A stretch of 64,000 bases of DNA. It comes from Amoebophrya sp. A120 (taxonomy: Eukaryota > Protista > Dinoflagellata). The notes beneath the pieces were generated by a model. The model worked only from the letters and a program-made list of their open reading frames with translations. It was not told where the DNA came from and ran no database searches. The stretch lies in contig CAJINV010000005.1 of NCBI GenBank assembly GCA_905178155.1, forward strand, positions 7,779,987 to 7,843,986, in the 5' to 3' direction. The position numbers and the translations under genes are program-made. Positions 1 to 64,000 of the stretch are shown here, in pieces (positions within the stretch are counted from its first letter, which is position 1; each line of letters opens with the position of its first letter).

Positions 1-1808
1 CTTTCGCGGACTAACAAGCTTTGCCTTGGTGACGTGGACGCGAGGTGCGAGGGTCGAGGAATTACACCGGTCGTGGACTGCTCTTGGGCCGCAGCTCTCC
101 TCTGCAATATCATGTCAGAAGTAGATGCAAGAGAGGAGCTCGGAATTTCATCTTCTACTTCCGACGCCCGCGGTCGTGGAATGTTGCCACTGTGCCGCGG
201 TCGTGGATCCTCGTTGAAAAAGAAATCGTCTTCTTCAACTTCATCCACAAGCCCTTCCTCCTGCTCGCGCCGCATGACGTTCGCCAGAGCGCGATCCGGC
301 GGGTCGGGAAGCTGCGATGTGGTACTACTAGGGGTTAGTTTGATTTCAGGAGCTCGTGAAGATGCTGGCTTTGCAATCGAAGCCGAAGCCGGCAAGAAGT
401 TGTCCTGGCTCTTGATCGCATCAAATCTCGACTTGAAGGCGTTCGTATCTGACGTCAGAACCGTAGGAGTTTCGTCGCGAACCACAGCTCTGCTCGTCGA
501 GCTGGAAGAAGGGCCTGTGCCCGTTGGGACTTGTGTTCCATTTCGAGATCCTCCAGACGCTGGTTGCGGTGGTGGTGGTGGCGGCGGCGGTGGTGCGGCG
601 AACGGTTGTTCAACAGCCGCTGCTCTACTACTCTGACCAACAGTTGTTAAAGTTCTGTTATCCTGCAGCTGACTTCTCGCCTTCGGAGCGAAGATCGAAT
701 CATCGAAGCCAGCTGCGGTCGTTTTGCTCTTGCCTGATGTTGCCCCCGCATTACTGCTTTTCCCTGTAGCCCCACCCCCAGTCGAGCGGCCCGAGATTGA
801 AGAACTGGGCGTGAGCAATTCCGCGAAAGGATCGAGTTCATCCCTGGGTTTGGTGGGCGCGGTGAACAGGTCTAGAGGACTATCACCAACTGGTTTAGAA
901 GCTGATGATGAAGTAGCGGCCGTAGGCGTTTGCTTCGACGAGGTTTGTTCGCTGCTGACCCCTACTTCACTAGTACCACCAAAAACCTCGAGAAACGGGT
1001 CTGGGTCGGGCGGTTTCTTGTGCAGTGGTAGTATCGTCGGAGGTTGGGCACTCGCTGTTGTACCTGATACCACTTCTCGCGGCGGGGGCGGAGGCGGGGC
1101 AGGTCTCGATGATGTGGATGAAACGGCCCCACCAGTTCCACCTGACGCGGCTACGGCAGATGGCGCGAGCACGGGCACTGCTGCAGCGCTCGGTTTCATC
1201 TTCGCAGTAGAGGAACTAGACCCGCCTCCAACTACGCCTATCCCCAGCAAGTCATCGATGCTCGACCTGGGTTTGAGCTGGGGCTGGCTGCTCGGATGAA
1301 AACCAGGTGTTCCTGTCACGTTTTTGCTTGAAGTGGAAGTTGCAGTTGCACCACCACTGCCCGAGGACCCGCCAAAGAGGTCATCGAAAGGGTCACTGCC
1401 TTGTGGTGGTGGTGGTGGTGGCCTCGTTGAAGAGGCACCTCCTGCGCTAATTCCAGCAAAAGGATCTGTTTGTGAAGTAGATGCGACTTCTCCTGCAACT
1501 ATCCCGAACGAGGAACCATCCGTCGCTCCTGCTGTTGGTGTCGCATTATTAAACGACCCCCACGACGAGGTTCCACCAGAACTGGGCGGATTTATCTTAC
1601 CATCCGCACTAGATGGTAATTGCAGCAGGTCGGGCTGCTGGGTGTCTTCTTGCCGGACGTTTTGGCTTTGCTGCTTTGCACCGCTAGTTGTTCCTGTAGT
1701 TGTGTTCTCCGCTTTGTCAAGCATGCCAGTGAGGAATTTGGAAAAATCCTCCTCTTCCTCATCCTCGTTCAGGATGTCGTCCAGGGATAACGCGTTGTTT
1801 GACGCCAT
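1..1808 (-). CDS. Low-complexity S/T/P/G-rich protein with several DPF motifs, 3' end beyond window
   Basis: ATG at 1808 (MASNNALSLDDILNEDEEEEDF...). The ORF track lists no terminated ORF in this frame, so it appears open to the left edge. Motifs DPFAG, DPFDDLF, DPFLEVF, DPFAELL. Confidence 0.7.
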   Translation of the reverse strand, partial: MASNNALSLDDILNEDEEEEDFSKFLTGMLDKAENTTTGTTSGAKQQSQNVRQEDTQQPDLLQLPSSADGKINPPSSGGTSSWGSFNNATPTAGATDGSSFGIVAGEVASTSQTDPFAGISAGGASSTRPPPPPPQGSDPFDDLFGGSSGSGGATATSTSSKNVTGTPGFHPSSQPQLKPRSSIDDLLGIGVVGGGSSSSTAKMKPSAAAVPVLAPSAVAASGGTGGAVSSTSSRPAPPPPPPREVVSGTTASAQPPTILPLHKKPPDPDPFLEVFGGTSEVGVSSEQTSSKQTPTAATSSSASKPVGDSPLDLFTAPTKPRDELDPFAELLTPSSSISGRSTGGGATGKSSNAGATSGKSKTTAAGFDDSIFAPKARSQLQDNRTLTTVGQSSRAAAVEQPFAAPPPPPPPPPQPASGGSRNGTQVPTGTGPSSSSTSRAVVRDETPTVLTSDTNAFKSRFDAIKSQDNFLPASASIAKPASSRAPEIKLTPSSTTSQLPDPPDRALANVMRREQEEGLVDEVEEDDFFFNEDPRPRHSGNIPRPRASEVEDEIPSSSLASTSDMILQRRAAAQEQSTTGVIPRPSHLASTSPRQSLLVRE

Positions 1809-2545
1809 GGTGTGAAGAAATGGAAATTACGGGTTGGATTTTTTTCAATTCTATCGTGATGAACAAGCGTATTTCTTGCGCGTGAGCGAGCTATTTGAAC
1901 ATGATCTGTGCTTGGAAGCAAAGTAGACAAACAGAAAGGCGGTTTTTGTTTTCGCTTGTGCGTTCGCCTGACGCTTTTACACGACTAGTAGTAGAGCGCA
2001 ATTCTACTTACTGACCTCGTCCTGTAGAATAAGAGTTTTTTTCTATGGACTGCGGCCGTCGCACAGAAAATCTAATGCAGAGGAGCAGAGTGGAGGTGTC
2101 AAGATCGTGATCTTTCAGCAGCGCGTCATGATAATGCACGCTCTAGATGGTGGCGATCCCTCACCTGAACACAGCGCAAATGATCTTTCTCGTTGTAAGT
2201 CGAGCTTTCCGCATTGAACACTGACCGAAAAATATTAGTAGCACATGCGCTACTTCTTTCCCAACTTTATCTCTTCAAGAGCAAGAACTGTATGTGCCTG
2301 TGTGGATGTTTTCGTGCGGAGTATCAAACTCCTTTCGATTTTTCAAAAAACTCACTTAGACTTGTTAATCTGAAACCTTTTACTGCCTCGCATTCCGTTT
2401 TACACAACATCGCCGTCAACACAATTTGTGTTACACAAGAAGAAGAACTGATAGATCCATAAGTCAAAAACAAGTAAGTATCACCTCGCCCCCCGCTTGT
2501 CTTCTCATTTTTCACAAAAAGAGACAAAAGCGGGAGACGAAATCC

Positions 2546-5500
2546 CTATCCTGACAGCATCCTTTCCAGTGGGTTTTGTTCCTCCAGCCTCCCGATCCGC
2601 GCAATGATCTCTTCAAACGCCGGCTTTGCCCGGGGCCGGACCATAAATTCCGCGTGTCCCAAATTCGGTAGCCACAGCACCGAGATTTTCGCGTTCTTCT
2701 TCTTCACCTGTTTCGGTATCTTGTCCCACCGGTTCTTCTTCTTTTGCAAAATCTCCGCCATTTTCTGCCGGCGCATTTCGCTGTGCGCGACCAAATGGGT
2801 GCGGATCGAGTGCGCGGGGATGATGGAATCCAACCCGGAGAGAATCACGTTGGTCGGAAACTTCAATTTCTCCGGCCACAAAATCCAACTTTGCCAAACC
2901 ATCCGGCGCGCCATCGACTGCGCTACGTGGATCTCTTTCGCGACAAAGTACTGGATCGCCGTTTGGATCCACGTTTTCGGCTCCCGGTAGACCATATTGT
3001 AGGCTATGTCGGGGGAAAACAGTCGGAAGCAGACCGGGTCGATCAAAGTGGCGTACGCGACTAGATGCGGTCGGCGTCGGATCATCCAAGCCATAACGAA
3101 GGTGCCGAAGGAGTGGCCAATGAAATGGGCCCCCGGGCAGCTGTCCGTGTTAAAAGTCGGATCTAGTTCGGCGGGGTTAGTTGAGATGTCGTTTCTACCC
3201 CCACTGGAAGACGACTTCCGTCGTTGTCCGCGACTGCCTTTGCTACTGCCCCCCGGTCGCTGGTAGTTGTAGCTGTCGTCAAAATCCAGGTCTGGGTTGC
3301 CCGTTCTTACGTCACGCGGTCTGTTGGTGTTCACGGTTCGCTTCCGTTTCTTGTTGCCCCTCTTGTTCGTCCGCGGAGTAGAGGCTGTCGCTTGTGCTGG
3401 TGAAGAAGCTCCTGTTGCCTCCGCTGCTGAATCGCGGGCAGCTGCCTGTGATGCTGGTGAGTGCTCGGGTTTGTAATGATGTTTGTGATGTTGGTTTTGC
3501 TGCTGCAGCTCATTCTGCTTGTGCCTATTGTCTGCCGGGTGGTTTCCGAACTTCTCCTTTAAAGAGAGCATGCGTTTCGTAAACTCAGCCTGGTTCTCCT
3601 TCAAACTTGCAGTTCCACCTCCTGTGGTCATAGTTGCACTATCCCTCGCCTCCCCTTCTGGATGGATTTGACCTTCCGGGGCTGATCGAAGGTTCTTCGC
3701 GTAGTTGTAGTTGTTCGCCGCGCCATCATAGTTGCTCCCGTTACTCGCATTAGAGAACCGCTCGCCCATCTCCAAAGGCTGCAGCTGCAATTTGTCTTCC
3801 CCCGAGGAGAATCCATTTTGGTTTTCATCATCGTCATCCGACCCTGATAGCTCCGATTCATCTTCCGACGTACTCGACACCTCGTCGTCCACCAAATCCC
3901 CCGGCATGTATCGTCGCCTCTCAAACGTGTCCCACAAGTTGAACGATTCGTAGTGGTGAGCCAGCATGTCCGCGATGCAACTCACCATTTCCCGGGCCGA
4001 CGCAATGTTCGCGTCAGAAATTCGACACGCGATTTGGTATCCACAGTAAATTTCCCGTACGCGTACAAAAACAAATGCGGTCTCTGCATGACAAAAATTG
4101 GCTTCGATCCTAGTTTAGCACGACGAGTTTTACTTTCCAAATTGGTGAAGTTTGTGATGCATCCTGTACACGTTGTACGGGAAATTTGTATTGCATATCT
4201 GGGGGATGTTAATCACGAAAATGTCCCGGTCCGGGTAATTTTTCACCAGTTCGAACAGAAATAAAACGTAGATGTGGGGCCCCAGGCCCAGACCGTGGCA
4301 GAAGACGAACGGGACGTCGTGATCCTTTCTCTTTGACGTGTTGTTTTCCTTTTTCTTCTTCCCCACAACCGGCTTCCTGACGTAGTAGCTCATGGTTCCG
4401 CTTATGTTCTCTTCAAATCCCAAGACCTTCTTCAGGAAGAAATCCCCCGCGAAGGGGATGACCAGTTGACTAATGCGGTTATGCATTGCAAATGCATACG
4501 TAGTCGTAGTAGTAATTGCATTTGCAAATTTTTCCGTTGGGACGAAAAGTGGAATTTGTAATGCTGGTTCGGGTATACAGACTCGGTTTGTCATGCATGG
4601 TTGCAAGTAGTACGAGCATGATGCTTTTGCACTGGATAACCGTAGAACAGGAACGACCGGGTGTCCGCCTGTAAAGGGTCGAGAGTCAACCGCATGGAGA
4701 CGATGTTATCGTTGTACCCCGGGCGGAATTTGTGCTGCAGCCACTGTTCAATCCGGTGGATCATCGTACTCGTCATGCGCCATTGCTGTTCGGGTAAGGG
4801 GAACTGCCGCTTCAGTTGCGAGGCACCATGACTACGGGTGGTCGCTGTTGATTTATTGCTCACCGCGCCAGCTTATCAAATGCAAAAACGTAGTCTGGGT
4901 CTGGAAGGTTCTGAGACTTGTCACGCATGTTTTGCATGACCCAGGATTGTTTGTGATGCATGCCCTACCATCACAGACTTTTAGAACCCTTCCTGATGCC
5001 TACTCCGCATGACAAACGCCCACCTCCCCGCGTAGCACAAACTAGACTCCTCTTGCTGGTCATGCAGTACAGATTTTTTTAGAGTCCAAAGTTAGCATCA
5101 CAAGTTCCAACCGTCCAGACCCAGACATTTTTGCATTTGATACAGCTAGTGCGTTATTCATTTCTACTCCGCTGCTTCCAAAAAGTGTCAAATCGTTTAT
5201 CGCCTGCGCTTCCTCCCCGTGTTCCAAATGCAAATGATGGACCGACACTTTCGTCACATCGTAATCTGCATTCAAAAACGCCCAGGCGAGCCACTCCCGC
5301 ACGTTCTCGCGGCCGATGTCGTACAGCTCCACGATCTCTTCATCCCCGTCCGAGGGGACTAACCCAATCGACCAGTTCCAAATCGCTCTTCGGAAGCTCG
5401 GACAGATTGTGGTTTTCATCGTGAACAGTGCGTTGTATGAGAGTGCACAACCCCGCCTCCCCCTCATTTGAAGGTCATAGATAAGCAGCAACACAAGTGC

Positions 5501-8500
5501 TGGCATGAATGCAGCTTTTGCATGAAAAATTCGCGACCGATTCTAGTGCTGTTTCGGCTTCCAGAACCTGTCATGCAAGAAGTGCCAAAGAGAAGAGGGT
5601 GTAGTTTTTGGGTTTTTGCATGACAAATGAGGGGGAGGGGGAGTTGTGCACTGTCATACGTTGGACAGCTGTTTTAAAATCGCAATCGGGTGGATCTTAC
5701 TCAGTAGAGCCGAGGAACTTCTGGACGACAGTTCATGTCCATCATCTTCCCCATACAGATCAACGCCAGCCCTTCTATCGTAGAACAAATGGTCCCGAAA
5801 GGATTTCAAATCCGTATTTCTCGCCACGTTCTTCTTGTACCGGAACCAGCCACAGATCTCCAGAGGCTTCAGCGCCTCCATAGCCTGCTCGTTCATCAGC
5901 TGTGGGTCTAGCCCCGTCGCGTCAGAAGCGGCCATCGCGAGCGAATTCCTTGCCCTCGGCAAGCGGTTGACGGAATTTTGGTTGGTCACCGTCAATTTCC
6001 CGCTATTCAGCTCCCCGTCCTCGTAGTCAGAATTATCGAGGACCTGGATGTGGCTTACCATTCCGTTATTCGAAGTCGACCCCTCGAGGTCTTCGGTTTG
6101 CATCGCTTCTCTCAGCGCCTTTTCTATCCCCGCGTGGCCGGCAGTAGAGGTTCGCCGGAGCAAAGCCCCGACGCCCGAATTCGATCGGGTCAACAATCTC
6201 GGCCGGGACGCCGATTTTCCTTTTTGCTGCAACGCGAGAATTCCGATTTGGTGCTCCGACGCTGCGTTTTTGATGTTGTTTTTCAGCTGTTGCAGGTTTT
6301 GATTACTATTCACCGTGTTTAAGCTGCTTTGCGCCCGGCGTAGTTTCAGTTTCCGACTCATGCCCCCCGTTGCTGCGGCGGTTAGCGCGAGTTGCGTGAA
6401 GGATTTTATGGCGTTCTCAACTGTTACATTCCCGACTGTTACATGAATTTGTGAAGCAAGAATTGCAAAAGAAAAGTGAAAGGGGGGAGGTTGCACTTCT
6501 AGCATTACAAGTCCTGCACAGATTTAGGTGCTGTTTAGCCCTTTGCAAATTTGTCATGCGAAGCAGCTTTCTCGTGTGGATCTCGATGGTTGTTCTGCAT
6601 GACAAGTTCATGTAAGAACAGTTGAGAATGTAACAGTTGAGAACGCCATAGATTGGACTTTTTGGTCGTAGAGGACTTGCACGGCGGATTGGGTAGACTC
6701 CGTGGACATGCGAGGGGTTAGTAGCGCAGGACCGCCGTTTATCGCACGAAAAAACTGTCTCACCGTGAACTTGTGATGCAGAAAACGAAGCGCCACAGTG
6801 TTTGTCTTGCTACACCTGCACGACATTGGATTTTCAAGCGTGTTTTCCCTTGGGAAACGCGCATGCCAAATTTTCGGTGTCATGTGTAACAAACTTGTGA
6901 TGCGGTTTTTGCAAAGTCATCACAGTGAAACAGTTTTTCCATGGGATACCGTTTTGTTCTATGTGCAGATTGGAAGAACCATTCGGCGATACCGATGCTG
7001 AACCTCCCTGTAGTCCCGCGTCTATCGAGTTCGCGAAAGACGAGCCTTGGTCGATAGTTGCCTGCTGAATCACGACGGTCTGAGTATTGGTCATCGTGAA
7101 AGAAGCAGCAGACAAACGTCCAGGGGGTCCTCCTAGGTGGGCATCAAAACCTGCAGTCGTGTATCCGCCGATTGTTGCTTCGTTTTTTTCCAACACGTCC
7201 TCCTTCGTTTCTAGCTCGACCTCATGCCCTTGTAAAAGCAAGTACCCCATTTGCACGTCGTTGACCGCTTCTAATTCTTGCTCTAGCTGGATCAAAGACT
7301 CTTCCACCGGAACCCGAGGCATTTCCACCTTCTGGTTATTAATCTTCCACAGTTGGTATTTCTGGTAGAAGAGAAACGCAAGCTCCAAAATCGTGTAGAA
7401 GTTAAACAGCTGGGCAAGAAGCTCGATTCTGCTCTCCGTAAACACGTGTTTTTTCAACTTTGGATGGTTCCGGAGGAAATCGGGGATGCGGAAAATTCGC
7501 TCCTCCAGAATTTGCCCAAAGAGGTTGAGAACCTTGATGTAGGACTTTGCGCCGGCGGTCAAGGCGCGCCGGAGCTCGAGGGCCAGGAGCTGTACGGTAA
7601 TTAATGTGTGATGACTTGACTTTGGTAGCGGCGACAGCATGACAAACTGATGTAGTCTGCAAATGCAGTATGTACGCAAGACAAGTTGATCTTCATTCAA
7701 AAGAAAATAAACGCAGAAAATAAACGTTGAAAATAAATCATACCATTCCCAACCCGTTGCTCCCTCCAGCACTCTTCCCGTTCTGCACGGCCAAGATGGT
7801 CGGCTTATGGTCTATCCAACCGTCTCCGACGGCGCCGTCGTCGTCTTCGATATCGGGCAATTCCAATATCGCCTCCATATCCACCCTGCTCGTCCCCGCC
7901 GCCGGGTTGCTACCGTCTCCGCCTCCATTCGCCAGACTCGAGGAAAAGAAAATCTTCCCCAGCCCCCGGAGCACGATCGCGAACCCGGATTTTTTGGAAA
8001 AGAAAACTTGCTTCAAATTTCCGCGGTTCTTCAGCCACTTATGGGCGTGTCAGGATTGAAATCGTCAAAGTTGAAATAGTTTGTCATGCGTAAACTGCAG
8101 CCCACAAAGTGCCTGTCTTGTAGAGTAGGCAAGTGAGGCAGATTGTGAGCCTGTTGAGGACTAGAACTAGAAGCGGAGCTGCTAAAGTAGCATGACAAAA
8201 GGCGTCTTCCTTACCCAAACAGCATGACAAACGGGATTTCGGCTCTACCCAAATTTGTCATGCGCCAGTTGGAAACTGGGTTACAACTTTCATCCAATTT
8301 ATGCATTACAAGTCATTTCAACTTTGTCGATTTCAATCCTGACACATCCATACCACTTCGAGAGCCAGTACAGAAGCGAAACGAACGGGCCGAGTTTGAA
8401 GGGCGCAATGAGAATATGCCAGAAAAAAACTGTGTAAGTGTAACTCTGTAATGCAAAACATGCAACAGAGTTACACCTGTCATGCCACACAGCCATGAAG

Positions 8501-8725
8501 TCCTTTTTTCGTGTGTATTTTCCCTTACAAGCCACGCATGACAGGTTTTCTCTGTCATGTAGAGCAAATTTGTGATGCTGTTCCTCAAAGAAAGTTACAC
8601 TAACACAGTTTTTTTCTTGGATAGAGAAAGAGCTTGATTAACAGCGTGAGGATTTTGTTCACGATGCCCTGCGATGGGACAGAACTGCCGCAGTTCTCGG
8701 CGAGCCGGAGAGGGCGGGTTTTCAT
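2546..8725 (-). CDS. Alpha/beta-hydrolase fold protein (10 exons; 8 introner introns + 1 GT-AG intron)
   Basis: Spliced frame is continuous from MKTRPLRLAE (8725) to the stop at 2546. Motifs: PFVFCHGLGLG (oxyanion), GHSFG nucleophile elbow, DPVCF, LSGLDSII (acid), LGHA (His). Hydrophobic N-terminal segment. Confidence 0.85.
4038..4197. mobile_element. Introner family F
   Basis: TIR; DR tttgg/tctgg; frame restored. Confidence 0.85.
4480..4638. mobile_element. Introner family E
   Basis: TIR; DR gcggt/accgt; frame restored. Confidence 0.8.
4874..5142. mobile_element. Introner family A
   Basis: TIR with GTCTGGGTCTGGA; DR cagct; frame restored. Confidence 0.9.
5436..5658. mobile_element. Introner family I
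   Basis: TIR TATGA(G/C)AGTGCACAAC; DR cgttg; frame restored. Confidence 0.9.
6407..6650. mobile_element. Introner family B
   Basis: TIR TATGGCGTTCTCAACTGTTACATT; DR gattt/gattg. Confidence 0.9.
6740..6948. mobile_element. Introner family C
   Basis: TIR; DR ccgtt; frame restored. Confidence 0.9.
7590..7743 (-). other. Canonical GT-AG spliceosomal intron
   Basis: Minus strand GTATGA...ACCGTACAG; removal joins GLGM|LLALELRR in frame. Confidence 0.7.
8040..8352. mobile_element. Introner family D
   Basis: TIR with GTCAGGATTGAAATCG; DR ccact. Confidence 0.9.
8415..8623. mobile_element. Introner family C-like
   Basis: TIR; DR gagaa. Confidence 0.9.
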
Positions 8726-9033
8726 CTTCTTTATGAGGTTTTATTTTAGTCGCAAGTTAAAGTTCTTTCATCCCGGCAATATACCAGACAGCGAGCCAGA
8801 GGGTCCTCGTCGTCCCTTTCTGCTCCGGAAAAGCAGAGTGAGTCGTAATTGTAAATGGTGTCCGTGAAGATCATATCATAAGTTGTGGAATGGTGGTCCT
8901 GCGATAATTCGTAACCAGGTCACAGTAGGTTTCTCCCGAAGGCGAAGACGACATTAACAAACTCCGAAAGTTTTTCAGCCACACGAGTCTACTTCGGAGA
9001 GAACCAACTGCTCTCGCCAGGCGTGCTAGTCGA

Positions 9034-10900
9034 CGTGTCAGGAAACAAAAAACCGAAGAGTGAGAGTGCCGAATCCGGATTTTTGATAATCGTCCGTCAG
9101 AACCAATCCACGCGGCGTGCGCCGCGTGGGAAAAAATACGCAAACCCTTCAGAATAGGTCTTAGATTGGGCGCGAAGCTTTACGATGCTTGGCCTTAAAG
9201 AGTCTCCAAACTCCAGTAAAGTGGCTGCCTTTGGCCTCTCTCGGAGGAACTACATGTGGAAAAAGCCGGCAATGTGGAAAAAGCCGGCAGCGACCACCTT
9301 CTGGCTTCTCTAAAGAGCCAGAGTCGGAAAAAGCTAAAAAGGCCGAGACGCCTCCTGCTGTACAAAACCACAGAGCTTTGGCAACTTTTCGGAGGACCAG
9401 GTCCGGAAGAAGCCAAGCGACTCGCTTTTTGCGTACTGAATCGGACAGCTTTGGCTTCTCCCCGGGGCGGAAACAGCAACGAGAAGCGAGCTTCGGGCTC
9501 TTCCCCGAGCGCCAGATCCAGAAAAAGCCAATGCGCCCTCTTTCTTTTTGCTTGGAGTGAGGTAACAAACTAAATCTGGAACTTCGCGGTTGAGTTCTTA
9601 TCCGGCCGCCGGCCGGATGAGAACTCAACCACATCACCGGCGGAATCCGGCTGGCCGGCCCTGTCCTCTTCCCCCGTCCCCAACCGGTCGATCCACTGGC
9701 CGCGTTGTTAGTTTCACTAGGCCAAAGGCCCCAGCTTTGTAATGCAAAGGCAGCGCCCTGCAAAGGCAGCGGAAAGCGCCGAAACCCCAAAAGCAGGCGC
9801 GTGCGCGTTCTATTCTTTGTCTGTGCGGCTATTTTCTTTTTCGCTTCCACTACTATTTCGCGCGGTTTGTGCTTTCTATTTTTCCTACTTATTTCTAACA
9901 ACAAAAAGCCGAAGAGTGAGCAGAGTGCCGAATCCGGAGTCTTGAATAAATTAGTGGTTCTGGTTTTCGAGTTTTACAACTTTAGTAAACGAGCAACGAA
10001 CTGAAAACAGAGAAGATGAATAAAGAGAGAACGAACTGAGTGGGAAAGTAAGTTTCTTTTTCTTGGAGGGGTTCGAACTGACGAGAAAAGGACAGTTTTT
10101 GTTTATGCGGGTGATCGAACTGGACAACGGAGAGAGAAGAAGGTTGTGCAGGAGGGGGATCGAACTGGGCAACATACAGAGAAGAAGGAGGAGGGGGGGG
10201 AACGACCTGCACACCCGCGAGAAGGAAAAGGGAGACTCGCGGTGCACGAACTGAAAGGGAAGGAGGTCGAGCAAAAGAGCGCGGGGCGCCCAGGCTATGT
10301 GTTACCCCGCTTTTCCCCCCTCCCCCCCCCCCATTTTCTTGCGCTTTAGTGTTTATTCAATGCGAACACACAAAATACAATGAAAACCGGACAACCTAGG
10401 CCATGAAGCGCAAAGGGGCAACCTAGAAAAAAATTTTGTTACTTTAGTTCATTTCCCTGCCTGGTTTTGCACATAAAAACTTCGCCGATAGCCAACTCTT
10501 TGCCGCAGTTTTGGCACATTCCGGCAAAAGAAATTGCCGAAATTTGGCAAGATTGAATTTGGAAAGCATTGCCATGGCTTAGGTTGTCCGGCTTTGCATT
10601 TTGCGCGTTCATGCTATCCACAGGGCCGGCGCCCTACCGCCCCCCGCCTCCTTTTTTCCCCTGGCTATTCCAATCGGCACGGGCTGCCTAAGCAAATGCG
10701 CAGGCAGTTCGCGCAGTCCACCAGCGCCCCACCGCGGGCCCCCACTTCGGCGATGGCTCCCGAACACGAAAAAAGCGCAGGGCCACGCGTTGGCTTTATT
10801 TACTCAAAAAACCGAAAAGCGCAGGGCCACGCGTGTCAGGAAACAAAAAACCGAAGAGTGAGCAGAGTGCCGAATCCGGAGTCTTGAAATCTTCCGTCAG
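9034..10900. repeat. Three dispersed copies of a ~50-bp repeat (9034, ~9898, 10832)
   Basis: AACAAAAA(A/G)CCGAAGAGTGAG(CAG)AGTGCCGAATCCGGA. Confidence 0.8.
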
Positions 10901-11935
10901 TACTGACACAAGGACCACGAGGACGCACCTTTGGTGACGTATACCTTCTTGCAGCCGACAACTCAAACCTCAGAAAAAGCCGTGTGGAGTTCAAAGTCGT
11001 GACTCATCAAGCACAAAAACCGAGGATCCTCGTCTTCAAAGGTGAAGGTCGTCAAACAGATTACTTACTTTTCGTTTTCAGCTAAGTCTTCAGTGACATC
11101 ACCGAGTCAACAAGATGAAAAAACCTGCGGTAATAATGAGAGGGCAACTACACCGATGTACTTAAGTTTGTTTTCCTCGGTCGAAATAAGCTCTGATGTG
11201 GTGCACCGACAAAGGCTAAGAGCGGCAAGCTCTTTATATTAAAATGTAAACGAGTGACAACCGCGGAGGAAAACCAGTATGCAATGTTGAATATCGACGA
11301 ACCGGAAAGATGGAACCTCGTGCATTGATCGGAAGATGGGAAAAACATGACAACGATAAAGACACTGCACAGAAAAAAGTCGATTTTGTTCACACAAGCT
11401 GACATGAACGAAAGCACAAAGGAGGAAGGGCGCAAGAACGAGAAGGTGAAACAAATGCATACAGATGTCGCAAATTAAAGTCATGCTTGTTATATTACTG
11501 AACTCTTCTTGATGAACGTGAGGCAACAAATATGATCTCCAGCCTTGTGGCATCGACATTCCGATGCAATAGTTGCGGTTGAGAATCGTTGCCTCAACGG
11601 GTCGCGTGTGCCTTTGAAGATTTTGATGAGTGCTACATTGCTTTTGGAGGAATGGAGAAATACCGTGCGTCTGTTCCTGAAAGATTCTTATCCTTACGAC
11701 GAGTACTAGTTTGTACACGAATAGAGTTGTTAGCGCAGCTAATTCTGTTGTAGGAATCTCCTTTAGCTATCCTAGTTTTATTGTCGTGGTGGTCGTCTTC
11801 TGTAGCTAGGTAACTATTTTACAAGACTTCTAGAGCTGTCACGATGTTGTATCCTATCTGTACGTCATGAAACAAAATCTACGCCTAAAATGATGAAACA
11901 AAGATGCAACTCCTCGAGAAGAAGTTTTTCAAATC

Positions 11936-14900
11936 TTACAAAAACAAAAGAAAAATACGGCCTCCGGTCGCGGGGTACAATTCGTTCTGAATCAACGCGT
12001 CCTTCCAAGAAATCACGTAGCCGGTCTTCTCTTTGGGTTTCATGCACCCCTTGCGGCAGCAATTCAAGTCGGTTTTGCAGACAGCGTCGCTGTCCCCATG
12101 GTTGTCGCACCACGTGACTACCGTGCCCATAGAACCAGCCCCATGTTCGGGAAAATACGCGTCCGGATTCCGCCGATTCTTTTGGTAAAAAGGCCGGCTC
12201 TCTTGGTCCGCGTTGTGCGAACCGCACGCGACGTTCTCGCACTTCGGCCAACACCACGTGTTATCGTAGTACCGCCCGGTTCCGTAGCTCGGTGCGCTTG
12301 CCGGCCAAAGGTGTTTCAGCACAAGCGGGACGCTCCCGTCGTTGGCACTAATGTGCCGCAGTTCATCCAACCCCGGCCTGCTTGTGCACGCCGTGCACTT
12401 CTGCGCGTGCGGGGCCGGGCAGTTCGTGAGTACTGGATCTAATGTACCCCGGGTACAAATGCACTTCGGGTGACAACCATTCGTCGGGTCCTCTTGCAAG
12501 TTTTGGTTCACCCCGCTGCATTTAAACCGCAAGCCTGTGTTTGTTTTTGCTTGGAAATCCACGGTGTTGCAGGAGAAAGAATCGGAGAAGTACACCGTGG
12601 CGCTCGCGGACTTATTATGCATTGCAAATATGTCTGGGTCAGGAAACATGTAAACTTCTGATGCGCATTTGAGACAAGACAAAAATCTGTCATGCATGAA
12701 ACGCAAAAGTTGCTCATTTCTTGTCACCAAAAGAGGGGTCTTGTCATGCGGATTAGGCATCCTCGCCTAACCTGCTCAAAACCTGCGTTGCTAGGACTTG
12801 CATGCTAGACCTTCTGTGTCATGCACAAACAGCATCACACTCTTCCAGACCCAGACATATTTGCATTCGATACTTATCCTCACCGTGTAAATTCCCACTT
12901 GCCCGAAACCCGCCCCCAGGGTAAAACGCCGTATTTATGGCGTTCTCAAACGTTACAATCTCAACTGTTACACGATTTGTCATGCAAAATCAACATCAAC
13001 ATCCACAGGGTGAAGCGACTTCGCATGACAAATTCCCGGAGGGCTAAACAGCATTTAAATAAGTGCGGAATATGTAATGCTAGAGGCGCAATTGTCCCCC
13101 TTTGACTTTTGCTATTCTTGCATTACAAATTCATGTAACAGTTGAGAATGTAACAATTGACAGTCCCATAGTATTCTTCACCAGCTTGTCCCAATCTTGA
13201 CTCGGGTATTTTTGCCCGTTGATAACGTACCGGACCAAAACCGATTGCGAACTCGATGGCTTCTTACACCCCTGAATGCAACAGGTATTTGTGTCTGCCG
13301 CATTCCCTTGGCAGTCATTGGTTGCGCAGAGAATTCCGCCAGCATTCGGTCGTTGCAAATACCGATCGGCCTTGCTCGTATCCGTTTGGCAGGCTCGTCC
13401 GTAAAAGCACTGCTCCCGACACCCAGTTAACGCCAACCCGTTCTTCGGAGCGTTGCAGGCGTAATGGGCTGTTCCGGTGTGCGTGGAAGCGCAGACCAGG
13501 TTGCTGCTCGAGGTACGCGCCTTATCGCAAGAAAAAACTGTTTCGCTGTGAACTTGTGATGCAGAAAATAATGGAACACAGAACTATTTGTCTTGCTACA
13601 CCTGCATAGAGCATTGGAGTTCCAACCGTGTTTTTCCCTATGGGAAAAACGCGCATGGCAAATTTTCTGTGCCATGCGTAGCAAACTTGTGATGCAGATC
13701 TTGCAAAAACATTACAGTGAAACAGTTTTTTCTCGTGATACGCTTGCGCGTCAGGCGGGGCCGAGTCCAACAGGTTCCGCCACTTCGCGTTGCTCGAGAT
13801 TACATAGCCTTTCGGCACAGTCGTCACGGATTTTCGGCACCCGCGCCAGCAACAGACATTGTCCCGGTCCCCCGCGCCCGAGCACAACGGGTTCCCGCAC
13901 TGACTGTTGACCCTCGCTGGGTTGGCGGAATAGAAGTGGTCCAGATTGGACGAAGAGGTTATGAACTGTAAAAGTATCGCACTCGTATAAATGCATTACA
14001 AATTTCCTCAGCATGAGACATAAAATTTGTAATGCGGATTTGGCTTCAGAACAAAATTTGCGAACGCATGTTTGCAATTACTACGAGTACGATACTTTTG
14101 CACAGGATAGAGGTGAAGCCAGCACAAAACCCCCGATCCGATTCCGCTCGCGAGCAGGTTTCCGTGCAACAGGTGGCACGATCTACTGCGTTGTGGTCGC
14201 CACCATTGATGAATGAACTGCAAAAGTATAGTATCGCACTCGTATAAAAAATGCATGACAAATTATTCCCTCAGCATGAAAATCATATGCGGATTTAGCT
14301 TAAGAAAAAAGTCTGTAATGCGTAATTGCAATTACTACGAGTACGATGCTTTTGCAGTTCGTATGATGTCCCGGAAACACGGCCAGGACACGCACTGGTA
14401 GTTTTGCGGCGAGCTCCGAACTTTGAACCCGGTGTGCACCTGGTTGGGAACCCCGCTGAACCCGGTCAATTGGCACGCCGCACCCTGAGTTCCCAAAGAC
14501 CTGCACTTCATCGCGCAGCATGTCGCGGTGTCGTGATTTATCCTGAGTAAAAATCTTCCCACACCAGAGTCAAGATGGAAAATCCACTAGACAAATCAGC
14601 CACCTCTGGTTGTTTCGCATGACAAGGTTATCCTCGTAGAAGTGGAATCCTGTTTAGCTAGTTCCGAAGCATCACAGACGTAGCATATCATGCTCATGCT
14701 GATTCTAGCATCACAAATTCCACAACATGATTAGATTTGAAAATGGCTCTCGTGGGGCTCTGCATGAGAAACTTTTTTAGCATGCAGATTTGCATGACAA
14801 CTCTGGGGTGGAGACATTTTTCCTCAGGATATGATTGCGCGAATGTTCGCACACGTTGTCCACGCAGGTATGGTATGCATTGCGAAAGCATCGTACAACT

Positions 14901-17900
14901 AGTAGTGATTGCAATACAAATTCCCTCCGCATTAGAAGAAATGGAATTTGTAATGCGGATTTACCGTAACATCTGGATTTGTAATGCATAACTGCAAACA
15001 GTACGAGTCCGATGCTTTTGCATTGCATATATCGGCCAAATTCGCGGCGTCCCGAATTCCCGCCCAGCCGCCCCAGCTTATCAAATGCAAATATGTCTGG
15101 GTCTTGTCATGCAGCTTTTGCATGACCCATGAGGTCTGTGATGCATGCCCTAGCAACAGAGATTCTGCGAGGGCTTTCTGATGCTCCTACCGCATGAGAA
15201 ATGCCCTCCCCGCGTAGCACAAATTGCACCTCTTTTGCTGTTCATGCAATATAGATTTTCTGTAGAGTCCCAAAGCAGCATGACAAGTTGCATCCTTCCA
15301 GATCCAGACATATTTGCATTAGATACAGCTCTTGCCCTCACAATGGCCCTTGGGAGCCGAGTGGCCGCATATGACCTGCAAAAGTATCGTACTCGTAGTC
15401 ATGCATTTCTTAAGGTAAATCCGCATTACAAATTTCATTTCTCATGCTGTAATGCTAAATCATATATACGAGTGCGGTACTTTTGCAATTCATACTGCAC
15501 TTCATCAAACAGCATTTCTGCTCGTCGGCCGAGTTGTAGCCGCCCACGCAGCGATTTTTGCCGCAGTGCCCCGCGTTCGTATCAAAAGTAAAAATGTCTG
15601 GGTCTGGTGGAAACTTGTGATGCTGGGTTGCGTCTCATGATGAGGCTACAATTGCTGGCTCAGCATGACAAGTTTCTGAGCTCCTAGGTGTTCTTGCCTA
15701 TTCTGCATGACAAACTGCGCTTCTGCATCTTCACAGAAAAACGGAGCTCTTGGGTATTAACGTGCATGACAGATTTAAGAGTCATGCCAGACAAGCATGA
15801 CAAACATTCTTCCAGACAAGAATTCTTCCAGACAAGAATTCTTCCTGACCCAGACATTTTTGCACTTGATAGTTCGGCTTCAATTGCAAGTTGCCGGAGC
15901 CATTGCAGGCGTGGGCGTGGTATGAATTGCAAAAGTCTCGTACTCGTATTGCAGTCATGCATTACAAGTCTTTTTCTTAAGGTAAATCCGCATTACAAAT
16001 TTGGTTAACAGACCAGAATCTCAACGTTCTTGTCTCAACGTTCATGAGGCCGACGGGCAATCGTCTCAACGATTGCCCGGCGGCCCCAAACAACGCTCGT
16101 CGGCAGCGGCGGAGAGGTACGCCAGCCGGCCGGCCGGGGAGGTCGGCCGGCCGGCCAGCGGCGGAGAGGTCGTCGTCGTCGGCCAGGGCAGCCGCCGCCG
16201 GCCGGCCGGCCGGCGGCGGCTGCCCTGGCCAGCGACCAGAACCCCAAACCCTAGACCCTAATCCCTAACCTAAACGGTGCCGAAGTTGAGGCGTCGGTGT
16301 CAACGTTGGGGCGTTTTGTCTCAACGTTGAGACAAATTGGCGTGGTTGAGATTTTGGTTTGTCAACCAATTTTATTATTTCTCATGCTGAGGAAATTTGT
16401 AATGCATTGATACGAGTACGATACTTTTGCAATGCATACGTGGTTGCAGGTCTCCCGGCACCCGTCTATTTTCACTTCGTCGTTGGGGCCCAGACACCGG
16501 TACACCGCGCCCGCGGAGTTCCCGCCGATTGAAACGCTGGTCTGCCCCGTGCCTCATATGGAGCTCCCAAACGCTACATTCTCAACTGTTACATGTACTT
16601 ACATGAGTTTGTATGTAATGCAAGAATGGCAAAAGTGAAAGGGGGAAGCAGCTTGCGCCTTTTGCATTACAAGTTTGACGCCGATCCAAAAGTTATCTAG
16701 CTCGTCGAGAACTTGTCATGCGAAGCAGCTTGATGATGTAGATATCGATGGAGATTTTGCATGACAAATCAGGTAACAGGGGAGAATGTAACGCTTGAGA
16801 ATCCCATATCGCAGCGGAGCATGTTGTTGTTCCTCGTCCAGCCTGCGTTGTTGTCCGGCCGGGCGTCAGCAAGCAGGTCCTTCCAGTTCGCGAGCTCCAT
16901 GGATTTTCCCGGTATTGCAAGGAAAAATCCACCCTCCCCACATTGAAAGCGCATCCGTCTGAAAATTTGCGCCGCAGATTTCTGTCTTGCAAGAGGGCAA
17001 ACGTAGAGAATCCGCCGCGTTATGCAGGCACTCTGTCATGCTGTAAGGCCTACAGGGCAGACGTCTGCCATGCGAGACACCTACACCAAAAGGCCCCTGC
17101 CTAGGCCTACGATCTGCGTGCAGTCCTGTACCGCAAGACAGGTTTGATTTCTGTACACAGATTGCGCATCACAGATTTCCGTTTTGATGTGGGGAGGGGA
17201 AGTTTTTCCTTTTGATACCCGGTAGCGAGTAGCCGTACCGGGTGTTCCAGCTGATGCCTCCCCCACTCTGCGTGGAGGACCGTATGGATTGCAAATATGT
17301 CCGGGTCTCGAAACTTGTAATGCTGAACGGTCATGATTGAGTGCGCCTGTAAGTGCAGTGAAGCATGACAAATTTTTCGAACGCTTTCTCATGCGCAGCA
17401 CGCATTACAAACTGCGATTTTGCATGAAAAAAACGGGATGCGTTTGCTCTTGACTTGCTGCTTATGCAATACAGATTTTCCAGGAGTGCGAGACATGCAA
17501 TACAGGATCAACCTTTCGTTCCAGACCAAGACAAATTTGCACTGGATAGACCACGGCGCGGAGCAACCCTTATCGCAACACGTGCTTACGTCGACACCGT
17601 ATGAAAGCCTCAGAACGGAAATCCTCAAAGTGGAAATAATTTGTGATGCATGAAATGCAAGGCAAAAAAGAGTGTATTGCAGAGGACACAACGGAGACCG
17701 ACTGTTGTCCTGCTAGGGGTGAAGAATTGGAATGCTGCTTAGCACGAGAGAAGGGCACCCCTTTGCCTTAATCTGCATGACAGACATGCTTTAAGGGCCC
17801 GGTAGATTTGTCATGCGCCGACTACACATGGCGTCTGAACTGGAATCGCTTTTTTGCATTACAAATTATTTCCACTTTGAGGATTTCCAACCTGAGGGCT

Positions 17901-20900
17901 TCATACACCGTTCGCGCCGGGTCCGTAGCCGCAGTTGAACCCCGCGCAAAGAACCTTATGGATTGTAAAAATGTCTGGGTCTGGAAGGTTGGAACTTGTA
18001 ATGCTAACTTTCCACACCTAGAAAATCTGTATTGCATAACCGACAAAAGTCGCAGCCTCTTTTGTCATGCAAAAACGCAGTTTCTCATGCGGATTGCCTA
18101 TGAGAAAGCGTTTTGGAAAGTTGTCATGCCGGACTGCATTCGGAAGTGTTTTCATCATGCACATTTTAGCATCACAAGTTTCCAGACCCAGACCTTTTTG
18201 CATTTCTTTGATAAATCTTTGCGTCGCCGTGTTTCAGGAAGTGCTGCCGCTCATTGGAACTCCCGAATTTTTGTTTGTTGCATATGCAATACAAATTTGC
18301 CGTACATGTTGTACAGGATGCATCACAAACTTGAACCTCCCCAATTTGATGAACGAGCGTTGCTAAACTAGGATCGAAGCCAAGTTTTGTCACGCAGAGA
18401 CCGCATTGCTAGTACGTGTACGGGAAATTTACGTGTGGATATTGCACCAGGACATGGTACAGGTCTGTCGGCAACACGCGGCCGCATCCCCAGGCACCGT
18501 GCTCAAGTTGCAGTCGTCCCCGTTGCTCTCACATTCCGCCCCATCGTTCCCGGAACGCTGTACTCGGCCCGTGCCACATGTGGAATTATCAAACAGTACG
18601 TTGCTAGCTGTTGCGCGAATTCGTGATGCAAGGATAGCAAAAGCACAAGGGAGAGCTTGATCTTGATGCGCGTCTCGCATCACAAATTCGGCACATATTT
18701 TCATGCTGATTGGCCCCTCGAGGATTTTCCATGTGGAGTAGGTTGATCGTGTGGCGGCTCATGGTATTTTCGCACGACAAATAATCAACACGCAACAGCA
18801 AACAATGTAACGTTCAAGAGTAGTCCCATACCACAGGACCCGATGTTTGGAAACGTGCACTTTTTTTTGCAGCACCTCTTGTGGTCTTCCGTATTCTTGT
18901 TGCACTTGTTGGTCAAACAATAGTTCGATGGGTCTGTGCGAATCACGTACTGACTCTGGAGATTGGCGTATGCGAGTACACAATTTTTCCCCCTCACTAG
19001 TACTATAGCATGAACAGCAACACAAGCAGTGGCGCAAATGTCGTTTTGGCATGACAAATCTAGCGCGCGGACTGTGTGTACTAGTGCGCTTTATCGAGCG
19101 GCTCCGAGAACTTGTCATGCATGTGGTGCCATCATCATCATCATCATTTAGTGGACACCCGCACCCAGCGCCACAGGGCAAGGATCCCCTCCCCGGGGGG
19201 TGGGCGAGGAAGCACTTTCGGCGACCTCATCATACAAAAGCCGAGCGCTACCACAGCAAGTGCCAAAAGGCACGGAGTGGATTTGGTATTTTTCATGACA
19301 AATGAGGGGGAGAGGAAGTTGTGCCCTCTCATAGCTCGTCGTCCGTGCAGAATGCCGTGGTCATCTCGCTGCATTTCTCCCGGCAGTCCGTATTGCGAAT
19401 TTCCAACCGGCCGCCGGGCGACGGGCACTTGTAGACCGGGGAGGTCATCTGCACGTGCGTGTCTGTGTTACATACCAGGTACTGAGAAGTCTTCCAATTA
19501 TTGTCCCCGGGGAAAGCGCCGTCGCTTCCCTGCTATGAATTGCAAAAGCATCGTACTAGTAGTAATCGCATCACAAATTTGCTCAGCCTGACAAATGGAA
19601 TTTGTCATGCTGATTTACCTTGAAAAAGAGATTTGTTCTGCATACATGCGATTACTACGAGCTGTACGATACTTTCTGCACAGCATACCTGCTCTCGCAG
19701 TTTACTTCCGTCAATCTCGTACCCATGCAAATCGCTTGGGTCGTGGGCGCACTTGCGAACACAGCAGGCGCATCAACTGCGAATGTGTCTGGGTCTGGAA
19801 GAGTGCCAGACTTGTCATGCAGGTTTTCCATGACCCATGAGGTCTGGTATGTAGGACATAGCATGACAGATTCTGTGAGAGCTCTATCATGCCTATCCTG
19901 CATGAGAACAAACTGCCTCTCGATTAGGTCAAAAGTGGACAGCTGCTTTTGGCAATCATGCAACACAGATTTTTACATGATTCAGATCTAGCATGACAAG
20001 ATGCTTTGTTCCAGACCCAGACATTTTTGCATTTGATAAGGTGTCAAAATCTACATGCTTGAGGCACCGGTTATAGCTGCACACTGATGAAGCAGTCTTG
20101 GTCTCTATCCTGAGTAAAAATGTCCCCACACCTGAGTCAAGATGGGAAATCTGCTAGACAAATCAACCAGCTTTGGTTGCTTGGCATGACAAGTTTGTCC
20201 CCGTAGTGTCATCCTCTTTAGCTAGTTCCGAAGCATCACAGATCTAGCATATCATGCAGATTCTAGCATCACAAATTCCAAAACAAGATTAGAAAATGCT
20301 TCTCATATAATAGCTCCGCAAGCGAAACTTTTTTGGCATGCAGGTTTGCATGACAACTTTAGGGTGTTTTATGTACTGGAAAAGACCAAAATTAAAGCAC
20401 AGAGAAGTGGGGACGTTTTTACTGAGAATAGTCGGAAAATCCGAATCCGTACCGCAGATCCCGGGGTCCCGCGCCGAACCCGCGCTACACTTCTCCACAC
20501 ACGTTTGCGGATCCAAAAGCAGCGGTTGCGGTTGGTTGCTCCCGCTGCATTTTACTTTCCTATTCGTGCCCTTGTTTTCGTGCGTGGCGGAATTGCACCA
20601 GAGCATGTTGGTCGGAACGTTTTGGTAAGTAGATACGCCTGGATAGCCCAGCGTGGCGTGCTGTCCTGAGTAAAAACGTCCCAACCCCGAAGTTCGAAGA
20701 TGAGAAATCCGCAACACAAACCCCAGAGCTTTGGGAGTCGCGCATGACAGGTTCCTGTCTGCAGTCTAGCGGTGCTCAGCAAGGACAGCCGCATCACAAA
20801 GACGCAGAAGTCAAAGTCTTATCCTGTTATAGAGGATCACAAATGCCAGAACACTACTAGAAGAAATGCCTCTCACGGGGATGCGCATCTCAAGTGTTGC

Positions 20901-23900
20901 AGTAGTTGCAAATCTGCATCACAACTCTGGGGTGCGGATGCTTTTACACCGGACACGTGCTCCCGAAGAACCAGCCAGTTGTTGCCAGCGACTTGAAAAC
21001 CGTAGCTGTTTGTAGACGACGGGTCACTGCAACCTATGAACTGCACAAGTATGGTATCGCATTCGTATAAATGCATTACAAATTTCCTCAGCATGAGAGA
21101 ATGAATTTGTAATGCTGATTTGCCTTGACAACGAAATTTGTAATGCAAGATTTGCATTCATACGAGTACGATACTTTTGCACAGGATACATCCCTGCACG
21201 CAACAGTTCTCACGCTCCTTCATCTGCAAAGCCTGGTAGCTATCCAAGAAAAATAAATGTTGTTAGTGTAAATTTGTGATGCGCAACATTCAAGCTGATT
21301 GCGTCTGTCATGCTTGGCATGCATCGTAGGGCTCCTTAGAGGGCGTTTTCGCGTAGTATCTGCGCATGACAGGTTTTTGCTGCCATGCGAGAGATATTTG
21401 TCATGCTAATCCTCCAAGAAAGTTACACCTACAGTCGTGTTTTTTTCTTGCATAGTAGCCGCACGGCTCGTAGTAGCAACGGATCGAGGCCGCGGTGTCC
21501 TTCCGCACCCAACCAGTCCCCCAGATTATGCAGTGCAAATATGTCTGGGTCTGGAAGCTTGTGATGCTAAAGTATGGATGAGTCTGGTGCTTTCAAGTGC
21601 AACCAAGCATGACAAGTTTAGTTGACGTCGTCTGATGCGTAGCACGCATGACAAACAGCGCTTTTGCATGACAAAAAAAGTGGCGCTATTGCTGGCCATG
21701 CAATACTGATTTTTCAGGAATGTAAGACACGCAACACAAGTTCCACTTTTGCAGACCCAGACATATTTGCATTCGATACAGATCGCGGAGTTGCAATTGA
21801 CGGTGTCGCAGAAACCGTGATTGTCTTCGCAGCAAAGCCGCTTGTTGCTGCGGTCCCACCAGTTAGTAATCGAGTTGTACCAATCTTTCACCGCATCGCT
21901 GGGAAACCTCGTCACGCCCTGCGGAGCATTGCCCGTCCCGAGGCAGCCCTGCGTGAGGCAGGTCAACTGGTTCGCATTCGGCTTTAAATGCTGTTTCGAC
22001 GGCGTAAACAAGTCGCGCCCACACACCGCCTCGTCGTCCGAGCACTTGCCGCAGTTCGAAAAGTCGTCTCGCTTCTCCTCTACTGTGGTTGAGGCCTGGA
22101 GCACATCGATATTGTCCTTGTTACTTTCGCTCAGCACCCCCAACGACGAACCACAGTCCAGGTACCAGGTACCCCGATAAGGATCCTTCATGATCTGCTT
22201 GTACCGCGTCCGTGTACTGACCTGCACCCCGCACCCAGAGGTCCACCCCGTCCAGTATGGCGTTCTCAACTGTTACACTATCAACTGTTACATGAATGTG
22301 TGATGCAAGAATGGCAAAAGTCAAAGCAGGGAGGTTCTTGCACCTGTAGCATTACAAATTTGGCACAGGTTATTTAGGTGCTGTTTTTTTAGCCTTTCAA
22401 AAATTTGTCATGCGAAGTAGCTTCACCTTGTGGATGTTGATGTTCGTTTTGCATGACAAATCGTGTAACAGCTGAGGATGTAACGTTTGAGAGTCCCATA
22501 TCCAGCTCGTCCATTTGCACACACAGGTCGGAAAACTGCAGGACGCCGTGGTATGAGCAAAATGGGCATACTCCCAGTATGGCGTTCTCAAATGTTACAT
22601 TCTCAACTCGTACATGGTTTGTCATGTTGGAAGGCTAAGGGCTGGGCGTCCCCTCGTAAATTAATTCGACAAACAGTAGCCTTCGGTCCTTCGGTGTGGC
22701 ACCGCGCAAGCACGAATACCGGCGGAATGGTGACGACCATAAGGGTCAGGCCTCATAACCGGTAAACTCTAGAAGAAATTATTGGACAACGCGATTTCTA
22801 TCGAAAGACAAGCACAACAGCATCTGGGACGGCCGCGACGACAGCTGTGTGGATATCTGGATAGAAATAGCCCTGTGCAAAAACTTTTCCTAGCACCGAG
22901 GGATTAAAAGAAAAGTAAAAAAAAACGATGAAAAACAGCAACTAAGACACAGCCCCACCTACGTCGAAAAAATCACCCTAAAAGGTGGTAGCACCAGTAA
23001 TATCAGTAAAGGTGTCCTGAACACGAGAGTGTGCGGGTGAAGACAATACCCTAGGACTAGCATGCAAAAGGCCAACGAAACCGGACGTGGAGACAGTCCG
23101 AACAACAGCACCAGGGCGGGCCTGGGCGGAAAATGCATGACAAACACCGGAAGCAGAAACAGATCATGACAAGGAAAGGCCATAATGATACTAAAGGTGG
23201 CACCAGGGTGGAAACATAAATGTTGGTCTTGTTCGTCTCCTTGGTCTCGTTCCCACAGCCCCAGTAAAAGCTGTTACATGGTTTGTCATGCAGAATAATT
23301 TCCATCATAATTAATCGACGCGATCAAGCTACTTCGCATGACAAACTGCCGAAATGCCAAACAGGCTTACAATCTGTGCCAAATCTGTCATGCAAGATGC
23401 GGAGGGTCACGGCTTTCATTGAGCTGGGCGCCTCAGATGAAAAAAGTCTTCCGAATTTCTTCCAATTTTTTGAGATTTTTTTTTACAAAAAAAATTTGCA
23501 ATTTTTCGCTTTGCTTTGCATTAGGAGAAAGGTTGCGACTCACGTCGTCCGGTGAATTTCTAAGGCGGCTTCGCCTTCCCACCTCCTCTGTTGAGTCGAA
23601 GCTGTGTGGTATGCTGCATCGATGCCATTCCAAGTGGTATGGTGGACTCGTGAAACACTCACCAAAGCAAGCATCAACTTTTCCTCACAAAAAGTGCTCA
23701 TTTTTGGAAGCCAAAAGTGACCACTTTTGAGCTTCCAAAAAAGTCTCTTGCTTTTCCTCCTCGATTTCGCCTTCCGACCTTGCATACCCAAAAAAAAAGT
23801 CTAGAAAAAAGTCTCCTCTCCCACTTATATTCTCAATTATTGCGGGTCTTTTTCGGTTTCACCTTTCAGAAAATCGAGAGACTTTTTTTTTGAGGTAAAA

Positions 23901-26900
23901 ATGGGAAAAGATGACTTTTTTGGAGTTCACTTTTGGCCATCAAAAGTGAGCACTTTTTGTGAGGATACGTCACTACTTCTAAAGGATACCGAAAAAGGTC
24001 GCTAGAAGTAGACAAGAAAGCAGCAACTTGTAATGCGGACAGGCTGCAAATAAAAGCAGTACTAGAACGAGAGGGGTCTAGTAGAATAGTGCAGCCCAGC
24101 TTCGCGGCTGGCCAGCGAACGTTGTCACCCGGCGACGAGTGACCATCAAATTTTTTTTTTTGAAAAAAAAATCTAAAAAAATCAAGAGAAAATCGTGACG
24201 GGGGTGCCATCTGAGGTCGCCCAGCTTAACTTTCACTTTTGCCATTGTTGCGTCACAAATTCACGCAACAGCTGAGAGTGTAACAGTTGAGAACGCCATA
24301 CCCAGTGTCGTGTCTCCCAAGCCGAAACGTCCCGCCGACGACCGTGGTGGTGCCCACCGCGGTATCAAAAGGAAAAATCCTCCCTCCCCATATCGAAATG
24401 GAAATCTGTGGCGCGGGATTTGTGTACACAAATCGGCTCTGTCTTGCAGTAGAAGACTGCAGGAAGATACAAAGCCGGAGTAGGGGCGTTTTGGTGTAGG
24501 CGCCTAGCAAGGCAAGCATGTCCTCCATAGGCCTTACAGCATTACAAACTGCCTGCAGAACGCGGCAGGGCTTTTGGATTTGCCTTCTTGCAATACAGAG
24601 ACGATTTGTGGTCTCAAATCAGCATCACAAACTTTCAGAAGTATCCCGTTTTGGTATAATGGGGAGGGGGGCTTTTTCCTCGCAATACGCGGCGGCGGCC
24701 CCCCTGGCGACGACGCGAGCCGAGGTTCGACTCGTAGCGCCGCCGCATGGAGTATCAACTGCAAATATCATGCCTGGGTCGGGAAAGGTTGAACCTGTAT
24801 TGCGTGTTTCGCATTTCTAAAAAATCTGTATTGCACAAGCAGCAAATAAAGCGCCAGCACACTTTCTTAATGCAAAAACGCAGTTTGTCATGCGTCCTGC
24901 GCATGGCAGAGCGTTTGAACAAATATTTGTCATGCTGCACTGCACTTAGAGGCACAATCAATCATGACCATTCAGCATTACAAGTTTATTCCAGACCCAG
25001 ACATATTTGCAATCCGTATGGAGCAGTATCGCCGTCTCGATTCAGATCTGCCGACCCACGTTTGTCGCACCAGTTGCTGCGTGCGGGTGACGGTTATCCA
25101 GTGCAAAAGTTGTATCACACTCGTAGTATTAATTGCAGTCATGCATATACAAATCTCGTCCCCAAGGCAAATCAGCATGATAAATTCCATTTGTCATGCT
25201 GAGCGAACTTGTATTGCAATTACTACTAGTACGATACTTTTGCAGTTCATAACGGTCCCGAGGCTGCAGTAGCCGATATTGTGCTGGTACGTGTCCTTGT
25301 TATAGCGCTCGTACGACCTATGGGAGTGTCAGGATCGAAATCGTCAACGTAGTTGAAATCATGATTTGTCATGCATAAAATGGATGCCACTTGTAACCCA
25401 GTTTTCAAGTGGCACATGACAAATCTTGGTGGTGTCTAAATCCAGTTTGTAATGCTGTCTGGGTAAGGAAGACGCGTTTTGTCATGCTACTTTAGCAGCT
25501 CTATTTCTACCCCGAAACAGGCTCCTTACAATCTGCCTTCCTTGCCCACTCTGCAAGACAGGCATTCTGTGGGTTGCATTTTATGCATCGCAATCTAAAT
25601 CTATTTCAACTCTGACGATTTCAAACCTGACGCTTCCATACGACCGCCGCCGCTTGTATTCTTTTCTTTCCAGGTCACCTCGCCACCCATGCCCATTGTC
25701 CTGGGAAAAGTGCTCATCTGCCGGGACTATGGATTGCAAAAGTGTCTGGGTATCGAAAGATGTGAATTTGTGATGCGCACTTCACATCACACAAAAATCT
25801 GTCATGCATGGAAGCCAAAAGCTGCACACTTCTCGCCACAGAAAGAAGGCCTGTGTCATGCGGATTACGCACGAAGAGACATTTATCAAAACCTGCGAAG
25901 CTAGTGCTTTTAGAGAGGGTGGATCCTGAAGTGTGATCACAGTATCTGATCTTCGCAACGGAAATCAGTGGCGAACAGCGGCGCCGGTGATGTTCATTTG
26001 AGAACTCAGGAACTCAGTTTCAGAGTTGGTTTTTGATTTTTTTGGTTTTATTGTTCGAAACAATATCAAACAGCTACGATAGTGGCGTCTATCGCCGTGG
26101 GAAAAATTCAGGGCTCATTTCGGTTTTTTCATGTGTTGACGTTTTGACAAAAAGAGGACTCATTTTTCGAAACAAAAAAGACTTGTGCTTGCGCTCTCGG
26201 TTGTGAAGAAAGAAACTCTCGGCGTTGTTGTTGTGATGAAGTTCTTCTACTGACGTAAAGAAATAAACACATAAACAAACGACCCGACGGCTTTCTTCCC
26301 TTCTCTCTGAGTCTCTCGATCCAAACAAAGTCAACCCACAGATACTGAAACGAGCACGACACTTCAGAATGTCAGATCGACAGTCAGTGCCCGGGGGGTG
26401 GAGAAAGACAATGTTGGAAAGAGCGCTCAGACTTCACCGCGTACTCGTCGGGATCCCCCGGCACACGCCTCTCCGTGTAGGATGACTCTTCTTCGGTGAA
26501 GAAAACCAGAGTGATCCGTTGTCAAATCCACCAGGGCGGTAGACGTCCAGCTGGAGCCGCAACTTCAGCTAGAGCGTGGGTCCGCATATCCCCATTTGTA
26601 CTGGAGTCGGTTCCCGCTTTCGAAACAAGAAAACTAACACCAATTATTCACTGGCTCGGTTTTTTGAAGTGGCTGGCTGCTCGGTTTCACCCGCGTGGTT
26701 GTGCTAACTCTTCCCAGTTGCCAACAGACCCACCGCGAGACTCAAAACCCAACGGAAACTTCCGGAGGAAAAGGAGGTCAGGAAAAGGGCTGCGCACTCT
26801 TTACAGTTGGGCAAAAAGTCGGCTCTTTTCCGAACCCTGGGTGAAGCGTTTCACTTTTATGACACGAGACGCAACCGCGTGTAAATCGGCAGATTGCGAG

Positions 26901-29900
26901 TAAAATCATGGAAACAAATTCGGCAGTTCTTTTCCCATCATGACACTTGTTCTTTTTGATGTCGAACAGAAACGAGATCGCCACGCGTTGGACGAAACGG
27001 TCGAGCGAAACACTACTGACTGGATTTTTCACAAAAAGCTCGATAGTGGTGATTCTGCATGTAGTACTCGCATCAGGCGTCCGGGCCCGGGCCACCTAAA
27101 GCGCTAATAATCCGGCAACTTTTCGGCAATTTTGAAAAATGAAAGCGAGGGTGGCGATTGTGAAAAGTAGAAGATGGCAGTGAGGCAAGAAGAAATGAAA
27201 ATCGCTCCCGGGCTACCCGTGCCGAAACCCCGACACAAAGGTGGGCCGCCCCCCCCTCGGTGAAGCAACCTGGAAATTGTAGGCCCGGCCCTCGTCGCGC
27301 CTCCTTGTGGCCGGGCCTTGCGCCTCGGGTGGAGGCTTCGCTTGCAGACAAACCCTGAAGACCGGCGGGGGGGCGGTCGGGGGCTGCGCGACATCACCAC
27401 CCTGTGCGCACTGACTTCCCCAGCAAGCTATGGGCTGCACACTTTGAAAGCCCAGGAAGCAGGTGTGGGCGCGCCACGTGCGCCATTCATTTCGCCCCCC
27501 AGCTTTTGACAATATTCCCCGAGAGTGTGCAAAAAGTGTGCAATTCAGTGTGCAAAAAGTGTGCAATTCAGTGTGCAAAAAGTGTGCAACTCAGTGTGCA
27601 AAAACCATCCCGAACCATTTTCGAAAAGCTGCAATTGACGCTGCAATTGGGTGTGCAAAAAAGCTGCAATTTCATGTTCCGGGAGGGGGGGTAGGAAAAC
27701 CCAGCCACTTCCTTTGCTTTCGAGTCCGGAGCTGAAATTGCACGAAAATTGCACGGTCAATTGCAGCGTCAATTGCACCTTTTCAAAAGTGGTCGGGACA
27801 CTATTTGCACGAAAATTGCAGCATGAGTTGCAGCATGAATTGCAGCTCTTGCTGCAATTCATGCCGGTCATCAGCTGTGTTGAGTGAAACGAAGATGGCG
27901 ACAATATCGTCTCGCCGTGCAATTCTTTCTGTCGGGCCTTTCACGAAAGGTCCGACAGAATAGCACGACGAGACGATACCAATATAGAGCGTGCGAGCCT
28001 GGGCTTGCGAGAATTCTCAGTCATAAAACACAAAACCCTAGCAGCCGCAACGTCATATCTCACAATACCAAGCCCCGAAATATATGAAGCCCAATATCGA
28101 ACAACCCGAAAACAACTGGCCAAGGCCAAGGCGCCCACCAAGACGACCGGAAACTACGAAAGACACCGGCCGGGAGGGCCAAACAGGCACGATCAAAGGA
28201 CCCGGCCCACCAGAAGACGGAAGACCGGCGACACCACTACACACCTCAAAAAATTGCCGGAATATTGCTAAAATTTTACCGGCTGAGATGGCCCGGGCCC
28301 GGACGCCTGACTCGCATGGCCGGCTCCGGCAGGAAGGACAAGTCGTCGCGTAGAGCATCAAAGTTTCCAGATACTTTTCCGTTCTCAAAACCATCTCCAA
28401 AACTCGACTGCACAAGGTAGCTCGTTCTCTTCCAGAAAATCTCACACAAAAAAAGTCGCTCGCTCTGTTCCTCGTGCATCTAGATCTCGTTGGTTCCAGG
28501 TGCAAGAGGTCGCTCCCAGGTGTGCCGGCGCTGGTACACGTACACCTGTCCCAAAGGAAGACTCCAAACCCCCTTCAGGATTCCCAGGAAGTCCGCCAGT
28601 TTAAAACCAGTCCCGGTTTTCGTCAGGATGTCCCCGGGATTGCTTTTGTCGGTTATCGACCCGAGCTCCCACGAACTGCGGAAGTAGGCACTTTTCCAGC
28701 GGGCCAGCCCCTTGCACGCTGGCGCATCAGCAGTCGATGTTACGGACTTACTGACGACGCGGCTGACGGCGGATTTGCTGTCGGAGAGAGTCACGGACTT
28801 GCACACTTCTCCCCATTCTAACATCTTTTGCAGAACCATGCCCAACACAGGGAAGGCTTCGCACCCTGCCTTTATCTCCGCGGCATAGGAGCTCACTTCC
28901 TCGGTGGAGCAGAAGATGGCATCACTGCCGATGTAACTGCAACGGAGTTGCTCTTTCTCCAGCAAATCGAACTCGCGAAGAGTGGCCACCCGCTTCACCT
29001 TCTGTTGCTTGTTCATGTAGCGCTCCCAGTCCTCCTGACACACAGACAACAGAATCCATCCCAACACCGGACGGAGTTTTTCTGCTTTTGCCTGCTCCGG
29101 ATCCTCGATGTTCTCGGGCATGTGCACGGCGGCAAACCGCTTTCGCTCTCGTCGGGCGGATTCGTTCTCTTCGCTGCTGGCATGGACTTGCTCAAACTGA
29201 AGCTTCCCTGGCATGTACGATCCCGGCTGCAGAAAAGACTCAGACGCAGCAGTAGTTCGGCGTTGCTCGACCTCTTCCGTCGAAAGCACGAGCTCGGGTC
29301 TCGCATCGTAGCTACTGCACTCTTCTTCAGTAGCTGCCGCTTCTTCTCCGTGCACTGCCGGCCGCTGGTAGCTTGCGTCCGGCGCCATAGCGAGAATTTC
29401 GTTTTCGTACGACAGATCGATCTCGATGCCCGCGGTTTCTTTCCTTTTGAAGTCGCTCTATCAGCGCGTTATGCGCAGCGATCCACTTCTTTGTTTTCCG
29501 CGTGTCGCACCCGAGAGCAAGAGACCGCACCGGGAATTTTATTTCCGCGTGCCTTCTCGCGATAAACAGCAAAGAACCCCTGGCACCTTTCAGGCGGGTA
29601 ATTTCTGCTTCGTCGAGAACGTCGTCTTCTGCTCCTTGGAAGGTAGTGGCTTTCAACTCCTCAATCTTCTGGAGCATGTGCGTGCGGATGCGGCGTTCTT
29701 CCGGAAAATGTTGGATGAAAATGCCGGTATATATTAATCCGCTAACGGCATCCGACCAGTTTTCTAATCCAAATCGCTTCTTTATCTGCTCTGCGAATTC
29801 GCCAAAGCCTGCCTCACTGCCGACGAATAACAAATCGTCGACATGCAGAGTCAGCTTGTCGCCGTTTTTGGTAAAAACGCATGGCGCGGATGCGGAAACT

Positions 29901-32900
29901 GCCCAGCCTGCCTCGATCAGCCATTGCGTTATGGTTCGGCACCAAAGCAATGCGGCTTCACGAAGTCCGTAGAGGCTGATGCTTAGCAACAAAATGGTGG
30001 AACGGTCAACGCCAAAAGTTGTCTTCAGCGCATCGAGCACTTCGTCCTGGCAGATGTTTTTCGGAAAAGTCATCCTCGGCCTATTTTCCGGCTTGAACTT
30101 GTGATTTTTCAAAAAGGCGCGAGGAACATCCCCTGACCTAATCACACGCTTGCCCTTCACGCGGCGCAACGACGACAGCACCAGGCTGAGGCCAATTTCG
30201 GAAACTGTTGGAGACTCGGCCGTGGCGGACACACTCGACTTATGCCCGCCTGGTACAACACGGACTGCGACCTTAAAGTGATGCGGGGTCATCATTTTTA
30301 AGTCGACTATCGCCCTGGACGGCCGAGTCTTCTCGTCACTGCACGGCTTCGACTGCTCCCAGATTTCGATGAGTTCCTCCTTTACCATCGAATTCCATTC
30401 TTTCGAATGCGCCTGCGCGAGCAGCTTGGGAACTCCTAACCCAGTTGCGCTGGCCACAAAAGAGTGATCGCAGTCTGCATACTTCAGTGCTCCAAGTAGT
30501 TTCCGAGCCACTTCCTCGTGCTTCTTTACGCGCGGATCATGAACAGAGAGGAGTCCTAAGTCTTCGCACGACTTGGTCGCTTTCAAATTCCACAGCACGA
30601 CGCGGATCAGGCGACCACCTCCTGCTTCTTTCCACTCCTTCTCGCTGTTCACAAGCGTCAGGCTCTTGCGATTCCAGGTAAGCACGAAGTCCTTCTGAAA
30701 CTCGGGCTTGCTCAACTTACTGCGGTCTTCCTCGGGAATGAAAGAATCCCACAGCTCGAGTTCCTCAGGCGTGATGCGCAAGCCATCCTGCTTCTGAAAG
30801 AGCGTGTGCGTCACGAGGTTGAAAAGCAGATCGGAGCCGTCGTTTTTCAGTTTACCGAGTTTGTGCCCGTCGATGACTTTGGTCACGGCCCTGCGTTGCG
30901 CGCGGTTAGGAAACTTGAGAAACTCGCGCATCTCCAGCAGTTCTTTTGGAGCCTCGTCGTGGTCGGATTCTTCGTTGTCGGTTTTATCTTCTTCTTCCTC
31001 CACAAGACGCATCCACTCCGAGTTCTCTAGAAGCGGATCCTCTTCAGCGGCACACACATTTTCGGTGACGTTCATCATTCCGCCGATGACAGACTGTTCG
31101 AAGGATTTGCGGTTTTCTCGTGCTCGTTTTCGCTTGGCAGCACCGGGTGGTCGCTTGTTCTCGGTAGTTTTTCCGATATTTTCCAGATCGGCATCGAGAA
31201 AGTTACGCGAGTTTTCTTCTTCAAGCTGCTGCGTCTCATCTTCTTCATTGTGAGTCACATCATCAGCCGGATTGATGTTTAGATCGCCATTGTCATCCAG
31301 CATCTCTTCGTCGTCGACTTCTTCGCTGAAGGTGACCGACTTTCGGGATTTCACATCCGTCCCCGCCCGGGGGGCCGAGAAGAACGGCTCGCCGCCGGCG
31401 TGACTTGAAGGCAAATTTGGCTGCAGCAACTCGCGCTCGTACTCAGATCGGGCGTTGCGGTTTCTTTCTTGCGCGGTGTGCATAAAACCTCCCACCTTGA
31501 AATCATCCGCGGACAGAGGAAGAAGACCGCCCGGTAGATCGAAGAAACGATCAAAATTTACCAGCGGAGATATCATGTTGGGGCTCACGTTGCTAACACC
31601 TCGTCCAGTCTGGACCTGGAAAATAAAACCGCGCACGCCGCGATTGGGAGCCTTATCCAGAATCTTGACCTTGTCATCGGCCTTATTCTTTGGATTATAT
31701 TTGTTCACTTGCTCGCCGATCTCGTAGTTGTTGTCGTTCTCGATGCGTAACCGGGCTCGGCAATTCTGCAGGATCTTCTCAACCGCATCCACGAATGACT
31801 TCTCGCCCATCATGGCTAGTGCTTCGGCGTAGATCCGCAGACGAGCTTCCATCAGCCGGCTTATGTGCATGTCGCCGTCTTCTGGAAAGAAAGAAGCAAC
31901 AGCAGCGCCATCTGGATGCGGCAAGAACTCCCGAGAAGCTTCTTCAATCCCCCAGAAGTTCTCTTTTGGTGTGCGGCCGTCCTTTCCCATGCTACTGAGA
32001 TTTCCAGTCACCTCATGGATCTCATCGAGCAGGACTTGCAGCGGCATCTTCGCGAAGGTAGGAATTCTCCGCATGCGCTTGCAAAGCGTCAGGGCGACGA
32101 TCGCCGCCGGACTTTTTTCGTAATTTGGTGCTGTTATAGTGCTAAAAAAAATCCGCACCATGCGAAATCCGGAGGGCCGCGATTGCGGGGGCGGCACGAT
32201 ACGAAGGCCCGGGGCCCCGGCAAAGGAAGAGGCGCGGCAAATGCCTTGCGGGCGCGCTTCTGCTCGCAGGTGGAATCTCCGACAATGTCCTTTGCCGGAG
32301 CCGGACAAAAAAACTTCCCGAGGGGAACCGGACGAACCCCCCAAAAACGCCCCCCCCGCTTTCCGGGATCCCCTGCTCGCGCATTCTTGGGATTCCCCCC
32401 GGGCTTCCGGTCCGCGAGGATCATGCTAATTATATGCTAGTAATATGCTAAAAGTCTGCTAAAAGTCTGCTAAACCTCTGCTAATTTGGTAAATTTGGGG
32501 CCCGGTTTTGGTGCTGAAAACATGCTAAAAAGTCTGCTAATGTGTCTGCTAATTCTCTGCTAATTTGGTGCTAAAATTTTTCCTAATGATTCCTGAGGGT
32601 TTTCGGACCCCCCCTGCCAATTTTCATCGGTTTTTGGGGTCTGCTAAAAATTTTAGCGTGTCCCTTTTTTGGCCATTTCTGGGGTTTTACCGGGTCGGCT
32701 TCCCCGGGTTTTTCCCGGCTTCCGGGTCCGGCCCGCGGACCTCCGGGGGCCCCCCGGCCGGTCTGGTAAAACAAACCCCCCGGCGCAAGAATGTGGGGCG
32801 CCAAGGGAGCCGGGCCGCCGCGCCGGCCAAATGCAACGCGGGGAAGAGGAGGGGCCGCCAAAACGCCGCCAAAGGGAAGCCAAGGGGCCTCGCGCGCCGA

Positions 32901-35900
32901 GGGGGCCTGCCGGGAAGCAAAGGCCGGGAAGGGGCGCGCCTCCGGACCGGCGGGCCCGCAGCCCCCTTCGAGCCGGCACCAACCCGGAAAAGCGTCGCTG
33001 CCTCGCGCGCGGCGCCGGGGCCGCTTTTTTTTCTTTTAGCATCTTTTCAGCCGCGTTTTAGCGGAAAAATCCGGCGGCGGTCCGTCCGCCTGAAAAGCGT
33101 CTTAAGGGTGAGACACCTTCGCTCCAAGCGGTACACCGGCGTTCCTGTTGGCATGATGGAAATTTCACGGCCACTGCGCGTGAAAGGCGCCCAGTCCTCA
33201 ATTCCCAGGCTTTCCATTCCACCGCCAGCGTGCACTTTCTTGCGGATGAGCTTCTGTTGCAGAAAATGACACAGCGCTCGAGCCGCGTCCTGCTGCGACG
33301 GGGATGCACGGCCGTCGATCACGCGCTGCCCGACCCCATGACACATCTGCAGCATCACACCATCACGGAGCTCTTCCTGCTCCTCCTCGGTCAGGTTCAT
33401 ATTTTTCATCATGGCACTCAATTTCCATTTCGTGCCCGTGACGAAGGACCCCGACCTGGTGTCTGGAAGGGAAAGCACTCCAATACACACAAAAATCACA
33501 TCAGATTCAGTGATGAAAGTTGTATCAAGGAGCGTCACACCTCCTTCCATCGCGGCCTGGCAGGGATCGTAGGCTTGCAGATCCTTTCGCCGTTTCTTCA
33601 ACCCAAAATGAAGATGTGCCGCTGTTTCTCGCCTGACCAGCGTTGCCAGCTCTTTCAAGGTTTCCTCTGGAATATCTCGTAGCCGCTTTCGCACCTGTTC
33701 AAGGCACTTCTCTTCGCTGACGAGTTTTCCACTGTGGCAGAGGATTTCCTGAATAGCGCGGAGCTTGTTTCGCGTGGCTGGATCGACGTCCTTCAGCGGC
33801 GACAGCACGGCGCCAACGCGCATGCGCTCGTCCGGCGTGTATCGGACTGCCAATCCGTTCGCGCAAATGGACAGGCCGTGAGCGTACAGCTCTTTCGCAG
33901 CAGCAGCATGATAGACCTGATTTTTCGCCCCGGCTTTTCGCAGTCTCTCAGCGACAGCAACTGCCAGCCCCATGCCGCTTGCGTCCATCAAAACGACTTT
34001 TCGGCTTGGCCGCTGCCTCATCTCCTTGACCAATTCTTTGATCAAATCGCTCGGAATCGCATTGGTAATGTCGTCGCAGAAGCCCGCGAGCGTCCTCTTG
34101 GCCAACTTGTTCACCACCAGATGTGGACAGTCTGCAACGAGTTGCTGAATGCGTGGATCCTCATCTACGCGCACACGCTTCCCCAGAAGTCGCATCCCCA
34201 CCGGTAGTTCCTCAACATCCCGACAAGTGAAAGCTCTAACTTTGTCGAGGCGATCTGGCTGGCGTAGTCGCTCCGTGATCACTTTGTTGGGGTTGTTCTT
34301 GACCGTGGGAGAAAGATTCTTCCCGCCAATCTGCCCGTACTCAGTCTTCCCCTCGATTGGTGCCGCGGTTGGGTCCGTGTCACTCGACAGTCGACCCCGC
34401 AGGCGGAAGGATCGTTCTTTTTGCTTACGCGTAAGCTGATTTGCTGCATCGTCTGCCACGTGGTAGTAGTAGTCTACCGTCGCGCACCTCCCTTTTGTGT
34501 CCGTGGTGGCAACTTTTCCATCATCGTCTCGGCTCCAGTCGTTACGCGAATCGGTTAGCAGCCTGCTTTGGCTTTCAACATCCACTACTCGACGCAATCT
34601 CACACGATCACGTAGCCACTCCGGAGTCTGCGGAATCTCCTTGGGAGGGACTGAAGAGCGCCATGCGGTAAACGGCATAACCACCACTATCGCCCGTTCG
34701 CCTTAGCTCTTCTTCCTGCACAGACCAAATATCTGCCCTGGAAACTCCTGCCGGAAGTGGTCGTCTCACTGGTGGCACTACTGGATTGTTGTTTTCTGCA
34801 GCAGCGGGCGGAACCGCGCTTGAACTGGAGCTGCCACCATAACTGGTGGGAAACGCCTCTTCATTACTCGTGATCGCGGCCCCGCCCGGGCCGAAGTTTC
34901 CGGACCTCCTCCTCAAGTGCGTGACCATGACAAGGAAGAGGATCGCACCAGCAGCCCAGGGTCTTACCTGGAAGCTCCTCAGCTGCTTCATGCACTAGAC
35001 CGGTTCGATGGATGTAGCCTCGGCACAGATTCAGTACTTCTTCGCGGTCGCCGTGCAGTCCGATCCGATACGGATTTCCGTACTTCGTACCCCGACCGAT
35101 GTGAAGACTCTTGTCGTGACGTTGTTCCCACAGCTGGATGGACTCTTTGTCGCTCCAGTGGCAGCCCTCTGCTTCCAGATTTTTCACACAAATCGGATCG
35201 TCACACAGCAGAGTCGGAAAGCACTGCTCTTCCTTGACTTCGGTGCAGCGAACACGCTCGCGCTCCAGAGAAGCCATCTCATGGCCGTAGTCATAGTCAG
35301 CAGCTGCAACGTAGTGCACGAACTCGCTGCGCGACTGCAGCACTTTGCTCCGCTTCATCAGCGCCACGCACTGTTTCACCATACGCGGGTCATGAATGTA
35401 TCGGAGCGGCTCCGGCCCCTTCATCTTCACTCGATCAGCAAAAATGGGTCTCGTCCAGTCGGATTCCGGATTGTTCAACTGGACGGCGCGAAGAATGGCG
35501 TAGTCGTACGGCGTGAGAGAGAGTGCTTGCTTGTAAGTCGCGTTCTGCCCGTTGAAATTCACAACTGTTTTCCCGTTGTGACCTCGGACGATGCGTGGCA
35601 TTCCTGGTTCATGGATGACACTGAGGAAACATTTGTCGCTCAGCGCCAGCCCTAGCAAATTCGGCCCGTCTTTCGTGGCCGTTGCTAGTTCCATTCCGAG
35701 GCAATAAAGATTGCCATCGATATCTTCGAGCTTGTACGGACAGACAACACGCTTCAAAGTGTTGCGCTTGCTGTTTCCGATGCCGTTAGCTCGTTCCCCG
35801 GTCGTGTCTTCTATGCGAAGGGTAAGTCCGTGCTTTTTCCCGTTCGCGTGCGACCGGTCTGCTGTTTCTAAAGTTAGATAATGCTTGCTGTTGTGCCCGT

Positions 35901-38900
35901 TATCCAGCTGGGTGCGGGTAGTCTCCACCGTAAATAGAACTTGTTCGGAATTTTGTGGAAGACTGGAAAATTTGTTGTCCGCGCTGGGACCGGAAAGCTC
36001 ATCATCAGATTTCTCCGCCAAAATGGCACCAGGAGTATAAAACTCTGCGCGTTGTTCATCATGTGGATCAATATGTAGGCACGGGACTGCTGATTCTCCT
36101 TTCGTATGGTAGTCGTGATGAGTTCCCGCGCGGCAAAAGCAGTAAACCCTGCATCGAATTCCGCTTCGGAAGGAAAACAGGATCGTCGTAGTGCTTCATT
36201 TACAAAACTGCTCAGGTCTATTGTACACGTCGACTTTGGTAGTTCTTCTTGATGAGTTTTCTCCTCCTCCCCGTTGGTGAGAGCAACAAAAACTTTTTCA
36301 TTTTCCAACTTCAAATTTTCGATTGTTGTACTCTTCTCCGGTCTGACTACAGCTGGCTGCTGCCGTGTCTGAAATCCGTCACCGCGAGACACGCGCCCTG
36401 CTCACCATCCTGCAAGAACAGTTCACAGTTGCAGAGGCACGTCTCCTGGTTGCGGGTCTTGGTTTTGTCCGGCAGCACAAAGCAGCGCTCCTTGTCTTGC
36501 TTGTCGATGAAACTCAACATGACGGCGTCGACACTGTTCGGCCCCACTGCTTCAGGGCGACGATCGCCGCCGGACTTTTTTCGTAATTTGGTGCTGTTAT
36601 AGTGCTAAAAAAAATCCGCACCATGCGAAATCCGGAGGGCCGCGATTGCGGGGGCGGCACGATACGAAGGCCCGGGGCCCCGGCAAAGGAAGAGGCGCGG
36701 CAAATGCCTTGCGGGCGCGCTTCTGCTCGCAGGTGGAATCTCCGACAATGTCCTTTGCCGGAGCCGGACAAAAAAACTTCCCGAGGGGAACCGGACGAAC
36801 CCCCCAAAAACGCCCCCCCCGCTTTCCGGGATCCCCTGCTCGCGCATTCTTGGGATTCCCCCCGGGCTTCCGGTCCGCGAGGATCATGCTAATTATATGC
36901 TAGTAATATGCTAAAAGTCTGCTAAAAGTCTGCTAAACCTCTGCTAATTTGGTAAATTTGGGGCCCGGTTTTGGTGCTGAAAACATGCTAAAAAGTCTGC
37001 TAATGTGTCTGCTAATTCTCTGCTAATTTGGTGCTAAAATTTTTCCTAATGATTCCTGAGGGTTTTCGGACCCCCCCTGCCAATTTTCATCGGTTTTTGG
37101 GGTCTGCTAAAAATTTTAGCGTGTCCCTTTTTTGGCCATTTCTGGGGTTTTACCGGGTCGGCTTCCCCGGGTTTTTCCCGGCTTCCGGGTCCGGCCCGCG
37201 GACCTCCGGGGGCCCCCCGGCCGGTCTGGTAAAACAAACCCCCCGGCGCAAGAATGTGGGGCGCCAAGGGAGCCGGGCCGCCGCGCCGGCCAAATGCAAC
37301 GCGGGGAAGAGGAGGGGCCGCCAAAACGCCGCCAAAGGGAAGCCAAGGGGCCTCGCGCGCCGAGGGGGCCTGCCGGGAAGCAAAGGCCGGGAAGGGGCGC
37401 GCCTCCGGACCGGCGGGCCCGCAGCCCCCTTCGAGCCGGCACCAACCCGGAAAAGCGTCGCTGCCTCGCGCGCGGCGCCGGGGCCGCTTTTTTTTCTTTT
37501 AGCATCTTTTCAGCCGCGTTTTAGCGGAAAAATCCGGCGGCGGTCCGTCCGCCTGAACTGCTTCCAGCAATGCCGCCACTTTCTCTTCCATGGACTTATC
37601 TTCGAATCCTGCTCCAATCACAAGCTTGGTAGCCTTGTCGTTGGATCCGATCAACAGCGGGCACTTGTTCTGGAAGTGATCCGAGGAGAAGCATTTTCCG
37701 CACACAGCCGCGTCGTATTCACAGTCGGCAGTCTTGTGCTGGTCGCTGTAGCACTTCCTGCACCGCGTACGCTCTTCACCCTTGATCTGGAGCTCGCTGT
37801 TGCGTGGACGACCGCTGCGATTCTTGTCGTTTCCCTTCCGGACAAGCGGGCGCTTCCCACCAGAATCTCCTCCAAAGTTTCCGGCGCGCTTGGCAGGATT
37901 GTACTTGTACTTGGAAGACGGACTGCACTTGTACTTGGAAGACGGAGCTGGTTAGCAGCAGCAACCAGCTCACCAATGGTTCCGGGCTCCTTTTCCGAAT
38001 TACTACCGTCCTCACTTCCCGACTCATCATCGCCTCCGCCAGCGAGCTGCTGTCGCAGAGCAGCTACTTCTTCTTGCAGCGCGGCAACATCAGACCCCAG
38101 TCCGACTTCCCCCTTGTCGTCTTTTCCGGGCTGAAACCCATCAAGTCCTTCATCCCAGTCGAGGTAGCGCACGAGGCTTTCGAAGTACGGGACATCGGGC
38201 GTGGCGAACTGCGGACTCGACGTGAGTGCCTTGGTCACGCTCTTCTGCCAGGTATCCTGCGCCTTGTGCTGAAAAGCCTCCCAGATGTTTTTCCGCTCGA
38301 AGTGGTTCTTGGGAAACATATTCTTTCAGCTGAATCCGGTTGGCCAATCCGAGATACCGCATCACACACAATTTGCGCGATTCGTTCTTCTTCATTTTGA
38401 AGTCGTGGAGTTGGTTGATCTCGCTGCGGTTCTGGGTGAAGGCTCGGGGGTACTGGATGTAGTACGCCTGCACCAGGTTGCTGAAGGTCAGTGTAGAAGC
38501 ATCATCACGGTTGAAAATGCCCGCGGCCTTCAGCGTCGCCTTCTGCCCTTCCGCGATGCAGTGATTGAACCGCGACACCTTCTGGGACTTGGCGTTGATG
38601 TTGTACAAAAGGCCCTCACGTAGTCGCTTTCGTAGCAGAAGGGAAACAAAAACCTTTCATCCTCCCGCTCGTGACAGTACTTGAGCAACTTGCTCTCCAT
38701 TTCGGAAAAGAAGGCATTGAGCGCGGAGTGCTCCTCGACCGTAGGCGTGATCATTTCGGGTAACCGGTCCTTGATTTTCAGCAACAGCCGCGGATGTGCA
38801 CCACTTCGCAGCAAGTCGACGCCCTGCTGTTTGCAGTAATCGGACTCGAAAATCAACCGCGAGAACTGGAACTTCTTGCGTTCCACCCCGAAACTACCAC

Positions 38901-41900
38901 TGCCATCTGGTGATCCTGGTGGTCCACCTCCTGGCGGCCCGCCCCCGTGTCCGGGAATAAACGGTGGCTCCTGACGATAGCCACCGAGTCCTCCCGAGCT
39001 TGGGTTGGAGTCCGGTGATCCTGGTGGTCCACCAGGGAATCCACCTCCGGGATTTCCTCCTGGGTTTCCACTAGGTGGCCCTCCCCCGTAGTTGCCGCCG
39101 GGGTTTCCACCGGGATTTCCACCGCCGGGTCCTCCGCCGTAGTTTCCTCCGGGATTTCCACCGCCGGGTCCTCCGCCGTAGTTTCCACCGGGATTTCCAC
39201 CGCCAGGTCCTCCGCCGTAGTTTCCACCGTGGTTTCCACCGTTGGGTCCTCCACCGTAGTTTCCGCCGTAGTTTCCACCGTTAGGCCCTCCGCCGTAATT
39301 TCCACCCGGATTTCCGCCGCCTGGTCCCCCTCCGTAGTTGCCGTGCGGATTGTTGTTGGAAGTTCCGCCATAGTTTCCGCCGGAGAAACCATTTCCGCCA
39401 TAGAAGAAGTTTCCGCTGTAGTTGGGTGCTCCATTAAAACCCTTCCAGTTTCCCGAGTAGTTTCCTCCCTTGCCGGAGTAATTCATGCCGAAACCACTGC
39501 TCAGCTGGTTCTGGTTCTCCTGTGCTTTTCCTCCAGCAAAAGCAGCAACACCCGCACCCACAGGCTGTCCACCTTTTGCATTGTTGTCAACAAACTGCAG
39601 CCCCTGCTGTTTTCCCGTGGCAGAGTTTCAGCTTGCGCCTTGTTCCCCAGAGGTCCGCTCTTGTTACCAAGCGCACTGGAAAAAGGGTTAGTACTGTTGG
39701 ACTTTCCCGTGGTGTCAGCAGCGCGGTTGTGACTGGGTCGGCGCAAACCACCGTCGCGGCACGTGGCGTAATCCGAGACGAAAGAATTCTCGATGGCGAC
39801 GCTAATACTCGTTGCGGTGCTGTTCTTTCTTTCGATCAGCGGAGAGGAAGGAACTCCAAAGCCTGGCGCTTGAGCTTGGGCAAAACTTTTTCCCTCACTG
39901 GTGGACGGATTTCGTCCCAGGTTCCACAGCAGCGCCTGGCTGCTCTGCATCTCAGCCGGTAACAGGTCACTGAACTCCTTGATGAGCTCCACTGCTCGTT
40001 CTCTCCGGTCCTGATGCGGATCCTGGTATACTTTCTTTGTCGGATCCAGCGGGGAAATGACGACAAACTTGCTGTCAGTATCTTCTCCCGAAGTGGGATG
40101 CAGCCCGAGAGAATGAATGCTGGACCCTGCGTCTGAAGCGGGCTTGGACCCGATGAAGTGCTCCCGCACGCTCTGCGGCGTTCCCATCAGCACAGACGGC
40201 GTGTTTTGCTGAAGATTTATCTCGTTCTTCCCGCTCAACTGCTCAACTCGCTTGTGCTGGGAGCCGATGATCTTGCTCTGCGCCTGAATCATTCCTGCGA
40301 GTTGATTAGTTTTCAGATCCTGTTTCGCATGCACGTCCGCTTGATCATTCGTCCACTGGTGTACTCCACCGCTGAGACTCTTCAGGACGTTGATCTCATC
40401 TCGCGCGCGCGACAGGGCATCCTCCTGCGCTTGATACTCAATCTGCAGGCTCGTGAAATTTTGACTCACGAGGGCAAATTCGCTCTGGATCTTCTGTCCG
40501 TCACTTTGCAGCTGCTGAGAAAGTTCACTCTCGCGGATCGCCTTCTGCGTGTTCAGCTGCTGAGTCTGCAACTCCTGTTCCAGTCGCTGCTGATGCAGTT
40601 CCTGGGCTAGCTTCGTCATTTCCTCCATGCCGCGACGCTGTGCCTCTGACTGCTGGCCCAGCGTCAAAGCTGCACTGGCAACTTGCTCCAGCTCCTGCTG
40701 ACGGGCAAGGTTCTCCTGTTGCAGAGTCTTGGTCTCCTGCTGACGGAAGTCATTTTGCTCATACAGGTTTGCAGCTTCTTGCGCAAGAGCTCCAGTTTCT
40801 CCTCGCAAGTAGTTGGCCCGCTGGATCATGGCCGCGCGTGTTTGTTCGCCGCGTTGTAGAGTCGCCTGATCATACACCGACGGACCGGCAAAGCTGTTTT
40901 GGTTTCCAGCTGCTGTATTTCCGCGCGGGGTTGCGACTCCGATTCCGATACTCGGCTCTCCTGTCGGAGCAGTTAGCTGGTTCAGGTTGACCATTCCCAT
41001 CTGCTGGCTCTGAGCAGCAACGTGGAGCGGTACGACAGCTCCTCCTTGGTTCAGCGGTGCACCATGCGGAACAATAGGAGGAAGTGCGGGAAGCGGTGGC
41101 GGATTCGCTGGCCCACCTAGTCCCGGCGGGCGCATCTGCATGTCGTCGCTCGGCGTGGGTCCGACAGATGGCAGACCGTCACTGCCTGCAGCCACATTTT
41201 CACCTCCTGCATCGGGCATCGTGGCGTCGGATGGACTGATGGCATCCGACATCGCGCAAGCCGTTGCTCACCCTCGGATGTTGGGCCCGTACTCAAAGGT
41301 CTCGCTTCAGGCGTCCGGGCCCGGGCCACCTAAAGCGCTAAATATCCGACAAATTTTCGGCAATTTTGAAGAATGAAAGTCGGGGCGGGAATTGTAAAAA
41401 GCACAAGGAGAGAGCGGGGAAGGGAGAAAGGAAAAACGGCCCCCATGCCGCCCTTGATGAAAACTCGGCGCGAAGCTTCGTCGCCCCCGCCGGTGCAGGA
41501 GCTAGGAATTTGGGGACCCGGCCTCCGCAGCACCGCCTTGCGGCCGGGCCTTGCGCCTGGGGCGGAGACATCTCTTGCAGACACCCCGGAGACCGGTGGG
41601 GGGCAATCGGGGGTATGCGCGACATTACCACCCTCCGCGCATTTTCCCAACCACCTATGGGCGACACGCTTTTGAAAGAAACCCCAGGAAACAGGCGCGA
41701 GCGCGCCACATGCAGCATCACTCTCGCCCCCCAACTTTTGACAATATCCTCCGAGAGTGTGCAACTTGTGTGCAAAAGTGTGTGCAAAAAGTGTGCAAAA
41801 AGTGTCCCGTGCACTGTCTCGAACCACTTTCGGAAAGCTGCAATTGACGCTGCAATTGGGTGTGCAAAAAAGCTGCAATTTCAGGGGGGTACGAAAACCA

Positions 41901-44900
41901 AGCCATTTGCTTTGTTTTCGGACCCGGACCTGAAATTGCACGGCCAATTGCAGCGTCAATTGCAGCTTTTCAAAAATGGTCGGGACGGTGTTCGGACGAA
42001 AATTGCACGATGAATTGCAGCATGAATTGCAGCTTTTGCTGCAATTCATGCCGGTTTTGGGCTGTTTACAATAAAACGAAGACGGCGACCATTTCGTCCC
42101 GGCATGCAATTCAGTCGGACCTTTCAGGACAGGTCCGACGGAATTACATGACGAGGCGACACGAATGCAGGGCTTGCGGGTCCGAATATGAGAAGGGTTT
42201 TCAATCACAAAACAAAAACGACGGGCAGGCGAACCATCACGCCTCACACCACCAGACCCCGAAACACACGAAGCCCAACTTCGAACAGCCCCGAAAATAA
42301 CTGGCCATGGCCAAGGCGCCCACGAACACGACCAGAAACTGGGAAAGGCCCCGGCCGGGGGGGCAAAACCGGCACGGCCAAAGGACCCGGCGCACATAAC
42401 GACGGAAAACCGGCCAAGCCCCTAGACATTTGAAAAAATTGCCGGAATATTGCGAAAATTTTCCCGGTTGAGATGGCCCGGGCCCGGACGCCTGGCTCGC
42501 TGGTAGGAAGAAGGTTCAGCAGGAGCCTCTCGCTCCGCTGCCACTGTTTTTAGAGAGGGTGGGTCCTGAAGTGTGATCACAGTATCTGATCTTCGCAACG
42601 GAAATCAGTGGCGAACAGCGGCGCCGGTGATGTTCATTTGAATTCAGGAATTCAGTTTCAGAGTTGGTTTTTGATTTTTTTGGTTTTATTGTTCGAAACA
42701 ATAGCAAACAGCTACGATAGTGGCGTCTATCGCCGTGGGAAAAATTCAGGGCTCATTTCGGTTTTTTCATGTGTTGACGTTTTGACAAAATGATGACTCA
42801 TTTTCCGAAACAAAAAAGACTTGTGCTCGCGCTCTCGGTTGTGAAGAAAGAAACTCTCGGTGTTGTTGTTGTGATGAAGTTCTTCTACTGACGTAAAGAA
42901 GTAAACACATAAACAAACGACCCGACGGCTTTCTTCCCTTCTCTCTGAATCTCTCGATCCAAACAAAGTCAACCCACAGATACTGAAACGAACACGACAC
43001 TTCAGAATGTCAGATCGACACTAGGGCGTGCATGGTAGACCCTCTGGGCCATGCCAAAGCTGCATCACAAACCTCTGCATCCTTCCAGACCCAGACATTT
43101 TTGCAATGCATAGCGTACTCCCTATCACGAAAAAAAAGTGCTACAGTTACAACACACTGTGTTGCAGGCCCGGCATGACAGACATCCTCTGTCATGCCAT
43201 AAATGCTTTCGAGCCTCGTTTCATACGTGTTTTGTTCCCTTTCCCTTATGATCTTTGCACTACAAGTTTTCTCTCTCATGCGGAGAAAATTTGTGTTGCT
43301 GAATTGAGCACAGCAATAAATGTGTATACTGTAAAGACTTTTTTCTCACGATACTCCCTATCGCACGAAAAAACTTTTTCACTGTGATGATTTTGCAAGA
43401 TTATATCATGTGTAACAAACTTGTGATGCAGATGATCGGAACACTCATGCCAAGTTTTCTTTATCTAAGATAAAGAAAACTTGGCATGAGTGCTTCCTAA
43501 GGAAAAACACAGCTAAAAATCCAATGTGTTGCATGTGTGCTAGCAAGACAAACACATTTGCGTTCCGTTCTATGCATCACAGTTTTACAGTGAAACACTT
43601 TTTTCTCACGATACTCCCAGCCGTGGTAAAAGTGGTCTTGCCATAATTATGAACTGCAAAAGTATCGTAGTACTCGTATAAATGCATTACAAATTTCCTC
43701 AGCATGAGACAGAAAATTTGTAATGCGGATTTACCTTAAGATAAAGATTTGTAATGCATGATTGCAAAAATACTATACGAGTACGATACTTTTGCACAGG
43801 ATAATAATTCACGCCGCCGACCGTTGCTTCCGGGGACGACGTCACGCCGCCGACGGTCACCACGCCGCCGACCGTTGACTGCGGTGTGCATGTGTCCCCT
43901 ATGGAACTGTCAGGATCGAAATCGACAAAGTTGAAATGATTTGTCATGCATAAAATGGATGCCAGTTGGAACCCATTTGCCAAGTGGCGCATGACAAATT
44001 TTGGCGGTGCCTAAATCCAGTCTGTAATGCTGTTTGGGTAAGGAGGACGCCTTTTGTCATGCTACTTTAGCGGCTCTCTTTCTCCCCCTCAACAGGCTTA
44101 CAATCTGCCTCCCTTGCGTACTCTGCAAGACAGACACTTTGTGGGTTGCATTTTATGCATCACAAACTATTTCAACTTTGACGATTTCAATTCTGACACT
44201 TCCATATCCCCACTTGACGCCGTAACAGCCTCCGCACCCGTGTCCTCCGCCACGACAGTCCGTGGCTGCATCCTCCTATCAAATGTAAAAATGTCTGGGT
44301 CTGGAAGAATGCAACTTGTCATGCTAAATCTGAAGCATGCAAAAATCTGTGTTGCATGATTGCCAAAAGTCGTCCAGTTTTGACCAAGTCGCGAGGGGGT
44401 TTCTCATGCAGGATAGGCATGAGAGAGATCGCACAGAATCTGTCATGCTAGGTCCTGCATTCCAGGCTTCATGGGTCATGGAAAAACTGCATGAGAAATC
44501 GCGCATTCTTCTCGACCCAGACATTTTTACATTTAGTACCTCCTCCTGTATGGCTATCAGAAGGAAAAATCCCCCCTGCCTATATTGAATTGTGAACACA
44601 AATCAGCTCCGTCTTGCAATTTATTATGAGGCACTGCCGGCAAAGCCTCAGCCTGCGTAGGGGTGCTGTAGCTGTTTTTGTGTAGGTGCTTAGCATAGCA
44701 GAGGCCTTCGATGTAGTTGTAGGCGCAACAACGATTACAAATCGCCGGCATATTATTTAAAGCGGCGGACTCTTCGGATTTGCCCCCTTGCAAGAGGGAC
44801 AGGATTTGTGGTCTTCACAAATCAGCATCACACATTTTTAGCAGCATGCATTTTCAGTATGTTGGGGAAGGGGAATTTTTCCTCTCAATAATGGCAGACT

Positions 44901-47900
44901 CGTATCCACAGACAGGCTCGGCGTAATTCCAGCCCCTGCGTCGGGCGCCGAGCGACGACCGCATCAGTACGGATGACGCCTGACGCAGCGCGTCTGTATT
45001 GTTCAACACCCTATGGATTGTAAAAGTGTCTGGGTCTGGAAGATTGCAACTTGTCATGCTAAATCTGAAGCATGTATAGAATCTGTGTTGCATGATTACC
45101 AAAAGCTGTCCACTTTTGACCTAATCAGTAGTAGTAGTAGTAGTACCATTTAACTCCTGGCGGGTTGGCGTTAGAACAGATTTAGCCTCTGCCAATACCT
45201 GGGCGTTAGAACAGATTTAGCCTCTGCCGATACCCCCGACTTTTGCCCTAATCAAGAAGCAGTTTCTCATGCAGGATAGGCATGATAGAACCCGCAAAGA
45301 ATCTGTCATGCTACATCCTACATACCAGACCTCACGGGTCATGGAAAACCTGCATGACAAGTCTGGCATTTTTCCAGACCCAGACATTTTTACATTTGAT
45401 ACACCCGAGAAGTTGTTGATGTCCTCGCGCTACTTCCTACACTCTGGCGCGCTCAACTGTTACATTCTCAACTGTTACGTGAATTTGTGATGCTAAAACA
45501 ACCGCGCCGACATTGCCATAGTCCGGCGTCGCTTGGCTGTTACGTGACCGACTGTTACGTGAATTTGTGATGCAAGAATGGGAAAAGTGAAAGGGGGAAG
45601 GTTGCACCTGTAGCATTGCAAATTCCGCACAGATTTAGGTGCGGTTTAGCTCTTCGCAAATTTGTCATGCGCAGCAGCTTGGTCGTGAGGATGATGATGG
45701 TGTTTTTGCATGACGCATTCGTGTAACAGTTGAGAATGTAACGTTTGAGAACCCCATACGCACGACCCTCTACTTCGAGGAGACCCGCCGCCCAGCGCCG
45801 CAGCCGCCGGTCCACGACCGTGGCAGTGCTGTTTGTACTGCTTGTTCTGCTGCTTCGGGATACCATATGCTGAACAAGCGAAGGTCGTGATGTGCTTGAT
45901 TGATTCATCTTGCTCATCATTGTAGCTGTAGCTCCCTCCGCTGCTATTAGGTCGTGTGTAGAAGTAGTTCCAGTCCCTCGCGGCCTTCGTCGAAGTTCAT
46001 CTGTTCTTCCCACGGTGGAGTTGTAAGACATCTTACTCACGACGAAGCCAGCCAGCTTTGCGAGCGTTTCGTGCCGTGCGAGCTCCGGGTCCGCGAACTG
46101 CTTCAGCGGAAGCAGCAGAATCTCCGCAAGTGCGGGCGGCACTTTGGCGGCCTCGACCAGGCTTTTTTCGATTAGCGATGGAATGCTGTAGGTGGTCGCG
46201 TTTAGGGAAGCTGTACTTCTAGGCGGAGATGAAATAGAACTAGAAGTAGTGGTCCTAGATGAAGTGGAAGTCGAAGTCGCGCTGGCGTCTATGAAATTTT
46301 TTTCGGGCTGTAGATCTTCACGCATTTTTGCCGTCGCGCGGGGGTCAGAGGAGGGTTCTTTGCTCTCCTGCTGTGTCTGTCGTCGCTCCTGTGCATCAAG
46401 ATCAACTTCTTCGTGTCCCGCTGTAAATGAAAAATCGTCCTTTTTCATCATGTATCAAATGTAAAAATGTCTGGGTCTGGAAGATTCTGAGATTTGTCAT
46501 GCAGTTTTTCCAAGCTCCGCCAAGTCTCGAATGCAGGGCCTAGCGTCACAGGTTCTGCAGCCCCTTGGTGATGCCTTTTCTGCATGAGAAATGCCCCCTC
46601 GGCATGGCTAGAAGTGGGGACCTTTTGCCAGTCATGCAACACAGATTTTTGTATGATCCGCAACACGCATCACAAGTTTGCATCCTTCCAGACCCAGACA
46701 TTTTTACATTTGATATCATGATTCCGGCTGCATGTTCGTCGGGAACTCGTGGTAGAAAAACCGTCGCTTCGTTGATTTTTTGTGTGCAACCGTGACGCGC
46801 GTTGAACATCCCAAACCTTTCCACATCTCGGTTCAGCATGCTAGACCAGGAAGCTGATGTTGGTGTACTAGCACTTCTTGCGGTCGTACTAGAAGTTGTG
46901 TTCATGATCCTGATCCTCCCACTAACGTTGGAAGACAAGTCTACTTCTTCCGGAATGTTAAAACTAGCAACACGTGGTCCCGGGTCTAAAAACGAAATCA
47001 GTGCCAGTGCGCCCCCGTACCAATCGAATGCCGGGCCGTAACGGAGATGATCTTGTTCCTCTTCCTCTTGCTCTTGTTCCCGACCTTCATCTAGTAACGC
47101 ACTTCTATTTACAACCCCGCTTGTTGTTGTTCCTCGTCCCCCTCCGCCTCCGCCAAGCACATTGCACCCCTCTGTAGTTTCGAGCTGCATCAATTCCGTC
47201 CGCTGCGGTTGGTCCAATCTGTTGCTCACATCGAGCAGAACCACGACGGTGCTGCACACCAGCGGGTTACAACTGTCCACGCCCCCAATTTGTGGTAACA
47301 CGACTCCTTTTTCATCGACCACTTTCTTTCCGAACACGATTTTTCCGGTGGAGGTGGCGGGGGGTAATAGATTTACATCTAGGTGTTGTGAAAACAGATG
47401 ATGAAAAGCACGATCAGGCGAGCGCCTTGTAGCCGGTACAGGAAGTACTTCTAGGGGAGTCGCGTTCGTGCTGTTCGTGTTCATCTTCATTGCGTTATCC
47501 GCATGCTGTCCGTCTTGTTGGACGACATCGTCGAGATGAATAGAGCTGCCTTTCTTCAAGTTCAAACCCACAAAGGAGGACTCGCTGAAGTCAATAAACT
47601 TCAGGTCCGTTCTGGGTAGTAGTTGCCCACCAGTGGTGCCCGTCGCAAGTAGAACATCCTTGTCGACGCCGTCGTAAACTTGTTGTACTTGAGCATCTAC
47701 ATCTTCTGAGATTTTCACACTATTTTGCGGCAACACGCGTCCGATGTGCTCGACCATCACGTCGTTGTGCACGAACCCAATGTCCGCGAACAGGTCCAGG
47801 CACTGAAGCTATGCATGGCAAATATGTCTGGGTCTGGAAAGATTCGAATTTGTCATGCGCATTTCGCAACACACACAAATCTCTCACGCATGGACAGCAA

Positions 47901-50900
47901 AAGTTGCCCATTTCCTGTCATCGAAATAGAGGATTTGTCATGCGCATTAGGCATTGCGTAACCTTCTCTAAACCTGTGATGCTAGGGCTTCCATGTCAGA
48001 CCTTCCGTGTCATGCAAAAACAGCATGACAAAAATGCGCAATCTTCCAGACCCAAGCATATCTATTGCATTTGGATAGAAACAAGCTGCTTGCCAAACGT
48101 TCTACCACTGGCTCCACTCCGTGCCGGCGGAACAAGTTTTCCGCAACCTCCCGCGCTGGGGTGCCGCCGTTCGGGTCGAAAAGCTCAAGCTTCTCGAGGA
48201 ACAAGGCGAAAATTAAGTGAGGATGGTCCGTATAATCGTCGTAGGTGTCATTGTCATGACCATGATCTTCATCTAAACCTGGATTTGTAGTGGTTGCGGT
48301 GCTGGTACTCTCATCATCATCACGCTCGGATAAAAAAGAAGAGGAAGAGGAGTTGTTCTTCTGCTCCGGTAATGGTACACCAGCAGCAGCATTATGATTA
48401 TCACCCCACTCTTTATTTCCGAGAAAAAACACAGCCCGCGTCATCTGGGCGACGCAAGGCTTCGCTGCGTGGGTTAGAAATAGGTTGATCAGGATTTTAT
48501 GGAACTGTCAGGATTGAAATCGTCAAAGTTGAAATAGTTTGTGACGCATAAAATGGATGCGAGTTGGAACCCAGTTTCTAAGTGGCGCATGACAAATTTT
48601 GGTGATGCCTAAATCCAGTTTGTCATGCTGTTTAGGCAAAGATGGCTGATTTTCTCATGCTACTTTAGCAGCTCGAGTTCTAACCCCGAACAGGCTTGCA
48701 ATCGGCCTCCCTTGCCTGCTCTGCAACACACGTATTTCGCGCTATGCATTTTATGCATCACAAATTATTTCAACAACTTTGGCGATTTCAAACCTGACAC
48801 TTCCATAGATTTCCTCGGCAATGTAGTCGCACCAGGTGGCTGGTACTTCGTCCTGTTGTTCTTTTGGAGATTCTTTCTCGTCCTCTGTGAAGTGCTGGTT
48901 GTTGCTGTCGATTATGGTCGTGTGCTTTTTTATCATCCGCTCCAAATCTTCGCCCGAACAGGCGACCCTTTTCACGATCTGCCCACCAGTGGGAGGTTCA
49001 CCCGGAACGCCAAATATACCCGTGTTGTGGTGCATGTTGAACCTGACAAAACCACTGTCGTTGTCTTTACTCGTTGTCGTTTCCCCATGATCTCCATGAA
49101 CGTTTACCGTTGCAAAAGTGCTGGTTAACGCGAACCGGGAATTCGAAGCGGGCCCTGCATTATTTCCAACAAGGTTGCCGCTGTGGAAAACGATGCCTTG
49201 TGCCGTGAAGGAAGAAGAATTTTTAGAGGAACTGCCAGCTAAAGAGCTTTTGTCGGCATCAAGATGTGCTAGAACAGAAGTATTTGAATCATTCATCGCT
49301 GTTGCTGCTCCTTGTTCGGCTTCTTCTTTCCTGGTAAGCCGCGCGGTCATAGTATCTTTCGTCGCGGCAGTGTGATATTCGTCCAGTAGAAGCTTACCAT
49401 GCGGAGGCTCTTGTTGGGTAGTACTCTTCAATGATCTGCGGAAAAACGCCGGTCGCAATTCCTCCGCGCCGTCATTTTGCTTCGCGGGGATGACGACCCA
49501 GGTAGAAGTTGACGTCCTGTTAATACTAGTGTCACTTGTAGTTGTTCCCCCTGCGATATGATGATCAGATACCTGCAGCTCTCGTCGCCCGGTCGCGGTC
49601 GTGAAGGAAGCTGCAGGAGAGTTTGAGTTGTCTGCTCCTACCACATCTTCTCCATCAGCACGGCCCTTCACCAGTTCGCCAGCATGCAGGGTGGCTTTGA
49701 TTTTGTCACACCAGAAGTGGTACAAGAATTCATCCTCTGTTTTATCCTGAGTAAAAACGTACCCACACCATAGCTGTCATGCAAATCGGCATGCTTCAAA
49801 TGTTTCTCATGCGGAGCCCCATGAGAAGCATTTTCTAATGGTGTTTTGAAATTTGTCATGCTCCAATCAGCATGAGAGACTAGTTCTGTAATGCTGCTGA
49901 ACTAGCTCAAACAGTACTACGCTACGCGTCCAAATTTGTCATGCGAAACAGCCAAAGCTTGTGGATTTGTCTAGCCGATTCCCCATCTTGACTATGGGGT
50001 GGGTACGTTTTTACATAGGATATGTTTGCCCATCCGGAACTATCTTTTGAAACACATCGTCATCAGGAGAACCCAAAAAATCGTGGTTGTGCGGCTGGTG
50101 ATCCGGAGCAGTAGGGGCAGCATCTGCATCAGCATTCGGGGATGTTGATGAAGTCGAAATCATACTTTTGTCAACATCAGCAAGAAGCCCCGCCAGAGTT
50201 ATCCTTTTCAGCGTTGTTTTCCCCGCCTCCCCGCCTTTGATCAAAAACTGGTCGCGCACCATGTTGCACAGGAGGGTGTGCACGATGGACTGGTCGACTT
50301 CATTTGTTCTTCCCGCTCCTGCAGAAAGTAGTACAGAAGGTTTCGCTGCTTCAACGGAAACAGGAGAGGACTGCTCATCGCCAACAGAAGTTGTGAGGTT
50401 GGATTCTGATTGTTCATCTTGACGATGACGATCTTCTGGTGCCTTGTCCGCATGATAAGAAGCATCTTCATCAGCACGACCCTCCTCGTCAGACTCTTCG
50501 CTTTCATCGTGGTCCTCGGCATACGCGATGTCGTGGTCAGTTTCAGCAGCTTCGCCATCGGAAGTTGTAGAGCGCCCTGTTCTTTCCTTTTTTATCATCT
50601 TCCGATGCTGTTTCTGATCATGATCTTCTCGTGGTTGTTGGCTCAGAACTTGTCCTCTCGAGGTCTTCACGATGACTTTTGCGCTCACGAAAAACAAGTT
50701 GGTGGAAAATACCAGAACCATGGCCGATAGAGATAGTGCCAGAACTATTAAGGCCGCGATTGTAGTGCACCGGAAAGGTTGGAAAGGAGCAAGGACATCA
50801 GCATGGCCTCGTCTACAAAAAAAACAGTCCGGAAAATTTTGGTGCTGGTCAAGTAGATCATCAACAGGTCCTCGATCCCGCTTGGACGACAGAGAGATTT

Positions 50901-51051
50901 TCCTTCTCGGTTTGAAAAACCAGTGCTTTCCGAATAGCAAACCAAGAAATCGGGGTCGTCCGAGAGGCCGGCCGCGACCGCGTTCTTGCCCGAGATGAAA
51001 TCGGCCCAGGCTGCGCGGTCCCCGCTGCTGGTCCGTCTCCATTCGGCTCAT
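11936..51051 (-). CDS. Giant multi-exon gene: TM/signal anchor + divergent protein-kinase-like domain + RRR-rich region + TSP1 repeat + Cys-rich repeats; 45 introner introns
   Basis: Frame traced across all 45 junctions. TM IAALIVLALSLSAMVLVF. Kinase-like motifs FLIKGGEAGKT, GFVHNDVMVEHI, LKFIDFSES, FDWYGGAL, FADPELAR. TSP1 CKWTSWTGWTSGCGVQVSTRTR. Repeated CCxxGC...GYxI...W. The junction across the LTR element has a degenerate DR, and the 3' end is uncertain. Confidence 0.7.
12616..12872. mobile_element. Introner family A
   Basis: TIR; DR cttat. Confidence 0.9.
12936..13170. mobile_element. Introner family B
   Basis: TIR; DR gtatt. Confidence 0.9.
13523..13740. mobile_element. Introner family C
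   Basis: TIR; DR cgcct/cgctt. Confidence 0.9.
13960..14109. mobile_element. Introner family E
   Basis: TIR; DR gaggt. Confidence 0.9.
14212..14363. mobile_element. Introner family E (AAT...GTA ends)
   Basis: TIR; DR tgatg. Confidence 0.85.
14539..14831. mobile_element. Introner family G
   Basis: TIR TATCCTGAG.AAAAAT; DR tgatt. Confidence 0.9.
14874..15029. mobile_element. Introner family E
   Basis: TIR; DR tatgg/tatcg. Confidence 0.85.
15079..15325. mobile_element. Introner family A
   Basis: TIR; DR cagct. Confidence 0.9.
15370..15494. mobile_element. Introner family E (short)
   Basis: TIR; DR ccgca/ctgca. Confidence 0.85.
15580..15871. mobile_element. Introner family A
   Basis: TIR; DR gttcg. 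Confidence 0.9.
15921..16438. mobile_element. Introner family E with nested MITE
   Basis: TIR; DR cgtgg. Confidence 0.9.
16003..16367. mobile_element. MITE nested in an introner, with 50-bp palindrome and telomere-like repeats
   Basis: TIR GGTT(A/G)ACA(G/A)ACCA(G/A)AATCTCAAC; AATTT on both flanks. Confidence 0.8.
16557..16808. mobile_element. Introner family B
   Basis: TIR; DR cctca/tcgca. Confidence 0.8.
16913..17217. mobile_element. Introner family H
   Basis: TIR AGGAAAAA..CCCTCCCCA; DR cccgg. Confidence 0.9.
17283..17548. mobile_element. Introner family A
   Basis: TIR; DR gaccg/gacca. Confidence 0.88.
17600..17905. mobile_element. Introner family D-like
   Basis: TIR; DR caccg. Confidence 0.88.
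17957..18213. mobile_element. Introner family A
   Basis: TIR; DR aacct/aatct. Confidence 0.88.
18283..18441. mobile_element. Introner family F (opposite orientation to 4038-4197)
   Basis: TIR; DR ttgca. Confidence 0.9.
18579..18830. mobile_element. Introner family B (degenerate)
   Basis: Weak TIR; DR ccaca; frame restored. Confidence 0.75.
18969..19333. mobile_element. Introner family I (with extra internal sequence)
   Basis: TIR; degenerate DR tggcg/gctcg; frame restored. Confidence 0.75.
19534..19687. mobile_element. Introner family E
   Basis: TIR; DR cctgc. Confidence 0.9.
19771..20038. mobile_element. Introner family A (CAT start)
   Basis: TIR; DR aggcg/aggtg. Confidence 0.85.
20106..20430. 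mobile_element. Introner family G
   Basis: TIR; DR gtctc/gtcgg. Confidence 0.82.
20662..20955. mobile_element. Introner family G (TGT...ACA ends)
   Basis: TIR; DR cgtgc. Confidence 0.85.
21035..21188. mobile_element. Introner family E
   Basis: TIR; DR caacc/catcc. Confidence 0.88.
21241..21454. mobile_element. Introner family C-like
   Basis: TIR; DR gtagc. Confidence 0.88.
21527..21778. mobile_element. Introner family A
   Basis: TIR; DR cagat. Confidence 0.9.
22256..22500. mobile_element. Introner family B
   Basis: TIR; DR tccag; splits the TSP1 WxxWxxW motif. Confidence 0.9.
22578..24300. mobile_element. Introner family B with two nested insertions
   Basis: TIR; DR cccag. Confidence 0.88.
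23419..24229. mobile_element. TIR/foldback element nested in an introner
   Basis: TIR TT(G/A)AGCTGGGCG(A)CCTCAGATG; CTTTCA duplicated; internal inverted repeat ~23680-23745 vs ~23912-23965. Confidence 0.8.
24363..24687. mobile_element. Introner family H
   Basis: TIR; DR cgcgg. Confidence 0.9.
24753..25018. mobile_element. Introner family A
   Basis: TIR; DR tggag. Confidence 0.88.
25095..25251. mobile_element. Introner family E
   Basis: TIR; DR acggt. Confidence 0.9.
25319..25640. mobile_element. Introner family D
   Basis: TIR; DR cgacc. Confidence 0.9.
25905..26382 (-). repeat. 3' LTR
   Basis: TGCTTTTAGAGAG...AGATCGACA; about 13 substitutions plus a 2-bp indel versus 42545-43020 by eye (~97%). 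Confidence 0.92.
27073..28310. mobile_element. Non-autonomous TIR element (~1.24 kb)
   Basis: TIR (T)CAGGCGTCCGGGCCCGGGCCA; duplication CTCGCA (or ACTCGCAT, 8 bp); internal GTGTGCAAAAA arrays. Confidence 0.88.
32089..33093. mobile_element. Non-autonomous TIR element (~1.0 kb), copy 1
   Basis: TCAGGGCGACGATCGCCGCCGGA...TCCGGCGGCGGTCCGTCCGCCTGA; AAAGCG(T) duplicated; splits the integrase ORF. Confidence 0.9.
34895..35110 (-). other. DUF4326-like domain inside pol
   Basis: HIGRGTKYGNPY...REEVL...LPGKTLGCWCDPLPCHGHAL matches the IGR..WGNPF / GKxLGCWCxPxxCHG signature (recognised by eye). Confidence 0.75.
36552..37556. mobile_element. Non-autonomous TIR element (~1.0 kb), copy 2, apparently identical
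   Basis: Same length and identical ORF-track translations as copy 1; ACTGCT(T) duplicated; removal restores LLEAVGPNSV. Confidence 0.9.
37557..41252 (-). pseudogene. gag: gag (frameshifted): coiled-coil, GGNYGGGP repeats, two CCHC zinc knuckles
   Basis: Overlapping ORFs 39501-41252, 38530-39561, 38150-38608 and 37651-38319 in different frames. Knuckles CRKCYSDQHKTADC and CGKCFSSDHFQNKC. Confidence 0.8.
39050..39340 (-). repeat. ~39-bp coding tandem repeat (GGNYGGGPGGGNP)
   Basis: Repeated ccgccgtagtttcc/ccgggatttccaccgcc units. Confidence 0.9.
41307..42495. mobile_element. Non-autonomous TIR element, diverged relative of 27073-28310
   Basis: Same TIR; CTCGCT duplicated; colinear internal similarity. 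Confidence 0.88.
42535..42544 (-). promoter_or_regulatory. Putative primer-binding site (tRNA-Leu-like)
   Basis: Minus strand GTGGCAGCGG immediately after the 5' LTR, complementary to ...CCGCTGCCA(C) tRNA-Leu-type 3' ends. Confidence 0.45.
42545..43020 (-). repeat. 5' LTR
   Basis: TGTTTTTAGAGAG...AGATCGACA; direct repeat of 25905-26382. Confidence 0.92.
43123..43353. mobile_element. Introner family C-like (tandem 1)
   Basis: TIR; DR ctccc. Confidence 0.9.
43359..43613. mobile_element. Introner family C (tandem 2; internal 51-bp hairpin)
   Basis: TIR; DR ctccc. Confidence 0.9.
43648..43803. mobile_element. Introner family E
   Basis: TIR; DR ataat. Confidence 0.9.
43900..44206. mobile_element. 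Introner family D
   Basis: TIR; DR tcccc. Confidence 0.9.
44277..44538. mobile_element. Introner family A
   Basis: TIR; DR cctcc. Confidence 0.9.
44555..44890. mobile_element. Introner family H
   Basis: TIR; DR atggc. Confidence 0.88.
45012..45401. mobile_element. Introner family A with filler insertion
   Basis: TIR; DR caccc. Confidence 0.9.
45443..45758. mobile_element. Introner family B with filler insertion (TCT start)
   Basis: TIR; DR tacac/cgcac. Confidence 0.8.
46453..46715. mobile_element. Introner family A
   Basis: TIR; DR tcatg. Confidence 0.92.
47810..48077. mobile_element. Introner family A
   Basis: TIR; DR gaagc/gaaac. Confidence 0.9.
48498..48807. mobile_element. Introner family D
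   Basis: TIR; DR gattt. Confidence 0.92.
49743..50022. mobile_element. Introner family G
   Basis: TIR; DR tgttt. Confidence 0.92.
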
Positions 51052-53787
51052 TGCAGCAGTAAATGGTTGTTGCACCACCAGGCAGAGATGATACGATATT
51101 AGGTTCTGCTTCTATGCGAAGATCTTCACACTAGCGCGCCGGCACGGACGAATCCGCCAGTCGTCGCAGCAGTAGATCCTGAGAGTTTTCAATTTCATCG
51201 CATTTGCCGGGCCACCATGAAGATAGCATTTCCTCACGGAATAAAACTCAAGAACAAGCAGTTCAAGTTCAGAGGGACATTTTCACCGAAGGAAGTGAAA
51301 GCAACAATAAAGCAAACACGTGATACCAAGTTCTCCATATATTGTCGTCCGTCGCCAATCGGATTCGACACCGATCTACGCATGCGCACAGGCACAACCG
51401 CAAAAGGGATGCACACCAAGGAACAGCAAGTGCAAAGAACCCAATTTGGTTCAAGAAAGTACTAGACACGAATGAACAAGCACCATACGCTCCAATTGTG
51501 TAAATTTGCAATGCAAAATCCAATCAATAGAGAAGTACATCCTCGCCTTTCATCTTCTTCCCTATTAAACGGATAAGGCTAAGTAATTTTTTCTTCGGAG
51601 CTTTCAACCGTAGAATGTGAACTTGCGTTCCGTCAATGCATTTGCAGAACTGCGCAAGCATGCGCTTCCAAAACATCATACCCGACTGCGAGTTCGTTCA
51701 CGACGAAGACATCATGATCTTTCGCTGTAGCAGTCGTGCAAACCAGCAACCATTCGACGCTCCCTGGCTGAGAACAGCAACAGCTCCCGTTCCGTGCCGT
51801 CAATGAAAAAAGGCGCACGACCTCCAGATGAAACAGAACAACGCCACCTCGCACCTACTTTCATGATCTTCATGACATAGACAGAACAACAGGCATTGGT
51901 GCAAGAAGGCCGCGACTAAGACGATGCTACGCAATCCAGTTCCAGTCAGCCCGTATGTAAAGCGTGACGGCAGTGGCGCACATGTTTCAGTAAAATGAAT
52001 GATCCCTACCAGAATAGCCACTATTGCTATGGCAGATTGCTGACATTTTCCAAAACACGAGAAGCCCGAGTAGACGGCCCCCGGGCCAGAATCAGCCAGG
52101 CCAGGCTCCGCGGCTGGCCAGCTAGCTGCCAAAAAACCAAATCCGAAACCGCGAAACGGATGCGCTATTTTGATGTCCGTTTCCCAAGCCGGTTCCAGAT
52201 CCCCTGTTCAGGTCCTCTGTTCTGATTCTCTGTTGTGATCCCCTGTTCTGATCCAATTTCAACTAGATTAGGGATCAGAACCGGGGATCCGAACAGGGGA
52301 TCGGAGCGGAGATGAGAACTCAGACAGCTAAGATTTGCGATCCGGCGTCAGCGGAGATTTGCAACCCGGCGTCGGGTATACCATCGGGCGGCGAAGTAGT
52401 TGTAGACCCAGACGGAACAAAAAAGAGGAACCAACAATCTACAACACACGAAAAACAGCTCCTGCCCCCCCCCCGCGGGGCGTAGGCAATTTCGCTGCGC
52501 TAGTCCCAAACTGAGACCGCGAGTGAGGGCTGGCGCGGACGGAAAGCCGGCGGCCATGTCGCGTGGCACAGTCGCAGCGTTTTTTTCATGCAGACGCACA
52601 GCAGATAAATCTGACACAAAAACTCCACTGGCGCGCCTTGTAGTATGGCGCGGCTTGGAAACACAGCGCAACGCAGACAATAGCCAAACTCCGGGCCGTT
52701 TCAAGCCAGGCCCGGCGGCTTCGCCCGGCGAGGCTGGTGTTGTTTTGTAGTGGCCAGGCTCAAGCCCTGAACAGTGTGCCGGCTTTTCTCCTGTTGCAGT
52801 CTCTTTGCGCCGGCTGCGAGGCAGTAGCCCCAACCTCACTCTCGAAGACCAATCCGCCCCCACTCCAAACCATATACCACGGCACTCCCGACCGTCGGCT
52901 CCCAACTTCCTCGGACGGCCACTGCTCCGGGTATGGAATCATTGGAAAATTTTTTTTTAATTCAAAAAAAATCCAGTCGATTTTTAGTACTTTTGAACCT
53001 AGGTCATGCGCTAGTAGGTTGCCCAGCCTGATAAGACGATGCTACGCCATCCAGTTCCAGTCAGTCTCCCGGTACGTTCTTCACATGCAAATGAATCGCG
53101 TGAGCGTGCTCTGGTCGCACGCCTTTTTTCAATCCATACTACCAACGCAAACGAAGCGGTTCTATTCGGCGGGAAACCGTTAACGACAAAACGAGAACCA
53201 GGCCTCCAGGTAAACAATATCTTCTTTTCTTCTTTATCCCATGCAAAAACGGCGCAAAAGCAGAGACAACCGACGGGCCTTTTGACGTTTCTTTTTCTTC
53301 CACCATATGCAGAAGTAAGAAACTGCGTCGGTCAAGAAACAGAGAGACCACATCAAGACGGAACTACAAAATGATGAAGCACAACCGCGCGCACTTCTGC
53401 CTCCTAAGAATGCCAATCGGTGCTTTGCTTTTACGATGTGTGTCCTTCATAACATTTCAGAATTCTTTTATTTTTGCGTTTGCGTGTTACAGACACACAC
53501 ATTATGATAGAAAATTTCTTCGGTTTGCGCGTAGCGGTGAGACTTCGAGTTCGAAGGCGATGCGTTTTAAGCAGGACCTGGACATTCATTTTGAACAAGC
53601 ACGAGCCTTCTACTTTTTGTGGCGGGTGCTTCTTCTGAATTTGATGTATAACATTTTGAATAAAAAATGAAGAAAATTTTCTCGAATACGGCGAGTCACA
53701 TGTTTGCATCAGAAAGGCCGAAGAGTCTGCAAAAAACTTTGTTTGCGATGGTAGTGTAGATGAGGACTTTTTATCAATCTATAGCGT

Positions 53788-56400
53788 TTTTGAAAAAAAG
53801 TTGTGTCTGCTTTCAGGATAGGACTAGGTCACGATTTTCGACGAAAACCATAACCGATACAAGTTGGATATGAAGCACTTCGACTAGATATTTGACCGGA
53901 ATAGATGACAAATAGATGGTTTTTGTAACTTTTGTGTTTTTTTTTTTGATCTTTCGTTGGAGTTTAAAGACATTCAGATTTCTCACATTGATTCCGTGCA
54001 TCTGGTACCTGCGACGATCAACACTGCACAACGAAGCTTCACTAAAGCGCACAACGAAGCTTCTCCAAGCCTGCTGCTTGGGCAATGTCATGAAAAATCA
54101 AAACGCAAAACATTTTTTGCATGACACATCAGAACGGCATGCGTTATGCTTTGCGCTACACTCCAGTAGCATGGTCGCGTTGCAAATTCCAAACACGTCT
54201 TTATTTTTGCACTCCATAGACTGGACTTGGGGCACACGCGCAAGAAATGAAGTAGGTCGGCAAAATCGTGCATCGACTGCCAGGCGAGCTGTATTAAATA
54301 AAGTGCCATCATATCATGATGAGTAGCCGTGACCGGCGGTACTGCAAAGTAGTTGTAAGTAAAAGAAAATGGAACCCACAAAATAAAAGCCTGAGCAGCA
54401 CTACCTAGTATCAAACTATTCGAATCTCGTAAGAAGATCTCCAACTCGTCCGCGGACGGTGGCAGCTAAAGAAAAAAGAAAAAAGAAGAAAACTGTACCA
54501 AATCCCCCAACTTGTCCAAACTCTCTTCCGCCCCGTGCCGGCAAGCGTGGAGGTGCTTCTCCAATTCTCAAACAGAAAACCTGCGCAACCTGCGAAACAG
54601 CATGATTGCTATTCACGATTGATAGCCGTTTTGAAGGGTTTCATGCTGTACATTCCCTTTTTCTGACATTAGGTCGGTGCAAAAACACAAAATTGATACA
54701 TGATGACGATCGCAATCACCAGGCTGCGTAGTGCCAAAAGTTTCTTTTGGTACTACGCAGCGCCATGCTGTTTGAGCGCCATGCGTGTTGTTCATTTCAT
54801 ATCAATGCCTTCAACGTGTGCAGTTTGAAGACATTGTTTTCAACATTTTTTAAGTCCACCTTCGGTTCAACAAGGTTCTTGGAAGAACCACCTCGTTGAT
54901 TTTGAAAAAAAGTTGTGTCTGCTTTCAGGATAGGACTAGGTCACGATTTTCGACGAAAACCATAACCACATTACATTAACTAGCAAAATTTCGACACTTT
55001 GAGCAATATGCATTATGACAATATGACAATATGACATTATGACTGCTGGATTTTGAGCAAAATGACCGGAAGGTGTCGAGTGTCGGAACCCGGAAGCGGA
55101 CCTGTGTTGTTTTTTGGAATGAAGATAAAAAATGTTCCTACAAAACGGCTCACGATACGAGCGCACTTCATGCATGTTTCCTGTGCTCTATGAACTTTTG
55201 TGTCGCCCCCGCGTGGTCCCCCTGCAGACCGGTAAGCATCACGCCGAGCGGGTGCCATTATGCGTCGAAAGTTAATATGTCCGAGCCTGGAAGAGTGTAT
55301 TTGTGCACTTGGTGCGGATTCTGGAATGACTGAAATCTGTGATGCGTTGTCAGCTCTGCATGTGCTGTTTTTGTCTCCAGGAGAGGTCATTTCCCGCCCA
55401 CGCTAGGCACTAGGAAACACCAACCGAGTCTCTTCAATGCTTTTCATGCATGAAAGAGGACCTGTGTGCACATGCAGCATCAGAAATCACATGGCGAACG
55501 TTTGCTCTCTTCCAGGAGACCCAGACATATTAATTTGCACTTGATACCTCCCTCCCTCCCGTTGCAAAAATATCGCGCCCATTCCAAACAAAATAAAAGG
55601 AAGACCACAATCCAACACCGCAGCGCAAATCTTCATGTTGCTTTCTCATCGCGCAAATCTTCACTCATATTGTTAGTTTGACTTCTCATCGTTTTTGGCC
55701 TGGAATTCTGAAAGCGCCCAAGCATCCGATGCGCTCGAGAAAATTCTGCTTCTTTCAGCAAAGTGGGTTCGCTTGTTGTTTAGAAACGTAGAGACCTACA
55801 AACCAAGGGCTTTGCCTGGTTTGCACACTGAGACTTTCAGAACTAGCGCCTCGACTACAAATTGTTTGTTGATTTTCAAAAAATGCTTGTGCTAGAACCT
55901 TGAAAAAATAGTGCGTGGAGTCATGTTGACTCTGGGCCCTATATAAATCTCAACAAGACGAAGATAGGAAAAGGCCCAGAAAATAAAAACTCACTATGGG
56001 ATCGGCATTCAGACCAGATTTAGTTTTGCTTCCAACTACGTTTATTTATATTTATAAAATCCCCTCGAAGCGGAGCGGCCTTCTCACAACCTCTCACCCT
56101 TCAGCCGAACTTCTTTCCATCAGCATCCCGGTCGCCCTCTTCGGATTCGGACTCCTCGACCCGCCGAATCTTATTCCCGTCGACCTGCACGTTCCTTACG
56201 ACCCTAACCCTTTTTTTTGAACCGCCGCCAGCTGTGGCGCCGCCAGTGGGTCCTCCGGTCACGTGGCCGGCGGCTGCAACCTCCGCGCCGCGACCTGATT
56301 CAGAGGGTTATGTATCTTGCTGCACGTATCTGACTGCAACACTACCCGCAGAGGATAGGACTAGGTCACGATTTTCGACGAAAACCATAACCGATACAAG
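53788..56400. repeat. Three dispersed copies of a 45-70-bp repeat (~53788, ~54900, ~56352)
   Basis: AGGATAGGACTAGGTCACGATTTTCGACGAAAACCATAACC. Confidence 0.8.
55259..55546. mobile_element. Degenerate A-family element outside any traced CDS
   Basis: AATATGTCCGAGCCTGGAAG...AGACCCAGACATATTAATTTGCACTTGATA; DR lost. Confidence 0.6.
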
Positions 56401-56541
56401 GACGATTTCAACTATTGGTAGCTTGTTTCACCGTCGACAAGAATCTATTTGTGCTCATCATGGCCATTCAAAAAAAAACAACTGCTCCTAGCATTTCTTG
56501 ATCAATTATCTTTACTCTGGATGCAATCAAAGGACCGTCTC

Positions 56542-59500
56542 CTACGCCGCCTTGCTTCCGGCTCCGAACGCCGATTTGCTCCCACCACCAAACGCCGCCT
56601 TTCCCCCTCCAAAAGCCGACTTACTCCCGCCGCCAAACGCCGCACTGCCGCCGCCAAACGCCGACTTACTGCCCGCCCCACCGCCGAACGCCGCACTGCC
56701 GCCGCCAAACGCCGACTTACTGCCCGCCCCACCGCCGAACGCCGCACTGCCGCCGCCAAAGCCCGCTTTGCTGCCGCCTTGAAACGCGGAGGAGCCACCG
56801 CCGAATATTGTGACGAAAAATTTCCCCTCCCCATATTGAAAGCGCCTCCGTCCGAAAATTTGTGATGCAGATTTGTGGCCACAAATCCTGTCTGTCTTGC
56901 AAGGAGGCAAAGGCAGAGAGTCCGCCGCATTATGCAGGCGGTTTGTGATGCTGTTGGGCTTACAGCATAGACATTCGTCATGCTAGTCGCCTACAGCAAA
57001 ACCTCTCGCCTCAGGCTTGGCATATGCCGGCAGTACTCTCCAGCAAGACAGACCTGATTTGTGTACGCAAATCCAGCATGGGAAACCTCGTTTCGATATG
57101 GGGAGGGAGGATTTTTCCCTTTGATACCGAACGCGGGTGCTCCGCCTCTGTCCGACCTTGCACTGTTCGGCGGCTCGGGCGCTGCTTTCGCCTCAAACCC
57201 GCCGGCGCCCTCGCCTTCTTGCGCTTCCACCGCTTCTTGGGCAGCCTTAATTTGCGCGATCCGCTTCGCTATGCATTGCAAATATCATCTCTGGGTCTGG
57301 AAGAGTTCGAATTTGTGATGCGCAGGCTACATCATGGCAAAATCTGTCATGCATGGCTAGCAAAAGGCCGCAGTTTCTTGTTACCGAAAGAAGGGATTTG
57401 TAATGCGGATTAGGCATTGGGGTACTACCTGCTCAGAATCTGTGATGCTAGAGCTTGCATGCCAGACGATCTGGGTCGGGCAAAAACTGCATGACAGATC
57501 TCGCATTCTTACAGACCCCAAGAACATATTTGCATTCGATATCCGCCTCCTCCCGTTTCCGTTCGAGTTCCTCCTTTCTCAACGCTCTCCTGTGCAAAAG
57601 CATCGTCTTTAACTTGTATTGCAAACATGCATCACATCAGAAAAAAAAATTCCAATTTTGTTAAGGTAAAAACGCACGCCGTTCGTGCTAATTCGAGTCA
57701 TTTTAGTGCAAAACTGGTCTTGTTAAGTCAAAAACAACAAAAACGACGGAAAAGCGCACGGCGGGGCCACTTAGTTAAGCGCTAAAATTGCCCCCATGTG
57801 CGAAAATGCGACAAAAAAACGAAAAAAGTCGCGAACTGATGAAAGTAACGACGTAAGTGCGCATAAGGGCACATTCGCAAAGAGCTGCGAAATTCGAAAA
57901 AAAGTGCCAACTTTCTTAAGGTACAAACGCACCTTTTTGGTGCTAATTCGACTCATTTCACTGCAGAACAGGCCTTGTTAAGTCAAAAAGAACGAAATAA
58001 ACGGAAAAGCGCACGGCGGGGCCACCTAGTTAAGCCTAAAAATTGCGCAAATTTGCCAAAATGCAAAAACTAAGGCGGAAAGGGCGCAAATTTCTTAAAA
58101 TAAGCACAAAAGTGCGCCACTTTGCGCATTCTCCAAAAATGCGCAAAATCGCAACAAGGCGCGCGCCTATGATTTTGCAGCGGTTCGCAGCGCGTTGGCG
58201 CTGTCGCACCCGTAGAGCTAACTCCCGACAGTTTGGTCGTACTTAGGACCACAATGCGCCAAAAGAGCTCCCATCAGCTCAAAAAGGTGCGCAAATGCAC
58301 CAACAGACGCAAACTAAAGCAAAAACGGTCGCAAAGCCATCGAAATAGGCGCAAAAGTGCAACGCTTTGCAAATTCTCCAAAAAGGCGCAGAAGCGCGAC
58401 AAGGCGCGCGCCGATGATTTTGCAGGAGCAAGTCCGCAGAGCGGTGGCGCTATCGCATCCGCCAGGTCGATTCCAGATAGTTTGGCCGTTCTGAGGACCA
58501 AAATGCGCCAAAAAAATTCCTCCAGCTTAAAAAGGCACAAAAACGCGACGAAGTGAACAAAATACGGCAAGCAGGCGGCGAAAATAACCAGCCCCAGGCA
58601 GTTTGTTCGTTTTTAGGCCCAAAATGCGCCGGAAAAGCTCCGCATAGCTCGAAAAGGCGCAAAAACGCAACAAAATGAACGAAGTACGGCAAAAAAGCAG
58701 CGGAAAGACACCCAAAAAGGAAGACGAAGGCAAAACATGGACAGCGTTGCCACTTTTAGCGTAAAACCTTAGCAACCGCGGCGCCTCTCATGGATGCTTG
58801 GTAAGTCGGCGCTGGCACTGCAGCGCAGCAAGGATAGTAAGTCCACAAATGCAGACAAGGAGCGAAAAACGCCGCCGCGTCACTGTTCTGCGCCCTGAAG
58901 TGAAGATAAACGCCACACGACCAACGCGCGAAACGAAAAACGCCAGAAAATAAAATGCCCGCAACAAGAAGCAGGCCGCTGGCTGACACGCCGAACCGGC
59001 CTCCGGGGTTGCATTACATGGAAAACCAACGAAGAGCCTCACTTGGTGCTAATTCAGGGCGCTTACGCGAAGCAGTCGCGCCACTAGCTCTGGAAGCAAA
59101 GTGCGAAAGACACAGCCGGCGCCGCGTGGTTTGCCCCGCGAAAATTTCGACACGAAAAAGAGGAACGGGGCGCCAACTGCAGAGGCGGGCTGCTCTTCAT
59201 GTTCCTACTGCCATAAAATAGCAAAAATGCAAAAAAAGCCCCGGCAAAATAAAGCACAAAGCGCCACGGAGCCGCGCGCCTTAGCTCCGACATGGAGACC
59301 CGCGCCGCGCGGGCAACATAAAAAACGCACAACACCCCAAAGGCGCCCACGTCAGCACGCGAGCCGGTGGCGGGGAAAACGAATCGCCTGCCGAGGCTAC
59401 ACTACACGCAAAGAAAGAAAACGCCGAAGGGGCAGGGCAAAGTCAAGCCTTTCGCGAACATGGGGAGGGCGAAGCCCCCCGGCAGCGCAAGCTTGCGCGC

Positions 59501-62500
59501 GCTGCAAAAATTAAAAGTGTTTCTCTTTTCATTTTTTCAAATATTCATCACCTAAAATCTCGGGCGGTGCTCGACTCAAATCTCTTGGGGAGTACTCGTA
59601 GTAATTGCAATAATGCATTACAAATCTCCATCCCAAGGTAAAACAGCATGACAAATTCCATTTGTCATGCTGAGGTAATTTGTAATGCAATTACTACTAG
59701 TACGTTGCTTTTGCAGTTCATAAACGCTTCCAGCTCCCGAATTTCCTCCCACTTCGGGTGCTCGCGTATGGATCTGTCAGGATTGAAATCGTCAAAGTTG
59801 AAATGATTTGCCATGCATAAAATGCAAGACATGAAGCGCCTGTCTTGCCGGGATGACAAGTGAGGCAGATTGTGAGCCTATTTAGGGCTTGGAATAGAGC
59901 TTCTAAAGGAGCATGACAAAAGCAGTCTTCTGTGCCCAAACAGCATGACAAATTGGATTCCGGTGCTCCAAAAATTTGTCATGCGCCGCATGGAAATTGG
60001 GCTTTCAACTGGTATCCATTTTATGCATGACAAATCATTTCAACTTTGTCGATTTCAAACCTGACGCTTCCATATCGCGCAGCTCGCCGGTAAATTTGTG
60101 CCGGTTGATGTAGAGGAGGGTGAGAATCAGCCAGAAAATCTGAAAACCGAGCAAATACCGCACGCCCGCTTTCCAGTGGTAGCCGGGTCCGTCGCTCCAG
60201 ACCGCCAGGGCGTCACACCAAGTGCGATTGTGGAGGAAGGATTGTCCGAGCTTGTAGGTGATCTCGATGTCTTCATAGTCGTAGTCAAATGAATCCCCTT
60301 TCCCAGCGAGCGTGTCGAAAACGGTGTTTGACGACGAGTCGCTTGAAGATTCTGTTGCTCCGCCAGCGTCATCTTCAGTGTTGCTTTCTACAGCCTCCCC
60401 GACATCCTCATCAGCAGCAGCAGCGTCCTCTGCGTCTCCTATGGGAGTGTCAGGTTTGAAATCGTCAAAGTTGAAATAGTTTGTGATGCAAAAAATGCAA
60501 GCCACAAAGTGCTTGTCTTGCTGAGTAGGCAAGGGAGGCAGATTGTAAGCCTGTTGAGGGGTAGCAATAGAGCTGCTAAAGTAGCATGACAAAAGGCGTC
60601 TTCCTTACCCAAACAGCATGACAAACTGGGTCTCGGCTCTTCCCAAATTTGTCATGCGCCACTTAGAAACTGGGTTGCAACTGGCCTCCATTTTATGCAT
60701 CACAAATTATTTCAACTTAGACGATTTCAAACCTGACACCTCCATATCTCCCGTTGCAGAAGTATTATTTCCGTCGTCTTTCTCTGTTTGTAGGAGGGCC
60801 GCGGCCCGAGCGTATCCTGTGCAAAAGTATCGCACTCGTTCGTATAAATGCAAGTCTTGCATTACAAATTTTTTTCTTATCGTAAATCCGCATTACAAAT
60901 TTTATTTCTCATGCGGAGGAAACTTGTAATGCATTTATACGAGTACAATACTTTTGCAGTTCATAGAGCGTGGTCTTCTACAACTTTCGTGGCTTTTGTC
61001 GACGAGTCGTCGGCTCCGCTACTTGGTGATGAAGATGATGCAGTTGGTCGTGACTTCTTCGACGTTTCGCCTCCGCGTTTTCTTTTTCTGTTGCTGGTTT
61101 CCTTTGTCTATGGAAGCGTCAGGATCGAAATTGACAAAATCGAAAAATTTGCGATGCATAAAATGCATGACGCGAAATACGTGTGTTGCAGAGCAGGCAA
61201 GTGAGGCCGATTGTAAGGAGCCTGTTTGGGGTTATAGCTCGAGCTGCTAAAGCAGCAGGAGAGAATCAGTCTTCTTTGCCTAGACAGCATTGCAAGCTGG
61301 ATTTAGGCACCGCCAGAATTTGTCATGCGCCACTTAGAAACTGGGTTCGAACTGGAATCCATTTTATGCATGGCAAATCATTTCGATTTTGTCAATTTCG
61401 ATTCTGACATTTCCATATTCTCCTGTCGCTCCTTCGTATTCTTGTTTCTTGCTTCAATCTCGCTTTTCGCCCGTTGTTCACGATTTCTACGAAGGACGAG
61501 CTACTGCTGAAATTAGTTGCACCCGCGCTCGCTGCAGCATCGGTGTTATTACTCGACCCGCTTGAAGATGATTCTTGCAAATTCGTTGTCGTGAAAACAG
61601 GGAGGAGAGTAATTTTCAAACTGTCGTTGTTCATGGTTTTGAGCCCTTTGTCCTTCTGCTCCTGTAAAATGTGCTTTCTCATGTACCGTTCCACTATGTC
61701 CTCCACCACCGCTGCTTTCCCCGTCGCCTGCAACACCTTGCTAATCGTTTCATCTAGATTCTTCACGTCCACATAGCTCACGTTCTGCAGCATGTTGGCC
61801 CGCTGCAGAACCTCGTCGGGTGAGTTCGACGCAAGATGGATTTGCAGCGCGAACCCGCCCTTGGGGGGGTCGGGTGGCGTTTCCTGGACCACGGGGGCTT
61901 GTTGTTCATCGGCGTCGCTACTGCTGGTAGTTGCGGCTGCTGCACTCCTAGCCGCCAATGAGGAGATGGAGCGTGATCTACTCCTGCTTGATGTTGCACT
62001 TCGCTCTACGAAGCTACTGCTTGTTCCGCTCCCGTTCTCTGCGCCGCCTGACGCTTGTTGATCATCACCACTGGCGTGGGTAACAGCGGACGGCGCCCCA
62101 GTTCCCTTGAAGTGGCCTTCCAGCACGGTGATGTAATTCCCCTCCGAGCTTTTATTTCTGGTATTCTGCCTCCTTTGCTGCAGCCTACTTGAAGTTCTTG
62201 TTCCGCCGGCGGCTTTTGTCTTTCTACTTCTGTCTCTTCGCCCAACGCTATGATGTTTCTTGTCCGCAAAATGATGAAGCAGCGAGTCCGCTCGGGAAAG
62301 CTCACTGCGGATCAGCTTGTCCACTCTACCGTCTCCTCTACTTTCATCGGAGCCTATCGTAGTCTTTGCGTGTTCATTCCTTTCCCGGAAAGACGACGCG
62401 AAGGCTGCCGCAGATGAAGTACTGCTCAGAGATGAAGTAGCAGTACTATCCTGTGCAAAAGTATCGCACTCGTAGTAATTGCGATCATGCATGACAAATA

Positions 62501-63462
62501 TCCCTTTTTAGGTAAATCAGCATTACAAATTCCATTTTTCTTCTTGAAAAAATTTTTTGTGATGCAATTTATACTAGTACGATAACGATACTTTTGCAAT
62601 GCATAAGTACTAGACAATGACAAGGACAAGCTGCTGCTGCTGGAATTACTCGCTCCTACCGCGTCCGAGCCGTCCTCTCCAGCAGCCGCCTCTTCGCTGG
62701 CAGCACCTGTACCTGAACTTTCCCCACCCCCTCCAGCTAGCCTACCATTCAAACTGGCTTCCATGGGCCGCATCATGGTAGTCTGGTTGGTGTTTGTCGC
62801 TGTGCTTAAGCTTACCGCCTGCAACTCCGTTATCGCGTCTTCGGCGACCACCATCCGCATGCTGAAGCTGCTCGCGTGCGCGGGAAGTACTTTCGCCTGG
62901 ATCACCTTCGGCTCCGGGAAAAGAATTTCCAGGTCCTGGGCGGTTTTGTTCTGAATAATCCGGTTCTTCTTCAAGTACACACTCAGCGGGGACGCAAGCG
63001 GCAACGGTGTGCTTTCTGCGCGGGCGGTCTGTCTGGACGAAAAGGAAAAACTGCTTCGCATCCGCTGGTTTTGCTTTGCAGTACTGCGTCGGCTTTTGTT
63101 CGTAGAAGTAGTTTCTTCGAAGAATGAGAGAGACGTGTCGTTCGTACTACTAGCACTTCTACCGGGTAGTTCTCCTTCGTAGACTAGACTAGCACTACCG
63201 GCTTCTACTCCGCTCGTAGTGCTAGACGTAGTTGTAGAAGTAGTTCCTCCTTCCCAATTTTGAAAATCGATATGCATTGCAAAAGTATCGCACTCGTATA
63301 AATGCATTACAAATTTTCTCAGCATGAGAAATAAAAGTTGTAATGCGGATTTACCTTGAGAACGAGATTTGTAATGCATGACTGCAATTACTACGAGTAC
63401 GATACTTTTGCACAGGATAATCGACCTCCCCCTGCAAAATCGATTCGTAGGGGACCGTGCTC
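56542..63462 (-). CDS. S/T-rich single-pass membrane protein with coiled-coil and SAFGGG-repeat tail, 5' end beyond window; 10 introners
   Basis: Frame restored at 9 complete junctions. TM YLLGFQIFWLILTLLYI, then REHPKWEEIRELEALRKEELERKREEAERIAQ, then GSAAFGGGAGSKSAFGGG repeats to the stop at 56542. Confidence 0.75.
56806..57126. mobile_element. Introner family H
   Basis: TIR; DR ccgaa. Confidence 0.9.
57270..57541. mobile_element. Introner family A
   Basis: TIR; DR ttcgc/tccgc. Confidence 0.88.
57586..59722. mobile_element. Introner family E with ~2-kb nested insertion
   Basis: TCT...ATA ends; DR aacgc; joins ELEA|LRKEE. Confidence 0.82.
57650..59590. mobile_element. ~2-kb unclassified repetitive insertion within an introner
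   Basis: Separates the halves of E introner 57586-59722; internal ~120-bp direct repeats (57661-57780 / 57916-58035); ends not defined. Confidence 0.5.
59767..60074. mobile_element. Introner family D
   Basis: TIR; DR tcgcg. Confidence 0.9.
60440..60746. mobile_element. Introner family D
   Basis: TIR; DR tctcc. Confidence 0.92.
60813..60965. mobile_element. Introner family E
   Basis: TIR; DR gagcg. Confidence 0.92.
61109..61417. mobile_element. Introner family D
   Basis: TIR; DR ttgtc/ttctc. Confidence 0.9.
62447..62605. mobile_element. Introner family E
   Basis: TIR; DR agtac. Confidence 0.9.
63271..63419. mobile_element. Introner family E
   Basis: TIR; DR atcga. Confidence 0.92.
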
Positions 63463-64000
63463 TATCACGTGCAAAAGTGTCTGGGTCTGGAAGAGTTGGA
63501 ACTTGTGATGCGAATTCTGGAATAGGCAAAAATTTGTATTGCATAAGCACCAAAAGCTTCCCATTTCTTGCTACGCAAATAGGGAATGTATTAAGGTCGC
63601 GCCCGGAGGGCGATATTGGTAACCAAATGCGTGCGCGAAAATCTAAGCAGCGCGAAGGCCCACCAACCTTTTTCTAACATCGCCGCGGCCCGCGCCGCGA
63701 AAGCGCGGCCTCCTGGCCAGCAAGCCAGGAAGCCGCGTGGCCAGGAAGCTATGTGGCAACAACTACTGTCGCCCGCGGCGGCGCGGACAACTACTGTCGC
63801 CCGCGGCGGCCCGCAGGCTCCTGCGATAAGCATTGAAGGCGAAATCCGGTCTGCTATTTCGCAGCGGGGCATCCTTTCTAGCCCCCTGCATGACAAACTG
63901 GCCTCCTGGCCAGGAAGCTATGTGGCCGGGGGGGGGCAAGCCCCCCCCGGACCCCCCCCATCCACTTTCGCAGCGGGGCACTCTTTCTAGCCCCCTGCAT
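63463..64000. mobile_element. Introner family A, left half only (interrupted, runs off window)
   Basis: TATCACGTGCAAAAGTGTCTGGGTCTGGAAG start. Confidence 0.75.
63589..64000. mobile_element. GC-rich repetitive insertion in an introner, truncated by window end
   Basis: A-family similarity stops at ~63588; internal duplications, e.g. 63857-63891 / 63966-64000. Confidence 0.5.

Follow-up and report, generated by a model that had tools for sequence, protein, structure and literature searches.

Introners of the window and their removal from RNA

The window – the whole 64,000-nt stretch of Amoebophrya sp. A120 DNA analyzed here – contains 60 curated terminal inverted repeat (TIR) elements (15,157 bp), along with broken elements (959 bp), a Copia-type retroelement and a GT-AG intron (Table 1). 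The window elements are known non-canonical introners of the Amoebophrya A120 type. Their inverted repeats start with TAT, followed by seven variable bases and then at least three A, with A frequencies of 0.74, 0.87, 0.78, 0.68 and 0.75 at positions 11–15 and with positions 1–3 (TAT) set by the search itself. Among 424 copies mapped without a filter for the target site duplication (TSD), 383 have TAT...ATA ends (one window copy has TGT...ACA) and 327 have an exact 5-bp TSD, a direct repeat that overlaps the exon-intron boundary. Mismatches within the TSD amount to 90 in 377 × 5 positions.

Table 1. Elements and introns of the window, with site offsets (> and <, site direction) where given
Feature	Coordinates	Strand	Details
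Introner family H	4038..4197		160 bp; sites 53<,119>,153>; ORF restored on removal
Introner family B	4480..4638		159 bp; sites 81>,113> (direct 32)
Introner family A	4874..5142		269 bp; exact 5-bp TSD; 6 PWM sites
Introner family I	5436..5658		223 bp; sites 57<,89<,137>,187<; skipped with 5 nt, X3 record 9
Introner family C	6407..6650		244 bp; sites 47>,100<,149>,195<
Introner family G	6740..6948		209 bp; sites 36>,67>,126<,160>
GT-AG intron	7590..7743	-	154 nt; GTAT start; skipped in X5 record 17
Introner family D	8040..8352		313 bp; sites 46>,155<,187<,220>,268<
Introner family G2	8415..8623		209 bp; sites 36>,67>,126<,160>
Introner family A	12616..12872		257 bp; skipped with 5 nt, X3 record 12
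Introner family C	12936..13170		235 bp; sites 46>,92<,141>,189<; skipped, X3 record 12
Introner family G	13523..13740		218 bp
Introner family B	13960..14109		150 bp; sites 38<,56<,72>
Introner family B	14212..14363		152 bp; ends changed; exact TSD
Introner family E	14539..14831		293 bp
Introner family B	14874..15029		156 bp
Introner family A	15079..15325		247 bp; 16–17 facing pairs
Introner family B	15370..15494		125 bp
Introner family A (second body type)	15580..15871		292 bp
Introner family B	15921..16438		nested motif-free TIR-type insert ~16011-16368
Introner family C	16557..16808		252 bp
Introner family F	16913..17217		305 bp; 4 PWM sites, no strict copy
Introner family A	17283..17548		266 bp
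Introner family J (clusters with D)	17600..17905		306 bp; sites 46>,180<,213>,261<
Introner family A	17957..18213		257 bp
Introner family H	18283..18441		159 bp
Introner family C, diverged	18579..18830		left end TGT
Introner family I	18969..19333		365 bp
Introner family B	19534..19687		154 bp
Introner family A	19771..20038		268 bp; facing pair of the initial annotation at 19812
Introner family E	20106..20380		right end decayed, uncertain
Introner family E	20662..20955		both ends changed to TGT...ACA; exact TSD
Introner family B	21035..21188		154 bp; sites 43<,61<,77>,108>
Introner family G2	21241..21454		214 bp
Introner family A	21527..21778		252 bp
Introner family C	22256..22500		245 bp
Family C ends with exact TSD around 1.7 kb insert	22578..24300		no stop-free frame >139 aa
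Introner family F	24363..24687		325 bp
Introner family A	24753..25018		266 bp
Introner family B	25095..25251		157 bp
Introner family D	25319..25640		322 bp
Family A introner, left part, split by LTR element	25729..25903
Copia-type LTR retroelement	25904..43020	-	478-bp LTRs, 96.9% alike; RVT_2 match; 0 strict motifs
Family A introner, right part, split by LTR element	43021..43112
Introner family G2	43123..43353		231 bp; 5 PWM sites, no strict copy
Introner family G	43359..43613		255 bp; TSD common with preceding element 43123..43353
Introner family B	43648..43803		156 bp
Introner family D	43900..44206		307 bp; sites 46>,94<,127>,159>,230<,262<
Introner family A	44277..44538		262 bp
Introner family F	44555..44890		336 bp; only 1 PWM site; removal restores ORF
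Introner family A with internal insert	45012..45401		390 bp
Introner family C	45443..45758		316 bp
Introner family A	46453..46715		263 bp; perfect 30-bp TIR
Introner family A	47810..48077		268 bp
Introner family D	48498..48807		310 bp
Introner family E	49743..50022		280 bp; sites 36>,66>,115>,132<,148>,198>
Family A element, decayed	55259..55546		TSD lost; no strict copy
Introner family F	56806..57126		321 bp; sites 59>,91>,142>,174>,242<
Introner family A	57270..57541		272 bp
Family B element without left end	59585..59722		4 strict motifs
Introner family D	59767..60074		308 bp
Introner family D	60440..60746		307 bp; sites 46>,78>,149<,181<,214>,262<
Introner family B	60813..60965		153 bp
Introner family D	61109..61417		309 bp
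Introner family B	62447..62605		159 bp
Introner family B	63271..63419		149 bp
Family A element, left half	63463..63595

The host is an A120-like Amoebophrya: contig runs matched the window with 0 differences and a further locus (L035) at ~97%, and at another locus (L042) a protein shares 99% identity with one of A120; a third protein search, which returned relatives at 44–51%, was left out of the results. Transcript-like contigs from runs X3 and X5 – whose RNA nature is an automated guess and which represent one sample – lose the element plus exactly 5 nt and also skip a GT-AG intron. X1 contigs read through element ends unchanged, and run X9 supplied 109 partial reads only, from a different relative. 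Element removal restores reading frames of 1390, 1514 and 771 aa, and introners lie in both orientations relative to genes.

At the family B element 4480..4638, a mismatched TSD puts the transcript junction after TSD base 3 or 4 (X3 record 9). Removal from RNA would rest on the TIR, with the cut falling after the fourth TSD base. A cut at that position gives both GT and AG in only 7 of 246 oriented copies, and there are no fixed splice dinucleotides. The GT-AG intron at 7590..7743 has lost its TIR, 4 of 20 bases at the ends still pairing, and carries two strong motif sites 39 apart; it is likely a converted introner.

A shared internal motif: occurrence, conservation and spacing

The initial annotation proposed that one internal motif, TTGTVATGC, is common to all introner families, and we found it in 11 of the 11 TIR families of the window. 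The two strands together contain 151 matches, where 100 dinucleotide shuffles lead one to expect 2.19 and never gave more than 7 – an enrichment over background. The rarity outside introners that had been noted by eye was also borne out: 137 matches lie inside the 60 curated elements, 10 in broken elements and 4 across the other 30,767 bp; the 17,117-bp LTR element, which served as a negative control, has no strict match. Counted by structure, 147 matches fall within elements that have TAT...ATA inverted repeats and a 5-bp TSD. One or more strict copies are present in 56 of the 60 elements, the other four having position weight matrix (PWM) sites, and seven stretches of other window repeats (5 non-introner TIR-type elements, 2 LTRs) contain neither strict nor PWM sites. 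The example pair that the initial annotation placed near 19813 is as described.

When elements of a sister assembly were included, the core of RRYYTGTVWTGC (8-bp core, 12-bp consensus) was found in 416 of 419 elements, with T at the V position in only 4 of 247 sites. There was no match in viral contigs. A resemblance of the motif to the middle part of the animal Sox-Oct site and to RBFOX UGCAUG was set aside.

The core diverges 3.3 times more slowly than the spacers (0.061 vs 0.200), a difference that has this direction in each of the 14 families (Wilcoxon p=0.0001), with the V position drifting at a spacer-like rate of 0.21. This conservation is not due to low mutability, because TG/CA and GC dinucleotides in the spacers show copy-specific change of ~0.06, compared with 0.024 in the core. 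The core value is equal inside and outside confident ORFs. In TSD-mismatched copies the excess change was 0.008 in the core (95% CI -0.001 to 0.018) and 0.004 in the spacers (-0.008 to 0.018), with overlapping intervals. The core/spacer ratio was 0.27–0.44 in all nearest-neighbour bins, a measure that is blind to selection before versus after insertion. No paralogous insertions with shared flanks, which would provide a post-insertion clock, were found among the elements examined.

Bodies had been described as non-alignable, and so they are in 84 of the 91 pairwise comparisons between family consensuses, which share no body sequence (median z 0.3); the other seven share body sequence at z>4, and the families therefore form 8 body-homology groups. 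With the core better conserved, the families do not align end to end as one ancestor whose motif decays at the pace of its flanks. Some sequence modules have visibly been exchanged between introners.

The main spacing is that of direct repeats 31–33 bp apart – three turns, with the mode at 31–32, not 33 – which recurs in 7 of the 8 body-homology groups (p=0.0005). Inward-facing sites peak 37, 46, 56 and 67 bp from the element end, with a gap at 41–42; among periods of 8–13 the best fit is 10.25 bp, though Rayleigh tests on the end distances reach significance at every period between 9 and 12 and so leave its exact value undefined. The commonest gaps are 22–23 nt for direct, 37–40 nt for facing and 24–25 nt for back-to-back pairs; facing and back-to-back spacings were non-significant across groups (p=0.27, 0.29), and spacings of 18, 20 and 39 are off phase. 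The earlier emphasis on short inverted pairs 6–12 nt apart is not supported: there are no strict-strict pairs of this kind and only 12 of 151 strict sites have a relaxed partner at that distance. Facing sites 16 apart do exist (16–17 in the family A element 15079..15325), and in several families the site at one end faces in and that at the other end faces out. Family lengths cluster near 110, 155, 210, 260 and 310 bp; a length period of ~52 bp was not significant (p=0.15 after scanning periods).

The motif does not mark introns in general: among the 13 GT-AG introns that were scored, eight (7 protein-defined, 1 contig-defined) have no site. The other five, which are contig-supported and lack pairing ends (4–8 of 20 bases), keep 7 strong sites, four of these introns coming from a stretch picked for such matches. 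The motif is thus not restricted to intact introners. Old non-canonical introns with decayed ends keep sites at spacings of 31 and ~47. Outside BLAST-recognized elements we counted 73 matches versus a median of 7 in permuted controls (~10 times), and 8 of 14 direct pairs among these stray motifs are 31–33 bp apart – an excess and a spacing that suggest retention after mobility was lost. GTAT upstream of stray motifs shows a weak bias (25/66 sense vs 16/68 antisense), and profiles anchored on donors or acceptors are too sparse to use (8 sense vs 5 antisense matches downstream of donors). From 155 loci, 9 from other records (one motif match each) and 3 contained duplicates were removed before counting, and 4 further overlapping loci were removed for the stray-motif, GTAT and splice-dinucleotide counts. 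A home-made GT-AG intron predictor was dropped, as it made calls on both strands and misplaced known ends.

Candidate readers of the motif

By analogy with subterminal repeats, we consider that RRYYTGTVWTGC is probably the double-stranded DNA binding site of one shared transposase acting in trans. The lack of compensatory change between facing partners, together with the eight motif-free GT-AG introns, makes such a binding array the most likely reading. A common recognition code for one trans-acting factor had been suggested from the outset, and the core conservation, unrelated bodies and fixed spacing support it. As to whether that factor is a transposase or a protein marking introns for removal, the results lean towards recognition of double-stranded DNA by a protein rather than an RNA-level mark, because of the ~10.25-bp phasing, the lack of compensatory change and the occurrence of both orientations in transcripts. 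Several protein units would bind the array on one helix face and so bring a catalytic unit to the TAT end. A copy whose sites are damaged would no longer multiply; this would account for spacers drifting until families look unrelated, with ends and sites preserved. An integrase-like enzyme is one possibility, as has been proposed for A120 family 38 (5-bp TSD, TA/TA termini; PMC12130899).

We found no integrase or DDE match in 233 ORFs from ~0.6 Mb, and three long candidate elements contain no integrase/DDE ORF. The strong sites kept in five GT-AG introns without an inverted repeat count against a transposase-only reading. Together these two results leave room for a host role in marking introns. 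A host DNA-binding protein, possibly a domesticated transposase, might mark the array-bearing segment for co-transcriptional removal in place of the missing U1 snRNA, which was undetected in A25 or A120 in the data described in PMC7789003. We regard this as a tentative alternative, compatible with the shared transposase, in which insertions would be tolerated only when marked, hence the array in introners. It would account for the strong sites persisting in TIR-less GT-AG introns and in old non-canonical introns with decayed ends, for the enrichment at the same 31–33 spacing outside recognizable elements, and for a site at a fixed distance from the element end, where the RNA is also cut. Against it stand the eight GT-AG introns without a site and the element at 44555, which has a single weak site and yet restores a 1514-aa frame on removal. 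The core change, which is equal inside and outside confident ORFs and similar in size to the TSD mismatch rate, fits near-neutral decay, and the relics were found through their own motifs and are therefore a biased sample. More doubtful is a combined scheme in which one transposase-derived or host protein would bind the phased array, measure whole turns to the TAT...ATA ends and hand the nascent RNA to U1-less splicing. If introns were defined on DNA in this way, the code behind their mobility would at the same time permit their removal, and relic introns would retain it once they can no longer move.

Three further explanations appear improbable to different degrees. Inverted copies could act as RNA, pairing inside the intron so as to lengthen the terminal hairpin and help the splice ends meet; facing sites 16 apart, a predicted motif-motif pairing probability of 0.43 (equal on both strands) and a TIR pairing probability of 0.79–0.88 (70 copies) would fit, but we consider this unlikely, since the V position matches no more often than expected in facing (0.315 vs 0.317) or back-to-back partners (0.429 vs 0.417). 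Moreover, wobble preference in the core is no greater than the spacer mutational bias, the strongest spacing (mode 31–32 rather than 33) is between same-direction copies that are unable to pair, the two ends of an element face opposite ways (in and out) in several families, elements occur in both gene orientations, and a stem would require complementarity rather than one fixed sequence. An excess of G-U over A-C in the TIRs (287:228, p=0.011; 185:161 in the confident set) equals the 1.2-fold spacer bias and was dropped as evidence of pairing. Quite unlikely, too, is that the array bends DNA or acts on chromatin, for instance by placing a nucleosome or an architectural protein, so that insertion or tolerance is favoured, and that it is read by neither transposase nor splicing. 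The ~10.25-bp period and the clustered family lengths would suit it, but no length period is significant once the scan over periods is allowed for, intergenic stretches and other repeats almost lack the motif, and the phasing is tied to the element end. Least plausible, and very improbable, is that all families share a single ancestor and that the motif is functionless inherited sequence or a mutational sink: the seven body-sharing pairs and exchanged modules point that way, whereas 84 pairs share nothing, dinucleotide-matched spacer controls are unprotected, and the 3.3-fold better conservation of the core in every family refutes common descent as a sufficient account.

Relation to known systems

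Published work treats both the spread and the splicing of the tens of thousands of non-canonical introns in Amoebophrya as open questions. The shared helix-phased site, the common ends and the constant 5-bp TSD tie the examined families to one trans-acting DNA-binding factor. The motif array offers a bait for protein pull-down and a signature for finding the autonomous element, and the motif enables a clean test of host dependence through orthologous copies in two strains. We found no published description of an internal introner motif, the papers listed for the motif 9-mers being unrelated by title, which agrees with the initial annotation.

A120 introners have been split into 1954 families, with general mobilization by transposases rejected and none reported in A120 (Farhat et al. 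2021, PMC7789003). The introners of that report share with those described here the TAT start, seven variable bases, A run, TIR and short direct repeat across the junction, as well as non-canonical ends and absence from transcripts; its text, as far as available, gives no internal shared motif, spacing rule or phasing, and its short direct repeat is here a constant 5-bp repeat outside TAT...ATA. Among the rows listed in Dataset S7 of Gozashti et al. 2025 (PMC12130899), A120 family 38 is labelled Ginger. It shares the 5-bp TSD and TA/TA termini, making it a candidate source of an integrase-like enzyme, but is ~808 bp long with integrase-related ORFs, a comparison by description only. According to the portions available of Bao et al. 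2010 (PMC2836005), Ginger/TDD elements have a 4-bp TSD, or 5 bp in TDD-4 and TDD-5 as in the introners, and Ginger2/TDD likewise includes TIR-bounded non-autonomous derivatives. Their termini are TGTNR, which introners (TATS) do not have, and their autonomous copies encode an integrase-like DDE ORF, of which the 233 ORFs from ~0.6 Mb contain none.

Phased subterminal repeats are described for Hermes (hAT; PMC10368747) and for Emigrant MITEs bound by Lemi1 (PMC1636448). In these systems and in maize Ds1 (PMC3260210), as far as those sources describe them, short repeated sites lie inside the ends, are asymmetric between ends, phased to the TIR and cooperatively bound, and a non-autonomous element has little beyond them in common with its autonomous counterpart. 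Introners likewise have several short repeats inside the TIRs that are conserved over spacers, hold a fixed phase to the element end and are asymmetric between ends. The TSD is 5 bp rather than the 8 of Hermes and Ac/Ds, and the putatively bound site is longer (8-bp core, 12-bp consensus). Unlike in Hermes, Lemi1 or Ds1, the motif is common to at least 8 groups whose TIRs and bodies differ, and its carriers are introns.

Distribution and spacing of the motif in introners

We delimited 60 elements in the window from their ends. With few exceptions they start with TAT and finish with ATA, and they carry an imperfect terminal inverted repeat (TIR) of ~25–60 bp, measure mostly 125–365 bp and have a 5-bp duplication (TSD) at their flanks. 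The elements themselves are already known: their ends fit the A120 introner elements as described in the parts of Farhat et al. (PMC7789003) covered here. One copy (20662–20955) has TGT...ACA termini, a change matched at both ends, with an exact TSD. At 43118–43618 two introners stand in tandem with three copies of one 5-bp target, suggesting that one inserted at its neighbour's duplicated site.

The strict motif TTGTVATGC, where V is the variable position, matches the window 151 times, against a mean of 2.19 and a maximum of 7 in 100 dinucleotide shuffles. Delimited elements hold 137 of these matches, broken elements 10 and the other 30.8 kb of the window 4. The 17.1-kb LTR retroelement (see table) has no strict match, and the LTRs and other TIR-type repeats of the window have no motif site. 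The wider consensus reads RRYYT(G/c)TV(A/t)TGC, with T at V in 4 of 247 sites.

Scanning metagenome contigs for the pattern added 155 loci, 146 of them from one assembly carrying the same families. Since a protein from one locus (L042) shares 99% identity with an A120 protein and another locus (L035) matches the window's transcript-like contigs at ~97%, this assembly represents a sister strain rather than an independent lineage. Together, window and loci yielded 419 elements in 69 clusters, and one or more TGTVWTGC cores occur in 416 of these elements. Leaving aside the family used to seed the scan, the loci hold 207 elements; a strict copy is present in 184 and a site matching the wider motif model in 206 (393 strict matches, 1.1 after shuffling). 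RNA reads from a relative (run X9) match a family J end at 17600–17657 at 90–95% with a different flank; family J therefore exists in another strain or species too. Within the loci, window family E shows an orientation bias relative to the host gene (18 versus 6) that most families lack. Inserts of 0.5–0.8 kb, in which no transposase frame was recognised, sit in two locus introners (L033:632–1465, L024:505–1608), and L021:2872–5877 matches C-5 cytosine DNA methylase in two frames.

Same-direction sites lie 30–32 bp apart in 7 of 11 window representatives (p=0.002) and 31–33 bp apart in seven of the eight groups defined by body homology (p=0.0005). Facing sites gather at 16 and 46–50 and back-to-back sites at 16 and 33–34, neither significantly across groups (p=0.27 and p=0.29). 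The initial annotation had described frequent facing pairs 6–12 nt apart; this was overstated, as that gap never separates two strict sites and separates 12 of the 151 from a relaxed partner. Inward sites peak 37, 46, 56 and 67 bp from the element end and are nearly absent before 35 and at 41–42; a period of 10.25 fits best (R 0.53, versus 0.48 at 11), and family-specific spacings of 18, 20 and 39 are off phase.

LTR element nested in an introner, and repeats within it
Feature	Window position	Location	Details
Copia-type LTR element, 17 kb	25904–43020	inside family A introner	LTRs 96.9% alike; RVT_2 match; DUF4326 frame
Two 1009-bp copies	32086–33094, 36549–37557	within Copia-type LTR element	99.9% alike
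Pair of 1.2-kb TIR-type repeats	27067–28315, 41301–42500	within Copia-type LTR element	

Removal of the elements

In X3 and X5 contigs (presumed RNA; one sample), each element is absent together with 5 nt, as is a GT-AG intron, whereas X1 contigs cross element ends with no differences. Once each element is taken out with its 5 nt, three genes regain stop-free reading, over 1390 aa (8 elements and that GT-AG intron), 1514 aa (10 elements) and 771 aa (6 elements). A fourth gene, with 27 elements, has its longest frame extended from 276 aa to 947 aa, beyond which it is interrupted. Three mismatched TSDs bracket the cut – after base 3 or 4 at window position 4480, after base 2–4 in L035, and after base 4 or 5 in L042 (judged from the annotated A120 protein) – and we therefore infer that RNA is cut after TSD base 4. 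The intron would then be N-TAT...ATA-NNNN, and GT-AG only where G and AG both come from the target, as happens in 7 of 246 oriented copies. At L042:9984–10249 and, probably, window 7590–7743, a target ending in AGG makes the introner a perfect GT-AG intron. Many motif-bearing GT-AG introns begin with GTAT, and such conversion is a likely path by which non-canonical introns become canonical.

Conservation and candidate roles of the motif

Divergence from consensus in 14 families of at least six members was 0.061 in the core, 0.200 in spacers, 0.21 at V and 0.092 in TIRs, with the core below spacers in all 14. For copy-specific changes, the core value was 0.024; spacers as a whole reached 0.070, and their TG/CA and GC dinucleotides ~0.06. 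With motifs masked, body sequence was common to 7 of 91 family pairs (median z 0.3), leaving the eight groups. Because the core is better conserved and bodies are mostly unrelated (84 of 91 pairs), plain inheritance without selection is ruled out as a sufficient explanation, and we regard a motif without function as very improbable.

An RNA stem is also unlikely. V does not covary between facing (0.315 versus 0.317) or back-to-back (0.429 versus 0.417) partners. Neither the core (p=0.28) nor the paired TIR positions (p=0.29) show a preference for wobble-keeping changes. Spacers of all oriented copies show, on the transcript strand, a 1.2-fold excess of C>T and A>G over G>A and T>C (p=0.003), likely a transcription-linked mutation bias; this bias explains the G-U excess in TIRs. 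Elements occur in both orientations relative to host genes. Motif-motif pairing in predicted RNA folds is 0.43, the same on both strands, and given this pairing the motif may play a passive part in a hairpin. Direct repeats three turns apart and end-phasing point to a putative protein that reads double-stranded DNA. A chromatin signal seems slightly less probable still than an RNA stem.

We somewhat favor a putative transposase site. Shared ends and a constant TSD argue for it, as does the lack of any motif site in other repeats and in eight GT-AG introns (six in L042, one each in L009 and L035). Against it, or for an additional host role, no transposase was found among 233 ORFs; section 16 of PMC7789003 likewise reports none for A120. 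A host mark for introns, which could coexist with a transposase site, is a distinctly weaker candidate. Persistence of the motif in relics likewise speaks against a transposase site or for an added host role. Five contig-supported GT-AG introns – four from a stretch picked for such matches, one the window's own – keep seven strong sites with ends pairing at chance level, and three of the five start with GTAT. Outside BLAST-recognised elements we counted 73 motifs against a control median of 7, with 8 of 14 direct pairs at 31–33, though unsampled old families could partly explain this excess. Where the TSDs of a copy no longer match, the excess of decay was 0.008 in the core and 0.004 in spacers, with overlapping intervals.

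No internal motif shared among introners is described in the covered text or supplement text of PMC7789003 (image-only figures S19–S25 fall outside this scope and may bear on it), in the covered parts of PMC12130899 (likewise figure S9), PMC11282704 and PMC12005148, or in literature searches of partial coverage on the motif and on Amoebophrya introner motifs. Returning to the transposase reading, the covered parts of the respective sources describe phased subterminal repeats in Emigrant (PMC1636448) and in Hermes, in which displacement by a single base impairs cleavage (PMC10368747), and label A120 family 38, with its 5-bp TSD and TA/TA termini, as Ginger (PMC12130899, Dataset S7).
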